The position numbers and the translations under genes were made by a program. A model generated the notes under the pieces. The model saw only the letters and a program-made list of their open reading frames with translations, was not told the DNA's origin and ran no database searches. Below are positions 1 through 64,000 of a stretch of 64,000 bases of DNA, in pieces. The DNA is taken from positions 2,425,442 to 2,489,441 of the forward strand of contig OY730440.1 in NCBI GenBank assembly GCA_963422655.1, written 5' to 3'. Positions within the stretch are counted from its first letter, which is position 1. Each line of letters opens with the position of its first letter. This DNA is from Acidimicrobiales bacterium. GTDB taxonomy: Bacteria; Actinomycetota; Acidimicrobiia; Acidimicrobiales; Aldehydirespiratoraceae.

Positions 1-365
1 ACTGAGGGCTGGCTCATGGGAAGGGAGCGCAGCCGCTCGATCAGGCCTTTCTGCATGTCTTCGGCTATCCCGAACCCGGTGAAGCTGGAGCCGAAGAGCA
101 CGGTCTGAGCGAAGACTCCCGGCAGCAGATACTGCTGGTAGTTGTCGAAACCTTCGACAGCAATCGAGCCGCCGAACACGTAGACGAACAGCAATACGAA
201 CATCACCGGTTGGATGGTGGCGACGATCATCAGGTCGGTGGTGCGGGGCACGATGCGCAGGTGGCGTCCGGCCTCGGTCCAGGTGTCTCTCAGCAACCAG
301 ATCGATCCTCGGGGTGCTTCCCATTTCTGTGACACCGACCCGAGGCCCGCTTCGGTGACGGTCAC
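1..365 (-). CDS. ABC-2 type transporter permease (partial; C-terminal part lies beyond the window edge)
   Basis: Not in the ORF track because it runs off the edge. Manual minus-strand translation from GTG at 365-363 gives VTVTEAGLGSVSQKWEAPRGSIWLLRDTWTEAGRHLRIVPRTTDLMIVATIQPVMFVLLFVYVFGGSIAVEGFDNYQQYLLPGVFAQTVLFGSSFTGFGIAEDMQKGLIERLRSLPMSQPS, typical of a DrrB-like membrane subunit. The GTG overlaps the ATPase stop (GTGA). Confidence 0.75.
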   Translation of the reverse strand, partial: MTVTEAGLGSVSQKWEAPRGSIWLLRDTWTEAGRHLRIVPRTTDLMIVATIQPVMFVLLFVYVFGGSIAVEGFDNYQQYLLPGVFAQTVLFGSSFTGFGIAEDMQKGLIERLRSLPMSQPS

Positions 366-1354
366 GGCCGAGCCGCTTCGTGGTTCGACCCATTCAAGTT
401 GTTCGACCCATTCGAGTCGGTGGCTCGATGACCGGTGAGGTTGAGGAAAACATCGTCGAGGGTTGGTCGTCTCATGGCCACGTCGTCGAGGACGATGCCA
501 GCTTGATCCATGGCTCTCACCACTTCGGGAACCAGCCGAGCGCCGTCGGTTACGGGCAGGGTGACGGTGCGGCCGTGGTGGCGAACCTGGCAACCTTGGG
601 CGCACAGCGGCGCCAAGGCGTCGACCGCGGCCGAAACGTCGGTCAAGTCGTGCAGCTCCATCTCGATCCGGCTGGCTCCCATGCGCTGCTTGAGCTCGTC
701 GGGAGTGCCCTCGGCCAGTACGGAGCCCCGGTCCATCACCGCGATGCGATCGGCCAAGCGGTCGGCTTCCTCGAGATACTGAGTGGTCAGCAAAGTGGTG
801 GTTCCCTCTCGAACGAGCCCGGCGATGAGATCCCACATGTCCAGCCGGCTACGGGGATCGAGCCCGGTGGTGGGTTCGTCCAAGAACAGCACCGACGGTC
901 GGGCCACCAGGCTCATGGCTATGTCGAGTCGCCGTCGCATCCCACCCGAGTAGCCCTTGACGGCCCGGTCGGCGGCCTGGGTCAGGTCGAACTGTTCCAA
1001 CAGCTCGTCGGCTCGGCGGCGGGCCACCTCGGACCCGAGGTGGTTGAGGCGACCTACGTAGTTGACGTTCTCTCTACCGGTCAGCCGCTCGTCCACTGCT
1101 GCGTCCTGGCCGGTAAGCCCGATGCGGCCTCGGACTCGGTGCGGTTCGGCTACGACGTCGATCCCGTCGACGAAAGCCTGGCCCGAGTCGGGTCGCAGCA
1201 GCGTTGTCAAGATGCGCACCGCGGTGGTCTTGCCAGCCCCGTTGGGTCCGAGCAGGCCCAGCACCGTGGCTTCGTCGACAGCGAGGTCGAGGCCACACAA
1301 CGCTTCGGTTTTTCCGAACTGCTTGGTCAACCCGACTGTCTCTACCGCGACCAT
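362..1354 (-). CDS. ABC transporter ATP-binding protein (DrrA/ABC-2 subfamily)
   Basis: Walker A GPNGAGKTT, signature YSGGMRRRL, Walker B LFLDEPTTGLD. Confidence 0.95.
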   Translation of the reverse strand: MVAVETVGLTKQFGKTEALCGLDLAVDEATVLGLLGPNGAGKTTAVRILTTLLRPDSGQAFVDGIDVVAEPHRVRGRIGLTGQDAAVDERLTGRENVNYVGRLNHLGSEVARRRADELLEQFDLTQAADRAVKGYSGGMRRRLDIAMSLVARPSVLFLDEPTTGLDPRSRLDMWDLIAGLVREGTTTLLTTQYLEEADRLADRIAVMDRGSVLAEGTPDELKQRMGASRIEMELHDLTDVSAAVDALAPLCAQGCQVRHHGRTVTLPVTDGARLVPEVVRAMDQAGIVLDDVAMRRPTLDDVFLNLTGHRATDSNGSNNLNGSNHEAARP

Positions 1355-1451
1355 TGCCTCACGTTACCGGTGGCGGTGCGGATATAGCTATCGGGCAGCT
1401 CGGGTGACCGCCGCGGGTGACTTCTCGGAGCCGGTCCGGTTCGTTGGCGGG

Positions 1452-2375
1452 TCAAACGGCGTCGAGGATCTCAGCGCCGCGCCGAATGTGGTCGGCGCTG
1501 GTGGCTTCGTCGTTCATGGGCAGCATGAACAGGTCGTAACAGGTCCGATGGGCGCTCAGGGCCGACGCGATCTCTTCGGGGGTGCCCGCTACCCCGTAGA
1601 GGTCGACCATGGCTTCGGGAAGCAGGGCCGCGGCCTCGTCGAGACGGCCTTGGAGCATCAGGGCTCGTACCTCGGTGGCGGTGGTGTCGTCGAGACCGAA
1701 AGCAACCCGAATGTCGGGTGGTGCATCTACGGCCATGTAGGAGAAATGGCGCAGCACCCGTTTCCGCTCCAGCGCGTCGTAGGCGAGATAGGCCGACCAG
1801 GCGATCCGGGCCGACCCCCGGGACCGTATCTCGGCTGTCACCGCGGGCAGGTCGGCTAGGGGCTTGGCTGACAGGATGACCCAGTCGGCCCGAGTAGCGG
1901 CCAGATGTTGGACCCGTGGTCCTCGACCGGCCACCGCCACCGGCACCCGGCCCTCGAACCACCCCAGGGTGGCCCCGTTCACTGTCTCACCGGCCAGCAG
2001 GCGGCGGTTGTGATCCAGCGTCTCTTGCAGGGCCGTGAAGGGTTTGGAGGTGTCGACCCCGAGGGGTTCGAGCACCCGGCTGCCGCCCACCCCCAACCCA
2101 TGCACGACCCGACCCGGGGCCAGCTCGGCCAAGGTGGCGATAGCAGCTGCGGTGGCGACCGGATGGCGGCTGAACGGGTTGGTGATGGCCGGTCCGACGG
2201 TGAGGTCGGTGGCTTCGACGATGGCGGTCAGGGCTACGTACACGTCGCGCTCGGTGCCTTCATCGGCTACGAAACAGGTGGTTGCCCCCAGCGACTGGGC
2301 CAGTCGAGCCAGCTCCACCAGCCGGCGCACGGGCTGGGTGGGCTCGAACCACACCCCCCATTCAACTCCACTCAT
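1452..2375 (-). CDS. LLM-class (luciferase-like) flavin/F420-dependent oxidoreductase
   Basis: 307 aa. Segments TVGPAITNPFSRHP and GLGVGG resemble methylene-H4MPT reductase-like LLM proteins. Confidence 0.8.
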   Translation of the reverse strand: MSGVEWGVWFEPTQPVRRLVELARLAQSLGATTCFVADEGTERDVYVALTAIVEATDLTVGPAITNPFSRHPVATAAAIATLAELAPGRVVHGLGVGGSRVLEPLGVDTSKPFTALQETLDHNRRLLAGETVNGATLGWFEGRVPVAVAGRGPRVQHLAATRADWVILSAKPLADLPAVTAEIRSRGSARIAWSAYLAYDALERKRVLRHFSYMAVDAPPDIRVAFGLDDTTATEVRALMLQGRLDEAAALLPEAMVDLYGVAGTPEEIASALSAHRTCYDLFMLPMNDEATSADHIRRGAEILDAV

Positions 2376-2406
2376 GGTTCAGTGATTCCACTCATGGTTC
2401 AGCGAT
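2367..2406. repeat. Tandem duplication, 2 x 20 bp (19/20 identical): tccactcatggttcagtgat / tccactcatggttcagcgat
   Basis: Read directly. Each copy carries tcat (ATGA on the minus strand). Copy 1 supplies the LLM start at 2375 and copy 2 supplies the creatininase stop at 2392. Confidence 0.9.
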
Positions 2407-3195
2407 CGGAGCCGGGGCGGGGTCGGTGCGCCCGAAGTCGAAGCCGGCGATCTCGGCCACCTGCTCGCCGAGCAGGGCGATGGCAGTCTCGAAGAGGTGC
2501 TTGCCTTCGGTGGCGCTGGCGCCGGTGGGGTCGCCGATATGACCGTCCGGGCCGAAGTCGTTCGATAGCCATCCGAAAGAGGCCGAGCCCCCGAACCGCA
2601 AGTGCCGGTTGGCGGCGAGACGGCTGGGCACGGCCCGTCCGGCCCGGTCGAGATGAACGAGGTGGGGGCGCAGATGCATGAACACCGATGTCTCCTGGTG
2701 GCCTCCGTGGATTCCCATACCTTCCTCGGCTGTTGGCGATGCGCCGCCTTGGTCGGGGGGCACGAACGGGTGGATCAAGAAGGTCATCAGGCCGTGCCGG
2801 AGCCTGATCTCCCGGCAGGCCACGTTGAGCAGGGCCGAGTTGCCGCCGTGACCGTTGAGGAACACCAAGCGGCGGGCCCGGGTGGCGGCGACGGATCCGG
2901 CTATGTCGTCGAGCACGGCCAGCAGGGTGGTGGCCGACAGCCATAGCGTCCCCGACGACCAGGCGTGCTCGTTCGATTTCGACACCGCCAGCGTGGGTAG
3001 GAGCCACAGATCGTGGCTGTCGCCGTGCTCGGCGACGAGGCTGGCTGCGGCTTCGTGAGCGATCACATGATCGACCGACAGCGGCAGGTGGGGCCCGTGC
3101 TGTTCTACGGCCCCGACCGGTTGGATGATCACCGCTGATTCGGTGATTCGCTCACCGACCTCCGGCCCGCTGAGATCTTCGAGACGCCTGCTCAT
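2392..3195 (-). CDS. Creatininase-family amidohydrolase
   Basis: 267 aa. Motifs VEQHGPHLPL, FLNGHGGN and GIHGGHQET are typical of the creatininase/ArfB/MftE family. Confidence 0.8.
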   Translation of the reverse strand: MSRRLEDLSGPEVGERITESAVIIQPVGAVEQHGPHLPLSVDHVIAHEAAASLVAEHGDSHDLWLLPTLAVSKSNEHAWSSGTLWLSATTLLAVLDDIAGSVAATRARRLVFLNGHGGNSALLNVACREIRLRHGLMTFLIHPFVPPDQGGASPTAEEGMGIHGGHQETSVFMHLRPHLVHLDRAGRAVPSRLAANRHLRFGGSASFGWLSNDFGPDGHIGDPTGASATEGKHLFETAIALLGEQVAEIAGFDFGRTDPAPAPIAEP

Positions 3196-3208
3196 GGATC
3201 GACCCCGC

Positions 3209-3775
3209 TCAGAACGGGCTCAGGCCCATCCGGTTGCGTATCGATACCAGCTCGCCCAGATGGTTGAAGCCGTGGCCCACCGCCGTCCATTTCAGGAACC
3301 AGGCCGTGGTCTGGCCTTCCCACATGGCATAGAGCCAGCCGAACCGATCCTCGGGGGTGTCGACGGCCTGAAGGGCTGGGCTCACTGCCGGAATCTGGTC
3401 CAGGTCCGGCAGCCCGGTCTCCTCCAGCCAGGATGCGGTGGTCTCGATGACGTCGAGGGTGTAGCCGCCAACCGCTTCGGGGTCCAAGATGTCGAGCAGC
3501 TCGGTGTCTTCGGCCTCGGCCAGCCCTCGCCACAAGTCCTCGTCGGTACCGATGTGGTCGGTCCACCGCTCGACCACGGCTCCGGTGTCCCGGAGAACGC
3601 CGTTGACGGCTATGTCGTGGTGGCGGGCCAGGTGCCAGAGGATGTAGGTGGGAGCGATCCCACCCCCGTCGATTCGTTCATGACGACGCTCAGCGGGCAT
3701 CATGCCCAGCACTCCCCGGTCGATCTTGGCCCGCAACGACCGGAGATCGTCGACTATCCACGCCCTCAGATCCAT
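3209..3775 (-). CDS. DinB-family (four-helix bundle, metal-dependent) protein
   Basis: 188 aa. His-containing helices ILWHLARHHD and GHGFNHLGE fit the DinB_2-like pattern. Confidence 0.6.
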   Translation of the reverse strand: MDLRAWIVDDLRSLRAKIDRGVLGMMPAERRHERIDGGGIAPTYILWHLARHHDIAVNGVLRDTGAVVERWTDHIGTDEDLWRGLAEAEDTELLDILDPEAVGGYTLDVIETTASWLEETGLPDLDQIPAVSPALQAVDTPEDRFGWLYAMWEGQTTAWFLKWTAVGHGFNHLGELVSIRNRMGLSPF

Positions 3776-3881
3776 GGCCCCATCGTAAGCGGTCGGGCCG
3801 GTCGCCCATCGCGGTCAGCACGCGGGCATCGTTGGTTGTGGAGGCTCGGCTGTCATTCTGCGCCGCGATGCGTCAATCGGT

Positions 3882-6404
3882 ATGATGGATAATGTGCTGG
3901 TTCTAGGGCTGGTAGTTGCGTTGTGGTTCGGGTCGGCGGAGGCTTCGCCTTTTGAGCTCGCTGGTGCCAGTGCGGCTCAGGCCAAGGCGAGCGATGTTGT
4001 CGGGTCGGCTGGTGATGTGGTTGATCCTTCGTCGGGTGGTTCGGCGAATTTTGTGGTGGAGTCCTATGCGCGGGATTATTCGGTGTCTTATGGGGAGGCT
4101 TTGCGGCGTTTGGGTCGGATTACGGTGTTGCAGGCTGTGATGGCGTCGATTCGTGAGGTTGAGGGTTCGCGGTTGGCTGGTTGGGGTATTGAGCATGGCA
4201 GCGACTTCGGGGCGTGGGTTTGGTTGGCTGGTGATGAACCGCCGAGCGATGAGGCGGTTCGGATCGCGGCTTCGCATGTTGATGTGGAGGTTCGTGGTGG
4301 CGCGAGTTACTCGCTTGAGGAGCTGAGAGCGGCGGAGCGGCGCCTTGTTACTGGTTCGTTGGAGGACCTGGTTGGGTCGGGTACTTCTTTGGAAGTGGCG
4401 TTCACTGAGATCGATTTTGATGCTAACGGTATCGAGGCTGGCGTCGATCTTGTGGATTTACCTGGCCGGGTTGGACGGAGTACTGATGCGGTGGGCGAGG
4501 AGGTATCTGATTCGGAGTTCGAGACGGAGTTGGATCGGTTATCGGCGGTGTTGGAGGACGTTGTTGGTGTGCCCGTGGCAGTCTCGGATGCTCGGGGATT
4601 TGGGCCTACTGCAACAATCTTGGGCGGAGGTCGGTTGACGGCTTGCACTTCGGGGTTCACGGCTAAGTTGGTGGGTGGCGATTACGGGATTCTGACGGCA
4701 GGTCATTGTTCTAACTCGGATAAGTACCGCCGCAATTATCGGCCTTTCGGTGTTGATGTCAGCCTTCCGTACGTGAAGGGTTGGTCTGGGAAGAGAGCGG
4801 ATGCCCAGTTTCATCGGGTCCCATCGGGGAACTCCAACTTGTTGTCGGATGACTACAAGTGCGGTAAGGAGGCTGAAGAAGTTTGTGATGTGACTGGCGT
4901 GATGGATCGATCCGACATGTTAGGTGATTATGTATGTCATACTGGCAGGGTCAGTGGAGTCTCGTGTGGTAAGATCACGAACAACAGAGCTCGGCATTTT
5001 CGATGCTATACCGCACAGCGGTCAAAATCAGTGGCTAAAAGAGTGGCTTGCGATCCGGTCTTCGTTACTTGGTCGGGGCCGACCCTCAAGGTCTGTGGCG
5101 GTGACAGCGGCTCTCCAGTATACAACTATGAAGGTGTCGCGTATGGGATGCTCAGGGGTTCGAATAGTAACCCGTATGCTTCGAGGTGTTCTACAGGTGG
5201 TAAACTGAAGCTCAATTTTTCTGTGATCCGCGAGATAGAGGCTTTCCTGGGGGTAGAAGTACTGACGGAGGATCCTTCTCCGCCGAGTGCTCCTCAGGGA
5301 GTTGAGGTGGATGTTGCAGAGATGGTGAGGTTGTCCTGGGCTCCGCCACCTGAAGGAGCCGTTGAGTATCGTGTGTTCCGCCGCAACAAATCGATCGGTG
5401 AGTCCTTTGCCCTGGCTGGCAGCACTTCCACTGCAAGTTATGATCATCCAGTTTCAGAGTTGCTTCCAGGGATGGATTACGAGTATCGGGCCAAGGCAAT
5501 CAACAATCTGGATATGCTAGGACCGAATAGCGAAGTAGCGACCGTATCGATACCGGGAGCAGCTCACCTTAGAGCACAGCCTGGCACCGACGGGGTATCG
5601 GTTTCATGGTCGAAGCCGTCCGGTGATGTTGGTGGCTATGAGGTGTACCGACGGGCCGCGGTTGCAGGCCAGGCATACCACAAGATAGGCGACGTGACCT
5701 CGGCTTCGTTTGTCGACCCGTTGTCGGGGTTGACGCCCGGCGTGGAGTACTACTACCGGGTGAAAGCGGTCAGCAGTGCTGGTGTGGTTGGCGGTTGGGG
5801 ATCGGGTTCGAATTATGCACCGGCGGTTGTTCCAGCCGCTGGGGGTTTGAAAGTCACTGTGTATTCTAATAGTGTCACAGTCTCATGGGAGAAACCGGTT
5901 GGAGATGTGGCTAGCTTTAAAGTGTACCGTCGTGTAGCTAAGCCGGGTGAAGCCTATAGGGAGATCGGAGAGCGTAAGGTCCCGTATTTTTGGGAACCGT
6001 TATCAGGGTTGACGCCCGGCGTTGAATACTACTACCGGATAAGAGCGGTCAGCAATACTGGTGTAGTTGGCGGTTGGGGATCGGGTTCGAATTATGCGCC
6101 GGTGGTTGTTCCGGCTGCTGGGGGTTTGAAAGTCACTGTGTATTCTAATGGTTTCACAGTTTCATGGGAGAAACCGGTTGGAGATGTGGCTAGCTTTAAG
6201 GTGTACCGTCGTGTAGCTAAGCCGGGTGAAGCCTATAGGGAGATCGGAGAGCGTAAGGTTCCGTATTTTTGGGACCCGTTGTCGGGGTTGACGCCCGGCG
6301 TGGAGTATTACTACCGAGTGAAAGCGGTTGGTAGTAGTGGTGTGGTTGGCGGTTGGGGTCCCGGACCTAACTATGCACGCGCAGTTGTTCCCAAAGCTGG
6401 TTAA
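3882..6404 (+). CDS. Secreted S1-family (alpha-lytic/streptogrisin-type) serine protease with N-terminal pro-region and four C-terminal fibronectin type III domains
   Basis: Signal-like N-terminus VLVLGLVVALWFGSAEA. His motif LTAGHC, Asp in KRADAQF, Ser motif CGGDSGSPV (about nt 4614-5260). Four ~93-aa FN3 units have YRV/YYYRVKAV signatures. Codon usage is visibly T/G-ending, unlike the neighbours. Confidence 0.9.
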   Translation: MMDNVLVLGLVVALWFGSAEASPFELAGASAAQAKASDVVGSAGDVVDPSSGGSANFVVESYARDYSVSYGEALRRLGRITVLQAVMASIREVEGSRLAGWGIEHGSDFGAWVWLAGDEPPSDEAVRIAASHVDVEVRGGASYSLEELRAAERRLVTGSLEDLVGSGTSLEVAFTEIDFDANGIEAGVDLVDLPGRVGRSTDAVGEEVSDSEFETELDRLSAVLEDVVGVPVAVSDARGFGPTATILGGGRLTACTSGFTAKLVGGDYGILTAGHCSNSDKYRRNYRPFGVDVSLPYVKGWSGKRADAQFHRVPSGNSNLLSDDYKCGKEAEEVCDVTGVMDRSDMLGDYVCHTGRVSGVSCGKITNNRARHFRCYTAQRSKSVAKRVACDPVFVTWSGPTLKVCGGDSGSPVYNYEGVAYGMLRGSNSNPYASRCSTGGKLKLNFSVIREIEAFLGVEVLTEDPSPPSAPQGVEVDVAEMVRLSWAPPPEGAVEYRVFRRNKSIGESFALAGSTSTASYDHPVSELLPGMDYEYRAKAINNLDMLGPNSEVATVSIPGAAHLRAQPGTDGVSVSWSKPSGDVGGYEVYRRAAVAGQAYHKIGDVTSASFVDPLSGLTPGVEYYYRVKAVSSAGVVGGWGSGSNYAPAVVPAAGGLKVTVYSNSVTVSWEKPVGDVASFKVYRRVAKPGEAYREIGERKVPYFWEPLSGLTPGVEYYYRIRAVSNTGVVGGWGSGSNYAPVVVPAAGGLKVTVYSNGFTVSWEKPVGDVASFKVYRRVAKPGEAYREIGERKVPYFWDPLSGLTPGVEYYYRVKAVGSSGVVGGWGPGPNYARAVVPKAG
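5838..6395 (+). repeat. Two near-identical 279-bp tandem units encoding FN3 domains 3 and 4
   Basis: Unit starts at 5838 and 6117 (gctgggggtttgaaagtcactgtg). A more diverged copy lies upstream at about 5560-5837. Confidence 0.9.
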
Positions 6405-6414
6405 GGACCGGATT

Positions 6415-6477
6415 GTGCTGACTCTGGCGCTGATAGTTTCGTTGTGGTTCGGGGTCGGTCGAAGCTCCTGCGGCTAG
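6415..6477 (+). pseudogene. Remnant of a second protease-like 5-prime end (20-codon signal-peptide fragment)
   Basis: GTG..TAG encodes VLTLALIVSLWFGVGRSSCG. DNA and peptide resemble the protease start at 3891-3950 (VLVLGLVVALWFGSAEAS), sharing cgttgtggttcggg. Confidence 0.4.
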
Positions 6478-6528
6478 GACGGGCGGCGTTGGTGTCGGTT
6501 CTTGTCCTCGGTGCGTTGACTTGAATAA

Positions 6529-6999
6529 CTACCCGTGGGCGGCGACGACGGCGATCTCCAGCTTCCAAGCCGGCTGAGCCAAAGCTGACACCACCACCAA
6601 GGTGGACGCGGCCCGGTGTCCGGCCAGAAACCGATCCCGTTCGGCTATCACAATTCGAAGATTTGCCGGGCTGTCGTACTCGGCGACCACATATGTGGTC
6701 GCCGACACGATGTCGCCCGATCCCATGGCGGCTTCGGCGAGCATGGCTGAGATGTTGGCCCACACCGTTGCGGCTTGGGCGTCGATGGTGTCGGGCACTG
6801 AACCGTCGGGACGGGTGGGCACCACCCCGGAGGTGTACAGCCACCTCGACGGGCGCTCGACCAGCATCGCATGGGCGTAGCGAGCCGCCGGCGGAGCGAT
6901 AGTGGCAGGGTCGATCCGGGACAGGGTGATGAGACGATCGTAGACTCCGAGCTCTATGACGCAACGGATGGCCCTGTACTTCCAGGACAAGCACGACAT
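6529..6999 (-). CDS. RidA/YjgF/Endoribonuclease L-PSP family protein (start uncertain)
   Basis: [41 protein letters not shown] matches the RidA fold pattern. The only in-frame starts upstream of the conserved beta-1 are ATG 6999, TTG 6990 and CTG 6924. Confidence 0.7.
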
Positions 7000-7981
7000 C
7001 GGCTACGAGATCGAGATGGCCAAGTACGCCGAGGAGAAAGGTTTCAGCGAGATCTGGCAGGCCGACACCCGGCTGGCCCGGGACTGTGTGGTGATGATGA
7101 GCGCGCTGCTCGCCGAAACCAGCCGGATCCGCATAGGCAGCGGCGTACTGCCCGTCTACACCCGCAACCCGGCCGTGATCGCAGCCACTTGGAGCACCAT
7201 GTGGGAGCTGGGCGGGCTCACCCCCACCGGTGAGAGCCGGGTGATGCTCGGTCTCGGAGCTTGGTGGGAGCCCATCGCCAGCCGGGTCGGGGCGCCACGG
7301 CGCCGGCCGCTGGTGGCCATGCGCGAGAACGTGGAAGCCATAAGGGCACTGTTCACCATGCAGGAGGTCAGCTACGAGGGCGAGTTCGTCCACCTCGACC
7401 GGGTCCGGCTCGATGTTGCCTACGGTGACAGCACACCTAGGGCCATCCCTGTCTACATCGGCGCCACCGGCCCAAAGATGCTGGAGCTGACCGGGGAGAT
7501 AGCCGACGGCGTTGTGCTCAACTACGTGGTACCGACCGCATATATAAGAAACGCCGTGGCTCAGGTTTCCGCCGGTGCGGTACGCGCCGGGAGGGACCCG
7601 GCCAGTATCGACCGGCCCGAGCTGCTGGTGTGCTCGCTGTGCGATGACGACCCTGACGAGGCCATAGCCACGGGCAAGTCGCTGGTGGCCTACTACCTAG
7701 GCACCGAACCTCACCTCATGGAGGCCTCCGGTGCCGATCCCGATCTCGTCGAACGGGTGAAACAAGTGGTGGGCTGGCCCGCGACCGAAGCCGACTACCG
7801 CAGAGCCGCCCCCCTCATCAGCGACGGTTTCGTCAGAGACCTCATGGCGGTGGGAACCTCGGCGCAGTGCCGAGACAAAGTGGCCGAGTACATAGACGTC
7901 GGCGTCACCTGCCCCATCCTGTACCCGATCATGGACGACATGAAGCCGGTGATCGACGCCTTCGCGGCCTGGACTCCATGA
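6956..7981 (+). CDS. LLM-class flavin/F420-dependent oxidoreductase
   Basis: 341 aa. [38 protein letters not shown]. Alternative start ATG 6968. Confidence 0.85.
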
Positions 7982-7987
7982 CCACAG

Positions 7988-8044
7988 CCGTAAGTGAGTT
8001 GCTTGACCGTGAGTGAATTGCTTGACCGTGAGTGAGTTGCTTGG
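7988..8044. repeat. Tandem repeat, 3 x 19 bp (ccgtRagtgaRttgcttgR)
   Basis: Read directly. It begins 7 bp after the LLM stop at 7981. Confidence 0.9.
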
Positions 8045-8083
8045 AGCCGTGGGGAATGGCTGCGGGCCAAACGGCGTGGGTGC

Positions 8084-9502
8084 ATGGCAGCGGGCTACAC
8101 GGGTCGTGGTGTGGGCTCGGTGACGAGAACCCACCGGCCCTCGCTGTTGATCCACGGAGGGGTTGTCGTCACGGTTGACGATCATGGCGCCGTGCATGAC
8201 CCGGGCTGGGTGTACGTGAACGGCAACCGAATCGTCGAGGTCGGTTCCGGGACGCCTCCCCAAGCCCGCTGTCGCCAGGCCGGGGCCGTCATCGACGCGG
8301 CCGGGGCCGCGGTCATGCCGGGCATGGTCAACGCTCATACTCACCTGTTCCAGGGTTTCTTTCGGGGTCTGGCCGACGACAAGACTCTGCTGGACTGGCT
8401 GCGGGACTGTATCTGGCCGGCTGCGACTCATCTAGACGGCACCACCATCTACTTGGCTGCTCTGGCTGGGTTGATCGAAAATCTCCGGAGCGGGGCTACC
8501 ACGGTTATCGATCATCAATACGTCCATGTCGACGCCAACCTCGACGACGCGGTGTGCCGGGCCGCCGACGAGCTCGGTGTGCGGTTCGTGCTGGCTCACG
8601 GGTGGGCCGACCGCAACTACCACCCGCCACTGATGGAAACCGCCGATATCGCCATCGAGCGGGCCCGCACCGTCCGTGACCGCTGGGACGGCCACCACGA
8701 CGACCGTATGCGGGTGGAGCTGGCCCCGCTCATCGCGTGGGGCTGTTCGGACGAGGCCATGCGAGCCACGGTGGCCGAGGCCCGGAGCTGGGGTCGGGGC
8801 ACGCACATCCATTGCGCCGAGACAGCGGTGGAGGTGGAGATGAGCTTGAACGAGCGGGGGATGCGCCACGTCGAATGGCTGGAGTCGTTGGGGGTGCTCG
8901 GCCCCGACGTTCAGCTCGCTCACAGCGTGTGGCTCGACGACGGCGAGCTCGATCTCATCGCCTCGTCGGGTTCGGTGGTGGTTCATTGCCCGGTGTCGAA
9001 CATGTACCTGGCCTCGGGGGTGGCCCCCGTCGTCGAGATGAAACGGCGGGGCATCACCGTGGCGCTGGCCAGCGACGGGCCGGGGAGCAACAACCGCCAA
9101 GACATGTTCGAGGTTCTCAAGGCCACGGCGCTGCTCCAGAAAGTACATCACCTCGATGCGGTGGTGCTTCAACCCGAGGAGGTATTGCATATGGCCTGCC
9201 GGGGCGGGGCGGCTGCTTTCGGTCTGCGGGATGCCTTCGGTGCCATTGCCGCAGGACAACGAGCCGACCTGGTAGTGGTGGACCTGCGGTCGCCGTTCGT
9301 GATGCCGGTTCACCGGGTGCCCAGTGCCCTGGTGTACAACGCCACCCCCCGTGACGTCCTCGACGTGATCGTCGATGGTCGGGTTCTCATCCGCGACCGT
9401 GAGCTGGTCGGAATCGACGAGCAGGCCGTGCTGGCCCGCGCTGGCGTCGCGGCCCGGGCTCTGTTCGAACGAGCCGGAATTGCTACCCGCCTCCGTAGTT
9501 GA
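8084..9502 (+). CDS. Amidohydrolase-family deaminase/chlorohydrolase (MTA/SAH deaminase or guanine deaminase-like)
   Basis: MPGMVNAHTHLFQ metal-binding HxH motif, later HCAE and SDGPGSNN motifs. Alternative start GTG 8120. Confidence 0.85.
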   Translation: MAAGYTGRGVGSVTRTHRPSLLIHGGVVVTVDDHGAVHDPGWVYVNGNRIVEVGSGTPPQARCRQAGAVIDAAGAAVMPGMVNAHTHLFQGFFRGLADDKTLLDWLRDCIWPAATHLDGTTIYLAALAGLIENLRSGATTVIDHQYVHVDANLDDAVCRAADELGVRFVLAHGWADRNYHPPLMETADIAIERARTVRDRWDGHHDDRMRVELAPLIAWGCSDEAMRATVAEARSWGRGTHIHCAETAVEVEMSLNERGMRHVEWLESLGVLGPDVQLAHSVWLDDGELDLIASSGSVVVHCPVSNMYLASGVAPVVEMKRRGITVALASDGPGSNNRQDMFEVLKATALLQKVHHLDAVVLQPEEVLHMACRGGAAAFGLRDAFGAIAAGQRADLVVVDLRSPFVMPVHRVPSALVYNATPRDVLDVIVDGRVLIRDRELVGIDEQAVLARAGVAARALFERAGIATRLRS

Positions 9503-9556
9503 CTTGCAAGAGATAGTCGACTTGCAAGATGTAGCTAACTTGCAAGATGTACTTGG
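9496..9556. repeat. Tandem repeat, about 3.4 x 18 bp (tagYYRacttgcaagaKR)
   Basis: Read directly. Unit 1 contains the amidohydrolase stop codon (9500-9502). Confidence 0.9.
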
Positions 9557-9578
9557 GGCTGGGCCTGCTAGCTGTGAG

Positions 9579-9650
9579 TAACCGGTTCACTGTGACAACC
9601 GACTAACCGTTACAAACCGGCTACCTGTTACTAACCGGCTAACTGTGACA
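9579..9650. repeat. Degenerate tandem array, 4 units of 17-19 bp (taaccggYt.acYgtKaca)
   Basis: Read directly: taaccggttcactgtgaca / accgactaaccgttaca / aaccggctacctgttac / taaccggctaactgtgaca. Confidence 0.75.
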
Positions 9651-9861
9651 AACGGGATCGTTGGTGAACCAGCAGGCCAGCACCGATGGCACCGGCTTGG
9701 TTACCGAGCCGGGTTTGCAGGAGAGCGGGCGGCATCCGGCGGTGCCGGGTGAGAACGTTGAAATGATGGATGAGCGCCTCGATGTTGCCGAGAGGATGTA
9801 TGTCGATATGGCCCACGCCCACCGCGAGCACCTGCCGGATCGACTCGTCCCGCAGTGAAGC
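9631..9861 (-). pseudogene. Possible C-terminal remnant of a ROK-family kinase/regulator
   Basis: The stop-to-stop frame encodes ...ESIRQVLAVGVGHIDIHPLGNIEALIHHF...LLQTRLGNQAGAIGAGLLV. The LGNxAGxIGA tail is typical of ROK C-termini. There is no N-terminal ATP-binding part and a stop lies at 9862-9864. Confidence 0.35.
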
Positions 9862-9898
9862 TCAGTTGGCCCGCGGTCGGGCGCGCTAAAGTCATCGG

Positions 9899-10645
9899 AT
9901 GCCTCGAATGGTGGCCTACCATCGGCCCACAACTATCGAAGACGCCATCGGCTTGTTGAGTGAACCCGACCGGGTGGTCTTGGCCGGTGGCACCATGCTG
10001 AACGCTGACCGGGAGCCCTCCGATCTCGAAGCCGTGGATATCCAGGCCCTGAGGCTGGACCGGATCGAAGCCGACGATACCGGCCGGGTCCGGTTGGGGG
10101 CCATGGTCACCCTCGACGAGATATCCCGGTCCGAATCGATACCGGCCCGGATGCGCCATGTGGCTCGGGCCGAGGCGCCCTCGACGCTGCGAACCCTGGC
10201 CACCGTGGGCGGTCTGGTGGCCCGACGCCAAGCCGACAGCGTGTTGCTGGCCGCCCTGCTGGCTCACCGGGGCCGGGTCGCTCTGGCCGGCGGGGGCGGT
10301 GCCGACGACTTGGAACTGGGGGAGTTGCTGGCCGCAGAAATGCCGGCCGGAGCGCTGATCACGGCGGTGACCATCGACCCGGACGGTGCTGTCGCCACCG
10401 CCGGTACCGGCCGGACCCCGGCCGATGTACCCATCGTGGCCGCCTACGGGCGTAGGGTCGGCGGTGCCGTTACCGTAACCCTCACCGGCGTGGCTGGTGT
10501 CCCGGTCAGGGCCGACGAGTCGGACCCGGTGGCGGGGCTGGCCCCCGACGGCGACTTCCGGGGCTCGTCCGAATACCGACTGATGTTGGCCGGTGTCCTC
10601 ACCCGACGAGTGGTGGCGGATTTGGCCAGGGAAGGGGTGGGCTGA
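9899..10645 (+). CDS. FAD-binding subunit of a xanthine dehydrogenase/CO dehydrogenase-family molybdenum hydroxylase (CoxM/XdhB-like)
   Basis: LAGGTMLN FAD motif, LATVGG, and C-terminal FRGSSEYRLMLAGVLTRR (CO_deh_flav_C-like). Confidence 0.85.
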   Translation: MPRMVAYHRPTTIEDAIGLLSEPDRVVLAGGTMLNADREPSDLEAVDIQALRLDRIEADDTGRVRLGAMVTLDEISRSESIPARMRHVARAEAPSTLRTLATVGGLVARRQADSVLLAALLAHRGRVALAGGGGADDLELGELLAAEMPAGALITAVTIDPDGAVATAGTGRTPADVPIVAAYGRRVGGAVTVTLTGVAGVPVRADESDPVAGLAPDGDFRGSSEYRLMLAGVLTRRVVADLAREGVG

Positions 10646-13596
10646 TGGAAGCAGGCAGAGCCAGTGAGATGACAGAGGTCACCTTCGATCTCAACGGTGC
10701 GGCCACTACCGTCACGGTGGCACCTCACGAGTCGTTGCGGGCGGTGCTGCGGCGCTTGGGCATGTTCTCGGTCCGTTACGGCTCCGACAGCGGCGAGACC
10801 GGCGCCGCCGCGGTGCTCTTCGACGGGCGGCTGGTCAGCGCCGATGTCGTCGGTGCGGCCCAGGCCGGCGGCCATGCCATCACCACCTTGGAGGCCCTCA
10901 ACGTCTCGCCCGAACTGCATCCCATCCAAGCTGCCTTCGTGGCGGTAGGGGCCTTCCAGTCGGGCTACTCGGCCGGGGCAATGATCCTGGGGACCATGGC
11001 GTTGCTGAAAGCCGACCCCGATCCGTCCGAGGCCGAGATCCGCGACATGCTCTCGGGCATCCTCGACCGCGAAACCGCCTACACCAAGCCGGTCGAAGCA
11101 GTGAAACGAGCCGCAGCCGTGCTGAGGGGCGATAAGCCCGACCCCTTCGGCCCGCTGGTCCTGCCGCCGATGACCGACGGGCTCAACCCGGCAGTCGTTG
11201 ATGCCGACGACCCGGCTGTGCCGGCTTCGAGCTCGGTGCCTCGCTTGGTCCCGTCCCGAGACGTGCCCGACATGGCCGTGGTCGGCAAACCGGAGGTGAA
11301 GGTCGACTCGGTTCGCCTGGCCAAGGGAAACCCGGCCTTCACCGACGACATCGAGCCCCGGGGGATGCTCTACGCCAAGGTGCTGCGCAGCCCCCACGCC
11401 CATGCCCGCATCGTCGGCATCGACGACTCGAAGGCCTTGGCCCTGCCCGGGGTGCGAGCGGTGCGCCACCACCGGAACACTCCTCGGGTGAAGTACGCCT
11501 CGGGCGGCCAGAGCTGGCCCAACCCCCACCCCCACGACCAGGTGAGCTTCGACGACAAGGTCCGTCATGTCGGAGACCGGGTGGCGGCGGTGGCCGCCGA
11601 CACCATCGAGATCGCCGAGGAAGCCATCCGGCTCATCGACGTGACCTATGAAGTGCTCCCGGCCGTCTTCGACGAACGGGATGCCATGAAGCCCGGCGCG
11701 CCGGTGGTCCACGACGAGGACGACACCCATCACATCGCCGACCGGGACCGTAATCTGGTCCATCACATCACGGCCCGACGAGGCGACCTCGAGGGTGCTT
11801 TCGCCATCGCCCCCCATGTCTTCGAGCAGACCTTCCGGGTCCATCAGGTTCAGCAGTGCCCGATCGAGCCCCACATATCCATGGCCTGGCTCGACTCCGA
11901 CGAGCGCATGGTGGTCCGCACCGCTACCCAGGTGCCCTTCCACACCCGGCGAATGCTGGCCCCCCTCATCGGCATGGACATCAAGGACGTCCGGGTCATC
12001 AAGCCCCGCATCGGCGGCGGCTTCGGGGCCAAGCAGGAGATGCTCATAGAGGACATCGCCGCCCACTTGGCCATCGCCACTCGTCGCCCGGTTCGGCTCG
12101 AGCTCGACCGGGCCGAGGAGTTCTTCGCCAGCCGCACCCGCCATCCCCAGACGATCACTTTCCGGTCCGCGGTCGACCGCGACGGCCGGCTCATGGCTCA
12201 GGACATGTACGTGCTGGGCAACACCGGCCCTTACGGGACCCACGGCTTCACGGTGCAGATCGTCTCGGGGCTGCGGGGTCTGTCCTCCTACAACGCTTCG
12301 GCCAAGCGCTTCACCTGCGATGTCGTCTACACCAACATCCCGGTTCCGGGCGCCTACCGGGGCTACGGCGGCCCCCAGGGCGAGTTCGCCCTCGAAGCTC
12401 ACATGGAGGACATCGCCCGGGCTCTCGATATGGACGTCCTCGACTTCAAGCGCCGTAACTGGGTGAAGATGGGCGACGAGCAGGACATCGCCCCCCACCT
12501 CGGTGAGCGGGCTCCGGCTACCGAGGAGCTCGACGACTACCCCAAGATCATGTCGTCGGGGATCGAGGAGTGCGTGGCCCAAGGCGGTCGCGAGATCGGC
12601 TGGCACCGGCGCCATGACCCGGCCTGGAAGCAGCCGGCCGACCGGCCTCACATTCGCCGGGGCATCGGCTTCGCCTTCTGCATGCACGGTACCGCCATCC
12701 CCTTCCTGGACATGGGAGGGTGCTCCATCAAGCTCAACGACGACGGCTCGTTCAACATGCTCATCGGCGCCACCGACCTGGGCACCGGGGCCGACACCGT
12801 CATCGGGCAGATCGCGGCCGAGGTGTTGGGGGTGCCGCTGGACGACATCAAAGTGTACTCGAGCGATACCGACGTAACCCCCTTCGACACCGGGGCCTAT
12901 GCCTCGTCGACCACCTACATATCCGGCACCGCCGCGTTGCGAGCGGCCGAGGTGGTGCGCAAGCGGCTCAAGGAGCGGGCCGCCATGCTGCTCGAGGTCG
13001 ACGAGCCCTGCACCATCGAGCTCCGGGACCGGCGGGCCTACGCCGCCGACGGTCGTTCGGTGAGCCTGGAAGAGATCGCCCTGGACTCGCTGCACATGCA
13101 GGAGCACGAGCAGATCATGGGCACGGCTTCGCACGTCTCGCCCGACTGCCCGCCCGCGTTCGCGGCCCAGTTCGCCGAGATCGAGGTGGATGTCGAAACC
13201 GGTCAGGTCACGGTGACCAAGCTGGTGATGGCCGTCGACTGCGGGGTGGCCATCAACCCGGTCACTGCCAGCGGCCAAGTGGAGGGCGGCATGATCCAAG
13301 CCCTCGGCTACGGCCACTGCGAGGAGATAGTTCTCGACGGCGCCGGCCGGATGATCAACCCGTCGTTCGGCCCCTACAAGATCTACCGGGCCGACGAGGT
13401 ACCCGAGACGGTCGTGTTCTTGGTGCAGACCATGGAGGACAGCGGCCCGTTCGGGGCCAAGGCCGTGGCCGAGATCCCCAAGGACGGGGTGGCTCCGGCG
13501 GTGCGTAACGCCATCCTCGACGCCACCGGAGTGGCAATCAACGATCTGCCCTTCACCCCGGAACGGGTGTGGAGAGCCCTTCGGTCCCACGCTTGA
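10645..13596 (+). CDS. Molybdopterin-binding large subunit of an XDH/aldehyde-oxidase-family hydroxylase, fused to a cysteine-less [2Fe-2S]-like N-terminal domain
   Basis: 983 aa. The N-terminal ~165 aa are collinear with Fer2/Fer2_2 small subunits. The Moco part has IGGGFGAKQE, GYGGPQG and FGAKAVAEIP motifs. The start ATG overlaps the FAD-subunit stop (TGATG). Confidence 0.9.
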   Translation: MEAGRASEMTEVTFDLNGAATTVTVAPHESLRAVLRRLGMFSVRYGSDSGETGAAAVLFDGRLVSADVVGAAQAGGHAITTLEALNVSPELHPIQAAFVAVGAFQSGYSAGAMILGTMALLKADPDPSEAEIRDMLSGILDRETAYTKPVEAVKRAAAVLRGDKPDPFGPLVLPPMTDGLNPAVVDADDPAVPASSSVPRLVPSRDVPDMAVVGKPEVKVDSVRLAKGNPAFTDDIEPRGMLYAKVLRSPHAHARIVGIDDSKALALPGVRAVRHHRNTPRVKYASGGQSWPNPHPHDQVSFDDKVRHVGDRVAAVAADTIEIAEEAIRLIDVTYEVLPAVFDERDAMKPGAPVVHDEDDTHHIADRDRNLVHHITARRGDLEGAFAIAPHVFEQTFRVHQVQQCPIEPHISMAWLDSDERMVVRTATQVPFHTRRMLAPLIGMDIKDVRVIKPRIGGGFGAKQEMLIEDIAAHLAIATRRPVRLELDRAEEFFASRTRHPQTITFRSAVDRDGRLMAQDMYVLGNTGPYGTHGFTVQIVSGLRGLSSYNASAKRFTCDVVYTNIPVPGAYRGYGGPQGEFALEAHMEDIARALDMDVLDFKRRNWVKMGDEQDIAPHLGERAPATEELDDYPKIMSSGIEECVAQGGREIGWHRRHDPAWKQPADRPHIRRGIGFAFCMHGTAIPFLDMGGCSIKLNDDGSFNMLIGATDLGTGADTVIGQIAAEVLGVPLDDIKVYSSDTDVTPFDTGAYASSTTYISGTAALRAAEVVRKRLKERAAMLLEVDEPCTIELRDRRAYAADGRSVSLEEIALDSLHMQEHEQIMGTASHVSPDCPPAFAAQFAEIEVDVETGQVTVTKLVMAVDCGVAINPVTASGQVEGGMIQALGYGHCEEIVLDGAGRMINPSFGPYKIYRADEVPETVVFLVQTMEDSGPFGAKAVAEIPKDGVAPAVRNAILDATGVAINDLPFTPERVWRALRSHA

Positions 13597-13599
13597 GCC

Positions 13600-14922
13600 G
13601 TGGCTCCGGGGACGATCGTCACCGCCGACTGGGTCATCGCCGCGGCAACCGACGATCCCCGGCCCGATCACGCCGTTCGGGTGGTCGGCGACCGCATCGA
13701 CGAGCTCGGCCCGGCGGCTGAGCTGCGGGCCCGCCATCCCGGTGACGCCTGCATCGATGGGTCCGGTCAGGTGCTCATGCCCGGGTTCGTCAACGCTCAT
13801 GTTCACCTCTACGGGGTGCTGGCCCACGGCATCCCCGCCGATGATGCCCCATCCGGGTTCTGGAGCTTTCTCGACGACTACTGGTGGCCCAAGATCGAGA
13901 ACGCCCTCGATCACGACATGATCGCCGCTGCCGCCGACTGGGTGACGGTCGAGCTGCTGAGGTCGGGCACCACCAGCTTCTTCGACATCTTGGAAGCCCC
14001 CAACGCCTTGCCTGAGGCCCTGCTGGTCGAAAAGGAGGTGATCGACCGGCGGGGGCCGAGGGCGATTCTGAGCTTCGAGGCCACCGAACGCATGGGGGCC
14101 ACCAATGGCCGAGCCGGTCTGGCCGAGAACGTGCGGCTGATCGAAGCGGCCCGGTCCGACCGGTCGAGCCTCGTGTCGGGGGCGATGTGCTACCACACCA
14201 CGTTCACTTGCTCGGAGCCGCTGATCCGTCAGGCCTTCGAGCTGGCCGAGCATCACGACGTGTTCTGCCACGCCCATGTCAATGAGGGCACACACGAGCC
14301 GGAGTGGTGCCTCGAGCACCACGGCCTGCGAACGCTCGAGTTCTACCGGCGGCTGGGGGTGGCCTCCCCCCGGTTCCAGGCCAGCCAGTGCGTGCAGGTC
14401 TCGGAACGAGAGATCGGTATAATCGCCGATTCCGGCATCCGAGTGTCGCACATGCCGCTGGCCAACTGCGAGGTCGGGGGCGGGATCGCGCCCATCCCCG
14501 AGCTGCTCGAACGGGGCGTGACGCTGGGCTTGGGGTCCGACGGCTATGTCAACGACATGTTCGCGGTCATGCGGGGGGCGTTCTTGCTGCACAGGGCCCG
14601 AACGCTGGATCCGGGGGTGCTGCCGGCCGATGTGGTGTTGCACCTCGCTACGGAAGGGTCGGCTCGAGTCCTCGGCCTCACCGGCGTCGGCCGGCTCGAA
14701 CCGGGCTTTTGCGCCGACCTCCAACTGGTCGAGGCCCGTTTCCCCACTCCGGTTCAGGGCCACAACCTGGCCGAACAGCTCGTGCAATGGGGTGATCATT
14801 GCTGGGTGCGCGACGTGATGGTGGCCGGCCGGTGGCTGGTGTGCGGTGGTGAGGTACTCGACGCCGACTCGGACCGGCTGCGGGCCCGCTGTCGTGAGCA
14901 AGCGGCCCGGCTGTGGGCGTGA
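13600..14922 (+). CDS. SsnA-like amidohydrolase (putative aminohydrolase)
   Basis: PGFVNAHVHLYG HxH motif, later HAHVNEG and GSDGYVNDMF. Confidence 0.85.
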   Translation: MAPGTIVTADWVIAAATDDPRPDHAVRVVGDRIDELGPAAELRARHPGDACIDGSGQVLMPGFVNAHVHLYGVLAHGIPADDAPSGFWSFLDDYWWPKIENALDHDMIAAAADWVTVELLRSGTTSFFDILEAPNALPEALLVEKEVIDRRGPRAILSFEATERMGATNGRAGLAENVRLIEAARSDRSSLVSGAMCYHTTFTCSEPLIRQAFELAEHHDVFCHAHVNEGTHEPEWCLEHHGLRTLEFYRRLGVASPRFQASQCVQVSEREIGIIADSGIRVSHMPLANCEVGGGIAPIPELLERGVTLGLGSDGYVNDMFAVMRGAFLLHRARTLDPGVLPADVVLHLATEGSARVLGLTGVGRLEPGFCADLQLVEARFPTPVQGHNLAEQLVQWGDHCWVRDVMVAGRWLVCGGEVLDADSDRLRARCREQAARLWA

Positions 14923-15728
14923 GTCCAGCCGTCGCGACCGGAGACACAAGGGCCAGTGGGGCCCCGGGCCCAGGCCTGATCGGGGAGTTGGCCGGCGCGG
15001 TGGCGGCCGGGGTGGCCGTGGCGGCCGCCACCGTCGTGGACACCTCGCGGTCGGTGCCCCGCCGGCCCGGCGCCAAGATGCTGGTGTTTCGTGACGGCCG
15101 CACCCGCGGGACCGTGGGCGGAGGCGAGATGGAAGCTCGAGTCGTGATCGAGGCCGTCGAGTCCCTGGGCGACGGCCGTCCCCGTATGCTCGACTACCGG
15201 CTGGTCCACCCCGACCAGGGCGATCCGGGAGTGTGCGGGGGCGACGTCTCGATATTCGTGGAGCCTCACATGCCTCGACCGACTCTTGTAGTGGTGGGAT
15301 ACGGCCACGTGGGCCGGGCCGTTGCCCATCTGGCCCACTGGCTCGACTACCTGGTAGTGGTCAGCGACGACCGCGACGGGCTCGAAGCCGACGCCACCTC
15401 GGTCCACGAGCTCTTCACCGGCCCCATCACCGATCTGATAGCGGGGCGGCCCTTCGATGCCGACACCTCGGTGGTGCTGGTCACCCGCAACGTCGGCCTC
15501 GACGTGGCCGCGCTGTCGGCGCTGCTGGCCACCGGGGCCGGCTATATCGGAGTGATGGGAAGCGCCCGGCGGTGGAACACGGCCCGAGCCCAACTGGAGG
15601 TCCGGGGGGTGGACCCGGCCGACCTCGACCGGGTGAAAGCGCCGATCGGCATCGAGGTCGGAGCCGAGACACCCTCTGAGATCGCTGTGAGCATCATGGC
15701 CGAGGTGATCGCCCATCGCCGCCTCTGA
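14913..15728 (+). CDS. XdhC/CoxI-family molybdenum hydroxylase maturation protein
   Basis: ATVVDTSRSVPRRPGAKMLV..GTVGGGEME N-domain, Rossmann-like VVVGYGHVGRA, and C-terminal PIGIEVGAETPSEIAVSI. An alternative GTG 14919 overlaps the upstream stop. Confidence 0.85.
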   Translation: MGVSPAVATGDTRASGAPGPGLIGELAGAVAAGVAVAAATVVDTSRSVPRRPGAKMLVFRDGRTRGTVGGGEMEARVVIEAVESLGDGRPRMLDYRLVHPDQGDPGVCGGDVSIFVEPHMPRPTLVVVGYGHVGRAVAHLAHWLDYLVVVSDDRDGLEADATSVHELFTGPITDLIAGRPFDADTSVVLVTRNVGLDVAALSALLATGAGYIGVMGSARRWNTARAQLEVRGVDPADLDRVKAPIGIEVGAETPSEIAVSIMAEVIAHRRL

Positions 15729-15738
15729 GCCACTCTGC

Positions 15739-16518
15739 GTGCTGCGGGGCGGTGGTGACCTCGCCACCGGGGTGGCCTGGCGACTGACCCGGGCCGGCTG
15801 GCCCGTGGTCGTGCTCGAGCTGCCCCGACCCCTGACGGTGCGCCGGACCGTGGCTCTGTCCACCGCCGTCACCGAGGGGGAAGTGGTGGTGCAGGGTCTG
15901 AGAGGGATTCGGGTCGACTCGCCCAGCGAGGCCGTGGCCGTGGCCGCTACCGGCGCTGTGGCCGTGCTCGTCTCCGGTGAGCGGGTGCCCGTCGGTGCCG
16001 AAGTGGTGGTGGACGCCCGGCTGGCCAAACGCAACCTCGACACCACTATCGACGACGCCGATCTGGTGGTGGGGTTGGGTCCGGGCTTCGTGGCCGGAAC
16101 CGACTGCCACGGGGTGGTCGAGACCATGCGGGGCCACAGTCTGGGTCGGGTCCTGTGGGCCGGCTCGGCTGCGGCCGACACCGGCACGCCCGGGCTGGTG
16201 GGCGGCCGCGGCGCCGACCGAGTGCTGAGGGCTCCCGCCGACGGAATAGCGGCCTGGGACGCGGCCATCGGCGACATCGTCACCTGCGGCGAGGGCTTGG
16301 GGACCGTGGCCGAGGTGGCGGTGAAGGCACCCTTCGACGGGGTCCTGCGAGGCGCTATCGCCACCGGGACCGAAGTTCGGGCCGGGCTGAAGATCGGTGA
16401 CGTGGATGCTCGCTGCGATCCAGCCGCTTGCTACCAGATCTCCGACAAGGCGCTGGCCGTGGGCGGGGGAGTGCTGGAAGCGGTGCTGGCCTGGCGCTCG
16501 GGCCGGGCCGGCTTCTGA
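15739..16518 (+). CDS. YqeB/EF2563-family protein (accessory protein of selenium-dependent molybdenum hydroxylase systems, TIGR03309-like)
   Basis: The N-terminus VLRGGGDLATGVAWRL..VVVLELPRPLTVRRTVALSTAV matches my recollection of this family. It lies directly downstream of xdhC. Confidence 0.65.
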   Translation: MLRGGGDLATGVAWRLTRAGWPVVVLELPRPLTVRRTVALSTAVTEGEVVVQGLRGIRVDSPSEAVAVAATGAVAVLVSGERVPVGAEVVVDARLAKRNLDTTIDDADLVVGLGPGFVAGTDCHGVVETMRGHSLGRVLWAGSAAADTGTPGLVGGRGADRVLRAPADGIAAWDAAIGDIVTCGEGLGTVAEVAVKAPFDGVLRGAIATGTEVRAGLKIGDVDARCDPAACYQISDKALAVGGGVLEAVLAWRSGRAGF

Positions 16519-16562
16519 AGGCGAGCTCGGGCCGGGCCGGTCACCTGAGTAGGGTCCGGTCC

Positions 16563-17546
16563 GTGGTCCGGCTCGCGTTCAACCTCATCCCGACCGAACC
16601 CATAGAGCGGATGGTCGGCTTGGCCCGTTTGGCCGAGCAGCACCGATACCAGCGGTGCTGGGTCTACGACGAGGGTCTCGCCACCCGGGACGTGTACGTG
16701 ACCCTGGCTGCCATCGCCTCGGCCACGTCTACTGTCGAGGTGGGTCCGGGTATAACCAATCCCTACACCCGTCATCCCGGATCAACCGCCGCCGCCATAG
16801 CTTCCCTGGACGAGCTGTCGGGGGGCAGGGCCTTCCTGGGCATCGGGGCCGGGGGCAGCCTCACGCTGGATCCCCTGGGAATAGAGCGGAACCGTCCGCT
16901 TTCTGCCGTGGCCGAGACCATCGACGCCTGTCGGCGCCTTTTCGAAGGGGAAACCGTCGATAGCCATGGCCGGCACGTGCAACTCCGCCGAGCGAGGCTG
17001 GCCTGGCGGTCGGGCCGGTCCGGCACCGAGATCTGGTTGGCCGGCCGGGGTCCGAAGATGCTGAAGCTCGGTGGCTCCGTCTGTGACGGGGTCATGCTCG
17101 ATTTCTTGTACAAGCCCGATCTCGCCGGGGTGGTGGGTGGTATCCGGGCCGCGGGCCGGGCCGCGGCCCGCTCACCGAGGATCGGCTACTCGACCATGAT
17201 CGTTACCGATGAGAGGGTCATGGCCGCTACCAAGCCTCACATGACCTACCGGCTGGTCGATTCGCCTCCGCAAGTGCGAGCCGCCATCGGGTTGACCGAC
17301 GATGCTGCCGGGCAGATCCGCGCCGCTATGGGTTCGGGCCTGGAAGCGGCAGCTGAACTGGTGCGAGACGAATGGGTGCATCCATTCGTCCTGTCCGGCA
17401 CCCCCCGCGAGTGCGCGTCCGAGTTGGCCTCACTGGTGGCGCGCCACGAGATCGACGAATTCGTGGTACCGGTCCTCGACGACGCCGGAGCCGAGGAGCT
17501 GCTGGCCGTCGGGGCCGAGGTGCTCGCCCGAGCGGCTCGCCTGTAG
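16563..17546 (+). CDS. LLM-class F420-dependent oxidoreductase
   Basis: VGPGITNPYTRHP, GIGAGGS, GRGPKML. The ORF-track start 16428 overlaps the upstream gene, so GTG 16563 (VVRLAFNLIP) is preferred. Confidence 0.8.
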   Translation: MVRLAFNLIPTEPIERMVGLARLAEQHRYQRCWVYDEGLATRDVYVTLAAIASATSTVEVGPGITNPYTRHPGSTAAAIASLDELSGGRAFLGIGAGGSLTLDPLGIERNRPLSAVAETIDACRRLFEGETVDSHGRHVQLRRARLAWRSGRSGTEIWLAGRGPKMLKLGGSVCDGVMLDFLYKPDLAGVVGGIRAAGRAAARSPRIGYSTMIVTDERVMAATKPHMTYRLVDSPPQVRAAIGLTDDAAGQIRAAMGSGLEAAAELVRDEWVHPFVLSGTPRECASELASLVARHEIDEFVVPVLDDAGAEELLAVGAEVLARAARL

Positions 17547-17672
17547 CTCGGATCTTGTTTCGGGTCGGCGCCCCACGCCGTCTCAGCCTCGGGGGCCCGG
17601 TCTCAGAGCTGCTATCCCCGGTTCGGGGTTGGCGGCGCCCCATGCCGTCCCTAAGGTTGGCCAGGCCACTTC

Positions 17673-17707
17673 CCCGTGGATTCTCACCTTGCCCGTGGAT
17701 TCTCACC
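17673..17707. repeat. Direct duplication of cccgtggattctcacc (2 copies, period 19)
   Basis: Read directly. It ends about 10 bp upstream of the proposed Tad operon first gene. Confidence 0.85.
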
Positions 17708-17716
17708 GGATGGGAG

Positions 17717-18376
17717 TTGGCCTTGATTATTTGGTGCTGGTCGGTCAAAGGTGGAGTGGGTACCTCGGTGGTGGCGGCAGCCATCGCCCTGCGGATGGCC
17801 CGCAACGGGCGTGACGTAACGCTGGTCGATCTGGACGGCGACCAGCCCGAGCTGCTGGGCTTGGTCCGACCGGTGGCACCGTCCGAGCCGGGCATCAGCG
17901 ATTGGGTCGCTGCCGGCGAGGGGGTACCGGCCGATGCCATCGGCCGGTTGCTCGAAGAGGTGGTCCACCGGCTGCGACTGCTCCGGACCGGGTCGGTCCC
18001 GCTGGCCGGAGCCGACCGCGATCGGTTACGGCTGGCCTTGGACGTATTGGCCGGGTCCGGCCCGGTGGTGGTCGATGCCGGTCTCGACCTCGACTGCATC
18101 CGGTCCGACCTCGGCGAACCCCACCGGTCGGTGTGCGTGTTGCGACCCTGCTTCTTGGCCATCAGCCGGGTGCAGCGGGCGGCCGGCTCCATCGATCACG
18201 TGATCTTGGTGACCGAGCCGGGTCGAGCCCTGCGCAGCAGCGACATCGCGGCTGCTGTCGGGGCCACCCGGATCGACCGCATTGCCTGGGATCCCAGAGT
18301 GGCCCGAGCCGTCGATGCCGGCACCATGGCCGGGGTCCTACCCATGCCGCTGCGCCGTTTCGATCTGCCGGTATGA
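17717..18376 (+). CDS. CpaE/TadZ-like ParA/MinD-family ATPase (pilus assembly)
   Basis: Deviant Walker A SVKGGVGTS close to the N-terminus. Start is TTG 17717 or 17723; the long upstream extension in the ORF track is Arg/Pro-rich and unlikely to be coding. Confidence 0.7.
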   Translation: MALIIWCWSVKGGVGTSVVAAAIALRMARNGRDVTLVDLDGDQPELLGLVRPVAPSEPGISDWVAAGEGVPADAIGRLLEEVVHRLRLLRTGSVPLAGADRDRLRLALDVLAGSGPVVVDAGLDLDCIRSDLGEPHRSVCVLRPCFLAISRVQRAAGSIDHVILVTEPGRALRSSDIAAAVGATRIDRIAWDPRVARAVDAGTMAGVLPMPLRRFDLPV

Positions 18377-19494
18377 AGGCGTCGTCGGGACTGGTCGACG
18401 CCGTGCACCGCAAGGTGCTCGACGCCGATCCCCGGACCCCCCTGACCTCAGCCGAGGTGACGGGCATCGTCCGGACCCTCGACCCGCTGGCCCGACCCGA
18501 GGCAGTCGACGACGTGGTGGCTCGGGTGGTGGCCCGAGTGGAGGGGCTGGGTCCTATCGAGCCCCTACTGGCCGACCCCACCGTGAGCGAGGTGATGATC
18601 AACGGGCCGGGTCCGGTATGGATCGAGCGGGACGGCCTGACCTGCAAGAGCGGCGTGTCTGTGGATCGGACCGCGGTCGACCTCTTGATCGAACGGATCG
18701 TGGGGCCCCTGGGCCGACGAGTCGATCAGCGAACGCCTTACGTCGACGGGCGGTTGCTCGACGGGTCCCGGGTCCACGTGGTGGTACCCCCGATAGCGGT
18801 CGACGGCCCCTACGTCACCATCCGGCGGTTCGTGGTGGCCGACGTGGCTTTGGAGATGTTCGCCGAGAAGGTTGTGGTGACGCTGCTCGACGAGTTGGTC
18901 GAGCGGGGCGCCAACGTGATCGTGAGCGGAGGAACCGGCGCCGGCAAGACGACCCTCCTCAATGCTCTGGCCGGTCGAATGAGCCGCGATCTGCGGATCG
19001 TCACCATCGAGGACGCGGCGGAGCTCCGATTCGGTCATCCCCATGTGGTTCGCCTCGAAGCCCGACCCGAATCCCGCGAGGGCGGAGGTGAGGTGACCAT
19101 CCGCGACCTGATCCGCAACGCCCTGCGGATGCGACCCGACCGGCTGGTGGTGGGTGAGGTGAGAGGACCCGAGGCCCTCGATCTCCTCCATGCCCTCAAC
19201 ACCGGTCATGCCGGTTGCCTGTCCACCATTCATGCCAACAGCCCCGTTGACGGGCTGCGCCGGCTGGCCACGCTGGCTACGGCCGCAGCCGAACGCCTCC
19301 GATTGGAAGCGGTCCGGGACCATGTGCAGGCCGCGATCGACGTGGTCGTCCACGTCGAACGCGGGGCACGAGGTGTGCGTCGTATCGCTGAGATCGCCGA
19401 AGTGATCTCGGGCGACCGGGTCCGGCGGCTGGCCGACAGCGCCGGCGTGACCGGCGGACCCCGCCGACCGGCCCGGGTCGCAGGGTCGGCGTGA
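18373..19494 (+). CDS. CpaF/TadA-family type II/IV secretion ATPase
   Basis: VSEVMINGP, Walker [32 protein letters not shown]. The ATG overlaps the upstream stop (ATGA). Confidence 0.92.
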
Positions 19495-20183
19495 TGGTGG
19501 TCATAGCGGCCGGTCTGGTCTTTGTCGCTGTTGCTTGGTTCCGGCCCCCGCCTCGGGGCCGTTCGGCTCGACCGGCCGGGCCGGTAAGGGCCCTCACCGA
19601 GGCCTGGGCTCGTATCCGGACGCAGTTGCGTCCCGACGACCACGCCATCGTGGTGGCAGAGATGCTGGAGTTGGTCGCCCGGGCGTTGCGGGGTGGTGCA
19701 TCGCTGCCCGTGGCGCTCAAGACGGTCTCGGCCGAACTGCCCGAAGCCGATCTGGCTCCGGTGCTCCGGCGGATCGCCGGCGGTTTGAGCGTGACCGAAG
19801 CCCTCGACCGTTGGGCCCTCGACGCTATCGACAGCGGAGCCCGCACCGCCCGCCAGACCGCGGCGGCTCTGCTCATGCTCGGGCATGGATCCGGTGCCGC
19901 CATGGCTGCCAGCCTCGACCGGGCCGCCGCTTCCATCCATCAGCGCCGAGCCTGGCGCGACGAGATCCGAGCGCTCACCGCCCAGACCCGGGCTTCGGGT
20001 CTGCTGGTTGCGCTGGCCCCGGCCGCTTTCGGTCTGGTCGTCGCCCTCGTGGACAGTGAGGCTCTGGCGGTGCTGGTGACGACCCCCATCGGGTGGTTCT
20101 CCCTTTCGGTTGGATTGGGGTTGGAAACCCTCGGGGTGTGGTGGATGACCCGGTTGACTCGGGGAGTGTCGGCGTGGGAGTGA
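19491..20183 (+). CDS. TadB-like type II secretion system F-family membrane protein
   Basis: 230 aa with hydrophobic N- and C-terminal segments. Position after tadA; ATGA overlap. Confidence 0.7.
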   Translation: MMVVIAAGLVFVAVAWFRPPPRGRSARPAGPVRALTEAWARIRTQLRPDDHAIVVAEMLELVARALRGGASLPVALKTVSAELPEADLAPVLRRIAGGLSVTEALDRWALDAIDSGARTARQTAAALLMLGHGSGAAMAASLDRAAASIHQRRAWRDEIRALTAQTRASGLLVALAPAAFGLVVALVDSEALAVLVTTPIGWFSLSVGLGLETLGVWWMTRLTRGVSAWE

Positions 20184-20983
20184 GCTGGTCGGCCGGGCTG
20201 GCCGCCATCCTGGCTGCGGTGGCCGTGGGGTTGCCTTCGACTGGGACCAGACGGATCCGCAGACGACTGTTCGATCCCGGTTCGTCGACACTGCCGTCTC
20301 GGGGCCAGCGCCGTTTTGATCACGGGAACCTCGGGCCAGTGGCCCTGCTGGAGTGGTTGGGCCGGCTCCTGCCGGGCGCTGAACCCCCCGACCATGCCGT
20401 CATCGGTGCTGCCGCGATGGGACTGGTGGCAACGGCCGTGGTGGCCGGCCCGATCGCCTGCCTCGTCGGGCTGGTGGCTGTGGCCGCCCTTCTGCGGGCC
20501 CGGGTCCGAGCTCGCCGGCTCGAGCATCAGCGGCGGGTCGAGTGGGGGCTGCCCGAGGTGGTCGACCTGCTCGGCTTGGTCGTGGGCGCGGGGCAGCCCA
20601 CGGCACCGGCTCTGGCCGTCATCAGCCCCCGCACCCCCGAGCCCTTCCGGTCGGAGCTGGCCGACGTGGTGAGACGATCATCGGCAGGTGAGCCCTTCGC
20701 CGAGTCGATGCGGCGCCTGCGCCGATGTCTGGGGCCGGCTGTGGCGCCCTTGGTGCACGCCGTCGTGGCGGCCGAAGCCGACGGGGTTGCATTGGGTCCG
20801 GCTCTGGTCCGGGTCGGTGACGAAGCCCGTCGGCGCCGCCGGGTGAGGGCCGAGGAGGCGGCCCGCCGAGTGCCGGTGCTCATGCTGTTCCCGTTGGTGT
20901 TCTGCGTACTGCCCGCCTTCGGGCTCTTGACGGTGGTTCCGCTCGTGGTCGGGTCGATCGCCGACCTCGGTTTGCCGGGCTGA
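20180..20983 (+). CDS. TadC-like type II secretion system F-family membrane protein
   Basis: GTG 20180 overlaps the tadB stop (GTGA). TM segments at both ends; C-terminal VLMLFPLVFCVLPAFGLLTVVPLVV is typical. Confidence 0.65.
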   Translation: MSWSAGLAAILAAVAVGLPSTGTRRIRRRLFDPGSSTLPSRGQRRFDHGNLGPVALLEWLGRLLPGAEPPDHAVIGAAAMGLVATAVVAGPIACLVGLVAVAALLRARVRARRLEHQRRVEWGLPEVVDLLGLVVGAGQPTAPALAVISPRTPEPFRSELADVVRRSSAGEPFAESMRRLRRCLGPAVAPLVHAVVAAEADGVALGPALVRVGDEARRRRRVRAEEAARRVPVLMLFPLVFCVLPAFGLLTVVPLVVGSIADLGLPG

Positions 20984-20989
20984 GCTTTG

Positions 20990-21037
20990 TCTTGGTGCCC
21001 GCCTCTCTTGGTGCCCGCCTCTCTTGGTGCCCGCCTC
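20990..21037. repeat. Perfect tandem repeat, 3 x 16 bp (tcttggtgcccgcctc)
   Basis: Read directly. It starts 7 bp after the tadC stop and lies in the only non-overlapping junction of the Tad operon. Confidence 0.95.
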
Positions 21038-21077
21038 TCGCCCGCTTCCCCCCGATACCTGGACCCGAGGAGGACCA

Positions 21078-21278
21078 TTGATCGAGAAACCCGACCATCC
21101 GAAGGGCCCCGAACCCCGAACCGATAGCGAACGGGGCCAGACCACAGCCGAGTACGCCTTGGTCATCCTGGGCGCGGCCGCGGTGGCGCTGCTGGTGCTG
21201 GCCTGGGCAACCGACACCGGCATGGTGTCGAACCTGCTCGACACGGTGATCCGAAGCGTCGCCGACAAGGTGACGTGA
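21078..21278 (+). CDS. Flp-like/DUF4244-type prepilin
   Basis: TTG 21078 is preceded by gaggagg (21067-21073). ERGQTTAEYALVILGAAAVALLVLAW resembles actinobacterial Flp-type pilins. Confidence 0.6.
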   Translation: MIEKPDHPKGPEPRTDSERGQTTAEYALVILGAAAVALLVLAWATDTGMVSNLLDTVIRSVADKVT

Positions 21279-21679
21279 CCCGGCGTCGGCAAGGGAGCCG
21301 GCCCTGCTCGGCGGTGGCAGGCTTCGATTCCCAGCGGGGCCAGTCGACGGTCGAGCTGGTGATGCTGTTGCCGGTAGTGGCGGTGCTGGTGCTGGCGCTG
21401 GTGCAGATCGGCTTGCTGGTACGGGTCCGAGTGATGATCACGCACTCGGCTCGTGAAGCGGTCCGGGAGGCGGCCGTAGGCGGCAGCGACGCCGAAGTTC
21501 GGCGGATCGCAGCCGCGGCCGGCGACCTGGATTCAGCGCGCCTCGACGTGAAAGTGCGTCGAGTGAGGGATCGGGTCACCGTGGAACTGCACTACGACGA
21601 TCCGACCGAGGTGCCTGTTGTCGGAGCCTTGATCGGTGATGCCGGATTCGAGGCGCGGGCCACGATGCGGCTCGAATGA
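21275..21679 (+). CDS. TadE-like pseudopilin
   Basis: QRGQSTVELVMLLPVVAVLVLALVQIG TadE N-terminal motif. GTGA overlap with the pilin gene. Confidence 0.7.
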   Translation: MTRRRQGSRPCSAVAGFDSQRGQSTVELVMLLPVVAVLVLALVQIGLLVRVRVMITHSAREAVREAAVGGSDAEVRRIAAAAGDLDSARLDVKVRRVRDRVTVELHYDDPTEVPVVGALIGDAGFEARATMRLE

Positions 21680-22071
21680 GTGCTGACCGCCCTGGCCCGG
21701 CCTCGGGTACCGTTTGCGCGATGCAGTCCACGGTTCGTAGCTGTCTCCGACCGCCGTGGACCGTTCTGATGATTTCGGGCGAGCTCGACGTGGCGGGCGC
21801 TCCCGCGGTGCGTCAGGCCGTGGTATCGGCCGTCTCGGGGGGTGGAACCCGCCTGGCACTCGACCTCAGTGGGGTCGATTTCGTCGACTCCTTCGGTGTT
21901 GGTGTGGTGGTGGGAGCGCTCAAACGGGTGCGCCAGCGGGGCGGGGAGCTGGCGCTGGTGTGTCCGGTGCCGCGGATCCGCCGGGTGTTCGAGATGTGCG
22001 ACCTGGACCGGATCCTTATCTTGCACGAATCGCTCGACGACTTGGGGAACCCGATCGAGTCGGGGCTGTGA
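21676..22071 (+). CDS. STAS-domain anti-sigma-factor antagonist
   Basis: ISGELDVAGAP..LALDLSGVDFVDSFGVGVVVGALK..VFEMCDLD. ATGA overlap with tadE-like. Confidence 0.8.
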   Translation: MSADRPGPASGTVCAMQSTVRSCLRPPWTVLMISGELDVAGAPAVRQAVVSAVSGGGTRLALDLSGVDFVDSFGVGVVVGALKRVRQRGGELALVCPVPRIRRVFEMCDLDRILILHESLDDLGNPIESGL

Positions 22072-22523
22072 GCAACTACGCCACTGCGGGTGAGATCGTG
22101 GTGGAGATCCCGGCTCGGACCGAGCTGATCTCGTTCGTGCGGGTGGTTCTGGCTGCCGCGGCCGAGATCGAACCGCACATGGACCCGGACCGTGTCGAGG
22201 ACTTGCGAGTGGTGGTGTCGGAGGCGACGACCAACGCTATCGATGCCCATGTGAGCACCGGCCGCGACAAGCGGATCCGAGTGGAATGTAACCTGGCCGA
22301 GGACCAAGTGGCGGTGGTGGTCCACGACGAAGGACTAGGATTCGACCCTGATGCGTTACCCGAGCTGCCGCTGCCCGAGTCTCCTGAGCGGTTGCTCCAC
22401 GAGTCGGGCTTGGGTATTCCGCTGATGAAGATCCTTGCCGACGAATCGGAGATCCGCTCCGGCGCCGACGGTACCGATGTGCGTCTGGTCGTGTACTCCA
22501 CCCGGCGTCGGGATCACCGGTAG
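22068..22523 (+). CDS. Anti-sigma regulatory factor (RsbW/SpoIIAB-like HATPase serine kinase)
   Basis: N-box SEATTNAIDAH, HDEGLGFD, GLGIPLM. GTG 22068 overlaps the STAS stop (GTGA). Confidence 0.75.
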   Translation: MSNYATAGEIVVEIPARTELISFVRVVLAAAAEIEPHMDPDRVEDLRVVVSEATTNAIDAHVSTGRDKRIRVECNLAEDQVAVVVHDEGLGFDPDALPELPLPESPERLLHESGLGIPLMKILADESEIRSGADGTDVRLVVYSTRRRDHR

Positions 22524-22550
22524 CCGGGCCGCACCCGCCAACTCCCTGCG

Positions 22551-23954
22551 ATGGTCAGAGAACCACAGCTCGACCCCTCACCGTTGACCTGGATGGGAAG
22601 CGACCGTATGCTGGCCCGCCGCATCGGCCGTCCTCTGCATCGTTTCCTACGCATCGAAGCGGCTGGCGGCATCTTGCTGCTGATCGCCACGGCGGCCGCG
22701 CTGATCTGGGCCAACTCACCGTGGCAGGACTCTTATCACGAGATCCTCGGCACTCATGTCCGCATCGGTCTCGGCAGCCTGATCATCCTCGACGAACCGG
22801 TGGAGGCATGGATAAACGACGCCTTGATGGCCATCTTCTTCTTCGTCGTGGGTCTGGAGATCAAGCGCGAGATCATCGTCGGGGAGCTGCGCGATCCCCG
22901 AGCGGCGGCGATGCCCGCGATGGCCGCGCTGGGCGGCATGGTGGTTCCCGCCCTCGTCTACTTTGCTTTCAATCCCACCGGGCCGGCTGCTGACGGCTGG
23001 GGCATTCCCATGGCCACCGACATCGCCTTCACCCTGGGGGTTGTTTCCCTTCTGGGCGCCCGGGTTCCCACCACGATCAAGATCTCTCTTCTGACCCTGG
23101 CCATAGTCGACGACATCGGCGCTATCTTGGTGATCGCCATCTTCTATACCGACGACCTGTCGGCGGAGTGGCTGCTCGTGGCGGTGCTGGGGATCGGCAC
23201 CTTTTTAGTGCTGAGACTGGCCGGGGTGTGGTACGCCCCGGCTTACGTGGCAATCGGAATGTTCATATGGCTGGCCGTGTTCGAGTCCGGGGTCCACGCC
23301 ACTATCGCCGGTGTGATCGTCGGGATCATGACCCCGGCCCAACCTCTCATCGACAGCGGTCGGGTGGGCGAAGAATTAGTGGGACAAACGGCCGGGCAAG
23401 ATGTCAGCGCGCCGATCGTTCGCCGGGCCTACTTCGAGCTACGGGAGCATGTGTCAGTGGCCGAACGCCTCGACGACATTCTGCATCCGTGGTCGAGCTT
23501 CGTGATCATCCCGATATTCGCTCTGGCCAACGCCGGTGTCGAATTGTCGTTGGACTCTCTCGCCGAGGCGGCCCGTTCGCCGGTGACCCACGGGATCGTG
23601 GTCGGTCTGGTGGTCGGCAAGCTGGTGGGCGTGTCCTTGTTCACGTGGGCCGGTGTGCGGACTGGTCTGTGCCGGTTGCCCAGCGGCGCCAACTGGTCTC
23701 ACATCATCGGACTGGGGGCCGTAGCCGGTATCGGCTTCACCGTGTCGCTGTTCATCTCGGGGCTGGCCTTCGATCCGGACGGGTTGACCGGGGGGTTGGG
23801 CGACGAGGCGAAGATAGCCATTCTCGCCGCTTCGGCCCTGGCCGCCATTGTCGGTGCTGTTGTCTTTGCTGCTTCCGGGACCGGATCTCGACTCGAGCCC
23901 GACCGGGACCGGCCCGAACCCGGCGTAGCCTCGTCGCCACGAAACACTCGATGA
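22551..23954 (+). CDS. nhaA: Na+/H+ antiporter NhaA
   Basis: FLRIEAAGGILLLIATAAALIWANS, FFFVVGLEIKRE, ATDIAF, LAIVDDIGAI. The start could be 22593 or 22608. Confidence 0.9.
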   Translation: MVREPQLDPSPLTWMGSDRMLARRIGRPLHRFLRIEAAGGILLLIATAAALIWANSPWQDSYHEILGTHVRIGLGSLIILDEPVEAWINDALMAIFFFVVGLEIKREIIVGELRDPRAAAMPAMAALGGMVVPALVYFAFNPTGPAADGWGIPMATDIAFTLGVVSLLGARVPTTIKISLLTLAIVDDIGAILVIAIFYTDDLSAEWLLVAVLGIGTFLVLRLAGVWYAPAYVAIGMFIWLAVFESGVHATIAGVIVGIMTPAQPLIDSGRVGEELVGQTAGQDVSAPIVRRAYFELREHVSVAERLDDILHPWSSFVIIPIFALANAGVELSLDSLAEAARSPVTHGIVVGLVVGKLVGVSLFTWAGVRTGLCRLPSGANWSHIIGLGAVAGIGFTVSLFISGLAFDPDGLTGGLGDEAKIAILAASALAAIVGAVVFAASGTGSRLEPDRDRPEPGVASSPRNTR

Positions 23955-24006
23955 TGCATGGGACCGAACGCACCCCACTCGGAACAGGACGGCAAAGGAA
24001 TCTCAG

Positions 24007-26958
24007 ATGCAAGGCATTCCATCCAGGCCCGTGCCCAACGCTCTGGTAATCGTCGAGTCACCGGCCAAGGCCAAGACCATCGCCGGATACCTCGGCGACG
24101 GTTTCGTGGTGGAGTCGTCGATCGGCCACGTACGAGACCTCCCTCGCGGCGCAGCCGAGGTGCCCAGGGCCTACAAGGGCGAGTCCTGGGCCCGGATGGG
24201 CATCGATGTCGACAACGGCTTCAAGCCGCTCTACGTGGTGAACTCCGACCGCAAGCCCCAGATCAGGAAGCTGAAGTCGTTACTGAAAGACGCCAACGAG
24301 CTGTTCTTGGCCACTGACGAGGATCGCGAGGGTGAGGCCATCGCCTGGCATCTGCTCGAGGTCCTCAACCCGAAGGTGCCGGTGAAACGCATGGTGTTCC
24401 ACGAGATCACCCCCGAGGCCATCAGTGCCGCGGTCCGATCACCCCGACAACTCGATCGGCGTATGGTCGATTCCCAGGAAGCACGGCGCATGCTGGACCG
24501 GCTCTACGGCTATGAGGTGTCCCCGGTGCTGTGGAAGAAAATCCTGCCCCAGCTCTCGGCCGGCCGGGTCCAAAGCGTGGCCACCCGGATAGTGGTCGAG
24601 CGGGAGAAGGAACGGATGGATTTCGTTTCCGCCGGGTATTGGGGCATCACCGGAACCTTCGTAGCCTCCGGACCGGAGCCGGACGAACGGTCGGAGTTCG
24701 AGGCTTCGCTGTCGGCGGTGGACGGGATTCGGGTTGCCGTCGGTCGTGACTTCGGTCCTGACGGCCGGGTGTCCCGTGACGCCACGTTGGTGGTCGACGA
24801 GGCCACCGCGGTGAGGTTGGCCGAGGATCTGCAGGGGGCCGACTTCATCGTCGATTCCCGGGAGTCCAAGCCCTACCGGCGCCGGCCCGCGGCTCCCTTC
24901 ATCACCTCGACCTTCCAGCAGGAAGCAGCTCGCAAGCTCAAGATGCCGGCCACAGCCGCTATGAGGGCCGCTCAGGGGCTCTACGACAAAGGTTTCATCA
25001 CCTATATGCGCACTGACAGCACTTCGCTGTCAGCCGCGGCAGAGATCGCGGCTCGTTCGGTGGTCGTCGAGCGTTTCGGCAAGCAGTTTCTTCCTGATCA
25101 GCCCCGCAAGTATGTCACCAGGGTGAAGAACGCGCAGGAAGCCCACGAGGCCATCCGCCCGGCCGGGGATTCCTTCCGGTCACCAGCCGATGTGACCAGT
25201 CGTGTTCCCCGGTCCGAGGCCCGGGTCTACGAGATGATCTGGAAGCGCACCCTGGCCAGCCAGATGATCGATTGCACCGGCGAGACGGTGCAGTTGCGTC
25301 TGGGGGCGGCGACAACCGCTGGTGGCCGGGCCGTGTTCGCTGCCAGCGGTACCGTCATAGGTTGTCGGGGCTTCCGCGAGGTGTACGAGGAAGGCACCGA
25401 CGAGACCGACAGGGCTGTTGAGTCCACCGACGAGCGTCGACTGCCGCCGGTGCAGGCAGGAGACACCGTCAGCAACGACAAGATGGACCCCACCGCCCAC
25501 CGGACCAAGCCCCCGGCCCGCTACACCGAGGCGTCGTTGATCCGCCGGCTCGAACAACTCGGCGTGGGCCGGCCCTCTACCTACGCCTCCATCGTGAGCA
25601 CCATCGCCGACCGAGGCTACGTGTGGAAGAAGGATTCGGCGCTGGTGCCGTCGTTCACCGCCTTCTCGGTGGTCAACCTGCTCGAACGACATTTCCCCAA
25701 ACTGGTCGACTACGACTTCACCGCCGAGATGGAGGACGACCTGGACAGGATCGCCCGAGGCGACGAGGAGTCGGTCCCGTGGCTGCATCGCTTCTATTTC
25801 GGTCACGACGACGATCCCGGACTGAAGGAGAAGGTGTCGGGTCGTCTCGTCGACATCGACGCCCGGACCGTCAACTCGGTCCGGCTGGGGGTGACAGCCG
25901 ACAGCTCGCCTGTCGAGGTTCGAGTCGGCCGCTACGGCCCATTCGTGCAGATGGGCGACGACTCGGCCTCGATCCCCGAAGACATCCCCCCCGACGAGCT
26001 CACCGTCGAACGAGCCCTCGAATACCTCGACCAGCCCCGGGTGGGCCGCTTGGTGGGCACCGATCCCGACACCGGGCTCGACGTCTACGCCAAAGCTGGC
26101 CGGTTCGGCCCTTATGTCCAGATCGGCACCAGCGACCAAGTGGCGGGCAAACCCAAGACGGCGTCGCTGTTCGAGACCATGAGCCTGGAGACGGTTACCC
26201 TGGCCGAAGCCCAGCAGGTGCTGTCGCTGCCTCGCACGGTGGGCGCCGATCCGGCCGACGGGATCGAGATCACCGCGCACAACGGCCGTTACGGGCCGTA
26301 CGTGAAGAAAGGCTCCGAGAGTCGCAGTATCGACAGTGAAGCAAAACTGTTGTCCATCACCCTGGACGAATGCCTTGAACTCTTGGCTCAGCCCCGACGG
26401 CGGCGAGGTCAGGCCTCGCCCAAGCCACCACTGCGGGAGTTGGGACCCGATCCCGAGACGGACCGGACCATGGTGATCAAGGACGGGCGTTACGGTCCCT
26501 ACGTCACCGACGGCGAAGTCAACGCCTCGCTGCGCAAGGGTGACACCGTAGAAGGGCTGACCGAGCTGCGAGCCTCGGAGTTACTGGCCGACCGTCGGGC
26601 CCGGGGGGCGGCCCCCAAGCGCAGATCCACCGGTAAGCGCGGGGCCAGGACCACGGCGAAGAAGGACACCGCCGCCAAGAAGGGAACGGCCGCCAGGACC
26701 ACGGCGAAGAAGGGCACCGCCGCCAAGAAGGGAACGGCCGCCAGGACCACGGCGAAGAAGGGCACCGCCGCCAAGAAGGGAACGGCCGCCAGGACCACGG
26801 CGAAGAAGGGCACCGCCGCCAGGACCACAGCCGATGGGAGCCCTTCTGAGACTGGGCAGATTCTCGACCCGATTCCTCTCGGTCCGCAAGACCCCGTCGA
26901 CAAGAACGCAGTAGACCAGAACGCAACTGAGACCAGAACGCAACTGAGAAAAGACTGA
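24007..26958 (+). CDS. topA: DNA topoisomerase I with Lys/Ala/Thr-rich repetitive C-terminal tail
   Basis: Toprim start LVIVESPAKAKTI, LATDEDREGEAI, and GFITYMRTDS containing the active-site Tyr. Confidence 0.97.
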   Translation: MQGIPSRPVPNALVIVESPAKAKTIAGYLGDGFVVESSIGHVRDLPRGAAEVPRAYKGESWARMGIDVDNGFKPLYVVNSDRKPQIRKLKSLLKDANELFLATDEDREGEAIAWHLLEVLNPKVPVKRMVFHEITPEAISAAVRSPRQLDRRMVDSQEARRMLDRLYGYEVSPVLWKKILPQLSAGRVQSVATRIVVEREKERMDFVSAGYWGITGTFVASGPEPDERSEFEASLSAVDGIRVAVGRDFGPDGRVSRDATLVVDEATAVRLAEDLQGADFIVDSRESKPYRRRPAAPFITSTFQQEAARKLKMPATAAMRAAQGLYDKGFITYMRTDSTSLSAAAEIAARSVVVERFGKQFLPDQPRKYVTRVKNAQEAHEAIRPAGDSFRSPADVTSRVPRSEARVYEMIWKRTLASQMIDCTGETVQLRLGAATTAGGRAVFAASGTVIGCRGFREVYEEGTDETDRAVESTDERRLPPVQAGDTVSNDKMDPTAHRTKPPARYTEASLIRRLEQLGVGRPSTYASIVSTIADRGYVWKKDSALVPSFTAFSVVNLLERHFPKLVDYDFTAEMEDDLDRIARGDEESVPWLHRFYFGHDDDPGLKEKVSGRLVDIDARTVNSVRLGVTADSSPVEVRVGRYGPFVQMGDDSASIPEDIPPDELTVERALEYLDQPRVGRLVGTDPDTGLDVYAKAGRFGPYVQIGTSDQVAGKPKTASLFETMSLETVTLAEAQQVLSLPRTVGADPADGIEITAHNGRYGPYVKKGSESRSIDSEAKLLSITLDECLELLAQPRRRRGQASPKPPLRELGPDPETDRTMVIKDGRYGPYVTDGEVNASLRKGDTVEGLTELRASELLADRRARGAAPKRRSTGKRGARTTAKKDTAAKKGTAARTTAKKGTAAKKGTAARTTAKKGTAAKKGTAARTTAKKGTAARTTADGSPSETGQILDPIPLGPQDPVDKNAVDQNATETRTQLRKD
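26647..26826 (+). repeat. In-frame tandem repeat, about 3.7 x 48 bp encoding RTTAKKGTAAKKGTAA
   Basis: Units start at 26647, 26695, 26743 and 26791 and are nearly identical. Confidence 0.9.
26915..26948 (+). repeat. Perfect tandem duplication, 2 x 17 bp (accagaacgcaactgag) inside the last codons of topA
   Basis: Read directly. It is not a multiple of 3, so it sets the present topA C-terminal frame and stop (26956-26958). Confidence 0.9.
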
Positions 26959-26964
26959 GACTCG

Positions 26965-28443
26965 GTGGCCCCAAAACCACCCTCCGACAGTGGCACCGGG
27001 TATTCGCGCCGTTCGGCGTCGGAGCGCTTGGAAGCGGCGGTAGCGGCGGCGAGACCGGCGGCTCGAATCGAGACCGTCTTCGGCACCGCTCAGTTCTTCT
27101 GGCTCTGGATCGCTCAGGTCGTCTCGGCCACCGGCGACTGGTTGGGCTTGCTGGCCACCATCACCCTGGCGGCCCGGCTCGGCGAAGGGGCCGAGGGGAC
27201 GGCCATCTCGTTGGTGCTGGCCAGCCGGGTCCTGCCCGGGTTCTTCCTGGCCACCGCAGCCGGCGTGCTGGTCGACCGCCTCGACCGCAAGCAAGTCATG
27301 GTGACCTGCGATCTGGGCCGGGCCGCCGTGCTCGTCACCTTGCCTTTCGTCGACTCGCTGGTAGGGCTGGTGATAGCCAGCTTCGTCCTGGAGCTGTTGA
27401 CGATGATGTGGCAGCCGGCCAAGGAAGCCATCGTCCCCAACATCGTCCCAGCCGAGCGGCTCACGTCGGCCAACGCATTCAACGTGGCCGCTGCTTACGG
27501 CATGTTCCCGGTAGCAGCCGGGATCGCGGCGCTGCTGTCGAAGGTGGCCGAGGCCCTTGCCGATGAGGGATGGGTCGCTACCCTCCGCCTCAACGAAGAG
27601 GGTCTTGCCTTCTACGTCGACGCCTTCACCTTCTTGGTCACCGCCCTGATCGTGTGGCGACTGGCCATTCCCGCTCGCACCAAGCAGCAGCGGCTCCGGG
27701 CCGAGCGTCGAAGCTGGGATCTGGGCGGTGCTTTCCGGGAACTGCGGGAGGGTTGGCACCAGATAGCGGCCAACCCGATCGTCCGTTCGGTCAACGTGGG
27801 CTTGGCCGTCGGGATCATGGGCGGCGGCATGCTGGTGCCTCTGGGGGCCATCTTCGTGGACGAGGTGATCGTCGGCCGAGAAGCCGATTTCAACCTGGTG
27901 CTGTTTGCCCTCGGGATGGGGATGGCCTGCGGTGTGTTGCTGGCAGCTCTGCTGCAGAACCGGATCAACCGGACCCGAGTGTTCGCCGGCGCCTTGGCCG
28001 GAGCGGGGCTGGCGCTTTTGATGGCCGCATCCACCGACCTCCTTTCGGTGCTGACCCCCATGGTCGCGATGATGGGATTCTTGGCCGGGCCCGTGTACGT
28101 GATCGGGTTCACGCTGCTGCACGAGAACGTGGCCGACGAGATGCGGGGCCGCATCTTCGCGGCCCTGTTCGTGCTGGTCCGGTTATGCCTGCTGGTGGCG
28201 CTGGCGGTGTCTCCGACGGTTGCGGACCTACTCGACCGCCTGTCGCAGAGTTGGTGGGAAGGCGACTTGTCCGTGTTCGGGGGCCAGATCCAGGTTCCGG
28301 GTGTGCGGCTGACCATGTGGCTGGCGGGGGCGATCATCGTGATGGCCGGTGCCCTGGCTTCGTGGAGTCTGCAGACCGAGAACCGACCGCCCGACCATGA
28401 CGGTGACCCGGTGGGCTCCGGCCGCGACGAGGTCGGATCGTGA
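26965..28443 (+). CDS. MFS transporter
   Basis: 492 aa with about 12 hydrophobic segments and the loop motif VDRLDRKQVMV. Confidence 0.85.
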   Translation: MAPKPPSDSGTGYSRRSASERLEAAVAAARPAARIETVFGTAQFFWLWIAQVVSATGDWLGLLATITLAARLGEGAEGTAISLVLASRVLPGFFLATAAGVLVDRLDRKQVMVTCDLGRAAVLVTLPFVDSLVGLVIASFVLELLTMMWQPAKEAIVPNIVPAERLTSANAFNVAAAYGMFPVAAGIAALLSKVAEALADEGWVATLRLNEEGLAFYVDAFTFLVTALIVWRLAIPARTKQQRLRAERRSWDLGGAFRELREGWHQIAANPIVRSVNVGLAVGIMGGGMLVPLGAIFVDEVIVGREADFNLVLFALGMGMACGVLLAALLQNRINRTRVFAGALAGAGLALLMAASTDLLSVLTPMVAMMGFLAGPVYVIGFTLLHENVADEMRGRIFAALFVLVRLCLLVALAVSPTVADLLDRLSQSWWEGDLSVFGGQIQVPGVRLTMWLAGAIIVMAGALASWSLQTENRPPDHDGDPVGSGRDEVGS

Positions 28444-29102
28444 CCGGCCGGGCCGGGCCGGGCCGGCTCATAGTCCTCGAGGGGCCCGATGCTGCCGGCA
28501 AGACCACCCAGGCCCGCTTGCTGGCCGAGGCGCTGGGGACGGTGCCCACCTTCCAGTTCGGGGCAACTGCGATCGGGTCCGTACTCCGCCAGATCCTCCT
28601 CGACCCGGACATGACAGTCATGGCCGACCGAACCGAGGCGCTGCTGATCATCGCCGACAAGGCCCAGCACGTGGTCGAGGTCGTCGAACCGGCCCTGCGG
28701 TCGGGCCGCGACGTGGTGAGTGACCGCTTCACCGCCTCCACCATTGCCTACCAAGGCCACGGTCGAGGGCTGGACATCGCCAGTTTGGAGTCGATGCTCC
28801 ACTTCGCCACCGGTGGTATCCAACCCGACCTGACCGTACTGCTCGATGTCGAGATACACGTGGCCCGGAAACGTCAGAACCGCAAGCTGGACCCTATGCA
28901 ACTGAGCCTCATACGATCCAAATTGGATCGTATAGAACGCGAAGACCGGGACTTTCACCAGCGAGTGCTGAAGGGTTACCGGGAGTTGGCGGCGTCCGAC
29001 CCCCACCGATGGGTGACCGTGGACGGCAGCTCATCGGTGGAAGTGGTAGCGGAGCAGGTGCTGACCGCGGTGAGGCACCGGCTCGAAGGAGCTGATCGGT
29101 GA
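28440..29102 (+). CDS. tmk: dTMP (thymidylate) kinase
   Basis: P-loop LIVLEGPDAAGKTTQ, DRF..STIAYQG. GTGA overlap upstream. Confidence 0.9.
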   Translation: MTGRAGPGRLIVLEGPDAAGKTTQARLLAEALGTVPTFQFGATAIGSVLRQILLDPDMTVMADRTEALLIIADKAQHVVEVVEPALRSGRDVVSDRFTASTIAYQGHGRGLDIASLESMLHFATGGIQPDLTVLLDVEIHVARKRQNRKLDPMQLSLIRSKLDRIEREDRDFHQRVLKGYRELAASDPHRWVTVDGSSSVEVVAEQVLTAVRHRLEGADR

Positions 29103-30277
29103 CGCTGGAGGCGTGGTCGACGGTGATCGGGCAGCCCGATGCCGTTCGTCGCCTGTCCCAATTCGTGGGCTCCCCTGTGCATGCCTACCTCTTCGTGGGG
29201 CCCCGCGGTTCGGGCAAGCGAACCGCGGCCGCTGTCTTCGCGGGGGAGCTCCTGGCTGCCGTCGACGGCGACCGGGCCGGACTGCATCGAAGGCGAGCCG
29301 CCCGCGAGGAGCATCCCGACGTGTTGATTCTCAAACCCATCAGCAATCAACTCCGGGCCGAAGAAGCTGAGCGGGTCATCGTCGAGGCCAGCCGATCACC
29401 GGTGGAGACCAGTCGCAAGGTGCTCGTCATCGACCGGTTCCATACTGCTACGCCGGAAGCAGCCGGGGCTCTACTGAAGACAGTCGAGGAACCCGTCGCC
29501 AGCACGATTTTCATCGTGCTGGTCGAAGAAGTCCTGCCCGAGCACGCAACGATCGCTTCTCGTTGCACCCGGGTGGACTTCCATGCCGTGGCCGATGAGG
29601 TAGTGGCGGCTGCGCTGGAAGCCGAGGGCCTGTTGGCGGGGCCGAGCGCCAAGGCGGTGGCGGCGGCAGCCGTCGGCAACCTCGACCGGGCCCGGGTCCT
29701 GGCCACCGACGATCGGGTCGTGGACCGTCACGAAGCCTGGTGGTCGATTCCCGAGAAACTCGACGGCACCGGTGCCGTCGTGGCCGTTCTCACCGAGAAG
29801 GTACGCGGCCTCATTACCGAAGCCCTCGAACCTCTGGCTGTTCGCCACCGGGCCGAGCTGGCCCAGCTCGACCAGCCCGAGGAACACCGCGGCACCGTCG
29901 GGTCGGGCCGCAGCCACGTAGAGGTTCGCCATCGTCGCGAGCGGCGCCAATTCCGCACCGATGAGCTGCGTTTCGGCCTGGCCACGCTGGTGTCGCGTTA
30001 CCGGGCCGAACTCGACTCGGCCACGTTCGATTCCGGCGTGCTGCGAGCCATCGACCGGGTGCGGCGCACTTACCAGTCTCTGACCCGCAATCCCAATGAA
30101 GCCCTGGCCCTTCAGAGTCTCCTGCTCGATCTGCCCGGGCTGGCACCGACCGATCCGCCGGCCGCGACAGGAGAAACCGGTGGAAGCGCCGGATCCGAGC
30201 CGGTACCTTCGTTGTCGGCGTCGCCGTCGCGACCCCGAAGCCCGAATAGCTCAGCCGGTAGAGCGACGCTCTCGTAA
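29099..30277 (+). CDS. holB: DNA polymerase III subunit delta-prime
   Basis: HAYLFVGPRGSGKRTAA. Position after tmk. The low-complexity Pro/Ser tail runs into the tRNA gene. Confidence 0.85.
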   Translation: MTLEAWSTVIGQPDAVRRLSQFVGSPVHAYLFVGPRGSGKRTAAAVFAGELLAAVDGDRAGLHRRRAAREEHPDVLILKPISNQLRAEEAERVIVEASRSPVETSRKVLVIDRFHTATPEAAGALLKTVEEPVASTIFIVLVEEVLPEHATIASRCTRVDFHAVADEVVAAALEAEGLLAGPSAKAVAAAAVGNLDRARVLATDDRVVDRHEAWWSIPEKLDGTGAVVAVLTEKVRGLITEALEPLAVRHRAELAQLDQPEEHRGTVGSGRSHVEVRHRRERRQFRTDELRFGLATLVSRYRAELDSATFDSGVLRAIDRVRRTYQSLTRNPNEALALQSLLLDLPGLAPTDPPAATGETGGSAGSEPVPSLSASPSRPRSPNSSAGRATLS

Positions 30278-30312
30278 AGCGTAGGTCAGGGGTTCGAATC
30301 CCCTTTCGGGCT
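30240..30312 (+). tRNA. tRNA-Thr (anticodon CGU)
   Basis: Manual cloverleaf: acceptor gcccgaa/ttcgggc, D arm gctc-agccggta-gagc, anticodon arm acgct-ctCGTaa-agcgt, T arm agggg-ttcgaat-cccct. 73 nt, followed by an encoded CCA. Confidence 0.9.
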
Positions 30313-30341
30313 CCAGCCAACTCTGGGGTTGGGAGCATATT

Positions 30342-30947
30342 TTGGCCGACCGGGTGAACTTCGCCGGTGACACCATGGACTTGATGTCTTCTCTGTATTC
30401 GGCCGCTCTGCGGATGACCCGCAACCCCAGCGACGCCGAGGACTTGGTCCAAGAGACGTACCTGAGGGCCTACCGCGGTTACGACGGGTTCGAGGCGGGG
30501 ACGAACCTGAAGGCGTGGATGTACCGCATCCTCACCAACGCCTACCTCAACAGCTATCGCAAGAAACAGCGGCGAGTGATCGAGACCGATCTGGCCGCGG
30601 TGGAAGATCTGTACCTTTACCGGCGCCTCGGTCCCGGAACCGGAAAGCTCGGCCGCAGCGTCGAGGACGAGCTGGCCGAGCTGTTCGTCGATCACGAGGT
30701 GAAACAGGCGGTGGAGGACCTGCCCGACCACTACCGTATCCCGGTGCTGCTCGCCGATGTGGAGGGGTTCGCCTACAAGGAGATCGCCGAGATCCTCGAT
30801 GTCCCCGTCGGTACTGTCATGAGCCGGCTCCACCGGGGAAGAAAGCAACTCCAGAAGCAGTTGTACTCCTTTGCCGAGCGTCACCGGCTTCTGCCCGGCG
30901 AGGTGGAACCGGTCGCGGTCGGCGCCGACGCCGACGACGAGGTCTGA
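30342..30947 (+). CDS. sigH: ECF sigma factor, SigH/SigR-like
   Basis: Region 2 [29 protein letters not shown] and region 4 [29 protein letters not shown], followed by a ZAS anti-sigma gene. Alternative start ATG 30375. Confidence 0.85.
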
Positions 30948-30949
30948 GC

Positions 30950-31228
30950 ATGGCACTGCGGTGCAAGGACACCCTTCGCCATATCCACGTCTATCTCGAC
31001 GGGGAGCTGACCGCCGAGATCCGCACCGTGATCGCTTGCCATCTCGACGAGTGTCCCAGTTGCTTCGAGGCCTTCGGCTTCGAGACCAGGTTCAGGCAGG
31101 TGGTGGCCCGGTGCTGCCAGGAAAAGGTCCCCGACAGCCTGCGGGTGCGCATCGTCGAGGCGATAACCAGCGAAATCGTCGTAATCGAGAAATCAACCGT
31201 GACCTACCAGCGCCGGCCGCGGAGCTGA
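30950..31228 (+). CDS. rshA: Zinc-associated anti-sigma factor (RshA/RsrA-like)
   Basis: HxxxCxxC motif in CHLDECPSC plus an N-terminal Cys (ALRCKD). Lies 2 bp after the sigma stop. Confidence 0.8.
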   Translation: MALRCKDTLRHIHVYLDGELTAEIRTVIACHLDECPSCFEAFGFETRFRQVVARCCQEKVPDSLRVRIVEAITSEIVVIEKSTVTYQRRPRS

Positions 31229-31248
31229 GGCGCGCCACCGTCTACACT

Positions 31249-31270
31249 GCCTTCTCATGCTCTTCTCATG
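31249..31270. repeat. Short tandem duplication, 2 x 11 bp (gccttctcatg / ctcttctcatg)
   Basis: Read directly. It duplicates an ATG. Copy 2 holds the ATG of the small membrane ORF; the copy 1 ATG opens a 9-codon out-of-frame ORF. Confidence 0.7.
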
Positions 31271-31411
31271 GTCGCAGGCCTCATGATCGTCGGGGTCGTG
31301 TGGCATTTCTGGATCGCAGTGCCTCTGGCGGCAGGTGGCATCCTGGCCGTGGTCGCCGCCATCGTGGGATACCTGCAAAAGGTCACCTACAAGCGATATC
31401 CGAGGGACTGA
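31268..31411 (+). CDS. Small hydrophobic membrane protein (47 aa), hypothetical
   Basis: Below the ORF-track cutoff. Manual translation: MVAGLMIVGVVWHFWIAVPLAAGGILAVVAAIVGYLQKVTYKRYPRD, two TM-like segments, GC-rich third positions. Confidence 0.4.
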   Translation: MVAGLMIVGVVWHFWIAVPLAAGGILAVVAAIVGYLQKVTYKRYPRD

Positions 31412-31416
31412 GGCAG

Positions 31417-32496
31417 GTGAGCGCCGAGGGGGTCGAAGTGGTCGACTGGGCCTTGGCCCGCCGGGTCGCGGCCCGAACCGCGGCCCGGGAGCCTTACACC
31501 TCCGCGTACCACCGAAAGGGTCTGGAATCCGAATTCGACGAGCTCACGGCCCAAGCCGAAGACTTGGTGGCCACAACCACGGGTCTGCGGTCACAAGCGG
31601 GTCCGGCCCGGGGACGGGTCACCGATCGAGCCGGTTGGATCGACGCCAACCTTTCGTCGTTCCAGCGGTTGCTGCGTCCTGTCACCGACAAGCTCGGCAC
31701 CCGTATGGACAAGACGACGGCTCCGTTGGCCCGCAAGCTGGCCGGGGTCGAGCTGGGGATGATGCTGGGGTGGATGTCGGCTCGGGTGCTGGGTCAGTAC
31801 GACCTGCTGGTCGTCGAAGACGAGAACCCCGACCAGCAAGACATCGTCTATTACGTTGCCCCCAACGTCTTGTCCTTGGAGAACCGGTTCGCTTTCAGAT
31901 CCCACCAATTCCGGTTGTGGCTGGCCCTGCACGAGGTCACGCACCGGGCCCAGTTCACTGGTGTCGCTTGGATGCGGCCTCATTTCCTGGCCTTGGTCTC
32001 TGAGGCCATGGAGTCGGTCGATCCCGACCCTCGGCGCTTCGTTGCCGCTTTGCAGCGACTGGTCGAAGCCCGTCGGCGCGGTGTCGATCCCTTGGCCGAC
32101 GGCGGTTTGATGGGCCTGCTGGCCACCGACTCGCAGCTCGAGACGTTCAACCGGGTAGCCGGCCTGATGAGCCTGCTCGAAGGCCATGGCGACGTGACCA
32201 TGGATCGGGCCGGTCAAGGGCTCGTTGCGTCGGCCGGTCGCTTCGGACGGGTTTTGCGCCAGCGTAGGATGTCGGCGCGGGGGCTGACCAGGGTCGTCCA
32301 GCGTCTTATCGGTCTCGACGCCAAGATCAAGCAGTACGCCCAAGGGGAGCACTTCATCGAGACGGTGGAAGCAGCCGGGGGTGTCGATTTGTTCGACCGG
32401 GTCTGGTTGGAGCCCGAGAACCTGCCGACTCTCGTCGAGATCAGAGCCCCGGAGCTCTGGATCACCCGTATGAACGGGTCGACGATGGCGGCCTGA
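31417..32496 (+). CDS. Zinc-dependent metalloprotease-like protein (DUF2342 / putative hydrolase family common in Actinobacteria)
   Basis: HExxH in WLALHEVTHRAQF. GTG 31417 chosen as start (VSAEGVEVVDWALARRVA). Confidence 0.75.
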   Translation: MSAEGVEVVDWALARRVAARTAAREPYTSAYHRKGLESEFDELTAQAEDLVATTTGLRSQAGPARGRVTDRAGWIDANLSSFQRLLRPVTDKLGTRMDKTTAPLARKLAGVELGMMLGWMSARVLGQYDLLVVEDENPDQQDIVYYVAPNVLSLENRFAFRSHQFRLWLALHEVTHRAQFTGVAWMRPHFLALVSEAMESVDPDPRRFVAALQRLVEARRRGVDPLADGGLMGLLATDSQLETFNRVAGLMSLLEGHGDVTMDRAGQGLVASAGRFGRVLRQRRMSARGLTRVVQRLIGLDAKIKQYAQGEHFIETVEAAGGVDLFDRVWLEPENLPTLVEIRAPELWITRMNGSTMAA

Positions 32497-32524
32497 GGTC
32501 AGAGACGTAGAGGCAGAGACGTAG
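32496..32524. repeat. Tandem duplication (aggtcagagacgtag / aggcagagacgtag)
   Basis: Read directly. It fills the spacer between the stop at 32496 and the tilS ATG at 32527. Confidence 0.8.
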
Positions 32525-32526
32525 CG

Positions 32527-33441
32527 ATGTCGGTGGTGGGAAGGATCGGTGGGGGCGGGACGGCCGTCGATGCTGACGGACTGCTGAACCGATGCGCCTT
32601 TCCGGCTCCTCCTGCTGCCATCCACTGCGGGCTCTCGGGCGGCCCCGACTCCAGTGCGCTGGTGGCGCTGGCCGTCTCGGCCGGCTTGGATGTAACCGCC
32701 TGGCACGTGGATCACGGGCTGAGAGCCGACTCGGACCGGGACGCGGAGGCGGCCCGGGTCGTGGCAGCCCGGCTCGGTTCTGCTTTCGAGCTGCGGACGG
32801 TAACGGTGGAGCCCGGCCCCGATCTCGAAGCCCGGGCCCGGGCCGCTCGCTATGCCGTCCTGCCCGATGACGTGTTTGTCGGCCACACTGCTGATGACCG
32901 GGCCGAAACGGTTCTGTTCAATATAGGGCGGGGCGGGGGCTTGGCCGGCGCCGGCGCCACCTACCGGGCCGTTCACCGCCCCCTGCTGCGGTTGCGTCGG
33001 TACGAGACCCGGGCCCTGTGCGCTCGTCTCGACCTGCCGGTGGTGTCGGATCCGATGAACGACGACACCACCTTCACCCGGGTCGCCATACGTACCGAGG
33101 TGCTGCCGGCACTGGCCCGAGCACTCGATCGTGATCCGGTGATGCTGCTCAACCGCCACGCCGATCTCGCTGCCGACGCCCACGAGGTGATCGCCGATCT
33201 GGCCACCGGTGTCGATCCCACCAGCTCGGCAGAACTGATGGCCGCGGCCAAGGCGGTAGCCACCGAGGCGCTACGATCCTGGATCGCCGACCGGGTGGGC
33301 CCGGGTCGGGCCGTCTCGGCCGCCTCCATCAACAGGGTGTTGGCGGTGGCGGCCGGTGAGTGGGTGGCCACCGAGATCGAAGGGGGCTACCGGGTGGCTC
33401 GCCGCCGGGGCCGCCTGCGCATCGAGAGCCCCGGAGAGTGA
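32527..33441 (+). CDS. tilS: tRNA(Ile)-lysidine synthase
   Basis: PP-loop LSGGPDS, HVDHGLR. Confidence 0.9.
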   Translation: MSVVGRIGGGGTAVDADGLLNRCAFPAPPAAIHCGLSGGPDSSALVALAVSAGLDVTAWHVDHGLRADSDRDAEAARVVAARLGSAFELRTVTVEPGPDLEARARAARYAVLPDDVFVGHTADDRAETVLFNIGRGGGLAGAGATYRAVHRPLLRLRRYETRALCARLDLPVVSDPMNDDTTFTRVAIRTEVLPALARALDRDPVMLLNRHADLAADAHEVIADLATGVDPTSSAELMAAAKAVATEALRSWIADRVGPGRAVSAASINRVLAVAAGEWVATEIEGGYRVARRRGRLRIESPGE

Positions 33442-33582
33442 TTCCGAGCCGGCCCGGATGGTTTGATTTTCGTGCGATCCGATGCAGGTCTCATGGGCAG
33501 GCGGCTGGTCCGACGGTAGCGATATGGTGACTCGGGTGACACGGGTCGTACTCTCGGGTGGCTGCCGTCGGCAGCGGGCGTC

Positions 33583-34116
33583 GTGAAGGGCAAGTGGGTC
33601 GAGGGCACCGAGCCCCGCCACTTCCGCTGGATAATCACCGACCGGATGGCCGTGTGCGAACGTCCCGGCGGCTACGGAGTGGACCACCGCCGGGTCAGGC
33701 GAACCGAGGAGATCATCTGGCTCGTCAAACACGACTTCGACCGGATCGTCTCACTCATCCCTTCTGCTTACAACCTCCAGAGCTACGAGGAACACGACCT
33801 GGCTTTCAGCCATCTGCCCTTCACCGGAGCCGAGGCCGGTCCCGGCGAGTTGAAGGCGGTGCTGGCAGCCATCCGCGATCATGCCGCCACCGAACGGATC
33901 GTCGTACACGGCCACGAGCTCGGTGATCACATCGGCGGCGTCGTGGCCTCCTACCTGCTGTGGACGGGACTGGTCGGCCAGGGGTATCACGCCATCTCGG
34001 TGACCGAGCAGTTGCTGGAACGTGAACTGGGTCCGGTGGCCCGAGAGCTGGTATCCATGGCCGAGCGGCTCGGGTCCAGCGCCGAGACGCCCGTTGGCGA
34101 TCTCGCCGCGGGCTGA
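33583..34116 (+). CDS. Dual-specificity-phosphatase-like protein with substituted catalytic Cys and Arg (probable pseudophosphatase)
   Basis: IVVHGHELGDHIGGVVASYLL aligns with the VHCxxGxxRS..YL P-loop signature, but Cys is Gly and Arg is His. Confidence 0.55.
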   Translation: MKGKWVEGTEPRHFRWIITDRMAVCERPGGYGVDHRRVRRTEEIIWLVKHDFDRIVSLIPSAYNLQSYEEHDLAFSHLPFTGAEAGPGELKAVLAAIRDHAATERIVVHGHELGDHIGGVVASYLLWTGLVGQGYHAISVTEQLLERELGPVARELVSMAERLGSSAETPVGDLAAG

Positions 34117-34127
34117 AACGGGCCTGG

Positions 34128-34676
34128 TTGGCGACGGCGCCTATGCCCGCACTCCCGGATCCGGAGAACCAGATGGCGCCGCCGGACGCGATGGGTCGCG
34201 AGCGGCGCGTCTTTGTCGCCCTCGGCTCCAACCTCGGGGACCGGACCGGCTACCTGCGATCGGCAGTGGCGTATCTTCCCGATGTGGCCGCAACTTCCGA
34301 CGTCTATGAGACCAAGCCCGTGGGTGGTCCCGAACAGGGCCCCTATCTCAATATGGTCGCCCGACTCCACACTGCCCTCGGCGCCGGGGAGCTGCTGGCG
34401 CAGTGCCGGGCCCGGGAGCTGGCCGCCGGCCGTGTCCGTGTCCACAAGTGGGGGCCTCGCACCCTCGACGTCGATCTGTTGTGGATCGACGGTGAGGTGG
34501 TGGAGGAACCCGACCTGATCGTTCCTCACCCCCGGATGTACGAGCGGGATTTCGTGCTGGTGCCGTTGGCCGACGTGGGGGCCGATCTCCTCCCCGCAGG
34601 CTACGACCCGGCTGCGGCCAGCGGTGTGGTAGGTCTCGGCCCCCTCGGCCCCCGGGGCCGGCCGGGGGACAAGTAG
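34128..34676 (+). CDS. folK: 2-amino-4-hydroxy-6-hydroxymethyldihydropteridine diphosphokinase
   Basis: VALGSNLGDR, WGPRTLDVDLL, VPHPRMYERDFVLVPL. The start is probably internal (ATG 34167). Confidence 0.9.
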   Translation: MATAPMPALPDPENQMAPPDAMGRERRVFVALGSNLGDRTGYLRSAVAYLPDVAATSDVYETKPVGGPEQGPYLNMVARLHTALGAGELLAQCRARELAAGRVRVHKWGPRTLDVDLLWIDGEVVEEPDLIVPHPRMYERDFVLVPLADVGADLLPAGYDPAAASGVVGLGPLGPRGRPGDK

Positions 34677-34684
34677 CGTTCGCA

Positions 34685-35395
34685 GTGCGTTCGGTCCGGG
34701 TCATCGGCGGTGGACGGGCCGGATCCTCGCTGGCCCGAGCCCTGGCCGAGGTGGGGTGGAAAGTGCACACGGTTCCAGCCCGTACCGGGGTTCTGACGGG
34801 CGCCGCGGCCGGGGTCGACTTGGTGGTGATCGCCACCCTCGACGCCGCTGTCACCGATGTTGCCGCCCGAATCGAACCGGATCCGACCACGGTCGTGGCC
34901 CACATGGCCGGGTCGCTCGGAGTCGGTGTTGTCGCCCCTCACTCTCGCCGAGCCGCTCTGCATCCCCTTACGGCCCTGCCCGATGGCGTAACCGGAGCCC
35001 GCCGCCTGCGGTCGGGGTGCTGGTTCGCGGTGTCCGGTGACGAACTGGCTCATCAGGTGGTGGCCGATCTCGGAGGCCGGGCTCTCGACGTGGCCGACTC
35101 CGACCGGGTGACGTACCACGCCGCCGCGGTGGTGGCGTCCAACCATCTGGTGGCCCTACTCGGTCAAGCCGAGCGCATTGGAGCCGGTGCCGGGGTGCCC
35201 TTCGAGGCCATCGTCGATCTGGTCCGGGCCACGGTCGATAACCTGTCCGAGCTGGGACCGGCTGCTGCTCTCACCGGACCGGCCGCTCGGGGTGACGAAG
35301 CGACGGTGGCTCGACATCTGGAGGCCATCGCCCCCGACGAACGGCCCGCCTATCGAGCCCTGGCTTGCGAGGCTCGGAAGTTGGCTCGCTCATGA
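34685..35395 (+). CDS. Rossmann-fold/DUF2520 protein (putative NADP oxidoreductase, pan-locus associated)
   Basis: VRVIGGGRAGSSLARAL, C-terminal ALTGPAARGD. Position before panC. Confidence 0.7.
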   Translation: MRSVRVIGGGRAGSSLARALAEVGWKVHTVPARTGVLTGAAAGVDLVVIATLDAAVTDVAARIEPDPTTVVAHMAGSLGVGVVAPHSRRAALHPLTALPDGVTGARRLRSGCWFAVSGDELAHQVVADLGGRALDVADSDRVTYHAAAVVASNHLVALLGQAERIGAGAGVPFEAIVDLVRATVDNLSELGPAAALTGPAARGDEATVARHLEAIAPDERPAYRALACEARKLARS

Positions 35396-36252
35396 GCGCC
35401 CGCCCTGCACTGGTGAGCGAGATCACCGAACTGCGGGCCCGGCTCGATCAGGCCCGAGCCCAGGGCTTGCGAATCGGCTTCGTGCCGACCATGGGGGCAC
35501 TGCACGCCGGCCACAGTTCGCTCATGGACCAGGCCCGGGCCGAAGACGATCTGGTGGTGGTCTCGATTTTCGTGAATCCACTGCAGTTCGGCGTCGGTGA
35601 GGACTTGGAGGACTACCCTCGGGATCTGGCCCGCGACGCTCGGGTCTGTGCTGCCGCTGGCGTCGACGTGATGTTCGTGCCCACCGTTGACGAGATGTTC
35701 CCGGCCCCGGCTGCCACTACCGTTTCGGTAGCAGGGGTGTCGGACCGGCTCGAGGGATCCGCTCGCCTCGGTCATCTCGACGGGGTGGCCACCGTTGTGG
35801 TCAAGCTGTTCGGGATCGTCGGGAGGTGCTCGGCCTATTTCGGTGAGAAGGACTTCCAGCAACTGGTCGTCATACGGCGGCTGGTCGTCGATCTGTCCAT
35901 CCCGGTGCGGGTCGTGGGCGGCCCCGTCGTGCGTGAGCCCGATGGGCTGGCCCTGTCGAGTCGCAACGTCTACCTCAGCCGGGAGCAACGGGCTCAGGCT
36001 CCGGTGCTGCGCCGGGCACTGGAGACCGGGGTCGCACTCGTCCGCAGCGGGGAGACCGACCCGGTCCGAGTGGAGGCAGCCATGGCCTCGGTGATCGCTA
36101 CCGCGCCGGACGCCGAGATCGACTATGCGGCCGCCGTGGACTCGGCCACCCTGTCCACCGGCGCCGCTCTCCACGGCGATGTCCGGTTGCTGGTGGCGGT
36201 CCGTTTCGGCCGGACCCGTCTCATCGACAACGTCGGCTGCCGTGTCCCGTAG
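35392..36252 (+). CDS. panC: Pantoate--beta-alanine ligase
   Basis: GFVPTMGALHAGH, FGEKDFQQ. ATG 35392 overlaps the upstream stop (ATGA). Confidence 0.95.
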   Translation: MSARPALVSEITELRARLDQARAQGLRIGFVPTMGALHAGHSSLMDQARAEDDLVVVSIFVNPLQFGVGEDLEDYPRDLARDARVCAAAGVDVMFVPTVDEMFPAPAATTVSVAGVSDRLEGSARLGHLDGVATVVVKLFGIVGRCSAYFGEKDFQQLVVIRRLVVDLSIPVRVVGGPVVREPDGLALSSRNVYLSREQRAQAPVLRRALETGVALVRSGETDPVRVEAAMASVIATAPDAEIDYAAAVDSATLSTGAALHGDVRLLVAVRFGRTRLIDNVGCRVP

Positions 36253-36261
36253 CATCGGTTC

Positions 36262-37059
36262 ATGCTGCTCGCCATCGACGTCGGCAACACGCACACCATG
36301 GTGGGCGTTTACGACCCCGACGCCGATCACGGGGAAGGGGCAGCGGTGGGGCTCATCGACCATTGGCGGCTGTCCACCGATCAAGAGCGCACCGCCGACG
36401 AGCACGGCGTCACCATCAGATCGCTGCTCGACACGATAAGCCTCGACCTCGAGACTGATGTGAGCGGGGTGGCCATCTGCTCCGGTGTGCCCCGTATCCT
36501 CTCCACCCTGCGGGACATGGTACACCGGTACCTCCCGATGGAGCCGGTGGTGATCGGGCCCGGCGTGAAGACGGGCATGGCCATCCTCTACGACAATCCC
36601 AAAGAGGTCGGCGCCGACCGGATCGCCAATGCTGTGGCCGCCTACGACCTCTACGGTGGCCCCACCGTGGTGGTCGATTTCGGCACGGGCAACAACTTCG
36701 ACGTGATCTCTTCAGCCGGGGAGTTCATCGGCGGGGCCATCACCCCTGGGATCGAGATAAGCCTCCAAGCTCTTTTGGGCCGAGCCGCAGCACTGCGAGC
36801 CGTCGAGTTGGTCGAACCCCGTAGCGTCATCGGTAAGTCGACAGTCGAGTCGGTCCAGGCCGGCACTCTTTATGGTTTCACGGCCATGATCGACGGCATG
36901 AACGCCCGTTTCTCGGCCGAGCTGGGCGAGGTCGACATCGTGGCCACCGGCGGCTTGGCCCACCTGATCGCCCCCCTTTCGTCCACCATCGAGCACGTGG
37001 AGCCCTTCCTCACCCTTCACGGCCTGCGCATCGTGCACGGCCGCAACCGCGACCGATGA
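36262..37059 (+). CDS. coaX: Type III pantothenate kinase
   Basis: LLAIDVGNTHT, GADRIANAVAA, VVDFGTGNNFD. Confidence 0.9.
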   Translation: MLLAIDVGNTHTMVGVYDPDADHGEGAAVGLIDHWRLSTDQERTADEHGVTIRSLLDTISLDLETDVSGVAICSGVPRILSTLRDMVHRYLPMEPVVIGPGVKTGMAILYDNPKEVGADRIANAVAAYDLYGGPTVVVDFGTGNNFDVISSAGEFIGGAITPGIEISLQALLGRAAALRAVELVEPRSVIGKSTVESVQAGTLYGFTAMIDGMNARFSAELGEVDIVATGGLAHLIAPLSSTIEHVEPFLTLHGLRIVHGRNRDR

Positions 37060-37096
37060 ATGACCGCGCCGATGAATGACTGCGCCGATGAATGAC
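37049..37096. repeat. Tandem repeat, 3 x 16 bp (gcgRccgatgaatgac)
   Basis: Read directly. Copy 1 contains the coaX stop within ATGA (37056-37059) and copy 3 contains the lysS ATG at 37088. Confidence 0.9.
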
Positions 37097-38500
37097 GACC
37101 TGATTCCCCGCCGCTTCGATCGCACCCACACCGTCGACGGCGTCAGGCAGACCCACCAAGGTCTGGCTCCCGACACCAGAACCGGCGCTACCGTCACGGT
37201 GGCGGGCCGGCTCATGCTCCGCCGTCGCCAAGGCCGGCTCAGCTTCGGGTCGTTGCAAGACTCGACCGGCCGGATACAGCTCTTCGCACCGGCCGGATCC
37301 ACCCCCGATTTCGAGGATTTCACCGCCTTGACGATCGGCGACTGGATCGGTGTGCGGGGCGAGGTGATCACCACCAAGCGTGGCGAGCTATCGGTCCGAG
37401 TCGACTCGTGGACGGTGCTGGCCCGAACCCGCCGACGGTTCCCCGACAAGTGGCATGGACTCGCTGACCCGGATACCCGCTACCGGCAGCGTTACGTCGA
37501 TCTCTGGGTCACCGACCATGCCCGCCGCACTTTTGCCGCCCGTTCCCGGATCGTGTCGTCCCTGCGCCGCCGCCTCACCGAGCAGGGCTTCGTCGAGGTC
37601 GAGACACCGATTCTGCACCCCATCCCGGGCGGGGCCGCAGCCCGCCCTTTCATCACCCATCACAACGCACTCGACACCGACCTCTACCTGCGCATCGCCC
37701 CGGAGCTCTACTTGAAGCGCTTGGTGGCCGGGGGCATGGAAAAGGTGTTCGAGATCGGCCGGGTGTTCCGCAACGAGGGGATGTCCACCCGCCACAATCC
37801 CGAGTTCACGATGCTGGAGCTCTACTGGGCCTACGTCGACTACACCGACATCATGGTTCTGGTCGAGGACTTGGTGGCCGCGGTGGCCGTCGAGGTGTGC
37901 GGCTCCTCCGTCGTTGCCTACGACGGGCGCGATATCGACCTGACGCCGCCGTGGCCGCGGGCCACCATGGACGGGCTGATCGGTGAGCACGCTGGGATCG
38001 AGGTCAGCCTGGACACGCCCCGAGCCGAGCTGGCCGCGCATTGCCGGAGCCTGGGCATCGACGTGAGCGACGATGAAGGGGCCGGCCAGCTTCTGCTGGA
38101 GATCTACGAGAAGACCACCGAAGCCGAGCTGTGGGGTCCCGTCCACGTGATCGACTACCCGGCCGAGGTGTCGCCGCTGTCCCGTCGGCATCGCAGCCGG
38201 CCCGGTTACGTCGAGCGTTTCGAGAGCATCGTGGCCGGCCGGGAGCTGACCAACGCATTCACCGAGCTGGTCGATCCCCTCGAGCAGCGAGCCCGTTTCG
38301 AGGCCCAAGAGGCGCAGCGAGCCGCCGGTGATCACGAGGCCATGGTCACCGACGCCGACTACCTGCGGGCCTTGGAGTACGGGTTGCCGCCGACCGGCGG
38401 TCTCGGCCTCGGTGTCGATCGGCTGGTGATGCTGCTCACCGACACCACCGCCATCCGTGATGCTGTTCTGTTCCCTACCCTGAGACCTGAGGTCTTCTGA
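37088..38500 (+). CDS. lysS: Lysine--tRNA ligase (class II)
   Basis: FVEVETP, FRNEG, GLGLGVDRLVMLL. Alternative repeat-encoded start at 37076. Confidence 0.95.
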   Translation: MNDDLIPRRFDRTHTVDGVRQTHQGLAPDTRTGATVTVAGRLMLRRRQGRLSFGSLQDSTGRIQLFAPAGSTPDFEDFTALTIGDWIGVRGEVITTKRGELSVRVDSWTVLARTRRRFPDKWHGLADPDTRYRQRYVDLWVTDHARRTFAARSRIVSSLRRRLTEQGFVEVETPILHPIPGGAAARPFITHHNALDTDLYLRIAPELYLKRLVAGGMEKVFEIGRVFRNEGMSTRHNPEFTMLELYWAYVDYTDIMVLVEDLVAAVAVEVCGSSVVAYDGRDIDLTPPWPRATMDGLIGEHAGIEVSLDTPRAELAAHCRSLGIDVSDDEGAGQLLLEIYEKTTEAELWGPVHVIDYPAEVSPLSRRHRSRPGYVERFESIVAGRELTNAFTELVDPLEQRARFEAQEAQRAAGDHEAMVTDADYLRALEYGLPPTGGLGLGVDRLVMLLTDTTAIRDAVLFPTLRPEVF

Positions 38501-38521
38501 CCCGGTTCTGCCCAAACCGGG
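38501..38521 (+). terminator. Weak candidate hairpin after lysS (cccggtt-N7-aaccggg), no U-tract
   Basis: 7-bp perfect stem read directly. No T run follows. Confidence 0.25.
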
Positions 38522-38525
38522 CACC

Positions 38526-38681
38526 ATGGAATCCGTTCGCCTGCCGCGGTTCGATCTCACCGACCCGCCTCTGGTAACGGTATCGGTGGGTGGCCCGGGG
38601 GAGTTGAGCCACGACGACATGGCGGCCGACACCGAGCGGATAAAGGCCGCCATCATGACCGAGCTGCCGGCCGAGGCTTGA
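38526..38681 (+). CDS. Hypothetical small protein (51 aa)
   Basis: Below the ORF-track cutoff. MESVRLPRFDLTDPPLVTVSVGGPGELSHDDMAADTERIKAAIMTELPAEA. GC-rich third positions. No family recognised. Confidence 0.3.
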   Translation: MESVRLPRFDLTDPPLVTVSVGGPGELSHDDMAADTERIKAAIMTELPAEA

Positions 38682-38721
38682 TGCCGACGGTCGCGGTCAC
38701 CACCTCGGCGTCGGGTTCGAT

Positions 38722-39750
38722 TCAGGTACGAGGAGCGGCGGCTCGCTCGATGAGATGGGTGGCGGCGGCTCTCAACGCGGCCGCGGCCGCAGTGTCGGGT
38801 AGAGCGGTCAGCGCGGCCCGGGATTTGTCCGCCCACCTCCGGGCCACGTCGAGAGCTTCGTCCACACCGGTGGTGGTCATGACGAGCCGACGGGCCCGCT
38901 GATTTGTGGCGGTGTCGATGGGTGCGCCGAGGATATGGCGCAGCTCATCGCCCGCGACCGGGTCGGCCAAGGCCCGTATCACCGGCAGCGTGTAGATGCC
39001 GGCGCTCAGGTCGTTGCCGGCCGGTTTGCCCAGGTCTTCGTTGGTGGCCACGACGTCCAAGATGTCGTCGACGATCTGGAAGGCCATGCCGTAGGCCCTG
39101 CCGAACTCGGTGAGAGTCTCGACGGTGGCCCGGGGCAGTTGGGCCACCACCGCCCCGATCCGACACGACGTAGCCAGCAGGGCCGCGGTCTTGCCCGCGA
39201 TGGAACGCTGGTAGAGCTCGGCGCTGCGGTCGATCTCGAAGGCGCTCTCGGCCTCGAGGATCTGACCCTGGCAGAGCTCGGTGATGGTGGTGGCCAGCAG
39301 GCCGGCCACCTCGTTGTTCAACGATGCCGCTATCTCCGAGGCCCGGCCCAGCAAGTAGTCACCGGCCAGGATGGCCCGAAGATTGCCCCACTTGGCGTTC
39401 ACGCTGGGCACCGACCGCCGGGTCACTGCCTCGTCCATGACGTCGTCGTGATACAACGACCCCAGGTGTACGAGCTCCACGGCCACGCCGCCCTGCACAG
39501 CTTCGGAGCTGATCGGGGCCCCGTCGGTGTCTGTGACCATGGAGGAAGCCAGGCAGAAGCCGGGCCGCACCCGCTTGCCTCCTGCGGCGATCAGGTGGCC
39601 GGCGATCTCGGTCATGAGCGGTTCGGTGGCCTCGACCGCGGCGGCCAGCCCGGTCTCGACCCGGGCCAACCCACCGGCCATGAGCTCCAGGATTGTCGGC
39701 GACGGCTCCGCAGGCACGATCCCGAGACTAATGGGAACGGCTCCGGTCAC
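38722..39750 (-). CDS. Polyprenyl diphosphate synthase (trans-isoprenyl diphosphate synthase family)
   Basis: First DDxxD in LYHDDVMDEA, second in FQIVDDILD. Confidence 0.9.
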   Translation of the reverse strand: MTGAVPISLGIVPAEPSPTILELMAGGLARVETGLAAAVEATEPLMTEIAGHLIAAGGKRVRPGFCLASSMVTDTDGAPISSEAVQGGVAVELVHLGSLYHDDVMDEAVTRRSVPSVNAKWGNLRAILAGDYLLGRASEIAASLNNEVAGLLATTITELCQGQILEAESAFEIDRSAELYQRSIAGKTAALLATSCRIGAVVAQLPRATVETLTEFGRAYGMAFQIVDDILDVVATNEDLGKPAGNDLSAGIYTLPVIRALADPVAGDELRHILGAPIDTATNQRARRLVMTTTGVDEALDVARRWADKSRAALTALPDTAAAAALRAAATHLIERAAAPRT

Positions 39751-39920
39751 AAGACCCCGGTATACACTGGCACTGTTTCTCAGTCCCGATGCCTTTCCAT
39801 TATGCGGAGGAATGACCGATGTTCGAGCGGTTCACCGACAGGGCTCGCCGCGTGGTGGTGCTGGCGCAGGAGGAAGCGCGCCTGCTTCGCCACAACTACA
39901 TAGGCACCGAGCACATCCTT
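39747..39920 (+). repeat. Copy A of a dispersed ~173-bp repeat: clpC promoter/leader plus codons 1-34
   Basis: Aligns with 43964-44135 with about 20 differences including one 2-nt indel (hand alignment). Confidence 0.9.
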
Positions 39921-42359
39921 TTGGGTCTCATCCACGAGGGTGAGGGGGTGGCGGCCAAAGCGATGGAGTCACTGGGGATCAGTCTCGAGGTGGTGCGGAG
40001 CCAGGTCGAGGAGATCATCGGCCCGGGTGGCAGCTCTCCGAGTGGGCACATCCCCTTCACCCCTCGGGCCAAGAAAGTGCTGGAGCTGAGCTTGCGAGAG
40101 GCTCTCCAGCTCGGACACAACTATATAGGCACCGAGCACATCCTTTTGGGTCTCATCCGTGAGGGCGACGGGGTGGCGGCCCAGGTTCTGGTCAAGCTGA
40201 GCGCCGACCTGTCCGGGGTGCGCGAGCAGGTCATCAAGCTCCTGTCCGGTCACGGTTACGGGCCGGGTCCGAGCGGTGAGAGGGCCGGTGCCACCGCGGG
40301 AAGATCGGGGGGCGACTCGCCCTCGGGTTCGATGGTGCTCGACCAGTTCGGACGCAACCTCACCAAGATGGCGCGGGACAATGCGCTCGATCCCGTCATC
40401 GGACGGAGCCGTGAGGCGGAACGGGTCATGCAGATCCTGAGCCGCCGGACCAAGAACAACCCGGTACTGGTGGGTGAGCCCGGAGTGGGAAAAACCGCCA
40501 TAGTCGAGGGTCTGGCCCAGTCCATCGTGGCTGACGACGTGCCCGAGACGTTGCGCGATTTCCAGCTCTATACGCTCGATCTCGGCGCTCTGGTGGCCGG
40601 CAGCCGTTACCGGGGTGATTTCGAGGAGCGCCTCAAGAAGGTGCTCAAAGAGATCAAGGATCGCCGCAACATCATCTTGTTCATCGACGAGATCCACACC
40701 TTGGTCGGCGCGGGAGCGGCCGAGGGCGCCATCGACGCGGCCTCGATCCTCAAACCGATGCTGGCCCGCGGCGAGTTGCAGACCATAGGCGCCACCACCC
40801 TGGACGAGTACCGCAAGCACTTGGAGAAGGACGCGGCTCTGGAGCGGCGGTTTCAGAAGGTCGTGGTCGACGAGCCGACCGTGCCTCACACCATCGAAAT
40901 CCTCAAGGGCTTGCGGGAGCGGTACGAGTCCCACCACCGGGTCACGATCACCGATCAGGCCTTGGTGGCCGCAGCCAACCTGGCCGATCGCTACATCTCG
41001 GATCGTCACCTGCCCGACAAAGCCATCGACCTGATCGACGAGGCCGGCTCACGTCTGCGGATCAAACGGATGGACACCCCCACCGACCACAAGGAGCTCG
41101 AAGCTGAGCTGGCCAGCGTGGTGGCCCGCAAGAAGACGGCGGTGGACGCTCAGCAATTCGAGGAGGCCGGGAACCTGCGTGACAAGGAGAAAGATCTCTT
41201 GGCCCGCCGGAAGGTGCTGGAGCGCGAGGCCAAGTCGTCGGGCGTGGATCTCTTCGACGAAGTCGACGAGGAGGCGATCGCCGAGGTGTTGTCGCTGTGG
41301 ACCGGCATCCCGGTCTATAAGCTCACCGAGGAGGAGACGCAGAAGCTTCTACGCATGGAGGATGAGCTGCACAAGCGGGTCATCGGCCAGCAGGACGCCA
41401 TAACTGCGGTCTCCCAAGCCATACGCCGAACCCGGGCCGGGCTCAAGGATCCGAAACGGCCCAGCGGCTCGTTCATCTTCCTGGGCCCCTCGGGGGTGGG
41501 CAAGACAGAGCTGGCCAAGACCCTGGCCGCGTTCTTGTTCGGTGACGAGGATGCTCTCATCCATCTCGACATGTCGGAGTACATGGAGAAGTACACAGTG
41601 AGCCGGCTCATCGGCTCGCCGCCGGGTTATGTCGGTTACGAGGAGGGCGGTCAGCTCACCGAGCAGGTGCGGCGCAAGCCCTTCTCCATCGTGTTGTTCG
41701 ACGAGATCGAAAAGGCCCACACCGATGTCTTCAACACCTTGTTGCAGATCCTCGAGGAGGGCAGACTCACCGACAGCCAGGGCCGCACCGTCGACTTTCG
41801 CAACACCGTCGTCATCATGACGTCCAACCTCGGAACCGCCGATCTACGTAAGGCCAATCTGGGGTTCACCAGGGTTGACGCCTCTGTCACCTACGAGCGG
41901 ATGAAGGAGAAGGTGCAGGATGCGCTCAAGCAGCACTTCCGGCCCGAGTTCCTGAATCGCATCGACGACGTGATCGTGTTCCATGAACTGACCCGGCCCG
42001 AAGTCCGCCAGATCGTCGAACTGATGATCGTGCGCACTGTCGACCAGCTCGCCGGTCAAGGCATTGGCTTGGAGCTCACCGACGCGGCCAAGGATTTTCT
42101 GGCCAGCGAGGGTTACGACCCCACGCTGGGAGCTCGACCTCTGCGACGGTCCATCCAGAGACTGGTGGAGGACGCGCTGTCGGAGCGGCTCCTACAAAAG
42201 GAGTTCCGGGCCGGCGAGATCGTCATCGTCGATGTCGAACCCTCCGATGGAGACGCCTCCGACCGTTCCATAGTGTTCCGAGCCATCGAAGGCTTCGAAC
42301 CGGCCCAACCGGAGCTGGAGACAGTCGGTGGCGGGGCTGGCGATGGCGGCCACTTTTGA
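39819..42359 (+). CDS. clpC: ATP-dependent Clp protease ATP-binding subunit ClpC
   Basis: Two Clp-R repeats ([11 protein letters not shown] twice), Walker A GEPGVGKT and [11 protein letters not shown]-like linker. Confidence 0.97.
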
Positions 42360-42385
42360 GCTCGGCTCGTAGTTCGGGCTCCTCG

Positions 42386-43915
42386 ATGAGTCCACTTCGG
42401 GTGCGTTGGCTCCGCCTCCTCTTGGTGGCGATTGCCGTTGTCGTGACGGCATCGGCCTGCCGTATCGACGCCACCGTGGAGGTGGTCGCCACCGAACGGG
42501 GAACGGGCACGGTGTCGGTGCGGGTCGTGGCCGACGGTGAAGCGGTGAGGTTGACTCCGGATCTACCCGGCAATCTCCGCCTCGACGACGTGAGAGATGC
42601 CGGCTGGACAGTGGTCGGGCCTGAGTCCACGGGTGGCGGCGGCATGGTGGTGGAGGCTTCCAAAGGGTTCGACTCCCCCGAGCAGCTTCCCGAGATCCTG
42701 GCCGAGCTGGCCGGCGAGGGCGTCTTCGAGGACATCGAGCTCACCCAGAGTCATACAGAGGCCGACTTCTCGTTCTCGTTCAGTGATCCGCTGACGACGA
42801 CGAGGACCGACTACGACCTGACCGCTCGCATCGTCCCGCCGTCGGATCCGAGGGTCTTCAGTGATGATTTGCTGGCTGAGATCCTCGACGGACACCTTTT
42901 CGGCCGCCCGGAGCTGGTCGACGAGGCGGGCGGGCCGGTCGATCCTGATTCGTCGCTGGGGATGGTGTTTACGGTCACCCTGCCCTACGATGTCGCCTCC
43001 GACACCGCGGCCGAGATCGACGGGAACACGGCCGAATGGAGGTTCTCCTTCGGCGACGACGCCTTCGACGTGGACGCCTCCAGCATGATCGAGGACTCCG
43101 CTCCCCGGATGTGGCTGGCTCTGGTGGTGCTCGCCATTGTCGCTTCGGTACTGGTGGTGTTGTTCCAACTTCTCTGGTGGATCTTCTCCATCGTGCGCAC
43201 ACCCAAAGGCCGCCGTCGGCTGGCTACCCGGCGGCGCCGACGGAGGCGGGCCGCAGCTCGCAGCACCGATACCGGCCATTCCCGCCGTCGGCTCCTCCGC
43301 TTGCTGGTGGTGGATGTGCACGGAGTGGTTGTGCGCCCCACCGATCCACTGGAGGGGTTGTTGTTGCCGATCGTCCGAGCCGAGCTCCCCGACATCGATC
43401 CTGAGATGGTCCGGGATCGCCATCGCAAGCTCCTGCTGGGCCGGCTGACCCCCGAGGAGTTCTGGAGTGATCTGGGGCTGGGGCCGATCTCCGACGAGAT
43501 CGAGACCCGATATCTGTCGTCGTACCGGCTCGTCCCGGGCCTGCATACGTTCCTGGACCGCATGCGGGATCGACAGCTTCCGGTAGCGGTGATCGGTAAC
43601 CAGCCTCGGCACTGGGGGGAGCGACTGCGGCGCATGGCGGCGCTGGAGGACACGGTGGCGTCATGGCTGGTCAGCGGCGACGTCGGGGCGACCCTGCCCG
43701 AATCCTCGCTGTTCGAGGCGACCCGCCGGGTGATGTCGGTCGACACGTACGACTGCCTGTACCTGTCGAGTGTCCCCGATAATCTCGATGCCGCCGCCGA
43801 GCTGGGCTTGGCCACGGCCTACTTCGCGGCCAGTCCAGCCGACGCGATCGAAACGTCTCATACCATGGTTCGGGGTTTCAATGACATCTTGAAGGGTCGG
43901 GCCGGGAGCACCTGA
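42386..43915 (+). CDS. Membrane-anchored lipoprotein with extracytoplasmic domain, one TM helix, an Arg-rich linker and a C-terminal degenerate HAD-like domain
   Basis: Signal/lipobox MSPLRVRWLRLLLVAIAVVVTASAC. TM WLALVVLAIVASVLVVLFQLLWWIF, then RRRLATRRRRRRRAAAR. HAD motif I reads LLVVDVHGVV (DxH rather than DxD). The alternative TTG 42356 overlaps the clpC stop. Confidence 0.65.
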   Translation: MSPLRVRWLRLLLVAIAVVVTASACRIDATVEVVATERGTGTVSVRVVADGEAVRLTPDLPGNLRLDDVRDAGWTVVGPESTGGGGMVVEASKGFDSPEQLPEILAELAGEGVFEDIELTQSHTEADFSFSFSDPLTTTRTDYDLTARIVPPSDPRVFSDDLLAEILDGHLFGRPELVDEAGGPVDPDSSLGMVFTVTLPYDVASDTAAEIDGNTAEWRFSFGDDAFDVDASSMIEDSAPRMWLALVVLAIVASVLVVLFQLLWWIFSIVRTPKGRRRLATRRRRRRRAAARSTDTGHSRRRLLRLLVVDVHGVVVRPTDPLEGLLLPIVRAELPDIDPEMVRDRHRKLLLGRLTPEEFWSDLGLGPISDEIETRYLSSYRLVPGLHTFLDRMRDRQLPVAVIGNQPRHWGERLRRMAALEDTVASWLVSGDVGATLPESSLFEATRRVMSVDTYDCLYLSSVPDNLDAAAELGLATAYFAASPADAIETSHTMVRGFNDILKGRAGST

Positions 43916-43963
43916 GCCCTTCGCCCTCCCGGCCCAGCCGGTTGTCACCGGCCACGCCACCAG

Positions 43964-44135
43964 TCACAGGACCCCGGTACATTGGCGCCGCTTCTCAGTC
44001 CCGATGCCTGACCCATATTCGGAGGAATGGCCGATGTTCGAGCGGTTCGACGACAGGGCTCGTCGGGTGTTGGTGCTGGCGCAGGAAGAGGCCCGCCTAC
44101 TTCGCCACGACTACATAGGCACCGAGCACATCCTT
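43964..44135 (+). repeat. Copy B of the clpC leader/5-prime-codon repeat, fused to ispDF
   Basis: See 39747-39920. It includes the same ggagga RBS (44021-44026) and ATG (44034). Confidence 0.9.
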
Positions 44136-45308
44136 GGTGTATGGGTGATCGTCGTGGCGGCGGGGTCCGGGTCGCGTTTCGGTGCTCGCAAGCAGTTCCT
44201 CGATCTCAGCGGACGCTCGGTGATCGACCGGGCTGTGGCCGAAGCGGCTCGCCATGCCGAGGGAGTAGTGGTCGTCCTGCCCGGTGACCGGGCCGGTGCG
44301 GGTCTCGGTGGCCGCTCCCCGACCGCGACCCCACCCAGGGCCGTTCGGGTGGTGACTGGAGGCTCGTCCCGGTCGGACTCGGTCCGCCGGGGGTTGGCCG
44401 CGGTGCCTCCCGACGCCGAGGTCGTGGTGGTTCACGACGGTGCCCGCCCTCTGGCCTCGGCCGAGCTGTACCGGCGGGTGGTCGCCGCCGTGCGGGAGGG
44501 TGCTGACGGGGCAGTACCGGTGGTGGAGGTGACCGACACCGTGCGTCGGCACGGCGCCGCTTTCGATCGTCGGGGGCTGGTTGCGGTCCAGACCCCTCAG
44601 GGGTTCCGGGCCGGCGTGCTGCGAGCCGCCCTGGCCGAGGGGGGCGAGGCCACCGACGATGCCACCCTGGTCGAGGCGGCCGGAGCCACCGTGGTCGAGG
44701 TGGAAGGCGACCGCGGGAATCTCAAGATCACCACCCCTGAGGATCTGACCATGGCGGCAGCCCTGCTGGGTGAAGCGGACGAACCGTCGGGACTGCGGGT
44801 GGGGCACGGATTCGATGTGCATCGTTACAGCGACGACCCCGACCGGGTCTTGGTGCTGGGCGGGGTGAGGTTCGAGGGAGAGCGAGGCCTGGCCGGTCAC
44901 TCCGATGCCGACGTGGTGGCTCACGCTTGTATCGAAGCACTTCTGGGGGCGGCCGGTCTCGGTGACATCGGGTCCATGTTTCCCGACACCGATCCCGCCC
45001 TGGCCGGAGCCGACAGCATCGATCTGCTGCTCAGGACGGCTACGGCCCTGCGGGAGACGGGTTGGAGCCCTGTGAACGTGGATTGCTCCGTCGTTCTCGA
45101 CGCCCCGGTTGTGAGGCCGCACGTGTCGGCCATGCAGCGATGTCTCGGGGATGCCGCTGGGGCTGCGGTCACGGTGTCGGGACGCAGGCCCGAGGGCGTC
45201 GGTGCGCTGGGCCGGGGTGAGGGAGTGGCGGCCTGGGCGGTGGCTCTGGTAGCTCGTCGGCCTCGGTGGCGGCAGCGAGCGACGACCGGTCCCGGTTCTG
45301 GGCGCTAG
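44034..45308 (+). CDS. ispDF: Bifunctional 2-C-methyl-D-erythritol 4-phosphate cytidylyltransferase / MEcPP synthase (IspDF) carrying a 34-aa ClpC-derived N-terminal extension
   Basis: IspD AAGSGSRFG..VHDGARP..TPQGF. IspF GHGFDVH..GHSDADVVAHA. N-terminus [34 protein letters not shown]. The ancestral-type start is probably GTG 44145 (VIVVAAGSG). ATG 44004 is also in frame. Confidence 0.9.
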   Translation: MFERFDDRARRVLVLAQEEARLLRHDYIGTEHILGVWVIVVAAGSGSRFGARKQFLDLSGRSVIDRAVAEAARHAEGVVVVLPGDRAGAGLGGRSPTATPPRAVRVVTGGSSRSDSVRRGLAAVPPDAEVVVVHDGARPLASAELYRRVVAAVREGADGAVPVVEVTDTVRRHGAAFDRRGLVAVQTPQGFRAGVLRAALAEGGEATDDATLVEAAGATVVEVEGDRGNLKITTPEDLTMAAALLGEADEPSGLRVGHGFDVHRYSDDPDRVLVLGGVRFEGERGLAGHSDADVVAHACIEALLGAAGLGDIGSMFPDTDPALAGADSIDLLLRTATALRETGWSPVNVDCSVVLDAPVVRPHVSAMQRCLGDAAGAAVTVSGRRPEGVGALGRGEGVAAWAVALVARRPRWRQRATTGPGSGR

Positions 45309-45312
45309 CCGG

Positions 45313-46125
45313 GTGAGCGGCGGTCGGTCGGTTCTGGGCGGTGAACAGGTAGAAGGGCGACAGGCCGTACGTGAACTGCTGCGAGCTCGATCTCGCCGAA
45401 CCTTGGAAGTGGTGCTGGCCCGCGGTTCGGAACCGGCTCCGGTGATCGATGAAATTCTGGCTTCGGCCCGAGCCCGGCAGGTTCCGGTCCTCGAGGTGGG
45501 TCGGGCCGAGCTCGACTCGATGGCCCGCACCGGCTCGACCCAGGGTGTGCTGGCCCGGGCCGAGCCACTGACCGGAGTCGACCTCGGCGATCTGGCCCGC
45601 CCCGATCCGAACGACCCGGCCGGTGCGGCGCCGTTCCTGCTCGCTCTCGACGGGATCACCGACCCGGGCAATCTCGGGGCCATTCTTCGTATCGCCGAAG
45701 GGGCGGGTGTGACCGGAATAGTGTTACCACGGCACCGGGCCGTCAGGGTCACGCCGACGGTTACCAAGGCGGCCGCGGGAGCCGTCGAGCACATGGCCGT
45801 GGCCTTGGTACCGGGTCTGCCCGCGGCCCTGAGGAAGCTGAGTGCGGCCGGGGTGTGGACGATAGGGCTCGACCCTGCCGGCCCCACTCCCATTCACGAT
45901 CTGACGGTGGCTTGCGAGCCGCTGGTGCTGGTACTGGGATCAGAAGGAGTCGGCCTGTCCCGGCTGGTGGCCGAGCGGTGCGACGTGCTGGCGTCGATCC
46001 CGCTGCGGGGCCGACTGGCTTCGCTCAACGTCGCCGCGGCCGGGGCGGTGGCCTGTTTCGAGATCACTCGCTGCCGGACCGGCTTCGACCCCGGTTCGAG
46101 CTCCAGGCCGGCTCCGGGGTCTTGA
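45313..46125 (+). CDS. TrmH/SpoU-family RNA 2-prime-O-methyltransferase (RlmB-like)
   Basis: GITDPGNLGAILR, LVLGSEGVGLS, SLNVAAAGAV. Confidence 0.85.
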   Translation: MSGGRSVLGGEQVEGRQAVRELLRARSRRTLEVVLARGSEPAPVIDEILASARARQVPVLEVGRAELDSMARTGSTQGVLARAEPLTGVDLGDLARPDPNDPAGAAPFLLALDGITDPGNLGAILRIAEGAGVTGIVLPRHRAVRVTPTVTKAAAGAVEHMAVALVPGLPAALRKLSAAGVWTIGLDPAGPTPIHDLTVACEPLVLVLGSEGVGLSRLVAERCDVLASIPLRGRLASLNVAAAGAVACFEITRCRTGFDPGSSSRPAPGS

Positions 46126-46197
46126 GCCCGAGACAGGATTCGAACCTGCGACCTGCTGTTTACAAGACAGCTGCTCTACCGCCTGAGCTACTCGGGC
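46125..46197 (-). tRNA. tRNA-Thr (anticodon UGU)
   Basis: Manual cloverleaf on the minus strand: gcccgag/ctcgggc acceptor, gctc-aggcggta-gagc, gctgt-ctTGTaa-acagc, gcagg-ttcgaat-cctgt. 73 nt, no encoded CCA. Its 3-prime base is shared with the last base of the convergent methyltransferase stop codon (46123-46125). Confidence 0.9.
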
Positions 46198-46353
46198 CTG
46201 GTCGAAGCGTAACCCGGTTCCGGCATTGGCGGATCGGCGACGGCCCCGTCCCGTCGCCTCTTCGATTCCTACCGAGTCGTCGGCCCGCTCTGCACCGTCC
46301 CCCCACGGTTCCTGATCGAAAGCTAAAGTCTTTCTGCGAGCTAGAGTTAAAAT

Positions 46354-46400
46354 CGGGAAGCAGCGCAAGTGCAGCGCAAGTGCGGGAAGCATCGCAAGTG
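46354..46400. repeat. Nested direct repeats (cgggaagcaKcgcaagtg twice, with an extra cagcgcaagtg between)
   Basis: Read directly, upstream of the LytR_C gene and next to an AT-rich patch (46310-46350). Confidence 0.7.
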
Positions 46401-46435
46401 CGTCGTAAATGCGGCCAGCAGTAGAGCGAAGGTAG

Positions 46436-47071
46436 GTGCCAGTGACGGCCCCAGGTCAGTACGCCGCAGGTGGCAATTCCCTCGCCCGGTCGGCCCGTGG
46501 TTCGGTCGGGCGCGGGGTAGCGCTCGTAGTCATTGCCGTGGCTGTCGGGGCCTGGCTCCTGTACGTCGCCTTCGACGAGCCGGGAGATCCGTCGAGCTCA
46601 CCGGTTACCGTGGACGGATCGGGCGAAACGGTACCTGGGGTCGGTACGGAGGGGGAAGTCGTCGAGGGGGAGGGCAATGGCGTCAACTCGGACCCCATCG
46701 AGGAGCCCACGGAATCGACCGAAGCCCCCCCGGTCTCGGTACCGATCAAAGATCCCAGCCAGGTCAAGGTGGTCGCCGTCAACGGCACCGGAACCACCGG
46801 TCTGGCCGGTCGAACCGCTGATCTCTTGGGGGTCCATGGTTACGTGACGGGAGCCAAGAACGCGGCTGAGGTCCCGCTGGCCGTCTCGTTCATCTACTAC
46901 CGGGCCGGATACAGCGAGGACGCCAAGGCCGTGGCCGCTCGTCTCCTGGCCCCGGCCGACATAATCACACCAGCTCCCGACGATGTCCTGGCTCTGGTCG
47001 CCAACTCCGACGATGTTGGTGATTTCCATATCTTCGTCTTCCTCGGTTCCGACGAAGTCATTACGGTCTGA
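46436..47071 (+). CDS. LytR_C-domain membrane protein
   Basis: N-terminal TM VALVVIAVAVGAWLLYVAF, acidic/Pro linker, and C-terminal VKVVAVNGTGTTGLAGRTADLL..GY typical of LytR cell-envelope C-terminal domains. Confidence 0.75.
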   Translation: MPVTAPGQYAAGGNSLARSARGSVGRGVALVVIAVAVGAWLLYVAFDEPGDPSSSPVTVDGSGETVPGVGTEGEVVEGEGNGVNSDPIEEPTESTEAPPVSVPIKDPSQVKVVAVNGTGTTGLAGRTADLLGVHGYVTGAKNAAEVPLAVSFIYYRAGYSEDAKAVAARLLAPADIITPAPDDVLALVANSDDVGDFHIFVFLGSDEVITV

Positions 47072-47169
47072 TCCATTTGTCGATGACGGGCCGCCACAGT
47101 CGCCCCTTCTGCGACAAGCCCCTCAACTGATCCGCCCATAGCCGGGCCGGGCGGGGCAAGCTTGTGTCC

Positions 47170-48183
47170 ATGCATGTGGTGGCCGCACCCGACAAGTTCC
47201 GGGGGACGGCGACTGCCGCCGTGGTGGCCCGGTCCATCGCCGCCGCGGTGATCGCAACCGGCTCCACCTGTGACCAGGTCCCGGTGGCCGACGGCGGTGA
47301 AGGCACGCTGGATGCCCTGGGCGGGCCCAACCGGTCCTCGGTGGTCACCGGCCCGTCGGGCCAGACGGTGACTGCGGCCTGGCGACTCCACGACAGGGTG
47401 GCCGTGATCGAGATGGCTCAGGCTTCGGGGCTGGCTCTCGTCGGTGGAGCCGCTGGCAACGACCCGGTGGGTGCCACCACGGCCGGTACCGGAGAGCTGA
47501 TAGCCGCCGCCATAGGGGCCGGGGCCCGCCGGGTGTTGGTAGGGGTCGGAGGCTCGGCCACAACCGACGGAGGGCTGGGGGCACTGGAGGCCATGCCGTC
47601 GAGAGCCCGACTGCGGGGGGTGAAGATCGAGGTGGCCTGTGATGTCCGCACCGGCTTCGTGGACGCGGCGGCCGTGTTCGGTCCCCAGAAAGGAGCGTCA
47701 GCGGCTCAGGTCGAGTTGCTGACCCGGCGCCTCGAACGGCTGGCTCAGATCTACCTGAGCGAGTACGGGATCGATGTCGTCGACCTCGACGGTGCCGGTG
47801 CGGCCGGAGGTTTGGCCGGAGGACTGGCCGCGATCGGGGCCGAGCTCGTGTCCGGGTTCGACCTCGTAGCCGAAGAGGTCGACCTCTACGGGTGGATCGA
47901 GGGGGCTGATCTGGTCGTCACCGGTGAGGGTCGGCTCGATGCCACGTCCTTCGAAGGCAAAGTCGTGGGTGGGGTGGCCCGACTGGCTCGGGCGGCCGGG
48001 GTGCCGGTGCTGGCCGTGGTCGGGGCCGACTTCACCACTACCGGCACCGGTTCGGGTGGCATCCATCCGGTCGAAACCGGGGGCGTCGAGACGCTGAACC
48101 TGTCGGCTCGCTTCGGCTCCGAATCGGCTCTGGCCGAGCCGGGCCGGTGCGTGTACGAAGCAGTGCTGGAACGGTTGAGCTGA
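47170..48183 (+). CDS. Glycerate kinase
   Basis: MHVVAAPDKFRGT, PVADGGEGT, GGSATTDGG, VVTGEGRLD. Confidence 0.9.
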   Translation: MHVVAAPDKFRGTATAAVVARSIAAAVIATGSTCDQVPVADGGEGTLDALGGPNRSSVVTGPSGQTVTAAWRLHDRVAVIEMAQASGLALVGGAAGNDPVGATTAGTGELIAAAIGAGARRVLVGVGGSATTDGGLGALEAMPSRARLRGVKIEVACDVRTGFVDAAAVFGPQKGASAAQVELLTRRLERLAQIYLSEYGIDVVDLDGAGAAGGLAGGLAAIGAELVSGFDLVAEEVDLYGWIEGADLVVTGEGRLDATSFEGKVVGGVARLARAAGVPVLAVVGADFTTTGTGSGGIHPVETGGVETLNLSARFGSESALAEPGRCVYEAVLERLS

Positions 48184-48245
48184 CTCTGCAGGGCTCACCG
48201 GCCCGACACCGGCCGGCCGCGAACGAACTGGACGGGCGCGCCCCA

Positions 48246-48273
48246 GATGATCAGCGCTGGATGATCAGCGCTT
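48246..48273. repeat. Tandem duplication, 2 x 14 bp (gatgatcagcgctK)
   Basis: Read directly. Copy 2 carries the stop codon (48265-48267, minus strand) of the small membrane ORF. Confidence 0.85.
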
Positions 48274-48462
48274 GGCCTTGGCCGATATCACCCACAGGAC
48301 CAGCGTGACGATGGCCGCCGCCACCAGACCCACTCTCAAGAGGCTGAAGAGGGAGGCCAATACCCACTGCACCATCGTGATCACGGCGAAGGCCATGATC
48401 ACGGCCAAGGCGATGACCACGGGGAGGGGCAGTCGTCCGGACGGACTCTCGTTGCTGTTCAT
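48265..48462 (-). CDS. Small two-TM membrane protein (65 aa), hypothetical
   Basis: This is the C-terminal tail of the spurious 842-aa antisense ORF. From ATG 48462: MNSNESPSGRLPLPVVIALAVIMAFAVITMVQWVLASLFSLLRVGLVAAAIVTLVLWVISAKAKR. Good GC3 bias. Confidence 0.5.
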   Translation of the reverse strand: MNSNESPSGRLPLPVVIALAVIMAFAVITMVQWVLASLFSLLRVGLVAAAIVTLVLWVISAKAKR

Positions 48463-48577
48463 GCCCACCAAGATAGGCGTTGCCGCCGGATCCAACCCGA
48501 TACGATCAGTCAGGATTCGAGACCGGATCGAACCGGCCCGGCCGGTCATACCCAGCCGGTCGTAACCGAGGAGCAAC

Positions 48578-48859
48578 ATGGCTGTCACCGTTCGAGTTCC
48601 CACCACGCTGCGCCCCCTCACCGCTGGTTCGTCCGAAGTGGTAGTGGGCGGGTCCACGGTGGCCGAGGTGATCGACTCGCTGGAGTCGGCCCATCCGGGT
48701 TTCAGAGCCCGGATCCTCGACGAGGCCGGCGAGTTGCGCCGGTTCGTCAACATGTTCGTCAGCGACGACGACGTGCGTTTCCTCGACGGGCTCAGCACCG
48801 CCGTTGCCGACGGCGAGATCGTGAGCATCGTCCCGGCCGTGGCCGGCGGGGCGTCGTAG
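48578..48859 (+). CDS. MoaD/ThiS-family ubiquitin-like sulfur carrier (CysO-like) with Gly-Gly followed by two residues
   Basis: 93 aa. VRVPTTLRPLT.., C-terminus IVPAVAGGAS. Confidence 0.7.
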   Translation: MAVTVRVPTTLRPLTAGSSEVVVGGSTVAEVIDSLESAHPGFRARILDEAGELRRFVNMFVSDDDVRFLDGLSTAVADGEIVSIVPAVAGGAS

Positions 48860-48914
48860 ATCTCGTCGATTCGAACCGGGGTCGGGTTGCGATCGCAGAC
48901 CGAACACGATTGAA

Positions 48915-50610
<1,696 letters not shown>

Positions 50611-50624
50611 CCGAACTGCACCCG

Positions 50625-51095
50625 TTGTGCTGCTCGCTGGCGCCCCTGCTCGGGACATGGCGGGGCTCGGGGCAGGGGAGCTACCCCACCATCGATGACT
50701 TCTCCTACACCGAGGAATTGGTCTTCGGTCATGTCGGCAAGCCGTTCTTGGCCATGACCCAGCGCAGCCGGGACGGATCAACGGGGGAGCCACTCCATGC
50801 CGAGGCTGGGTACCTGCGTGCCCTCCCTGACAATGAGGTGGAGTTGGTGCTGGCCCAGCCGTCGGGAATAGTCGAAGTGGATGTCGGCTCGGTCACCCCG
50901 ACAGATGCAGGCCTGATACTGGATCTGTCTTCGACCCGGATCGGTGTGTCACCGACAGCGAAACCGGTTACAGCCGTCCGGCGCTGTCTGGCCCTGACCG
51001 GATCGACGTTGGTGTCGGAGTTGTGGATGGCGGCGGTGGGCGAGGCTGATCTCGTTCACCATGTGCGGTCGGAGTTGTCGAAGCCGGGACCGTAG
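50625..51095 (+). CDS. Nitrobindin/FABP-like (DUF1794) heme-binding beta-barrel protein
   Basis: LAPLLGTWRGSGQGSYPTIDDFSYTEELVF is the family N-terminal signature. Confidence 0.7.
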   Translation: MCCSLAPLLGTWRGSGQGSYPTIDDFSYTEELVFGHVGKPFLAMTQRSRDGSTGEPLHAEAGYLRALPDNEVELVLAQPSGIVEVDVGSVTPTDAGLILDLSSTRIGVSPTAKPVTAVRRCLALTGSTLVSELWMAAVGEADLVHHVRSELSKPGP

Positions 51096-51099
51096 CCTT

Positions 51100-51903
51100 A
51101 TGGCCATGGCAATGAAGTCCAGGAGCCAGAAGTGGTTGGTTCGGCCTTGGACCGGTGAGGGCTTGGCTGTGGGTCGGCGCCCTGACCGTCTCGCATCCGA
51201 GGAGCCCATGGCCATCGAGCTGGACGGCGTGCGGGTGACCACCACCATGCGTACCCCCGGCCACGACTTCGAGCTGGCGGCCGGGTTCTGCTTTACCGAG
51301 GGACTGCTCGACGGCCACCCGGTGACCCGGGTCAGTTACTGTGCCTTCGGATCGGCAGTTGCCACCGCCTTCAACGTGGTGTCGGTGTCCACCGGCGGTA
51401 GAGCGCCCCCGCCTCGGCCCCGGCTCACCACCACCACGTCATCGTGCGGCTTCTGCGGGACCGACGAGATCGACGAGCTGGTGGGCAAGCTGAAACCGGT
51501 CACCGGAGCGGCCCTGGCCTGGGAGCTGCTGGCCGCCGCACCGGAGGGGCTGCGGTCGGGCCAAGAGCTGTTCGCGGCCACCGGCGCTGTCCATGCCGCC
51601 GGGGTGGTCGAACCCGACGGCCGGGTCACCACCGTGCGTGAGGACGTTGGGCGTCACAACGCTGTGGACAAGATCATCGGGCGCCTGCTCCTCGACGGCG
51701 AGCTTCCGGCCCGGGGGAAGGGTCTCGTTGTCAGCGGGCGGGCCAGCTTCGAGTTGGTGCACAAGGCTTGGGCCGGGGGGTTCCGGGCTCTGGTGGCGGT
51801 CAGCGCTCCCACCGCCTTGGCCGCGGCTACGGCCGAAGCGGCCGGTATGCAGTTGGCCGGATTCGCCCGAGGCGGCCAACTGTCGATCTACACCGACGCC
51901 TGA
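51100..51903 (+). CDS. fdhD: Formate dehydrogenase accessory sulfurtransferase FdhD
   Basis: SSCGFCG, EDVGRHNAVDK, SGRASFELV. Confidence 0.9.
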   Translation: MAMAMKSRSQKWLVRPWTGEGLAVGRRPDRLASEEPMAIELDGVRVTTTMRTPGHDFELAAGFCFTEGLLDGHPVTRVSYCAFGSAVATAFNVVSVSTGGRAPPPRPRLTTTTSSCGFCGTDEIDELVGKLKPVTGAALAWELLAAAPEGLRSGQELFAATGAVHAAGVVEPDGRVTTVREDVGRHNAVDKIIGRLLLDGELPARGKGLVVSGRASFELVHKAWAGGFRALVAVSAPTALAAATAEAAGMQLAGFARGGQLSIYTDA

Positions 51904-51958
51904 CGCCACCTGCGCCGGATTGCCGCCGCCCGCCCCGGCCGTTTCGTAGACTGCTGCC

Positions 51959-52651
51959 ATGGTCGACCCGGTCACCGTATCCACAGGCCTCACCGTGCTA
52001 CACCTCTTCTGTGCCCGTACCCCTCTCAGCGACGACAAGCAGGTGCGGGCCGCCGTGGAGGAGGCCGAGTCGGCCGGTATCACGGTGGTTACCGTGGCCG
52101 TTCTCGGTCACAAGGCGGAGCTGGCGTTCATGGCCCTCGACGCCGACGCTTGGAAACTGCGTGATCTCCAGACCCTACTGACGGAAAGGGGCGGGCTCAA
52201 GGCGATCGACAGCTTCGTCTCCATCACGGAGCTGTCCGAGTATGCCCAGGGCCTGCCCGCTGCTATGGCTGACATGCGGCTCTACCCGGAGCTGCCTCCC
52301 GAAGGAAAGCCGGCTTGGTGCTTCTATCCCATGACCAAGCGCCGCAACCCGGGCCAGAACTGGTATGAGCTGCCCTATGACCAGCGCAAGGAGCTCATGT
52401 ATGAGCACGGCGCCTCGGGACGTAAGTTTGCCGGTCGTATTGTTCAGCTCGTCACTGCTTCCACCGGCCTCGACGATTGGGAATGGGGGGTGACGCTGTT
52501 CGGTCGCAGTCTCGACGATCTGAAGGAAACTGTTTATACCATGCGCTATGATCGAGCTTCGGCTGCATACGCCGAGTTCGGCCCGTTCATCACCGGGTTG
52601 GTAGGACCGGTCGACGAGATCCTGGACCGGACCAGCCTCAGAGTGCAGTAA
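51959..52651 (+). CDS. chdC: Coproheme decarboxylase / chlorite-dismutase-family protein (HemQ/ChdC)
   Basis: WCFYPMTKRR, WYELPYDQRKELMYEHG, WEWGVTLF. Confidence 0.85.
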   Translation: MVDPVTVSTGLTVLHLFCARTPLSDDKQVRAAVEEAESAGITVVTVAVLGHKAELAFMALDADAWKLRDLQTLLTERGGLKAIDSFVSITELSEYAQGLPAAMADMRLYPELPPEGKPAWCFYPMTKRRNPGQNWYELPYDQRKELMYEHGASGRKFAGRIVQLVTASTGLDDWEWGVTLFGRSLDDLKETVYTMRYDRASAAYAEFGPFITGLVGPVDEILDRTSLRVQ

Positions 52652-52736
52652 GCACTGGTCGTCGGGTGATACAGGCTGGTAGTTCGCGTTCATTGTGGTG
52701 TCTGCCCATCTTGATCGAAGGTGACGGTTTGGGGTT

Positions 52737-53489
52737 GTGACCGATCAGCGTCTCGGTTTCGAGGCTGTGTGGGACCAGGTGAGCGGAGTGGAAGGTTGGT
52801 TGAGTTGTGATCAGGCCCGGATGCTCTATGACCGGGCCGTCGAGCTGACCCCAACCGCCACCGTGGTGGAGATCGGCAGCTTCCGAGGCCGGTCCACGAT
52901 TGTCTTGGCTTCGGCTGTCCCGGGCGGTGTCGAAGTGGTGGCTATCGACCCCCATGCCGGAGGCGACCGGGGTCCGGGTGAGATTTCCGCCGACCGCCGC
53001 CGTGGCGACGAAGACTTGGCCGCATTTCACGCCAACCTCCGAGCCGCCGCCTTTACCGACCGGGTTCGCCATGTGCGCCGGGCTTCAGCCGAAGCGGCTG
53101 CTGACGTGGAAGGTGAGATCGACTTGCTCTACGTCGACGGGGCCCACCGATTCGGTCCGGCACGAGCCGACATGATCGAGTGGGGCGGGCGGGTTCGGCT
53201 TGGGGGAACAATGCTCGTCCACGACGCGTTCAGCTCTGTGGGGGTGACTCTGGCCCTGCTGGGTTCCACACTTCCCAGCCGGAACTGGTACTACGTCGGC
53301 CGGTCCGGGTCCATGGCCGAGTTCCGGCGGATGGGCCTGACACCGGTCCGGGGCATGCTCGATGCTCTGCGCCAAGCCGCCCAGCTTCCTTGGTTCGTTC
53401 GCAACCTCGTGATCAAAGTGCTCATCGTGGCCCGGCTCGGCCCGTTCGCTCGGCTCCTCGGCCATCGGGGCGGTCATTGGCCCTATTGA
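52737..53489 (+). CDS. Class I SAM-dependent methyltransferase (Methyltransf_24-like)
   Basis: VVEIGSFRGRSTIVLA, LLYVDGAHRF. Confidence 0.8.
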   Translation: MTDQRLGFEAVWDQVSGVEGWLSCDQARMLYDRAVELTPTATVVEIGSFRGRSTIVLASAVPGGVEVVAIDPHAGGDRGPGEISADRRRGDEDLAAFHANLRAAAFTDRVRHVRRASAEAAADVEGEIDLLYVDGAHRFGPARADMIEWGGRVRLGGTMLVHDAFSSVGVTLALLGSTLPSRNWYYVGRSGSMAEFRRMGLTPVRGMLDALRQAAQLPWFVRNLVIKVLIVARLGPFARLLGHRGGHWPY

Positions 53490-53528
53490 GTTGATCGGTT
53501 CTTCTCGGTGGGCTATTACGATGGCCAG

Positions 53529-53556
53529 TTAGCAGGCAAGCTGTTTATGCTAGTAT
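53529..53556 (+). promoter_or_regulatory. Candidate sigma-70-type promoter (TTAGCA-N16-TAGTAT) for the SLH surface-protein gene
   Basis: Read directly in an AT-rich spacer. An aggag RBS lies at 53583-53587, 6 nt before ATG 53594. Confidence 0.35.
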
Positions 53557-53593
53557 GTTTAACACTTCGTCTTTGTCAGTTTAGGAGTTCTCA

Positions 53594-55978
53594 ATGGCTG
53601 ATGTTGCTGCAATCGACAACTCGGGCCGAGCAGCCGACCCGGTGATCATCGGTGGAGTCGCGATGCCCTGTCGCCTCTCGCCTCAGAGAACACGGCGAAC
53701 GACAAGACGCAGGCGGGTCATGGTGAGCCTGGCGCTGATCCTGGCCGTTATATCGTCGATGCTGCCGGTAGCCGCGGTGAATGCGCAGGACGCGGTGGAT
53801 GCGCAGGACTCGGTTTACATCGAGGGCTTGTCGTCCTCTGGAACCAATTTTATCGAAGTGGAAGAGAACACCAAGATGGTCATGGCCAAACTGGTGCTCG
53901 TTGGTGTTGAAACCCTCGAGCTGGAGTCCAATCAAGAAATCCGATGGTCAGTCATCGGTCGTGATGGTAGATACCATTTCCATACGCTCCCTTACCGGGA
54001 TCGTGGATTACCGGGTCAGATACCCAAGCTGATGTTTGATAATGGCCCGAATTTCCCGAATTTTGAGGATCCTCAGGACGAAAATAAAGATAATATCTAC
54101 GAATTTTCTATCGCAGCCTTTGTAGTGACCTTAAGATACGTAAGTTCCTACGGCTATTTTGGCACATATGAAGAGCATCCCGCTGCCATAGCGAAGTTGT
54201 CTGTGATCGTCACTGATGTAGGTGAGGACCCTCCTGATGCTCCGCAGTGGCATTCGATAAAATCTTCTCAGCCCTCGCAGATATCAGCGCAATGGATAGA
54301 ACCATCTAGACCCGGCCCATCGATCGATCGGTATGACCTCCAGATCCGGTCCACACCGGACCAGGCAGAGTGGGTCGACCTTGATCGGTCACGATTCAGG
54401 AGCGAGAGTAGCGGCTACGTACGCTGGCCGGTATATGACACGGTCGTTTCCGTGGATATTGTTGGGTTCAACTATGTCCCGTCAAAGTCATATCAATTAC
54501 GGGTACGGGGTGTGAACGCCGATGGTATCGGACAGTGGTCCCAACCTTCCGAGCCCGTAAACGTCTTTCCCAGAAGACCTGAATTCATCATTCCTACCGA
54601 TCTGTCAGTGGCAGAGAACACTACCGAGGTGGGGGTCTTGGAGGTCAAAGATTCCGGCGATTACCAGGATATCTTTTGGTCTCTAACCGACGACCGGTTC
54701 GAATTGACACCCGTGGATCCCCAGGTGTCCACATCCATGAAGCTGAGTTTCAAGCAGGCCCCGAACTTTGAGAAGCCTGGAGATGCTGACGGTGATGGTG
54801 TCTACGAGTTGAAGGTGACTCTCAGCGATGGCAGCGACCACTTCAGTGCCACCAGTACGGTGACTGTGATCGATGTCGCTGAGGCGCCGTCTGCTCCGGG
54901 TGAGCCAGCGGTTACCCCTCGAGGTGATACGGAGTTGGTGGTGGAATGGGACGAACCGGCCAACCCGGGTCCGACGATCACCGACTATGACGTCGAGTAC
55001 CGAGAAGGGCCCACTCGGCTGTGGGTCGATGCCCGCTATTCAGGTAGTCCAGAAAGCGCCACGAGTACGGCTATGACCATCAGTGGGTTGACCCGGCAGA
55101 CGGACTATGAAGTGAGAGTACAAGCCTACAACGACGAGGGTATAAGTGGCTGGTCCGCAGTCGCTACGGCCACCACCGGCGACGCCATACCGGACCCGGT
55201 CGATCCCCCGGATTCGGATTCGACCCCGACCCCGGACTCAGATTCGGATTCGGATTCGGATTCGACCCCGACCCCGGACTCGGATTCGGATTCGGATTCG
55301 GATTCGACCCCGGATTCGGATGCGGATTCGGATGCGGATTCGGTTGTTGACCCGGTCGGTCCTTCGGGTTCGGATTCGGGTTCTTCGGATGGTTCTGCCC
55401 GGGTTTGGGTGTCCCGGACGGTTTGGCCGTTCGTGGATGTGGCTGAGGATTCACCGCACAGGGAAAGTATCGGTGAGTTGACGTCTCTGGGGATCATCAA
55501 GGGTAAGACGGCGACGAGCTTTGAGCCGAAAGCCCTTTTGACTCGTGCTCATATCGCTTCGTTCCTGGCCCGGTTGTGGAGGAAGTCGGGGCAGGATTGT
55601 CCGAAGGGTGCCAGTGTCTGGGCCGACGTGGGTGCTTCTTCGGCGCACAGCGGCAACATTGATTGTCTGGGTGGTCTCGGTATCGTCACCGGCACTACTG
55701 AGATGACCTATGAGCCCTACCGACCGGCGTCTCGTTCGTCTATGGCCTCTTTCTTGGCCAACATCTGGCGTCAGTCCGGCAACAAGTGTCCGGTGGCCGA
55801 GGCGCCGTTGCCTTTCGACGATGTGCCCGGTGATGCTGATTATGCCGATGACGTGAAATGCATCTACGACCTTGGCATCACAGCCGGTAAGACAGCCACA
55901 AGCTATGATCCTGGTAGTACGGTTACCCGCGAGCAAATGGCCTCATTTCTGGCCCGCCTCTGGCGTAAATTACGGTGA
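53594..55978 (+). CDS. Secreted cell-surface protein: two cadherin-like and two FN3 domains, a Asp/Ser/Thr/Pro linker and three C-terminal SLH domains
   Basis: TM/signal SLALILAVISSMLPVAAVNA. FN3 signatures YQLRVRGVNADGIGQWS and YEVRVQAYNDEGISGWS. Cadherin-like PGDADGDGVYELKVTLSDG. Three SLH-like units (F[VD]DV...G[IL][IT].G....F.P....TR...ASFLARLWR) from about 55421 to the end. Strongly reduced GC in the 5-prime half. Confidence 0.85.
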   Translation: MADVAAIDNSGRAADPVIIGGVAMPCRLSPQRTRRTTRRRRVMVSLALILAVISSMLPVAAVNAQDAVDAQDSVYIEGLSSSGTNFIEVEENTKMVMAKLVLVGVETLELESNQEIRWSVIGRDGRYHFHTLPYRDRGLPGQIPKLMFDNGPNFPNFEDPQDENKDNIYEFSIAAFVVTLRYVSSYGYFGTYEEHPAAIAKLSVIVTDVGEDPPDAPQWHSIKSSQPSQISAQWIEPSRPGPSIDRYDLQIRSTPDQAEWVDLDRSRFRSESSGYVRWPVYDTVVSVDIVGFNYVPSKSYQLRVRGVNADGIGQWSQPSEPVNVFPRRPEFIIPTDLSVAENTTEVGVLEVKDSGDYQDIFWSLTDDRFELTPVDPQVSTSMKLSFKQAPNFEKPGDADGDGVYELKVTLSDGSDHFSATSTVTVIDVAEAPSAPGEPAVTPRGDTELVVEWDEPANPGPTITDYDVEYREGPTRLWVDARYSGSPESATSTAMTISGLTRQTDYEVRVQAYNDEGISGWSAVATATTGDAIPDPVDPPDSDSTPTPDSDSDSDSDSTPTPDSDSDSDSDSTPDSDADSDADSVVDPVGPSGSDSGSSDGSARVWVSRTVWPFVDVAEDSPHRESIGELTSLGIIKGKTATSFEPKALLTRAHIASFLARLWRKSGQDCPKGASVWADVGASSAHSGNIDCLGGLGIVTGTTEMTYEPYRPASRSSMASFLANIWRQSGNKCPVAEAPLPFDDVPGDADYADDVKCIYDLGITAGKTATSYDPGSTVTREQMASFLARLWRKLR
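53774..53809 (+). repeat. In-frame tandem duplication, 2 x 18 bp (gcggtgRatgcgcaggac) at the signal-peptide cleavage region
   Basis: Encodes AVNAQD/AVDAQD. Confidence 0.85.
55195..55345 (+). repeat. Coding microsatellite-like region (gattcg/gacccc units) encoding a DSDS/TPTP linker
   Basis: Read directly; in frame within the surface protein. Confidence 0.85.
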
Positions 55979-56033
55979 GCCCGTGATGCGCACTCGTTCG
56001 AGCTGACATCAATGACACCGGCGGCGGCTGGCA

Positions 56034-56828
56034 TTGTGGTGGGCTCGACAAGTAATCATTGGCGCGAGCTACTATGGTGCCGACGTGAACGGCAAACAGT
56101 GGTTTCCTATTGCCGATGAAGTCGATTCGGCTTCCACGCCCCGCCGTCGGGCCGGCGAAGCCGAAATCTTGCGCTGGGCTGAAGCTCTTGCTGGCATCGC
56201 TCGCACCGGTTTGGGGTTTACCGAGAGCCAGTACGAGCGGGAGCGGTTCGAGGAGGTGCTGGCCGTGGCGGCCGATATCAGGTTCCACAGCCGCGGTGGC
56301 ATCGATGCCGATCATCAGGTCCAGGAGTGGTTGGACGGGGTCGGCGCCGGGGTGGCCGGGTACGTCACACCCAAGGTTACGGTGGGAGCTGTCGTTGGTG
56401 ACGGGCAAGGCCGGTTGCTGCTGGTCCGCCGGGCCGACTTCGGGATCTGGCTCTACCCTACCGGGTGGGCCGACGTGGGTTACTCGCCGGCCGAGGTGGT
56501 GATCAAGGAGGTGGCCGAGGAGACCGGGATCGAGTGCGAGGTGGTCCGGCCCATCGCCATGTTCGACGGGATGAGGCGGGGTTTCACTCGCATCCCGGTG
56601 GTGTCGCTGGTGTTTCACTGCCGGATGATCGGTGGTGAGCTCCGTCCCCACCCGCTGGAGTGCACCGACGTCGGTTTCTTCGCCGAGGACGACCTGCCGG
56701 AGCCGACGGCTCAGGCCGACTTGTGGGCCGAGCACGCCTTTCGAGCTATTCGGGGCGAAGCTGTCGAGGTGTTGTTCGACGCGCCCCGGAACCCGCCATG
56801 GCGGGGTGATCGGGGTCTCGGCTCATGA
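56034..56828 (+). CDS. NUDIX hydrolase with N-terminal Nudix_N_2-like helical domain
   Basis: ILRWAEALAGIARTGLGFTESQYERERF N-domain. Nudix box GWADVGYSPAEVVIKEVAEETGI. Start uncertain. Confidence 0.8.
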   Translation: MWWARQVIIGASYYGADVNGKQWFPIADEVDSASTPRRRAGEAEILRWAEALAGIARTGLGFTESQYERERFEEVLAVAADIRFHSRGGIDADHQVQEWLDGVGAGVAGYVTPKVTVGAVVGDGQGRLLLVRRADFGIWLYPTGWADVGYSPAEVVIKEVAEETGIECEVVRPIAMFDGMRRGFTRIPVVSLVFHCRMIGGELRPHPLECTDVGFFAEDDLPEPTAQADLWAEHAFRAIRGEAVEVLFDAPRNPPWRGDRGLGS

Positions 56829-57733
56829 CCGGCCAGGGTGCCGCCGTCGAAGCCTCGATCTCCGAGGCTGCCGGTTCGGATTCGATCGTCGATTACGGCA
56901 CTACCCGGGACGGGTTGATCCAACTCCGGCGCCGTTGGCCCGCCCTGGGCCGACCCCGGGCGGTGGTATACGTGCTCCACGGGATCTCCGAGCACTCGGG
57001 TCGGTATGACCATGTGGGCCGGGCCTTGGCCGCCCGGGGTTTCGAGGTGGTAGCGACCGATCATCGAGGCCACGGGTCCTCCGGCGGTCGGCGGGCCCAT
57101 GTGGGCAGGTGGGCGGAGTACCTCGACGACGTCACCGATCAGCTCGGCCAGATCCGCCGGCTCGGCTTGCCCGTGGTGATGCTGGCCCATTCGATGGGCG
57201 GGCTCATCGCCCTCAGCTACTGCGTCGAGGGGCGCCCACCCCCTGATCTACTGGTCACTTCGGGCCCGGCTCTCGGCTACGGAGGAGGTCCAGCCCGATA
57301 CCTCGTGCGGATGGTAGGCCCGGCCTTGCGCCGGGTGGCTCCCAACGCCACGGTCAGATCCGGGATCGATCCGTGGTTGCTGTCTACCGACCCCGGAGTG
57401 GGTGAGAAGCTGGCCGCCGACCCTTTGTGGAACCGGGGCACCACCATCTCGCTCGGCCATCGGTTGCTGGAGGCCATGGAGCGCACTCGCCGTGACATCG
57501 ACCGTCTCTCCGTCCCCACCCTGTGTATCCATGGAGGCGACGATCGTCTCGTACCCATCGCCTCGTCGGAAATCTTGGCTTCGGTTGCTGGCGCGCAGCG
57601 GCGGGTGTACGAGGGGCTACGTCACGAGGTGTTCAATGAGCCGACCGGTCTGGACGTCTTGGCCGAAGTGATCGACTGGATCGACACCGAACTGACCCGG
57701 GCCGAGACTGGCTCGGAGATGGGGACCGGGTAG
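56825..57733 (+). CDS. Alpha/beta hydrolase (lysophospholipase/monoacylglycerol lipase-like)
   Basis: VLHGISEHSGRY, nucleophile elbow AHSMGG, late HGGDDRLV and H in GLRHEVFNE. ATGA overlap upstream. Confidence 0.85.
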   Translation: MTGQGAAVEASISEAAGSDSIVDYGTTRDGLIQLRRRWPALGRPRAVVYVLHGISEHSGRYDHVGRALAARGFEVVATDHRGHGSSGGRRAHVGRWAEYLDDVTDQLGQIRRLGLPVVMLAHSMGGLIALSYCVEGRPPPDLLVTSGPALGYGGGPARYLVRMVGPALRRVAPNATVRSGIDPWLLSTDPGVGEKLAADPLWNRGTTISLGHRLLEAMERTRRDIDRLSVPTLCIHGGDDRLVPIASSEILASVAGAQRRVYEGLRHEVFNEPTGLDVLAEVIDWIDTELTRAETGSEMGTG

Positions 57734-58648
57734 CTAACCGCCCCGCTTGTTGTCGCGCAAGAACCGTTCCACTTCGGCTACCAGGGTCTCGGGGTCGTCG
57801 TTGAGACCCTGGCCTCGATTCTCGTCCCAGGCCCGTTCGAGACCGGCAACGTATTCGGCCGTCTCGCCGTCCTCGGCCACGAGCCGGTTGACCTCGCCTT
57901 CGTAGGTTGCCACTGACTGCTCGAGATCGGTGAAACGGATGCCGATCTCGGTCATGACACAGACCCGCTCTACCAGAGCCAGCGCTGCCTTGGGTGATGG
58001 AGCCGCGGGCACGTAGGAAGGCACTGCCGACCACAGCGACACGGTTGGGAATCCGGCGTCCCGGCAGGCCGTCGACAACACCCCAACGATTCCTGTAGGG
58101 CCCTCGTATGTGGACGGCGAGAAGTTCAGCTCCACCCGGAGCCGGTCGTCGTCAGTGGTACCGAATACCTCGATGGGCCGGCTGTGGGGAACCTCGGCCA
58201 GCAACGCTCCCAGAGTGACGATACGGACGACTCCGAGAGCCCGGGCCGTGGCTATGACCTGTTCGCTGAATGTACGCCACCGCAACTGAGGCTCGATGCC
58301 GATGAGCACCACGATGTCATGATCGGCATCCGATACTGAAGCGGCCCGAAAGACGTTGGTGGGCCAGATCAATGATCGGATGCGATTCTCATCGAGGCGG
58401 ACCTGGGGCCGAGTGGCGGTGAAATCGAAGAACGGTTCGGGGTCGATCTCAGCGGTTACCTCCGCTTTCAACCGGTCGGCGAAGTGTCGGGCCGCGGTGG
58501 TGGCCGCGTCGCCGGCGTCGTTCCAGCCCTCGAAGGCCGCGATCAGGATCGGGTGCCGGAGGTCGGGGATCGGTCCGGTCCAGCAGACGAACCCATCGCC
58601 AGCATGCGAAGGAATGGACACCGGCCCCAACGCTATCGTCCCGGTCAC
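57734..58648 (-). CDS. PAC2-family protein (proteasome assembly chaperone-like)
   Basis: PILIAAFEGWNDAGDAAT is the family N-terminal signature. Confidence 0.75.
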   Translation of the reverse strand: MTGTIALGPVSIPSHAGDGFVCWTGPIPDLRHPILIAAFEGWNDAGDAATTAARHFADRLKAEVTAEIDPEPFFDFTATRPQVRLDENRIRSLIWPTNVFRAASVSDADHDIVVLIGIEPQLRWRTFSEQVIATARALGVVRIVTLGALLAEVPHSRPIEVFGTTDDDRLRVELNFSPSTYEGPTGIVGVLSTACRDAGFPTVSLWSAVPSYVPAAPSPKAALALVERVCVMTEIGIRFTDLEQSVATYEGEVNRLVAEDGETAEYVAGLERAWDENRGQGLNDDPETLVAEVERFLRDNKRGG

Positions 58649-58649
58649 C

Positions 58650-60584
58650 TCACCGGCTCAGCTCGGGACGATCCCGGAAATGATCGAGGGCTTCGGGGTT
58701 GGCCAGTGCCTCGGTGTTGGTCACGGGGCGGCCATGGACTACGTCGCGTACGGCCAACTCGGTCATCTTGCCCGAACGGGTACGGGGAATGTCAGCCACG
58801 GCGGCGATGACAGCCGGCACGTGGCGGGGGCTCGACTCGGTGCGGATCCGGTGCCTGATCTCGGCTCGGAGTCGAGCGTCGAGCTGATAGCCCTCGGCCA
58901 TCCGTACGAACAGCACGATGCGGGTGTCGCGGTTCCATTGCTGGCCGATGGCGACGCTTTCGGCGATTTCTGGCATGGCGTCGACCCGCCGATAGATCTC
59001 GGCTGTGCCGATGCGAGCTCCGCCCCCGTTGAGGGTGGCGTCGGACCGGCCCGAGATCACGAACCCGCCGTGAGGGGTGCGGGCCGCGAAGTCGCCGTGA
59101 TGCCAGACCCCGTCGAAGCGATCGAAGTAGGTGGCCCGGTAGCGGGCGTCTCCGGGATCGTCCCAGAACCTCAGCGGCATCGACGGGAAGGAGCTCCGGC
59201 AGATCAGCTCACCCTCGGTCCCGATGTCGAGGGTCCGGCCGGCATCGTCGACGACGTCGATGGCCATACCCAGCACCGGTCGCTGGATCTCGCCCCGGTA
59301 CACCGGCCCGGTAGGGTCGCCGCCGACCAGACAACCGCACAGGTCGGTCCCGCCCGAGATGGAAGCCAGATGGACATCGGCCTTCACGTTGTCGTAGACC
59401 CAGTCGAATCCTTCCGGTGCCAGTGTCGATCCGGTCGAGGTGATGGTACGTAGCGACGACAAGTCGTGGGTGTCGATGGGGCGGATCCCAGCCTGACCGC
59501 AGGTGTCGATGAACTTTGCCGATGTACCGAACAACGTGATCCGGGTCTCGTCGATGAGATCGAACATCGCGTCGATGTCGGGGTGGGTCGGCGAGCCGTC
59601 GTAGAGCACGACGGCAGCCCCGCTGGCCAGTCCCGAAACCAGCCAGTTCCACATCATCCATCCCGTCGTCGTGAAGTAGAATATCCGGTCGCCCGGTTTC
59701 ACGTCGCAGTGGAGCTGATGTTCAACTGCGTGCTTCAACAGCACGCCCCCGGTCCGGTGCACGATGCATTTGGGTCGGCCGGTCGTGCCCGACGAGTACA
59801 GCACGTACCAGGGATGGTCGAAACCAAGCGACCGGAGTTGCATAGGCCCACCCTCGTAGCCGTCGAGCCAGCCCGGCTCCACCCGCACCGTGCGCCGCAA
59901 CGACGCCAAGCCGGCGGTGATGGAACCGAGGCGTCCCAGACAATCATGACGCCGACCCCCGTAGTTGTAGTGAGGGGCGGCGAAGAGCACGACCGGTTCG
60001 ATCTGGCCGAAGCGGTCGAGCACACCGTCGACCCCGAAGTCGGGGGAGGTGGAGCTGAACACTGCCCCCAGACCGGCTGCGGCCAGCATAATGGCACAGG
60101 TCTCGGGCCGGTTGGGCATCCAGGCTGCTACCCGGTCCCCCTCGGTGACCCCGGTTTCGATCAGCAATTTCTGGATTCTGGCCGTCATGTCGTGCAGCTC
60201 GGCTCGAGTGAGGGTGGCGCTGGCGCCGTCCTCGTCTCGATACAGCAGGGCCAGGTCTTCGGACGGGTCGCCGAGCAGGTTGTCGGCCACGTTCAGAGTG
60301 GCGTCGGGCAGGAACCGGGTCCGGCGGAGCTCTTGGTCACCGGCAACTAATCGCCGGCCCCGGTGGCCCCTGATCCCGCAGAAATCCCAGGCCGCGGCCC
60401 AGAACCGGTCGGGATGCTCCAGCGACCAGCGGTGCAGGCTCGAGTAGCCCTCCGGATGGTCACCTCCGGCTCCGCCGTAGAGATCGCGCCGATAGGACTG
60501 GAAGCGGCAAAGATTGGTGGCATCCACCCGATCGGGTGATGGTCTCCACAACGGGCCGGAGGTTGACGACGGCTCGGGGGTCAC
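58650..60584 (-). CDS. Acetoacetate--CoA ligase (acetoacetyl-CoA synthetase)
   Basis: PLWRPSPDRVDATNL N-terminus, AMP-binding YSSGTTGRPKCIVH, C-terminal PRTRSGKMTE. GTG 60584 overlaps the GNAT stop (GTGA). The upstream part of the ORF-track frame is not used. Confidence 0.9.
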   Translation of the reverse strand: MTPEPSSTSGPLWRPSPDRVDATNLCRFQSYRRDLYGGAGGDHPEGYSSLHRWSLEHPDRFWAAAWDFCGIRGHRGRRLVAGDQELRRTRFLPDATLNVADNLLGDPSEDLALLYRDEDGASATLTRAELHDMTARIQKLLIETGVTEGDRVAAWMPNRPETCAIMLAAAGLGAVFSSTSPDFGVDGVLDRFGQIEPVVLFAAPHYNYGGRRHDCLGRLGSITAGLASLRRTVRVEPGWLDGYEGGPMQLRSLGFDHPWYVLYSSGTTGRPKCIVHRTGGVLLKHAVEHQLHCDVKPGDRIFYFTTTGWMMWNWLVSGLASGAAVVLYDGSPTHPDIDAMFDLIDETRITLFGTSAKFIDTCGQAGIRPIDTHDLSSLRTITSTGSTLAPEGFDWVYDNVKADVHLASISGGTDLCGCLVGGDPTGPVYRGEIQRPVLGMAIDVVDDAGRTLDIGTEGELICRSSFPSMPLRFWDDPGDARYRATYFDRFDGVWHHGDFAARTPHGGFVISGRSDATLNGGGARIGTAEIYRRVDAMPEIAESVAIGQQWNRDTRIVLFVRMAEGYQLDARLRAEIRHRIRTESSPRHVPAVIAAVADIPRTRSGKMTELAVRDVVHGRPVTNTEALANPEALDHFRDRPELSR

Positions 60585-61009
60585 AGCCAGTAGCGGTAGA
60601 CGTTGGATTCCCGCAGCTCGAAACCCAACTGCTGGTAGAGACGGTTGGCGGCGGTGCGTGATGGCCGCGAGGTCAGGTCGGTGCTGGTGGCGCCAGCGGC
60701 CCGGGCCATCTCCAGAGCGGCTCGGTTGAGCTCGAGTCCCACCCCTTGTCCCCGAGCCCTCTCGTCCACCACCACGTCTTCGATGCGGGTCCGGATGCCG
60801 GTGGGGATCCGGAAGCTGACCAGGGTGAGAGACCCGACGATCCCGGTCTCGGCCCGGGCTATCAGCAGTGCCGTGGCCGGTGAGGTCACGATCTGGTGGA
60901 GCTGGTTCCGGCCCGGCGGCGGTTTCGACGCCGAGAGCTGAGGTATGAGCCGAGCCATGGCCTCGACCAGTTCGTCGGTTACCTCGGTGCATTCGGTGAT
61001 GGTGAGCAT
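60581..61009 (-). CDS. GNAT-family N-acetyltransferase
   Basis: VVVDERARGQGVGLELNRAALEMAR acetyl-CoA binding motif. ATG 61009 preferred over 61036. Confidence 0.85.
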   Translation of the reverse strand: MLTITECTEVTDELVEAMARLIPQLSASKPPPGRNQLHQIVTSPATALLIARAETGIVGSLTLVSFRIPTGIRTRIEDVVVDERARGQGVGLELNRAALEMARAAGATSTDLTSRPSRTAANRLYQQLGFELRESNVYRYWL

Positions 61010-61065
61010 GGTTCCTCGGTGGGCCGGACATTCCAACCGAACATTAGCGGTGGCCGAGGCCGGGT

Positions 61066-61127
61066 CCCGGAGTTATCTGTTCGGCCCGGAGTTATCTGTT
61101 CGGCCCGGAGTTATCTGTTCGGCCCGG
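61066..61127. repeat. Perfect tandem repeat, 3 x 19 bp (cccggagttatctgttcgg) plus a 5-bp partial copy
   Basis: Read directly. The TAA stop (61092-61094, minus strand) of the PQQ dehydrogenase lies in copy 2, and the last ~11 codons are repeat-encoded. Confidence 0.95.
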
Positions 61128-62351
61128 CGCTATCCGGGCCACTGGTCCGCTCAGCGACAGGGTATAGAGTTCGCCGTGCGCATCCCGACCGAATGCGACG
61201 AGATCGCCACCGGGTGCCTCTACGCCCAGGTCACGGAACGAGACGACGCCCCCGACTGTCGACACGGCCCAGATGCGCGAGGTGCACCAGTCACCGAAAA
61301 CGTAGGCGCCGCCCAGGTCGTTGATGGCCGACCCCCGGTACACGTAGCCTCCGGTCACGCTGCATCCCTGATCCCGCCCGTATGCCCATACCGGGTCGAC
61401 GTGGCCGGGGGGCCGGTCGCCGGTGAAGGGGTGCAGCCCCTCTCGCAGTCGCCATCCCAAATTGGCGCCTGCTCCCGCACCGTTGGCAGCCAGCAGCAGG
61501 GTGACCTCCTCATAAGCGCCTTGGCCCACGTCGGCCACCCACAGGTCACCGGTGAGGGGATCGAAGGAGAACCGCCACGGGTTGCGGACACCGGTGAGGA
61601 AGATCTCGGGTCGGCCCTCGGCGCCATCGCTGAAGGGATTGCCGGGAGGGATGGCGTAGGGCTCACCGGCTTCGGGGGTCGGGTCGATGCGCAGGATGGC
61701 GCCCAGCCATGAGAACGGGTCCTGGCCAGCGTCGAGCGGGTCACCACCGGATCCACCGTCACCGAAGCCGATGTAGAGACGGCCGTCGGGGCCGATCCGT
61801 AACCCGCCTCCGTTGTGGTTGGAGAAGGGCTGCTCTTGGACCAGGATGGTTCGGCGCCGGCCGCTCAGGCCGACGCCGGAACGTTCGAAGGCTTCGACGT
61901 GGGTGTGACCGTCGAGGTCGGTGTAGTCGAGGTAGAGCCAGTTCTCGGTCACTGCCATGCCGAGCAGGCCTCGTTCGCTGTCGGTGGTGGTTTCGGCGCT
62001 GATGTCGAGGATGGTCTCTGCCACGACGCCCTGGTCGAGGTCGATCCGCAGCACCCGACCGGATCGCTCGGCCAGCCATACCAGGTCGTCTCCGGGGGCT
62101 ACGGCCATGTCGATGGGCTCGTCGAGGGTCACGATCACCTCGGCGTCGATCTCGACCGCACCGAGATCTGCCGCACCGAGATCTGCCGCACCGAGATCTG
62201 CCGCACCGAGATCACCGGTGACGAGGGCGGACGCTGAAGTCTCCGGACGGTTCGAATCGTCGCTGGCGCAGTCGGCGGTTGCGATGGCTACAGTCAGGAC
62301 TGCTGCGGCCGAGAAGGCGAAAGGCCGCAAGGCCGGGCTGGGTCGGGTCAA
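61092..62351 (-). CDS. PQQ-dependent sugar (glucose/sorbosone) dehydrogenase-like lipoprotein
   Basis: Lipobox VAIATADC. HNGGGLRIGPDGRLYIGFGDGGSGGDP. TTG 62351 overlaps the tesB stop (TTGA). Confidence 0.85.
   Translation of the reverse strand: MTRPSPALRPFAFSAAAVLTVAIATADCASDDSNRPETSASALVTGDLGAADLGAADLGAADLGAVEIDAEVIVTLDEPIDMAVAPGDDLVWLAERSGRVLRIDLDQGVVAETILDISAETTTDSERGLLGMAVTENWLYLDYTDLDGHTHVEAFERSGVGLSGRRRTILVQEQPFSNHNGGGLRIGPDGRLYIGFGDGGSGGDPLDAGQDPFSWLGAILRIDPTPEAGEPYAIPPGNPFSDGAEGRPEIFLTGVRNPWRFSFDPLTGDLWVADVGQGAYEEVTLLLAANGAGAGANLGWRLREGLHPFTGDRPPGHVDPVWAYGRDQGCSVTGGYVYRGSAINDLGGAYVFGDWCTSRIWAVSTVGGVVSFRDLGVEAPGGDLVAFGRDAHGELYTLSLSGPVARIAPGRTDNSGPNR
62156..62213 (-). repeat. In-frame tandem repeat, about 3.9 x 15 bp (ccgcaccgagatctg) encoding (DLGAA)n
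   Basis: Protein reads TGDLGAADLGAADLGAADLGAVEID just after the lipoprotein signal. Confidence 0.9.
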
Positions 62352-63175
62352 CCGATCCTCCGGATCAAGCCCTCCTGCACCACTGAAGCCACCAAGTGGC
62401 CGTCCCTGGTGAATACCCGGCCCATGGCCAGCCCTCGAGCCCCGGTGGCAGCCGGTGTGTGCTGGTCGTAAAGCAGCCATTCGTCGGCTCGAAACGGCCC
62501 GTGGAACCACATGGCGTGATCGAGGCTGGCCATCATGATGTCGGTATCGAGCACGCTGGTGCCGTGGGGCAACAGCGTGGTGTCGAGCAGGGTCAGGTCG
62601 CTGGCGTAGGTGAGCAGGCAGGTATGCAGCACCGGGTCGTCGGGGAGAGTACCGTTGGCTCGCATCCATACCTGCTGGGTAGGAGGCAACGACTGGGTGC
62701 GGCCGAGGGGGCCGGCGGTCACGTAGCGGATGTCGAGGGCGGCATGTATCCCCTCGTCTCGGGGCCGATCCGAAAGAAGGTCGGGATCGGGCGCAGCCGG
62801 CATGGGGTCGAGGTGCTGGTAGCCGTCTTCGGGGAGGTGGAACGAGGCTGCCAACTGGAAGATGGCCCGGCCGTGCTGGATGGCGATGACCCGCCGGGTG
62901 GTGAACGATTTCCCGTCCCGGATGCGGTCGACCTCATAGAGGATGGGAGCCTTCGGATCACCGGGCCGCAGGAAATAGGCGTGCAGCGAGTGCACCGCAC
63001 CCTGCTCGACGGTACGGGCCGCAGCAACCAGAGCCTGCCCGGCCACTTGGCCTCCGAACACCCGGATGCGGTTCTCGTCCGAAGTAGTACCCCGGAAGAT
63101 GTTGACCTCGATGGATTCGAGGTCGAGGACCCGAACCACTGCGTCGAGGGCACTCTGATTGCGGGTATCGAGCAT
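62348..63175 (-). CDS. tesB: Acyl-CoA thioesterase II
   Basis: VFGGQVAGQAL, YEVDRIRDGKSFTTRRV, double hot-dog length. Confidence 0.9.
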   Translation of the reverse strand: MLDTRNQSALDAVVRVLDLESIEVNIFRGTTSDENRIRVFGGQVAGQALVAAARTVEQGAVHSLHAYFLRPGDPKAPILYEVDRIRDGKSFTTRRVIAIQHGRAIFQLAASFHLPEDGYQHLDPMPAAPDPDLLSDRPRDEGIHAALDIRYVTAGPLGRTQSLPPTQQVWMRANGTLPDDPVLHTCLLTYASDLTLLDTTLLPHGTSVLDTDIMMASLDHAMWFHGPFRADEWLLYDQHTPAATGARGLAMGRVFTRDGHLVASVVQEGLIRRIG

Positions 63176-63230
63176 CAGACCATCATGCCGGAATCGCCTG
63201 GTTCAGCGGCGCCGGTAGCCTCTGGAGCTG

Positions 63231-63713
63231 ATGATGAGCATGATCACGCCGGTGCTGGTCCGGCTACGACGGACCCACGGCGCCAAGGCGTTGCGGTACT
63301 GCGGGGTATCGGCAGTGAACGTGATGGTGGGTATGACCATGCTGGCACTGTGTTATTCGGTGCTGGGTTGGCCGGCTGTAGCGGCCAACCTGGCTGCCTG
63401 GATAGTGGGCACGGTCCCCGCTTATCTGCTCAGCCGGGCCTGGGTGTGGCAGCAGAGCGGAACTCATCGGATGGGCAGCGAGATGATCCTGTTCTGGATG
63501 ATGGCTTTGGCCGGGTTGGTGCTGTCGTCGGTGACAGTGGGACTGGTCGATCGGTACACCGATAGCGCTCTGTTGGTCCTGGCCGGCAATTTCATTGCTT
63601 ACGGCGCGGTTTGGGTGGCGAAGTACCTTTTCCTCGACAAGGTTATGTGGCCTTCCGGTCAGCCGGTCGACGTCGAGGCAGCCGGCGCAGTCGAAGCCGG
63701 CTCAGGGCGGTGA
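63231..63713 (+). CDS. GtrA-family membrane protein
   Basis: RYCGVSAVNVMVG.., four TM segments, C-terminal KYLFLDKVMW. Confidence 0.8.
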   Translation: MMSMITPVLVRLRRTHGAKALRYCGVSAVNVMVGMTMLALCYSVLGWPAVAANLAAWIVGTVPAYLLSRAWVWQQSGTHRMGSEMILFWMMALAGLVLSSVTVGLVDRYTDSALLVLAGNFIAYGAVWVAKYLFLDKVMWPSGQPVDVEAAGAVEAGSGR

Positions 63714-63726
63714 TCGCCGGTCGGTG

Positions 63727-64000
63727 ATGCAAGACCGTCTCCGCCGGGCCGCTGAGGCAGCCCGGGGGTTCATGCCTCCCGCCGAGGGGTTGGCCCTCTA
63801 CGAAGCGGCGATGTCTGTGACGGTAACGGGCCCGATGCTGGAGGTGGGCAGCTACTGCGGGAAGTCGGCCGTCTATCTGGGAGCGGCCGCTAGGTGTCGG
63901 CACCGGATTCTCTTCGCCCTCGACCATCATCGGGGCTCCGAGGAGAACCAGGCCGGCTGGGAGCATCACGATCCCGAGTTGGTCGATGCCGAGCTGGGCA
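63727..64000 (+). CDS. Class I SAM-dependent methyltransferase (partial, continues past the window end)
   Basis: Manual translation from ATG 63727: MQDRLRRAAEAARGFMPPAEGLALYEAAMSVTVTGPMLEVGSYCGKSAVYLGAAA...; the LEVGSYCGKS motif I resembles the ORF at 52737. Confidence 0.6.
   Translation, partial: MQDRLRRAAEAARGFMPPAEGLALYEAAMSVTVTGPMLEVGSYCGKSAVYLGAAARCRHRILFALDHHRGSEENQAGWEHHDPELVDAELG

Follow-up and report, generated by a model that had tools for sequence, protein, structure and literature searches.

Microhomology-mediated tandem duplication (MTD) has been treated by Wei et al. (PNAS 2026, PMC13167724), who found tandem duplications with microhomology to be universal and depleted from coding DNA, in a framework also given by Dan et al. 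(PNAS 2021, PMC8639346). The process has thus been published, together with its universality and its scarcity in coding sequence, as has the prevalence of short units (<50 bp) in bacterial MTDs (PMC8639346; PMC13167724; bioRxiv 10.64898/2026.02.28.708716), and the suggestion in the original prediction that such duplications had not been described as a systematic feature does not hold. The arrays considered here lie in a 64-kb stretch of an Acidimicrobiales genome (the window, meaning the whole of the DNA analysed), where a process known from across the tree of life is represented at more than its usual density. They resemble MTDs in being head-to-tail copies of single-copy segments between short direct repeats, and in being reversible, strain-variable, able to grow into multi-copy arrays, mostly neutral and coding-depleted. 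They differ in having arms mostly of 1–3 bp, against the 4–25 bp arms that define published candidate sites, in a narrow unit range of 10–20 bp and in a standing density 4–18 times that of relatives. Acidimicrobiia are absent from the MTD work cited here, and a literature search for an Acidimicrobiia case found no paper.

Tandem repeats of variable copy number were reportedly described in Ehrlichia ruminantium by Collins and colleagues in 2005 and Frutos and colleagues in 2006. Like those repeats, the arrays of the window have locus-specific, unrelated units, are concentrated between genes and at gene ends, and vary in copy number among strains, but the Ehrlichia units measure about 100–500 bp and inflate the non-coding fraction, whereas ours measure 10–20 bp in DNA that is ~94% coding (non-coding fraction 5.5%). 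Junction repeats of the Ehrlichia type, with units of about 100–500 bp duplicating gene termini, were rejected, as the longest non-coding period called by TRF in the window is 29 bp and the longer periods (36–48 and 279 bp) belong to coding repeats that stay in frame. Mycobacterial interspersed repetitive units (MIRUs), said to have been reported by Supply and colleagues in 1997, also occupy operon intergenic spacers, overlap flanking stop and start codons and vary in copy number (VNTR), but form a single dispersed family of 46–101 bp, whereas each locus here has its own unit. Dispersed copies of the units were sought within the window and none was found, each unit being confined to its own locus; the pairwise local score between units is 4.55, against 4.48 for shuffled units. 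The units are therefore unrelated, as originally proposed, and a dispersed intergenic repeat family (REP/BIME or MIRU) was rejected for want of a common consensus across loci. Phase-variable contingency loci share the alteration of copy number by slippage, but have many copies of 1–9 bp units and are placed in the promoter or 5' coding region of particular genes, whose expression they switch, whereas the arrays of the window are 2–4 copies of 10–20 bp at places where copy number leaves genes undisrupted.

Arrays were called with TRF across the window and counted at a score of at least 50, a period of 10–30 and at least 85% match. Thirteen passed this threshold, whereas 100 dinucleotide-preserving shuffles averaged 0.18 and never exceeded 2. 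TRF recovered 14 of the 15 duplication loci first proposed, the exception being the sub-threshold repeat at 31249, which is possibly due to chance, and it called three arrays absent from that list (at 383, 8048 and 48378; Table 1). The duplications are real and local.

Table 1. Tandem arrays in the window, and segments single-copy in the window that are duplicated in co-occurring strains (last three lines)
Position	Strand	Unit, copies (match)	Location	Basis
383..417	-	18 bp x1.9, in-frame (SNGSNN/LNGSNH)	C-terminal tail, ABC ATPase gene 362-1354(-)	TRF, translation
2367..2406	-	20 bp x2 (95%)	across creatininase stop (2392-2394) and luciferase-like monooxygenase start (2375)	TRF, Pfam
7988..8043	+	19 bp x2.9 (91%)	begins 7 nt past stop of monooxygenase gene 6968-7981; upstream of amidohydrolase gene	TRF
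8048..8102	+	28 bp x2.0 (82%), degenerate	spacer shared with 7988 array	TRF
9496..9547	+	18 bp x2.9 (82%), old, degenerate	starts in last codons and stop (9500-9502) of amidohydrolase gene	TRF
9580..9653	+	18 bp x4.2 (77%), old, degenerate	158-bp gap upstream of molybdenum hydroxylase genes	TRF
17669..17707	+	19 bp x2.1 (95%)	209-bp spacer after monooxygenase gene 16563-17546	TRF
20990..21039	+	16 bp x3.1, perfect; 2-bp arm	begins 7 nt past TadC-like (T2SSF) stop, upstream of DUF4244 gene	TRF
26913..26949	+	17 bp x2.2, perfect; 3-bp arm	within last 15 codons of topA (stop 26956-26958)	TRF
31249..31270	+	11 bp x2, weak (10/11 matching)		seen in sequence; below TRF threshold
32495..32524	+	14 bp x2.1 (93%)	almost entire 30-nt spacer, Zincin_2 peptidase stop to tilS-like start	TRF, Pfam
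37046..37096	+	16 bp x3.1 (94%)	coaX stop/lysS start junction, triplicated (GATGAATGAC)	TRF, Pfam
46350..46421	+	29 bp x2.5 (77%), nested with perfect 11 bp x2.2 (46360-46383)	340-bp gap beside tRNA-Thr	TRF
48246..48272	-	14 bp x1.9, perfect	over stop (48265-48267) of 65-aa membrane-protein gene 48265-48462(-)	TRF
48378..48422	-	18 bp x2.5, in-frame	transmembrane part of small gene 48265-48462(-)	TRF, translation
53773..53814	+	18 bp x2.3 (91%), in-frame (VNAQDA/VDAQDS)	just past signal peptide, fn3/SLH surface protein	TRF
61066..61127	-	19 bp x3.3, perfect; 5-bp arm	3' end of GSDH-family dehydrogenase gene	TRF
62156..62213	-	15 bp x3.9, perfect, in-frame, (DLGAA)n	N-terminal linker of GSDH-family dehydrogenase	TRF
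6510..6522		13 bp; duplicated in X2/X4 strains	intergenic, convergent gene ends
22050..22064	+	15 bp; duplicated in X4 strain	in frame, last codons of gene 21769-22071
47146..47155	+	10 bp; duplicated in X2/X4 strains	spacer upstream of glycerate kinase gene

The arrays obey a filter of frame and position. The 3.5 kb of non-coding DNA contain about 12 of them and the 60.5 kb of coding DNA 6, and such scarcity in coding sequence, maintained by purifying selection, is one of the marks of MTDs. All 11 non-triplet arrays lie between genes or on gene ends and none is internal to a gene, while 11 of the 13 with a triplet period are gene-internal, the internal coding examples having periods of 12, 15 or 18, multiples of 3 as the original prediction stated. 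The selective filter it proposed can likewise be seen, out-of-frame periods being restricted to intergenic DNA and gene ends, and in-frame ones to tails and linkers; the four in-frame arrays that were translated (383, 48378, 53773 and 62156) are found in the tails of proteins, in a linker, at the edge of a signal peptide or in a membrane segment. Proximity to start and stop codons was mostly borne out, with 10 of 13 non-coding arrays including or adjoining (within 10 bp) such a codon. That most spacers hold an array was an overstatement, as 11 of 41 intergenic gaps of at least 20 bp do so.

The window was compared with co-occurring strains ~95–98.5% identical to it, using independent Logan contigs and unitigs (assembled, k=31) from four runs (X1–X4) covering three samples. 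Every one of the eight indels of at least 5 bp is a tandem copy change (at 396, 2367, 6509, 17568, 22049, 47145, 48244 and 55208), so the expectation that duplication is ongoing holds for these eight sites. One of the strains compared is about 98.5% identical to the window, and all its indels of this size are tandem copy changes, the single-copy allele at 2367 being an example. The events are unpolarised, and gain of copies is indistinguishable from loss. Copy number is therefore strain-variable among close relatives and, as in MTDs, single-copy alternative alleles exist, carried by the X4 strain at 2367 (20 nucleotides left out) and by the window itself at 6509, 17568, 22049 and 47145. At 396 a third 18-bp copy is inserted in an abundant ~95% relative; a 10-bp unit (17569–17578) in the same spacer as the 17669 array is duplicated in the X4 strain (insertion CGCCCCACGC at 17568); and the 22050–22064 unit sits just upstream of the next gene's start. 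A 5-bp duplication (AGATG) lies directly beside the 48246 array in the X3 and X4 strains, and a single base (37074) is deleted from the coaX/lysS array of the X4 strain.

Taken together, these arrays probably arose by microhomology-mediated tandem duplication of the slippage type and then passed a filter of purifying selection, slippage itself being what we infer as the mechanism. MTDs would be expected to originate de novo as DNA is replicated, through slippage or the processing of Okazaki flaps. Eight of the ten clean events have an arm of 1 bp or more, where chance alone predicts about 25%. The perfect arrays have arms of 2, 3, 5 and 2 bp, and the polymorphic insertions arms of 3, 1, 2 and 1 bp. 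Arms longer than 3 bp, which occur in about half of variable duplications (PMC13167724), were found in only one of the ten, so microhomology of the classical, longer-arm kind does not account for everything. On this model, a single-copy segment of 10–20 bp flanked by a direct repeat of 1–5 bp would be copied head to tail, and later slippage would add or remove copies. Duplications would arise anywhere and frame-shifting ones would be purged, so that out-of-frame survivors would be left only in non-coding DNA, at stop/start junctions and in last codons. At a stop/start junction one copy would retain the stop and the other the start, in-frame duplications could persist in linkers, in tails that are disordered and at the edges of signal peptides, and any effects on C-termini or translational coupling would be by-products, serving no purpose.

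Density was assessed against 160 control loci totalling 2.5 Mb, drawn from relatives, Streptomyces and metagenomes. Out-of-frame arrays reach 7.2 times the control density (P=1.3e-5) and arrays of at least 95% identity 18 times (P=4.8e-6), while in-frame arrays occur at ordinary density (0.7 times controls). The arrays are denser here than in relatives, the excess being moderate, probably lineage-specific and measured within 64 kb; of the high duplication rate first claimed, what stands is this 4–18-fold higher standing density, in which mutation rate is not separated from retention. In this lineage duplications may arise more often or be purged less strictly, either of which would explain the excess.

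All bacterial genomes might hold such duplications, with the window simply drawn from the upper tail of an ordinary background and no lineage-specific excess. The controls carry 49 non-triplet arrays and 38 perfect ones, four of the control loci have 1.3 per 10 kb where the window has 1.4, and some Streptomyces loci come near its density. For the strict class (perfect, at least two copies, non-triplet, period at least 10) the excess is only 4.1-fold (P=0.02), locus L010 has a 15-bp x4 array of its own at the Zincin/TilS junction, and the window was picked post hoc. We nevertheless regard this account as unlikely, as the window has the highest density among more than 100 loci of at least 15 kb, a like-for-like sub-window centred on topA holds 4 arrays where about 0.45 are expected (Poisson P about 0.001), and the closest relatives (L001–L007) have none. 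The Zincin/TilS junction measures 0–3 nt in the relatives L001, L002 and L081, compared with the 30-nt spacer of the window.

A stronger claim, which we put forward only tentatively and think doubtful, is that this lineage, unlike the sampled relatives (~70% TopA identity), is heritably biased to make or keep 10–20 bp duplications with very short microhomology. One candidate cause would be a change in how flaps are processed on the lagging strand by the nucleases that correspond to Rad27 in bacteria (the Pol I 5'-nuclease or a FenA-type enzyme), and another the loss of a single-strand exonuclease. Were such a bias real, the lineage would offer a natural bacterial parallel to the duplication-mutator phenotype of yeast rad27, with visible effects on operon junctions and on the tails of proteins; should the excess extend genome-wide and prove linked to a change in a repair gene, the Rad27/flap model of tandem duplication would gain a bacterial test case.

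That the repeats are functional, whether as operator- or iteron-like protein-binding sites or as phase-variable contingency repeats tuning coupling or expression at operon junctions, appears quite improbable. The arrays of 9496–9653, upstream of an operon, are old yet recognisable and could be kept for function, several duplications alter stop–start spacing, and copy number varies among strains as it does in contingency loci. Against this, the unit differs at each locus, the arrays fall at every type of junction, convergent gene ends (6509, 48246) among them, and also in the tails of proteins, and the pattern of frame and position is that predicted for a passive filter. Contingency repeats in particular were rejected because there are 2–4 copies of 10–20 bp units, compared with tracts of 1–9 bp units, and because allele reconstruction leaves proteins unchanged: the proteins flanking 2367, like CoaX at 37046, are identical with one, two or three copies, and the GSDH-family protein is the same at 2–4 copies of the 61066 unit.

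An artefact of assembly, polishing or library preparation is very improbable and has been largely refuted. Own-strain contigs show 0 differences at 2367, 17669, 26913, 32495, 37046, 46350, 48246 and 53773, the topA array being spanned by a contig covering 26792–30285; two-copy arrays are exactly reproduced by independent Logan contigs, arrays occur in three samples, and diverged copies (77–95%) cannot be artefactual. Contigs do break at the 7988 array, as expected because the repeat exceeds k=31, and inside the 20990 array, and the exact copy number of the perfect arrays of at least three copies (20990, 61066 and 62156) rests on the original assembly because k=31 contigs cannot span them. Loop-unitig k-mer depth, about 1.4 times the flanks at 61066 and about 1.75 times at 62156, agrees with the copy numbers given and fits about 3–4 copies. 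Footprints of other insertions, such as target-site duplications of excised mobile elements, some of which overlap the 10–20 bp range, or off-target Cas1–Cas2 integration, are scarcely credible given up to 4 copies, unit lengths continuous from 10 to 20 bp, no common end motif, and no insert between copies in the window or in the strains of runs X1–X4.

The window displays the life cycle of tandem duplications in a single stretch of DNA, from alleles with one copy through perfect, recent duplicates and expanded arrays to old ones in decay. All of these stages are polymorphic within a few natural samples, and the arrays can be used as strain markers for an uncultured lineage. They also cause annotation errors, among them ORFs that are spuriously long, stops that are displaced and start codons that occur twice. 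The predicted remodelling of gene ends is supported, as a passive effect. Four-nucleotide stop/start overlaps become spacers at 2367, 37046 and 32495 with the genes undamaged; at 2367 the duplication splits an ATGA overlap to give a 16-nt spacer. C-terminal tails are replaced, again without gene damage, in topA, where an older diverged copy, from 26899, precedes the duplication that rewrites the tail of TopA, and in the GSDH-family gene, whose in-frame TAA sits in copy 2 of the 61066 array, such that a single copy would give a protein of 444 rather than 419 aa.

Short head-to-tail tandem duplications recur across the window, and Tandem Repeats Finder (TRF) recovered 14 of the 15 loci in the original prediction with coordinates, periods and copy numbers essentially as described. 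The exception, a 2x11 repeat at 31249, is too weak for TRF and may be due to chance; additional arrays were detected at 383-417, 8048-8102 and 48378-48422. With arrays defined by a TRF score of at least 50, a period of 10-30 and at least 85% match, the window contains 13, compared to a mean of 0.18 and a maximum of 2 in 100 dinucleotide-preserving shuffles. Non-coding units have a narrow size range of 10-20 bp, besides two degenerate arrays at 28-29 bp. A dispersed repeat family, whether REP- or MIRU-like, is ruled out, as had been anticipated for REP-like elements: each unit is confined to its own locus and the units are unrelated, with a mean best local score of 4.55 between units versus 4.48 for shuffled units. 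MIRUs have the junction position in common with these arrays, and related patterns with larger units occur in Ehrlichia ruminantium. Rfam and tRNA scans of the window gave only tRNAs, none of which overlaps an array. ARAGORN calls an 87-nt tRNA-Gln(ctg) at 63186-63272 that is absent from the Rfam tRNA model results at the gathering score, and which may be either a miscall or an atypical tRNA.

The window sequence is also present in four public sequencing runs from three samples, and the arrays are not artefacts. Independently built contigs from these runs show zero differences from the window across the arrays at 2367, 17669, 26913, 31249, 32495, 37046, 46350, 48246, 48378 and 53773. Run contigs end inside perfect arrays of at least three copies, as expected because k = 31, and there the depth of the loop unitig relative to its flanks fits the copy number, being about 1.4x at 61066 (~3 copies) and about 1.75x at 62156 (~3.7 copies).

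The same runs contain a co-occurring strain ~98.5% identical to the window (in run X4 and partly in X2 and X3), as well as a second, ~95% identical relative that is far more abundant than the window's own strain. Every indel of at least 5 bp that separates the window from the co-occurring strains, at eight sites, is a tandem copy-number change (see table). Older arrays, viz. those at 37046, 32495, 17669, 53773 and 46350, are common to the window and the X4 strain, and decayed arrays with 77-82% identity are found at 9496-9653. The window therefore contains single-copy alleles and fresh perfect duplications as well as arrays that have expanded or decayed, which amounts to a continuous process.

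Tandem copy-number differences between the window and co-occurring strains, and translated in-frame arrays, by window position
Position	Class	Observation
396	strain difference	+18 bp in other strain(s), third copy
2367	strain difference	-20 bp; single-copy allele in X4
6509	strain difference	+13 bp in other strain(s)
17568	strain difference	+10 bp in other strain(s)
22049	strain difference	+15 bp in other strain(s)
47145	strain difference	+10 bp in other strain(s)
48244	strain difference	+5 bp in other strain(s)
55208	strain difference	+18 bp in other strain(s)
383	in-frame array	C-terminal tail of ABC ATPase
48378	in-frame array	small membrane protein
53773	in-frame array	signal-peptide edge of fn3/SLH surface protein
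62156	in-frame array	(DLGAA)n linker after lipoprotein signal, GSDH-family dehydrogenase

Considering whether the window is unusually rich in such arrays, 160 control loci (2.5 Mb), comprising topA neighbourhoods from Acidimicrobiia-like MAGs, Streptomyces, other actinobacteria and JGI metagenomes, were analysed with the same TRF settings. The window has a G+C content of 66% and carries topA at 24031-26958; the best TopA matches among species representatives are 69-73% identical, all from Acidimicrobiia or Acidimicrobiaceae MAGs, with none above 73% in that set and nothing closer in the JGI metagenomes. When all periods are pooled the window is not distinctive, at 2.0 arrays per 10 kb versus 1.9 in Streptomyces, and the excess becomes visible only after periods are separated into multiples and non-multiples of three. 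In-frame periods then occur at 0.7x the control density and out-of-frame periods at 7.2x (P = 1.3e-5), rising to 18x for out-of-frame arrays of at least 95% identity (P = 4.8e-6); our own detector of perfect out-of-frame repeats, with at least two copies and a period of at least 10, gave 4.1x (P = 0.02). Among loci of at least 15 kb the window ranks first in density, with four loci close behind, and its topA-centred part holds 4 arrays versus about 0.45 expected. No such arrays were seen in the topA neighbourhoods of the seven nearest relatives (L001-L007). There is thus a moderate excess in this 64-kb window, which is probably lineage-specific.

The position of the arrays follows their reading frame. 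Based on gene calls from a self-trained codon model checked with Pfam, coding sequence makes up ~94% of the window and its 53 gaps total 3.5 kb of non-coding DNA, and array density is about 3.4 per kb in non-coding versus about 0.1 per kb in coding DNA. All 11 out-of-frame arrays are intergenic, lie across a stop/start junction or fall within the last codons of a gene, and triplet-period arrays are internal to genes in 11 of 13 cases. The four translated in-frame arrays sit in tolerant parts of their proteins (see table); the gene at the 48246 and 48378 arrays, on the minus strand, encodes a membrane protein of 65 aa. The interpretation first offered, of frequent de novo duplication filtered by selection, was largely right on the process and the filter; its ‘high rate’ overstates what is a density excess, and the claim that most spacers contain an array is too strong, since they occur in only 11 of the 41 gaps of at least 20 bp.

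Several arrays alter gene ends. At 2367, the creatininase stop and monooxygenase start overlap as ATGA in the single-copy allele found in X4, and two copies create a 16-nt spacer that leaves both proteins intact. The coaX stop/lysS start junction is present in three copies at 37046, with CoaX unaltered. The duplication at 32495 constitutes the entire 30-nt spacer between a peptidase gene and a tilS-like gene, a junction of 0-3 nt in relatives L001, L002 and L081. The orthologous Zincin/TilS junction of a Microthrixaceae MAG (L010, 13700-13775) carries a separate 15-bp x4 array, so that one neutral spot has been hit independently in two lineages. At 61066 the second copy carries the in-frame TAA of the GSDH-family dehydrogenase gene, and with one copy the protein would extend from 419 to 444 aa. 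The 17-bp duplication at 26913, over an older copy, alters the tail of topA, a region very different among relatives, with lengths of 3 to 57 aa. These changes are genuine, yet they appear incidental to where a duplication is able to persist. In topA, the Lys-rich C-terminal repeat is itself a 48-bp x3.7 array (26644-26821, 99% identity), and an X4 contig joint, 26730 to 26913, would make TopA 911 aa long and change its tail; this joint is weak because one contig side is only 30 nt. A Tad-like pilus cluster (17756-22523), with a CpaF-type T2SSE ATPase, two T2SSF genes, a DUF4244 gene and small downstream genes, has tandem duplications at two junctions, 20990 in the window and 22049 in strain X4.

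The periodicity of perfect arrays extends past whole copies by arms of 2, 3, 5 and 2 bp, and that of polymorphic insertions by 3, 1, 2 and 1 bp; an arm is present in 8 of 10 clean events compared to about 25% by chance. Such arms are what microhomology-mediated tandem duplication, or replication slippage, would leave behind. Their lengths fall below those usually reported. Work in fission yeast described microhomology-mediated tandem duplications as reversible mutations (PMC8639346), and they have since been found to form de novo in bacteria, archaea, fungi and viruses, to predominate among strain-level tandem duplications across 103 species, to evolve mostly neutrally with depletion in coding sequence, and to increase upon loss of the flap endonuclease Rad27 (PMC13167724; bioRxiv 10.64898/2026.02.28.708716). 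The suggestion that the pattern was undescribed is therefore wrong, and the arrays are thus a rather dense new instance of a known process; our search found no paper connecting Acidimicrobiia with such repeats. That this lineage is in a heritable duplication-prone state, for instance through altered flap processing, seems unlikely.

Other features of the window were also noted. Two low-GC (0.59) islands, at 3882-6404 and 53594-55978, code for fn3 surface proteins of large size. A 279-bp x2.3 module repeat occurs in one of them; SLH domains, together with 36/42-bp repeats that vary in length between the window and X4, occur in the other. The abundant relative, present in all four runs at a word depth of 120-420 versus about 12 for the window's strain, matches the window only at 6-1372, 3127-3835 and 6916-9543 (~95%). 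Its contigs omit 1727-3104 and 3836-6774, indicating that it is without the low-GC fn3 gene island. Finally, IspDF (44034-45308) has a Clp_N Pfam match at residues 16-34 and run contigs jump between 40290 and 44136, which is consistent with 43964-44135 being a duplicate of the leader and initial codons of clpC (cf. 39747-39920) fused to ispDF.

Follow-up and report, generated by a model that had tools for sequence, protein, structure and literature searches.

A Cysteine-Free Iron–Sulfur Module in an XdhD-Type Molybdenum Hydroxylase from Acidimicrobiales

An open reading frame (ORF) of 983 aa at 10645..13596 (+), confirmed in a 64,000-nucleotide stretch of DNA from an Acidimicrobiales bacterium (here called the window), is best explained as encoding a molybdenum hydroxylase large subunit of the XdhD/YgfN type. 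The dead Fe–S module of this protein would be a cofactor-less scaffold that docks the FAD subunit, and dehydroxylation of urate or a closely related purine is the most likely reaction; the probability assigned to this reading is about 0.6. Enzymes in the xanthine oxidase family have, in the textbook account, an obligatory wire that runs from Mo through FeS I and FeS II to FAD. With all eight cluster ligands gone, the canonical Moco–FeS–FeS–FAD wire cannot exist in the window polypeptide, as an earlier note on this DNA had argued.

The N-Terminal Module and Its Missing Ligands

The protein consists of a degenerate Fe–S module (aa 1–165; 10645..11139, +), a poorly conserved Pro/Asp-rich linker (aa 166–210; 11140..11274, +), which is its least conserved segment, and a Moco-binding catalytic part (aa 211–983; 11275..13593, +). 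All eight cluster-ligand cysteines are replaced, by S47, T52, A55, D67, S106, S109, D141, and E143. In the Fer2-type cluster loop, GSDSGETGAAAV (aa 46–57; 10780..10815, +) stands in place of G-C-x-x-G-x-C-G-A-C-T-V, while QSGYSAGA (aa 105–112; 10957..10980, +) replaces Q-C-G-[FY]-C-T-P-G and LSGILDRETAY (aa 136–146; 11050..11082, +) replaces L-S-G-N-L-C-R-C-T-G-Y. The motif positions in the earlier note are correct, with the first motif falling inside the interval of 10774–10824 given there, and so is its claim that residues 1–165 hold no Cys. The whole protein has nine Cys, the first of which is C405, so residues 1–404 contain none.

By sequence comparison, residues 1–165 are a true homolog, well above chance, of the small subunit that carries two [2Fe-2S] clusters in xanthine and CO dehydrogenases. 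The Pfam Fer2_2 model matches aa 81–154 over its full profile (E = 5.9e-16; 58.8 bits, cutoff 30.3). NCBIfam small-subunit models (glyceraldDH_gamma, XdhC, pucE, and PaoA) align end to end over aa 7–160 with E values of 1e-20 to 3e-32, and the solved small subunits 4ZOH_C, 8UEM_C, and 5Y6Q_A align with aa 7–161 at E values of 1e-22 to 7e-25. In these last alignments every ligand Cys faces the S/T/A/D/S/S/D/E of the window protein. The homology to the small Fe–S subunit proposed earlier, together with loss of the ligands, is established through Fer2_2, the NCBIfam models, and the PDB chains; Pfam Fer2 (PF00111) itself went undetected, not reaching E 0.01 in the N-terminal region, where the Fer2-like half spans approximately aa 10–85.

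The Moco part scores 96.6 bits with Pfam Ald_Xan_dh_C (cutoff 31.3), 249 bits with MoCoBD_1 (cutoff 27), and 247.4 bits with MoCoBD_2 (cutoff 27). It carries GE621 and retains, as had been noticed, both GGGFGAKQE (starting at aa 457) and the catalytic-Glu motif GAKAVAE (aa 937–943), which are invariant in alignment A1. Its closest solved relative by sequence is the alpha subunit of 4-hydroxybenzoyl-CoA reductase (1RM6_A, E = 5e-101), an enzyme that works in the reductive (dehydroxylating) direction and has an extra [4Fe-4S] cluster in its flavoprotein. Unlike the window enzyme, it has a separate Fe–S subunit with all clusters.

The AF2 model of the XdhD-type protein (pLDDT 80.5, pTM 0.84) gives the N-domain a pLDDT mostly of 87–95, with dips at the three former cluster loops. 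The top Foldseek matches are the fused FeS–Moco aldehyde oxidoreductases 1DGJ and 1SIJ, with a whole-chain TM of 0.85, and the N-domain is predicted to keep both the canonical small-subunit fold and its packing on the Moco domains. These best whole-model matches are the Desulfovibrio aldehyde oxidoreductase (MOP), which has the same fused layout of FeS module and Moco part and is 25% identical in sequence to the window protein, but carries two bound [2Fe-2S] clusters and lacks a FAD subunit.

Gene Neighborhood

Directly upstream is a gene for a YgfM-like FAD-binding subunit of 248 aa (9899..10645, +), which is matched by Pfam FAD_binding_5 (E = 8e-18), is 31% identical to E. coli YgfM, and has both AGGT and TVGG. 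Its stop codon overlaps the XdhD start within the TGATG at 10643–10647, the coupling that the earlier note had described. The top NCBIfam models are TIGR03312 (YgfM) for the FAD subunit, at 74.7 bits and under its cutoff of 241.5, and TIGR03313 (XdhD/YgfN) for the 983-aa ORF, at 668.6 bits and under its cutoff of 1101.9.

Downstream is a gene for an SsnA-like amidohydrolase of 440 aa (13600..14922, +). SsnA is the ring-opening enzyme of reductive urate (2,8-dioxopurine) clusters. The SsnA models NF005540/TIGR03314 rank first for this ORF, yet their 243/235 bits lie under the cutoffs (243 against 444); a tblastn search with the E. coli SsnA protein as query matches it at E = 1.5e-31. It is followed by an XdhC-family Moco maturation factor (14913..15728, +; Pfam XdhC_CoxI and XdhC_C), which matches the N-terminal half of E. 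coli YqeB, and by YqeB (15739..16518, +), whose TIGR03309 score of 293 bits exceeds the cutoff of 220. YqeB is a marker of selenium-dependent molybdenum hydroxylases, and its presence suggests that the window enzyme is selenium dependent. YqeC has no match in the 64-kb window; it adjoins YqeB in relatives.

The operon is flanked by genes for two Mer-like F420 oxidoreductases of the LLM class, one at 16428..17546 (+; Pfam Bac_luciferase over aa 57–337, NF002619/TIGR03555; true start probably downstream of 16428) and one at 6956..7981 (+), assigned from Pfam/NCBIfam profiles. They are candidates for the dearomatizing reductase, a role that can fall to YgfK, UacX, or an F420 LLM protein, and match an SsnA cluster variant with F420-LLM proteins that has been described (PMC12507026). 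Between the second of these and the FAD subunit lies an amidohydrolase of the nucleobase deaminase or TRZ-ATZ type (8084..9502, +; Pfam Amidohydro_1), for which the best NCBIfam models, 5'-deoxyadenosine deaminase and 8-oxoguanine deaminase, both score under cutoff. A RidA-family (Ribonuc_L-PSP) protein is divergently placed at 6529..6999 (-) and is the same neighbor in relatives. By tblastn, YgfK and the later pathway enzymes HyuA, YgeW/UacY, YgeX, and YgeY have no match in the 64-kb window; in relatives, genes for a DHOase-like amidohydrolase, a creatininase, and an M15 peptidase are present instead.

Comparison with E. coli XdhD and Other Enzymes

The earlier note presented a member of this family without cysteines as undescribed, which was an overstatement. 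XdhD (YgfN, b2881) of E. coli K-12 is a long-known protein that is 37% identical to the window protein over its full length, has the same fused N-module and Moco architecture, and likewise lacks all eight ligand Cys. The replacement residues differ (STADSSDE in the window protein versus DADSSNSD in E. coli XdhD). In both loci a YgfM-type FAD subunit gene lies directly upstream with the genes overlapping, an SsnA or SsnA-like gene is adjacent, and YqeB/XdhC maturation genes are present. The window has F420-type LLM oxidoreductases where E. coli has YgfK. Window E621 aligns with the conserved Glu E606 of E. coli XdhD, a residue taken from published work (PMC12507026), in which XdhD–YgfM reduces urate to 2,8-dioxopurine with NADH. 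An AF3 heterodimer with an ipTM of 0.94 is cited for XdhD–YgfM, a urate 6-dehydroxylase, in a commentary (PMC12990295). In the literature searched, no paper was found that mentions or explains the missing ligands in XdhD-type enzymes.

By analogy with E. coli, on the basis of the ssnA–ygfM–xdhD synteny and the E606-equivalent Glu, the window enzyme would most likely form 2,8-dioxopurine by dehydroxylating urate or a closely related purine, and its gene would belong to a cluster for reductive purine breakdown in which F420-dependent LLM reductases replace YgfK. The reaction proposed is that of XdhAC of Clostridium sporogenes (2,8-dioxopurine dehydrogenase, DOPDH), which by its published description is selenium dependent and belongs to an SsnA-containing pathway (bioRxiv 10.1101/2025.04.24.650524). 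Because the trees keep the window protein apart from E. coli XdhD, the urate function is transferred by analogy. The scores under the TIGR03313, TIGR03312, and SsnA cutoffs also weigh against this reading, as does the absence of HyuA, YgeW, YgeX, YgeY, and YgfK from the window. In some related loci, SsnA adjoins a different, 8-Cys fused paralog, so the Cys-free enzyme may act on another substrate.

Distribution and Repeated Loss

The Cys-free state is widespread. Among the 80 best species-representative loci, which come mainly from Actinomycetota and Chloroflexota, 79 show it. The same substitutions occur in 117 orthologs at 78–100% identity, which excludes a sequencing artifact. A FAD subunit gene lies upstream in 59 of the 80 related loci; AGGT/GGGT is present in 56 and T[IVL]GG in 55.

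The nearest sister is a Chloroflexota clade annotated as "putative selenate reductase Mo subunit" (P0122-like), with 53–56% identity, the same fused architecture, and a conserved GE621 motif. Unlike the window clade, it retains all eight Cys, as seen in 107 of 107 members. The AGGT half is missing from the flavoprotein-like subunit encoded upstream, and the two loci inspected have no SsnA or LLM genes nearby. The window clade groups with this 8-Cys clade in 99.5% of neighbor-joining (NJ) bootstraps, whereas a grouping with E. coli XdhD appears in 0 of 200 bootstraps of the NJ tree, the only tree type to which these values apply. In the bootstrapped trees, 8-Cys clades separate the window clade from the lineage of E. 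coli, so the clusters were lost at least twice.

Selection on the Module and Alternative Explanations

Judged from the alignments, strong purifying selection acts on the Cys-free domain; its replacement residues are fixed, and its constraint is about equal to that of a cluster-binding domain. Among the 117 orthologs, S47, T52, S106, and S109 are invariant, D67 is invariant or nearly so, D141, R142, E143, and T144 are kept in at least 98%, and position 55 is A, G, or S. Invariant columns make up 42% of the N-domain versus 23% of the linker. When divergence is expressed as a ratio to that of the Moco part, the N-domain has a value of 1.57 and the linker one of 2.67; the N-domain value in the 8-Cys Chloroflexota sister clade is nearly equal, at 1.45. 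A functionless relic decaying toward deletion would fit the lower conservation of the Fer2-like half than of the Moco part and the pLDDT dips at the former cluster loops, but these measures of constraint, and the retention of the domain at full length in 79 Cys-free loci of several phyla and in E. coli, already disfavor this explanation and leave it hardly any probability. It is also very improbable that the pockets hold a redox cofactor through non-Cys ligands, be it an O-ligated cluster, a mononuclear metal, or an organic cofactor. The polar or acidic and fixed replacements (S, T, D/E, S, S, D, and E) speak for such a site, whereas Ala or Gly at one position in each lineage speaks against it, as does the different set of the E. 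coli lineage (D-A-D-S-S-N-S-D), which leaves no ligand set common to the lineages. We know of no all-oxygen-ligated [2Fe-2S] site.

Two further explanations place the source of electrons elsewhere or alter the chemistry. A separately encoded Fe–S protein, either a ferredoxin or a YgfS/YgfT/AegA-like protein, might feed the Mo-pterin, leaving the FAD subunit and the dead domain off the physiological path. The genes ygfS and ygfT do lie a few genes from xdhD in the E. coli island, YgfK is present in some related loci, and the clostridial XdhAC has Fe–S-binding domains but no FAD subunit or NAD(P)H activity, its donor being unknown (bioRxiv 10.1101/2025.04.24.650524). This is nevertheless unlikely: the 64-kb window encodes no Fe–S protein, whether of ferredoxin or CoxS type, none lies within 10 kb of the locus in close relatives, the Fe–S matches in more distant loci are parts of a second complete XDH-family enzyme, and the dead domain is predicted to fill the pterin-adjacent spot that a partner would need for docking. 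In the other explanation, which is decidedly unlikely, both half-reactions would take place at Mo, either through ping-pong transfer of a hydroxyl from one purine to another or with a small reductant that acts at Mo. A wire inside the enzyme would then be needless or even harmful, and the flavin would serve only for occasional redox priming. The repeated independent loss of the wire in the subfamily is consistent with this, as are partial-loss forms (P0124, with DGDG+CCCC, and STADSSCE forms that retain one Cys) and the occurrence in several genomes of a Cys-free enzyme beside an Fe–S-competent paralog in one cluster. Set against it are the conservation of the FAD motifs across the clade, the failure of an E. 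coli delta-xdhA mutant to consume xanthine, and the formation of 2,8-dioxopurine from urate with NADH by XdhD–YgfM (PMC12507026).

Among the options raised in the earlier note, a purely structural role for the domain fits best, on account of its constraint and predicted fold, and the Fe–S partner in trans that it also envisaged, along with the stand-alone CoxS-like gene to be sought, did not appear in the regions searched. As a scaffold, the dead module would keep the YgfM-like flavoprotein docked to the Moco subunit and would shape the pterin side of the active site. Electrons would most likely either pass slowly from the flavin with no clusters in between or come from a donor that acts at the Mo-pterin or close to it. 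In the canonical geometry of bovine XDH, the gap from flavin to pterin without the clusters is roughly 25 Å. Very slow electron transfer is predicted over such a distance, so a purely structural dead wire fits awkwardly with the conservation of the FAD subunit and with the NADH activity that has been reported. A broader proposal, which we hold only tentatively, is that a widespread subfamily of xanthine-oxidase-family enzymes, with E. coli XdhD among them, has repeatedly shed both [2Fe-2S] clusters but retained a functional FAD subunit and a catalytic Moco site, with Mo reduced by a route not so far described in the family. Such a route might be long-range transfer without clusters, a cofactor hidden in the emptied pockets, or a donor directly at the Mo-pterin.

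Significance

A large clade is predicted to be unable to bind either cluster, yet its dead module and flavoprotein stay under selection. The clade includes a model-organism enzyme that is now assigned to a gut urate-degradation pathway, and the NADH-dependent urate reduction reported for XdhD–YgfM, which came without a mechanistic explanation, is now directly testable. For the Cys-free proteins, a database name like "Fe-S binding subunit" (RefSeq xdhD) is a misnomer. The window locus would extend the 2,8-dioxopurine type of cluster to Acidimicrobiia, with F420 chemistry replacing YgfK, and the recurrent loss of clusters offers a natural experiment on the roles of Fe–S modules beyond electron transfer.

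An Iron–Sulfur Domain without Cluster Ligands

The 983-aa molybdenum hydroxylase large subunit encoded at 10645–13596 (+) carries an N-terminal domain with strong homology to the small Fe–S subunits of this enzyme class. Pfam Fer2_2 matches aa 81–154 over the whole profile (E 5.9e-16), NCBIfam small-subunit models align with aa 7–160, and the solved small subunits 4ZOH_C, 8UEM_C, and 5Y6Q_A align with aa 7–161 (E 1e-22 to 7e-25). The eight columns that hold the cysteines binding the two [2Fe–2S] clusters were set by alignment with E. coli XdhC, the Fe–S subunit of XdhABC. In the window protein, these columns read S47, T52, A55, and D67 for one cluster and S106, S109, D141, and E143 for the other, bearing out the earlier note's claim that every ligand is substituted. 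The motifs it quoted also lie in the translated ORF where it placed them, with GSDSGETGAAAV at aa 46–57, QSGYSAGA at aa 105–112, and LSGILDRETAY at aa 136–146, followed in the molybdenum cofactor (Moco) part by GGGFGAKQE from aa 457 and GAKAVAE from aa 937. The first of the protein's nine cysteines is C405, leaving the N-terminal 165 residues cysteine-free as described. The same residues recur in more than 100 orthologs, which rules out a sequencing or frameshift artefact.

Among whole-protein models, TIGR03313 (the E. coli XdhD/YgfN family) scores highest, with 668.6 bits against a cutoff of 1101.9 that it does not reach, and the 248-aa subunit encoded directly upstream is most like TIGR03312 (YgfM). 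E. coli K-12 XdhD is 37% identical over its full length, and none of the ligand cysteines is present in its first 165 residues either, where the three motifs read SVRNSDDGFGFAGSDAIIF, VQSGYNDPAA, and LSGLFSRDAGW; its first cysteine is C190. The cysteine-free state is therefore a property of a long-known protein. The suggestion that no cysteine-less member had been described is reduced accordingly, given that this family has been functionally characterized, and the window gene is a divergent new member of the XdhD/YgfN-type family. A PDB search found no solved XdhD structure. The RefSeq name of the E. coli xdhD product (16317–19187 in the E. coli locus, L001) is "molybdopterin-binding subunit and Fe-S binding subunit" despite none of the eight ligand cysteines being present, and the name was probably carried over by homology.

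The Gene Cluster and the Urate Pathway

The XdhD-like gene is part of a cluster. A divergent gene for a RidA-family protein (6529–6999, (-)) is followed by genes for an F420-dependent LLM oxidoreductase (6956–7981), a deaminase-type amidohydrolase (8084–9502), and the YgfM-like FAD subunit (9899–10645), which ends in the TGATG that overlaps the start codon of the large subunit, as the earlier note had reported. Downstream lie an SsnA-like amidohydrolase (13600–14922), an XdhC-like maturation factor (14913–15728), YqeB (15739–16518; 293 bits versus a cutoff of 220), and a second F420-dependent LLM oxidoreductase (16428–17546). E. coli shares this general arrangement as ssnA–ygfM–xdhD, with yqeB, yqeC, and mocA nearby, and its 541-aa YqeB is represented in the window by two distinct genes, the XdhC-like and YqeB genes. 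Unlike the related loci L006 (19121–19528) and L007 (15889–16644), where a YqeC gene lies between the YqeB and LLM genes, tblastn finds no YqeC in the window, including the YqeB–LLM region (15739–17546).

E. coli XdhD has been purified with co-purifying YgfM and is reported to convert urate to 2,8-dioxopurine with NADH (Li et al. 2025; PMC12507026). In the same work, ring opening by SsnA comes after dearomatization by YgfK, and in some SsnA clusters from Chloroflexota an F420-dependent luciferase-family enzyme replaces YgfK (PMC12507026). The window cluster fits this F420-for-YgfK variant and extends it to Acidimicrobiia. The clostridial counterpart XdhAC has Fe–S domains and no FAD, does not use NAD(P)H, and is SelD-dependent (bioRxiv 10.1101/2025.04.24.650524).

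Several other features surround the cluster. The FAD subunit gene is preceded by a gap of 397 nt that holds two tandem arrays of 18-nt period (9496–9672), with three copies of TAGTYGACTTGCAAGAKR in one and ~4–5 copies of a CCGGCTAACTGTGACAAA-like unit in the other; they may be operator sites. A creatininase-family amidohydrolase (2392–3195, (-)) and a further LLM gene (1452–2375, (-)) recur near the cluster in relatives (L006 21290–22108; L007 19888–20745), where a DHOase-like amidohydrolase and an M15 peptidase are also found. The creatininase, DHOase-like, and M15 peptidase set may stand in for HyuA and YgeY in ring and ureido cleavage. Directly downstream of the purine cluster is a Tad/T2SS-like pilus gene set (17372–20983) with a ParA/CpaE-like ATPase, two T2SSF-domain proteins, and a 530-aa ORF that by sequence look alone resembles a secretion ATPase. 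An 840-aa ORF in a low-GC stretch (3882–6404; GC 0.556, GC skew 0.27) looks by eye like a putative secreted protease of trypsin type with three near-identical ~95-aa repeats after it.

Recurrent Loss of the Clusters

The substituted motifs are kept in all of the best 120 database matches (Acidimicrobiia MAGs, 78–100% identity). A broader species scan took one genome per species and the best 80 loci, at 57–85% identity to the window protein, and the ligand set is absent in 79 of them; the cysteine-less state is widespread. The closest scanned locus is from Candidatus Aldehydirespirator (Acidimicrobiia, 85% identity). The 80 loci span Acidimicrobiia, Streptosporangiaceae, Thermoleophilia, and many Chloroflexota, along with single MAGs labelled Gemmatimonadales, Gammaproteobacteria, and Planctomycetaceae. 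STADSSDE is the commonest string at the eight ligand columns. STADSSCE, with one relic cysteine, occurs in Promineifilaceae, Anaerolineae, and Chloroflexia, and two Anaerolineae MAGs and one Aggregatilineales MAG have DTDQSNDE or DSDQSNDE. The Chloroflexota loci with a relic cysteine at the seventh ligand position, mostly STADSSCE, are among L054, L062–L064, L067, L070, L071, L073–L075, L078, and L079. A single locus, L087, keeps all eight cysteines.

Among 50%-identity representatives, most fused relatives retain all eight cysteines. The exceptions are the window lineage, the E. coli lineage (D-A/T-D-x-S-N-x-x), and P0124, a homolog with a half-loss form (DGDG + CCCC) in which only the Fer2-type cluster ligands are gone. 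In bootstrapped neighbor-joining (NJ) trees of the Moco part, the window clade joined an eight-cysteine Chloroflexota clade in 99.5% of 200 replicates and never grouped with E. coli XdhD, leaving a single ancestral loss common to the two unsupported. With a larger taxon set, eight-cysteine lineages (L087 and those like P0122, a member of the Chloroflexota sister clade) fall beside separate cysteine-free lineages. Since eight-cysteine lineages interleave in this way and regain of eight cysteines is implausible, the NJ trees suggest that the clusters were lost at least two times, possibly three or four. A shared metal site built from the Asp, Glu, and Ser replacements was also considered, and it was set aside because the window and E. 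coli lineages use different residues.

Constraint on the Domain and Its FAD Partner

The domain that lost its clusters is not a relic in decay. In 117 orthologs, the residues at the former ligand positions are fixed or almost fixed (D67 is E in one sequence), with the exception of A55, which varies among A, G, and S. Invariant columns make up 42% of the N-domain, 59% of the Moco part, and 23% of the linker in the same set. The ratio of N-domain to Moco divergence is 1.57 in the window clade versus 1.45 in the eight-cysteine sister clade, where each of the 107 sequences keeps all eight cysteines. An AF2 model of the complete protein (pLDDT 80.5, pTM 0.84) has N-domain pLDDT values mostly of 87–95, with dips only at the three ex-cluster loops, and among known structures it most closely matches the fused FeS–Moco aldehyde oxidoreductases 1DGJ and 1SIJ (TM 0.85, whole chain). 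From this confidence and the whole-chain match, the canonical fold and packing of the N-domain are predicted to persist.

The separate FAD subunit reported in the earlier note is indeed retained, and like YgfM it has both the AGGT and TVGG motifs. Of the 59 related loci that have a FAD subunit gene upstream, 56 and 55, respectively, carry these motifs. Two close Acidimicrobiia relatives encode FAD subunit–XdhD fusions, P0077 (L006 10001–13795, 1264 aa) and P0084 (1273 aa), and such natural fusions support a stable FAD–XdhD complex. The eight-cysteine Chloroflexota sister clade differs from the window in having an upstream flavoprotein-like subunit (213–218 aa; L003 9348–10004, L004 9370–10011) without the AGGT-containing N-terminal half. 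The neighbors at L003 are radical-SAM, AIRS-family (possibly SelD-like), and Fer4 genes, not SsnA or LLM genes.

Electron Delivery without the Canonical Wire

The canonical Moco–FeS–FeS–FAD wire cannot exist in the window protein, and the earlier note's reasoning on this point is sound. Selection nevertheless still acts on the dead module, on the FAD subunit, and on the Moco site. The N-domain probably has a structural role, as a scaffold onto which the flavoprotein docks and which gives the pterin side of the active site its shape. In the geometry of bovine XDH without both clusters, ~25 Å separate flavin and pterin, a gap across which tunnelling would be very slow. Such a slow rate may be enough, or electrons may come from another donor or by another route, with candidates including an Fe–S protein acting in trans, F420H2-linked chemistry, and both half-reactions taking place at Mo.

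As to a trans-acting partner, the E. coli XdhC and YgfK sequences gave no tblastn match to a canonical small subunit or to YgfK in the 64-kb window, a six-frame scan of the same stretch gave no real ferredoxin-type motifs, and Fe–S partner genes are absent within 10 kb in close relatives. The only "Rieske-like" regex matches in the window lie within SsnA or in off-frame ORFs of low GC3. In more distant loci, the Fe–S matches are a second, complete, eight-cysteine fused FeS–Moco paralog, often adjoining SsnA, a caution that in some genomes the cysteine-free enzyme may not be the one that reduces urate. These paralogs share a cluster with the cysteine-free XdhD–FAD pair in Chloroflexota and Streptosporangiaceae MAGs and are 25–32% identical to the window protein (L040 5878–8577, L044 2961–5504, L050 3806–6358, L058 3655–6207, L060 3801–6131, and L068 2481–5048). 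The NADH activity of E. coli XdhD–YgfM was reported without kinetics (PMC12507026) and so does not discriminate between electron routes.

The missing XdhD cysteines are not mentioned in PMC12507026, bioRxiv 10.1101/2025.04.24.650524, their supplements, or the commentary PMC12990295. The older general papers found to name XdhD also leave the missing ligands unmentioned, though the absence may have been noted earlier in Xi et al. 2000 (J Bacteriol 182:5332), UniProt, or EcoCyc. The trait thus appears undiscussed in the literature searched. It describes a family of natural Fe–S-free xanthine-oxidase-family enzymes that have lost their clusters recurrently and kept their FAD partner, a mechanistically puzzling combination.

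Follow-up and report, generated by a model that had tools for sequence, protein, structure and literature searches.

A diverged copy of the clpC 5' end fused in frame to ispDF: probable capture of start-site and promoter signals in an Acidimicrobiales bacterium

The genes clpC (which encodes a chaperone), X, ispDF and rlmB are located in this order on the plus strand of the window (the whole 64-kb stretch of DNA analysed here, from an uncultured member of the Acidimicrobiales), head to tail and with short gaps (Table 1). No terminator-like sites were detected in the gaps of this run, and the terminator scan of the window gave hits at chance level only. The start of gene X is uncertain, and is either GTG 42401, by analogy with the gene call in L081 (a contig of a second strain, described below), or ATG 42386. 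Two tRNA-Thr genes are present at 30240–30315 (+) and 46124–46197 (−), with the anticodons CGT and TGT. The gene at 46124–46197 directly follows the rlmB-like gene, is encoded on the other strand, and marks where the clpC-X-ispDF-rlmB run ends. On the other side, a polyprenyl synthetase gene (38722–39750, −), which also belongs to isoprenoid metabolism, is divergent from clpC (39819, +). The two start codons are 68 nt apart, and the duplicated segment described below begins nearly at the GTG start of the synthetase gene. About 210 nt (38509–38718), containing a 51-codon ORF (38526–38681, MESVRLPRFDL...), separate lysS from the 3' end of the synthetase gene; L081 is without them, and its two genes are 7 nt apart.

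Table 1. Features of the clpC-X-ispDF-rlmB region (positions in the window)
Feature	Position	Strand	Evidence or remark
Source segment: clpC promoter core, 5' leader and codons 1–34	39746–39920	+	Alignment, repeat search
−10-like TACACT of clpC	39763–39768	+	Seen upstream of clpC in 13/18 related loci
SD of clpC, GGAGGA	39806–39811	+	ATG at 39819
Intact clpC gene	39819–42359	+	
Gene X, membrane protein with weak HAD-like C-terminal part	42401–43915	+	Syntenic in relatives
Spacer from X stop codon to left edge of copy, 47 nt	43916–43962	+	
Copied non-coding part: −10-like box, leader and SD	43963–44033	+	Also in L081
Copied −10-like box, CCGGTACATT	43974–43983	+	
Copied SD, GGAGGA	44021–44026	+	
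Copied clpC codons 1–34, N-terminal extension of IspDF	44034–44135	+	Codon alignment, Pfam
Strain-variable block, 84 nt, codons 7–34	44052–44135	+	blastn alignment break
Native ispDF body from conserved G-V-W/strand β1	44136–45308	+	Stop codon 45306–45308
SpoU/RlmB-type methyltransferase gene (rlmB-like)	45313–46125	+	

The ORF 44034–45308 is open from its ATG to the stop codon and encodes a protein of 424 residues, and the in-frame fusion of a clpC 5' copy to ispDF reported in the preliminary description is present. According to the Pfam search, the IspD domain (PF01128) covers residues 36–246 (model positions 1–220 of 221, E = 5.9e-51), and the IspF/YgbB domain (PF02542) covers residues 254–406 (model positions 1–154 of 155, E = 3.8e-49). 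Both full-length domains lie in one polypeptide, and the protein is a bifunctional IspD/IspF. The protein search detected 5608 homologues at E <= 1e-20, and the AlphaFold2 model shows a mean pLDDT of 87.9. The enzyme body and the IspD–IspF fusion are like those of the ordinary bifunctional IspDF of Acidimicrobiales relatives, whereas the protein owes its N-terminus, start codon and upstream signals to a foreign source, clpC. The linker between IspD and IspF is highly variable in the relatives P0003, P0013, P0017, P0020, P0027 and P0032, in which low-complexity or repeated insertions are observed, for example GERFGGEGG repeats and a duplicated ADLQMAxALL.

According to the MAFFT alignment, 43963–44135 is a diverged copy of 39746–39920 with 21 substitutions and one 2-nt indel (TA, which the clpC copy alone has). 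The repeat search detected 158 ungapped nt at 87% identity (39763–39920 against 43978–44135). The repeat claimed earlier, with about 20 differences including one 2-nt indel, was thus borne out; the segment pair is the same, but the left start is one base earlier than described (43963/39746 instead of 43964/39747). The upstream part shows 11 mismatches in 71 aligned nt (84.5% identity), and the coding part shows 10 differences in 102 nt (about 90% identity). The window contains two exact copies of the leader 18-mer TTCTCAGTCCCGATGCCT, where 0.06 would be expected. The repeat is real and far above chance. Nine codons differ between the copy and clpC, six of them synonymously and three non-synonymously (T6D, V13L and N26D), and the ATA codon at position 28 is retained; the recount agrees with the first tally. 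At the left edge of the copy, the similarity goes down to about 59% within 17 nt, and nothing upstream of about −17, where the −35 area lies, is included in the copy. A copy extending further to the left was considered and rejected, because the similarity decays and the X stop codon at 43915 sets the limit.

The ClpC-derived part of the protein ends at Leu34, and the native part begins at Gly35. The IspDF proteins of the relatives consist of a short variable peptide followed by the conserved G-V-W-(A/V)-(V/I)-V-AAGSG. Position 1 of the Pfam IspD model corresponds to residue 36, Trp37 is conserved in at least 90% of the 38-sequence alignment of relatives, and strand β1 is predicted at residues 36–41 by AlphaFold2. 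The join sits directly on the conserved IspD core (G-V-W, β1). Thus, GTG 44145 (Val38), which had been regarded as a plausible ancestral start, is within the conserved core and is no ancestral start; the relatives start about 15 codons before GVW.

The nearest graft-free relatives are L001 and L002, and their IspDF proteins show identities of 73% and 65%, respectively. Both loci have a native start of ispDF, and the layout is the X stop codon, 35–38 nt, a GGAGGG SD, ATG, 15 codons (MGDRG...) and GVW. No trace of this native SD, ATG and about 15 codons was found in the window, including the 47-nt spacer. The clpC-X order is syntenic in many relatives, and ispDF directly follows X in L001 and L002. 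In the more distant relatives L015 (7968–10025), L008, L016, L018 and L027, radA and a minus-strand Crp/Fnr-type regulator gene are located between X and ispDF; these two genes are missing from this position in the window, L081, L001 and L002. The preliminary description pointed out that carD, which normally precedes ispD in actinobacteria, is absent here. In none of the relatives examined is carD located upstream of ispDF (X, or radA and the Crp-like regulator, is found instead), so its absence is not specific to the window and has no bearing on the graft.

A single close relative, P0001, came out of the protein search; it is encoded by the contig L081 (ENA ERZ21742368). The protein of the window itself, P0121, falls into the 90% cluster of P0001, and gene callers put the start of both proteins at MFERF. 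L081 and the window are 98.4–99.0% identical over 21 kb. The blastn match is interrupted between 44051 and 44136 of the window, and between 10018 and 10070 of L081; the 84 nt of the strain-variable block are replaced in L081 by 51 nt (10019–10069). These 51 nt encode ClpC residues 143–157 plus VG, in frame. L081 has the identical ATG and MFERFD, including T6D, and the same copied leader. The ClpC residues 143–157 are a lineage-specific linker after the N-domain, and the counterpart in L001 is SGYSSASGSGPEKAG. As the ispDF segment of L081 differs from the clpC of L081 at 3 of 45 nt, it is no recent conversion from clpC. The ClpC segment of the window strain is no recent conversion either. Since each strain holds a ClpC piece that the other lacks, the ancestral graft would have reached at least clpC codon 157, and would have been cut back twice, independently and in frame. 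The leader of L081 (9931–10000) shows three differences from 43963–44033 in 71 nt, somewhat above the 1–1.6% observed genome-wide. The differences are CCCC versus CCC, T versus G, and GGAGGA versus GGAAGGA in the SD, and the two 1-nt indels could be long-read errors.

Of the 160 further loci retrieved, L081 alone has a ClpN fragment next to ispDF. The suggested comparison with ispD orthologues therefore gave a divided answer: the extension is found in L081, with a different ClpC segment, and is absent from the rest of these loci. A collection of 5.8 billion sequences was searched using a reconstructed ClpC(1–157)–IspD chimera as the query. Clp_N and IspD were found in one protein only in the P0001/P0121 cluster, and the full-length form of the graft (codons 1–157) was not found by this query. 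The copy-specific leader had no exact match in JGI metagenomes. The protein-based metagenome scan gave no relative of more than 75% identity, and none with a ClpN fragment beside ispDF.

The donor gene is intact in the same genome, and several states derived in the resident clpC are carried by the copy (R24, ATA28, CTT23, CTT34 and the species-specific linker). These shared derived states place the origin of the graft in this lineage after the split from L001/L002. According to the outgroup polarisation, most changes are on the branch of the copy, and a few map to the clpC branch, namely GAA19, a K-to-R change in the linker and, in the −10 region, the insertion of TA. The copy is thus an old duplicate of the resident clpC. 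Its divergence of 13%, against 1–1.6% between the strains, indicates that the graft arose long before the two strains separated.

The in-frame junction retains the start codon and the ribosome-binding site of the donor. The SD of ATG 44034 is −9.5 kcal/mol, equal to that of clpC, and is the best properly spaced one; the SD in L081 is −9.3 kcal/mol. ATG 44004, further upstream, lacks an SD, and in L081 it is not in frame. Weak SDs are common among the genes of this genome, so a gene can do without a strong one, which leaves some room for internal initiation.

Among the relatives compared, the only conserved element upstream of clpC is the box CCGRTACACT, and no −35 element is conserved. The copy of this box reads CCGGTACATT. 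Of the 18 Acidimicrobiales loci, 13 have TACACT, usually as part of CCGRTACACT, no more than 160 nt from the clpC start, while its background frequency is 0.03 per kb; the box lies 30–100 nt upstream of clpC (loci including L001, L002, L008, L015, L016, L018, L027, L045, L048 and L077). According to this conservation, CCGRTACACT is probably the clpC −10 element of Acidimicrobiales. Both strains retain the −10-like box in front of ispDF, with a single change from TACACT to TACATT that keeps the TAnnnT pattern. The σ70 consensus scan detected no promoter at the clpC locus or at the ispDF locus. The Rfam scan of 39600–44300 gave no match at E <= 1, and folding of the leader detected no structure above the shuffled controls in either copy (z = +0.7 to +1.3). 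A thermosensor was considered and rejected; pairing of UUUCUC with the SD is possible in the clpC leader, and is absent from the minimum-free-energy fold of the copy. The pattern CGCYNANRGCG, which we take to be a ClgR-operator-like core, was found in neither leader with one mismatch allowed, and with 175 matches in the window it is too degenerate to inform.

Co-regulation of ispDF with clpC through shared signals had been proposed. The promoter element and the SD are indeed retained in the copy. However, the clpC-X-ispDF-rlmB run looks like an operon, and hence ispDF was probably co-expressed with clpC before the graft arose. The role of the graft would be to raise expression from within the operon, and not to establish the link to clpC.

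We regard it as probable that the graft is a start-site capture, which probably included the promoter, and that the ClpC remnant is a dispensable spacer under trimming. In the ancestor, the 5' end of the own clpC would have been copied, starting about 17 nt before the −10 box and reaching at least as far as codon 157, at the end of the N-domain linker, and the copy would have been joined in frame to ispDF. The most likely route would be that clpC-X was duplicated in tandem and that the second copy then suffered an internal deletion. A duplicated unit from 39746 to 43962, with a period of 4215–4217 nt, would give the observed layout exactly. With the join, ispDF would have lost its native ribosome-binding site and ATG, along with about a dozen codons at the N-terminal end. 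A possible GCCGG(T/G)G similarity between the original clpC–ispD join and the ispD 5' ends of L001/L002 is suggestive at most. According to the anatomy and the conservation of the frame, IspDF would now be translated from the clpC-derived SD and ATG 44034. Besides read-through from clpC-X, the copied −10 element probably also drives transcription of the gene. The later deletion in the window lineage would have removed codon 35 through VG, keeping residues 1–34, and that in the L081 lineage would have removed codons 7–142, keeping residues 1–6 and 143–157. The leftover would be a linker with no ClpC-like function, shortened by in-frame deletions. No microhomology was found at either of the two deletion junctions. 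The two Clp_N repeats of clpC (39873–39956 and 40098–40181) have a 34-nt identical stretch in common (ATAGGCACCGAGCACATCCTTTTGGGTCTCATCC), and the deletion breakpoint of the window, after CTT of codon 34, falls within this stretch. An earlier recombination between repeat 1 and repeat 2 in the copy is conceivable from this position.

Capture of the translation start alone, with the copied −10 element inactive and ispDF transcribed solely as part of an operon from the original clpC promoter, is an unlikely alternative that still deserves attention. The head-to-tail genes with short gaps and no terminator-like site between them are consistent with it, as are the 35–38 nt between X and ispDF in L001/L002, the lack of sequence upstream of about −17 in the copy and the absence of any promoter scored by the σ70-type scan. 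It is opposed by the −10-like box, which is kept in both strains as TAnnnT and is the sole conserved promoter element of clpC in the relatives, where the −35 area is unconserved too. The copy might instead be an untranslated relic with an accidentally open upstream frame, and IspDF might initiate internally, for example at GTG 44145. This codon has GGTG 5 nt upstream (SD −5.4 kcal/mol), some IspD proteins start one residue before the conserved Trp (P0027), and the non-coding and coding parts have similar identities (84.5% and 90%). However, a start at 44145 drops Val36 and Trp37 and truncates β1. Furthermore, the frame, the ATG and the SD are kept in both strains despite the different deletions, and no stop codon is present in the 34 codons of the window or the 23 codons of L081. 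We therefore judge the relic improbable. The chance that both deletions are in frame is about 1/9, and the better case for translation is an anatomical one: the native start is gone, the frame is kept, and the SD and the ATG are intact. The possibility that clpC reads were mis-joined upstream of ispDF during assembly is next to negligible. Both assemblies are metagenome-derived, and the shorter C run and the extra A in the SD of L081 hint at long-read errors, but a sequence with 21 differences and an indel relative to clpC cannot be built from clpC reads, and the same diagnostic changes are present in two independent assemblies.

The ClpC-derived N-terminus might also be functional as a tag, a degron or a decoy, or as a remnant of a functional fusion between the N-domain and IspDF. 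The preliminary description had proposed a tag or decoy role of the ClpC helix, together with purifying selection on the copied peptide. The pairwise dN/dS is 0.18 over the 49 available codons, with p = 0.005 against full neutrality, MFERFD is present in both strains, and stand-alone homologues of the ClpC1 N-domain are known to act as sponges or sensors (ClpC2, PMC10030653). On the other hand, half of the pairwise divergence is on the strongly constrained clpC branch, so that the null with only the clpC side constrained is the proper one, and against this null p = 0.09. On the branch of the copy alone, 3–5 synonymous and 4 non-synonymous nucleotide changes are observed, which is not decisive. 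T6D, V13L and N26D are all located at residues invariant in 12 ClpC orthologues, so these invariant residues of the N-domain are not retained. Residues 7–34 are lost altogether in L081, and merely six residues (MFERFD) are common to the ClpC-derived N-termini of the two strains. The signal of purifying selection on the copied peptide is thus weak. The Clp_N match covers only residues 16–34 (model positions 1–19 of 53, one repeat, 22.3 bits), P0001 has no Clp_N match in Pfam, and a complete Clp_N domain, i.e. two repeats of about 53 positions in about 145 residues, is absent. With 19 of the 53 positions of one repeat, a folded N-domain is impossible, and AlphaFold2 predicts the extension as a lone helix at residues 4–27 with low confidence (pLDDT 53–75). 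In both strains the signals, the start codon and the frame have been retained, whereas the peptide has not; a tag or decoy is therefore unlikely, and we find a functional N-terminus of any of these kinds hardly credible. It is likewise very unlikely that the ancestral graft was a complete, translated ClpC N-domain with its linker, mostly under purifying selection, with a Clp-related regulatory role persisting in the short N-termini of today. The function of such a domain might have been to bind an adaptor, phosphoarginine or an antibiotic, or to serve the MEP-pathway enzyme as a stability tag linked to Clp.

Start-site capture, probably with promoter capture, has known counterparts. In the long-term experiment with E. 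coli, duplication is said to have led to the rnk–citT promoter capture described by Blount et al. in 2012. There as here, duplication sets the expression signals of one gene before a nearby gene. In the present case, however, the SD, the ATG and coding sequence are also captured, resulting in a chimeric protein, and the event is old and natural (13% divergence), with no laboratory selection. Context for promoter capture by duplication in experimental evolution is given in PMC4718724. Spontaneous and deletion-born gene fusions of bacteria (Kaul et al. 2026 preprint, PMC12803068), including the fadA–fwsR fusions in Pseudomonas fluorescens (bioRxiv 10.1101/091744), likewise join the 5' part of one gene in frame to the body of its neighbour, which obtains a new promoter and N-terminus. 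Here, in contrast, the donor clpC is intact because a duplicate was used, and the donor-derived peptide was later whittled down, unused. ClpC2 and stand-alone ClpC1 N-domain paralogues are described in actinobacteria (PMC10030653). In both cases, an actinobacterial genome would retain a partial clpC 5' duplicate as a separately expressed unit, but ClpC2 keeps a complete folded, ligand-binding N-domain-like module (PMC10030653), whereas one helix (window) or a linker stretch (L081) remains here, fused to an enzyme. As no complete N-domain is present, the graft is no ClpC2-like N-domain paralogue. It belongs with the promoter-capture duplications and the duplication- or deletion-born gene fusions.

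The graft reveals no new mechanism and no new protein function. What it adds above all is a snapshot of in-frame trimming in two strains, along with the −10 motif of clpC. In annotation, MFERF... can be accepted as the N-terminus of this IspDF, since it is genuine sequence and no mis-call, and labelling the protein as a Clp_N domain protein is unwarranted. The comparison also points to the conserved −10-like motif CCGRTACACT upstream of clpC in Acidimicrobiales. The locus is a clean natural example in which the translation start, and probably the promoter, of an essential gene would have given way to signals copied from clpC, a highly expressed stress gene nearby. The coding leftover would since have been trimmed in frame, and two strains of one species catch different stages of this trimming.
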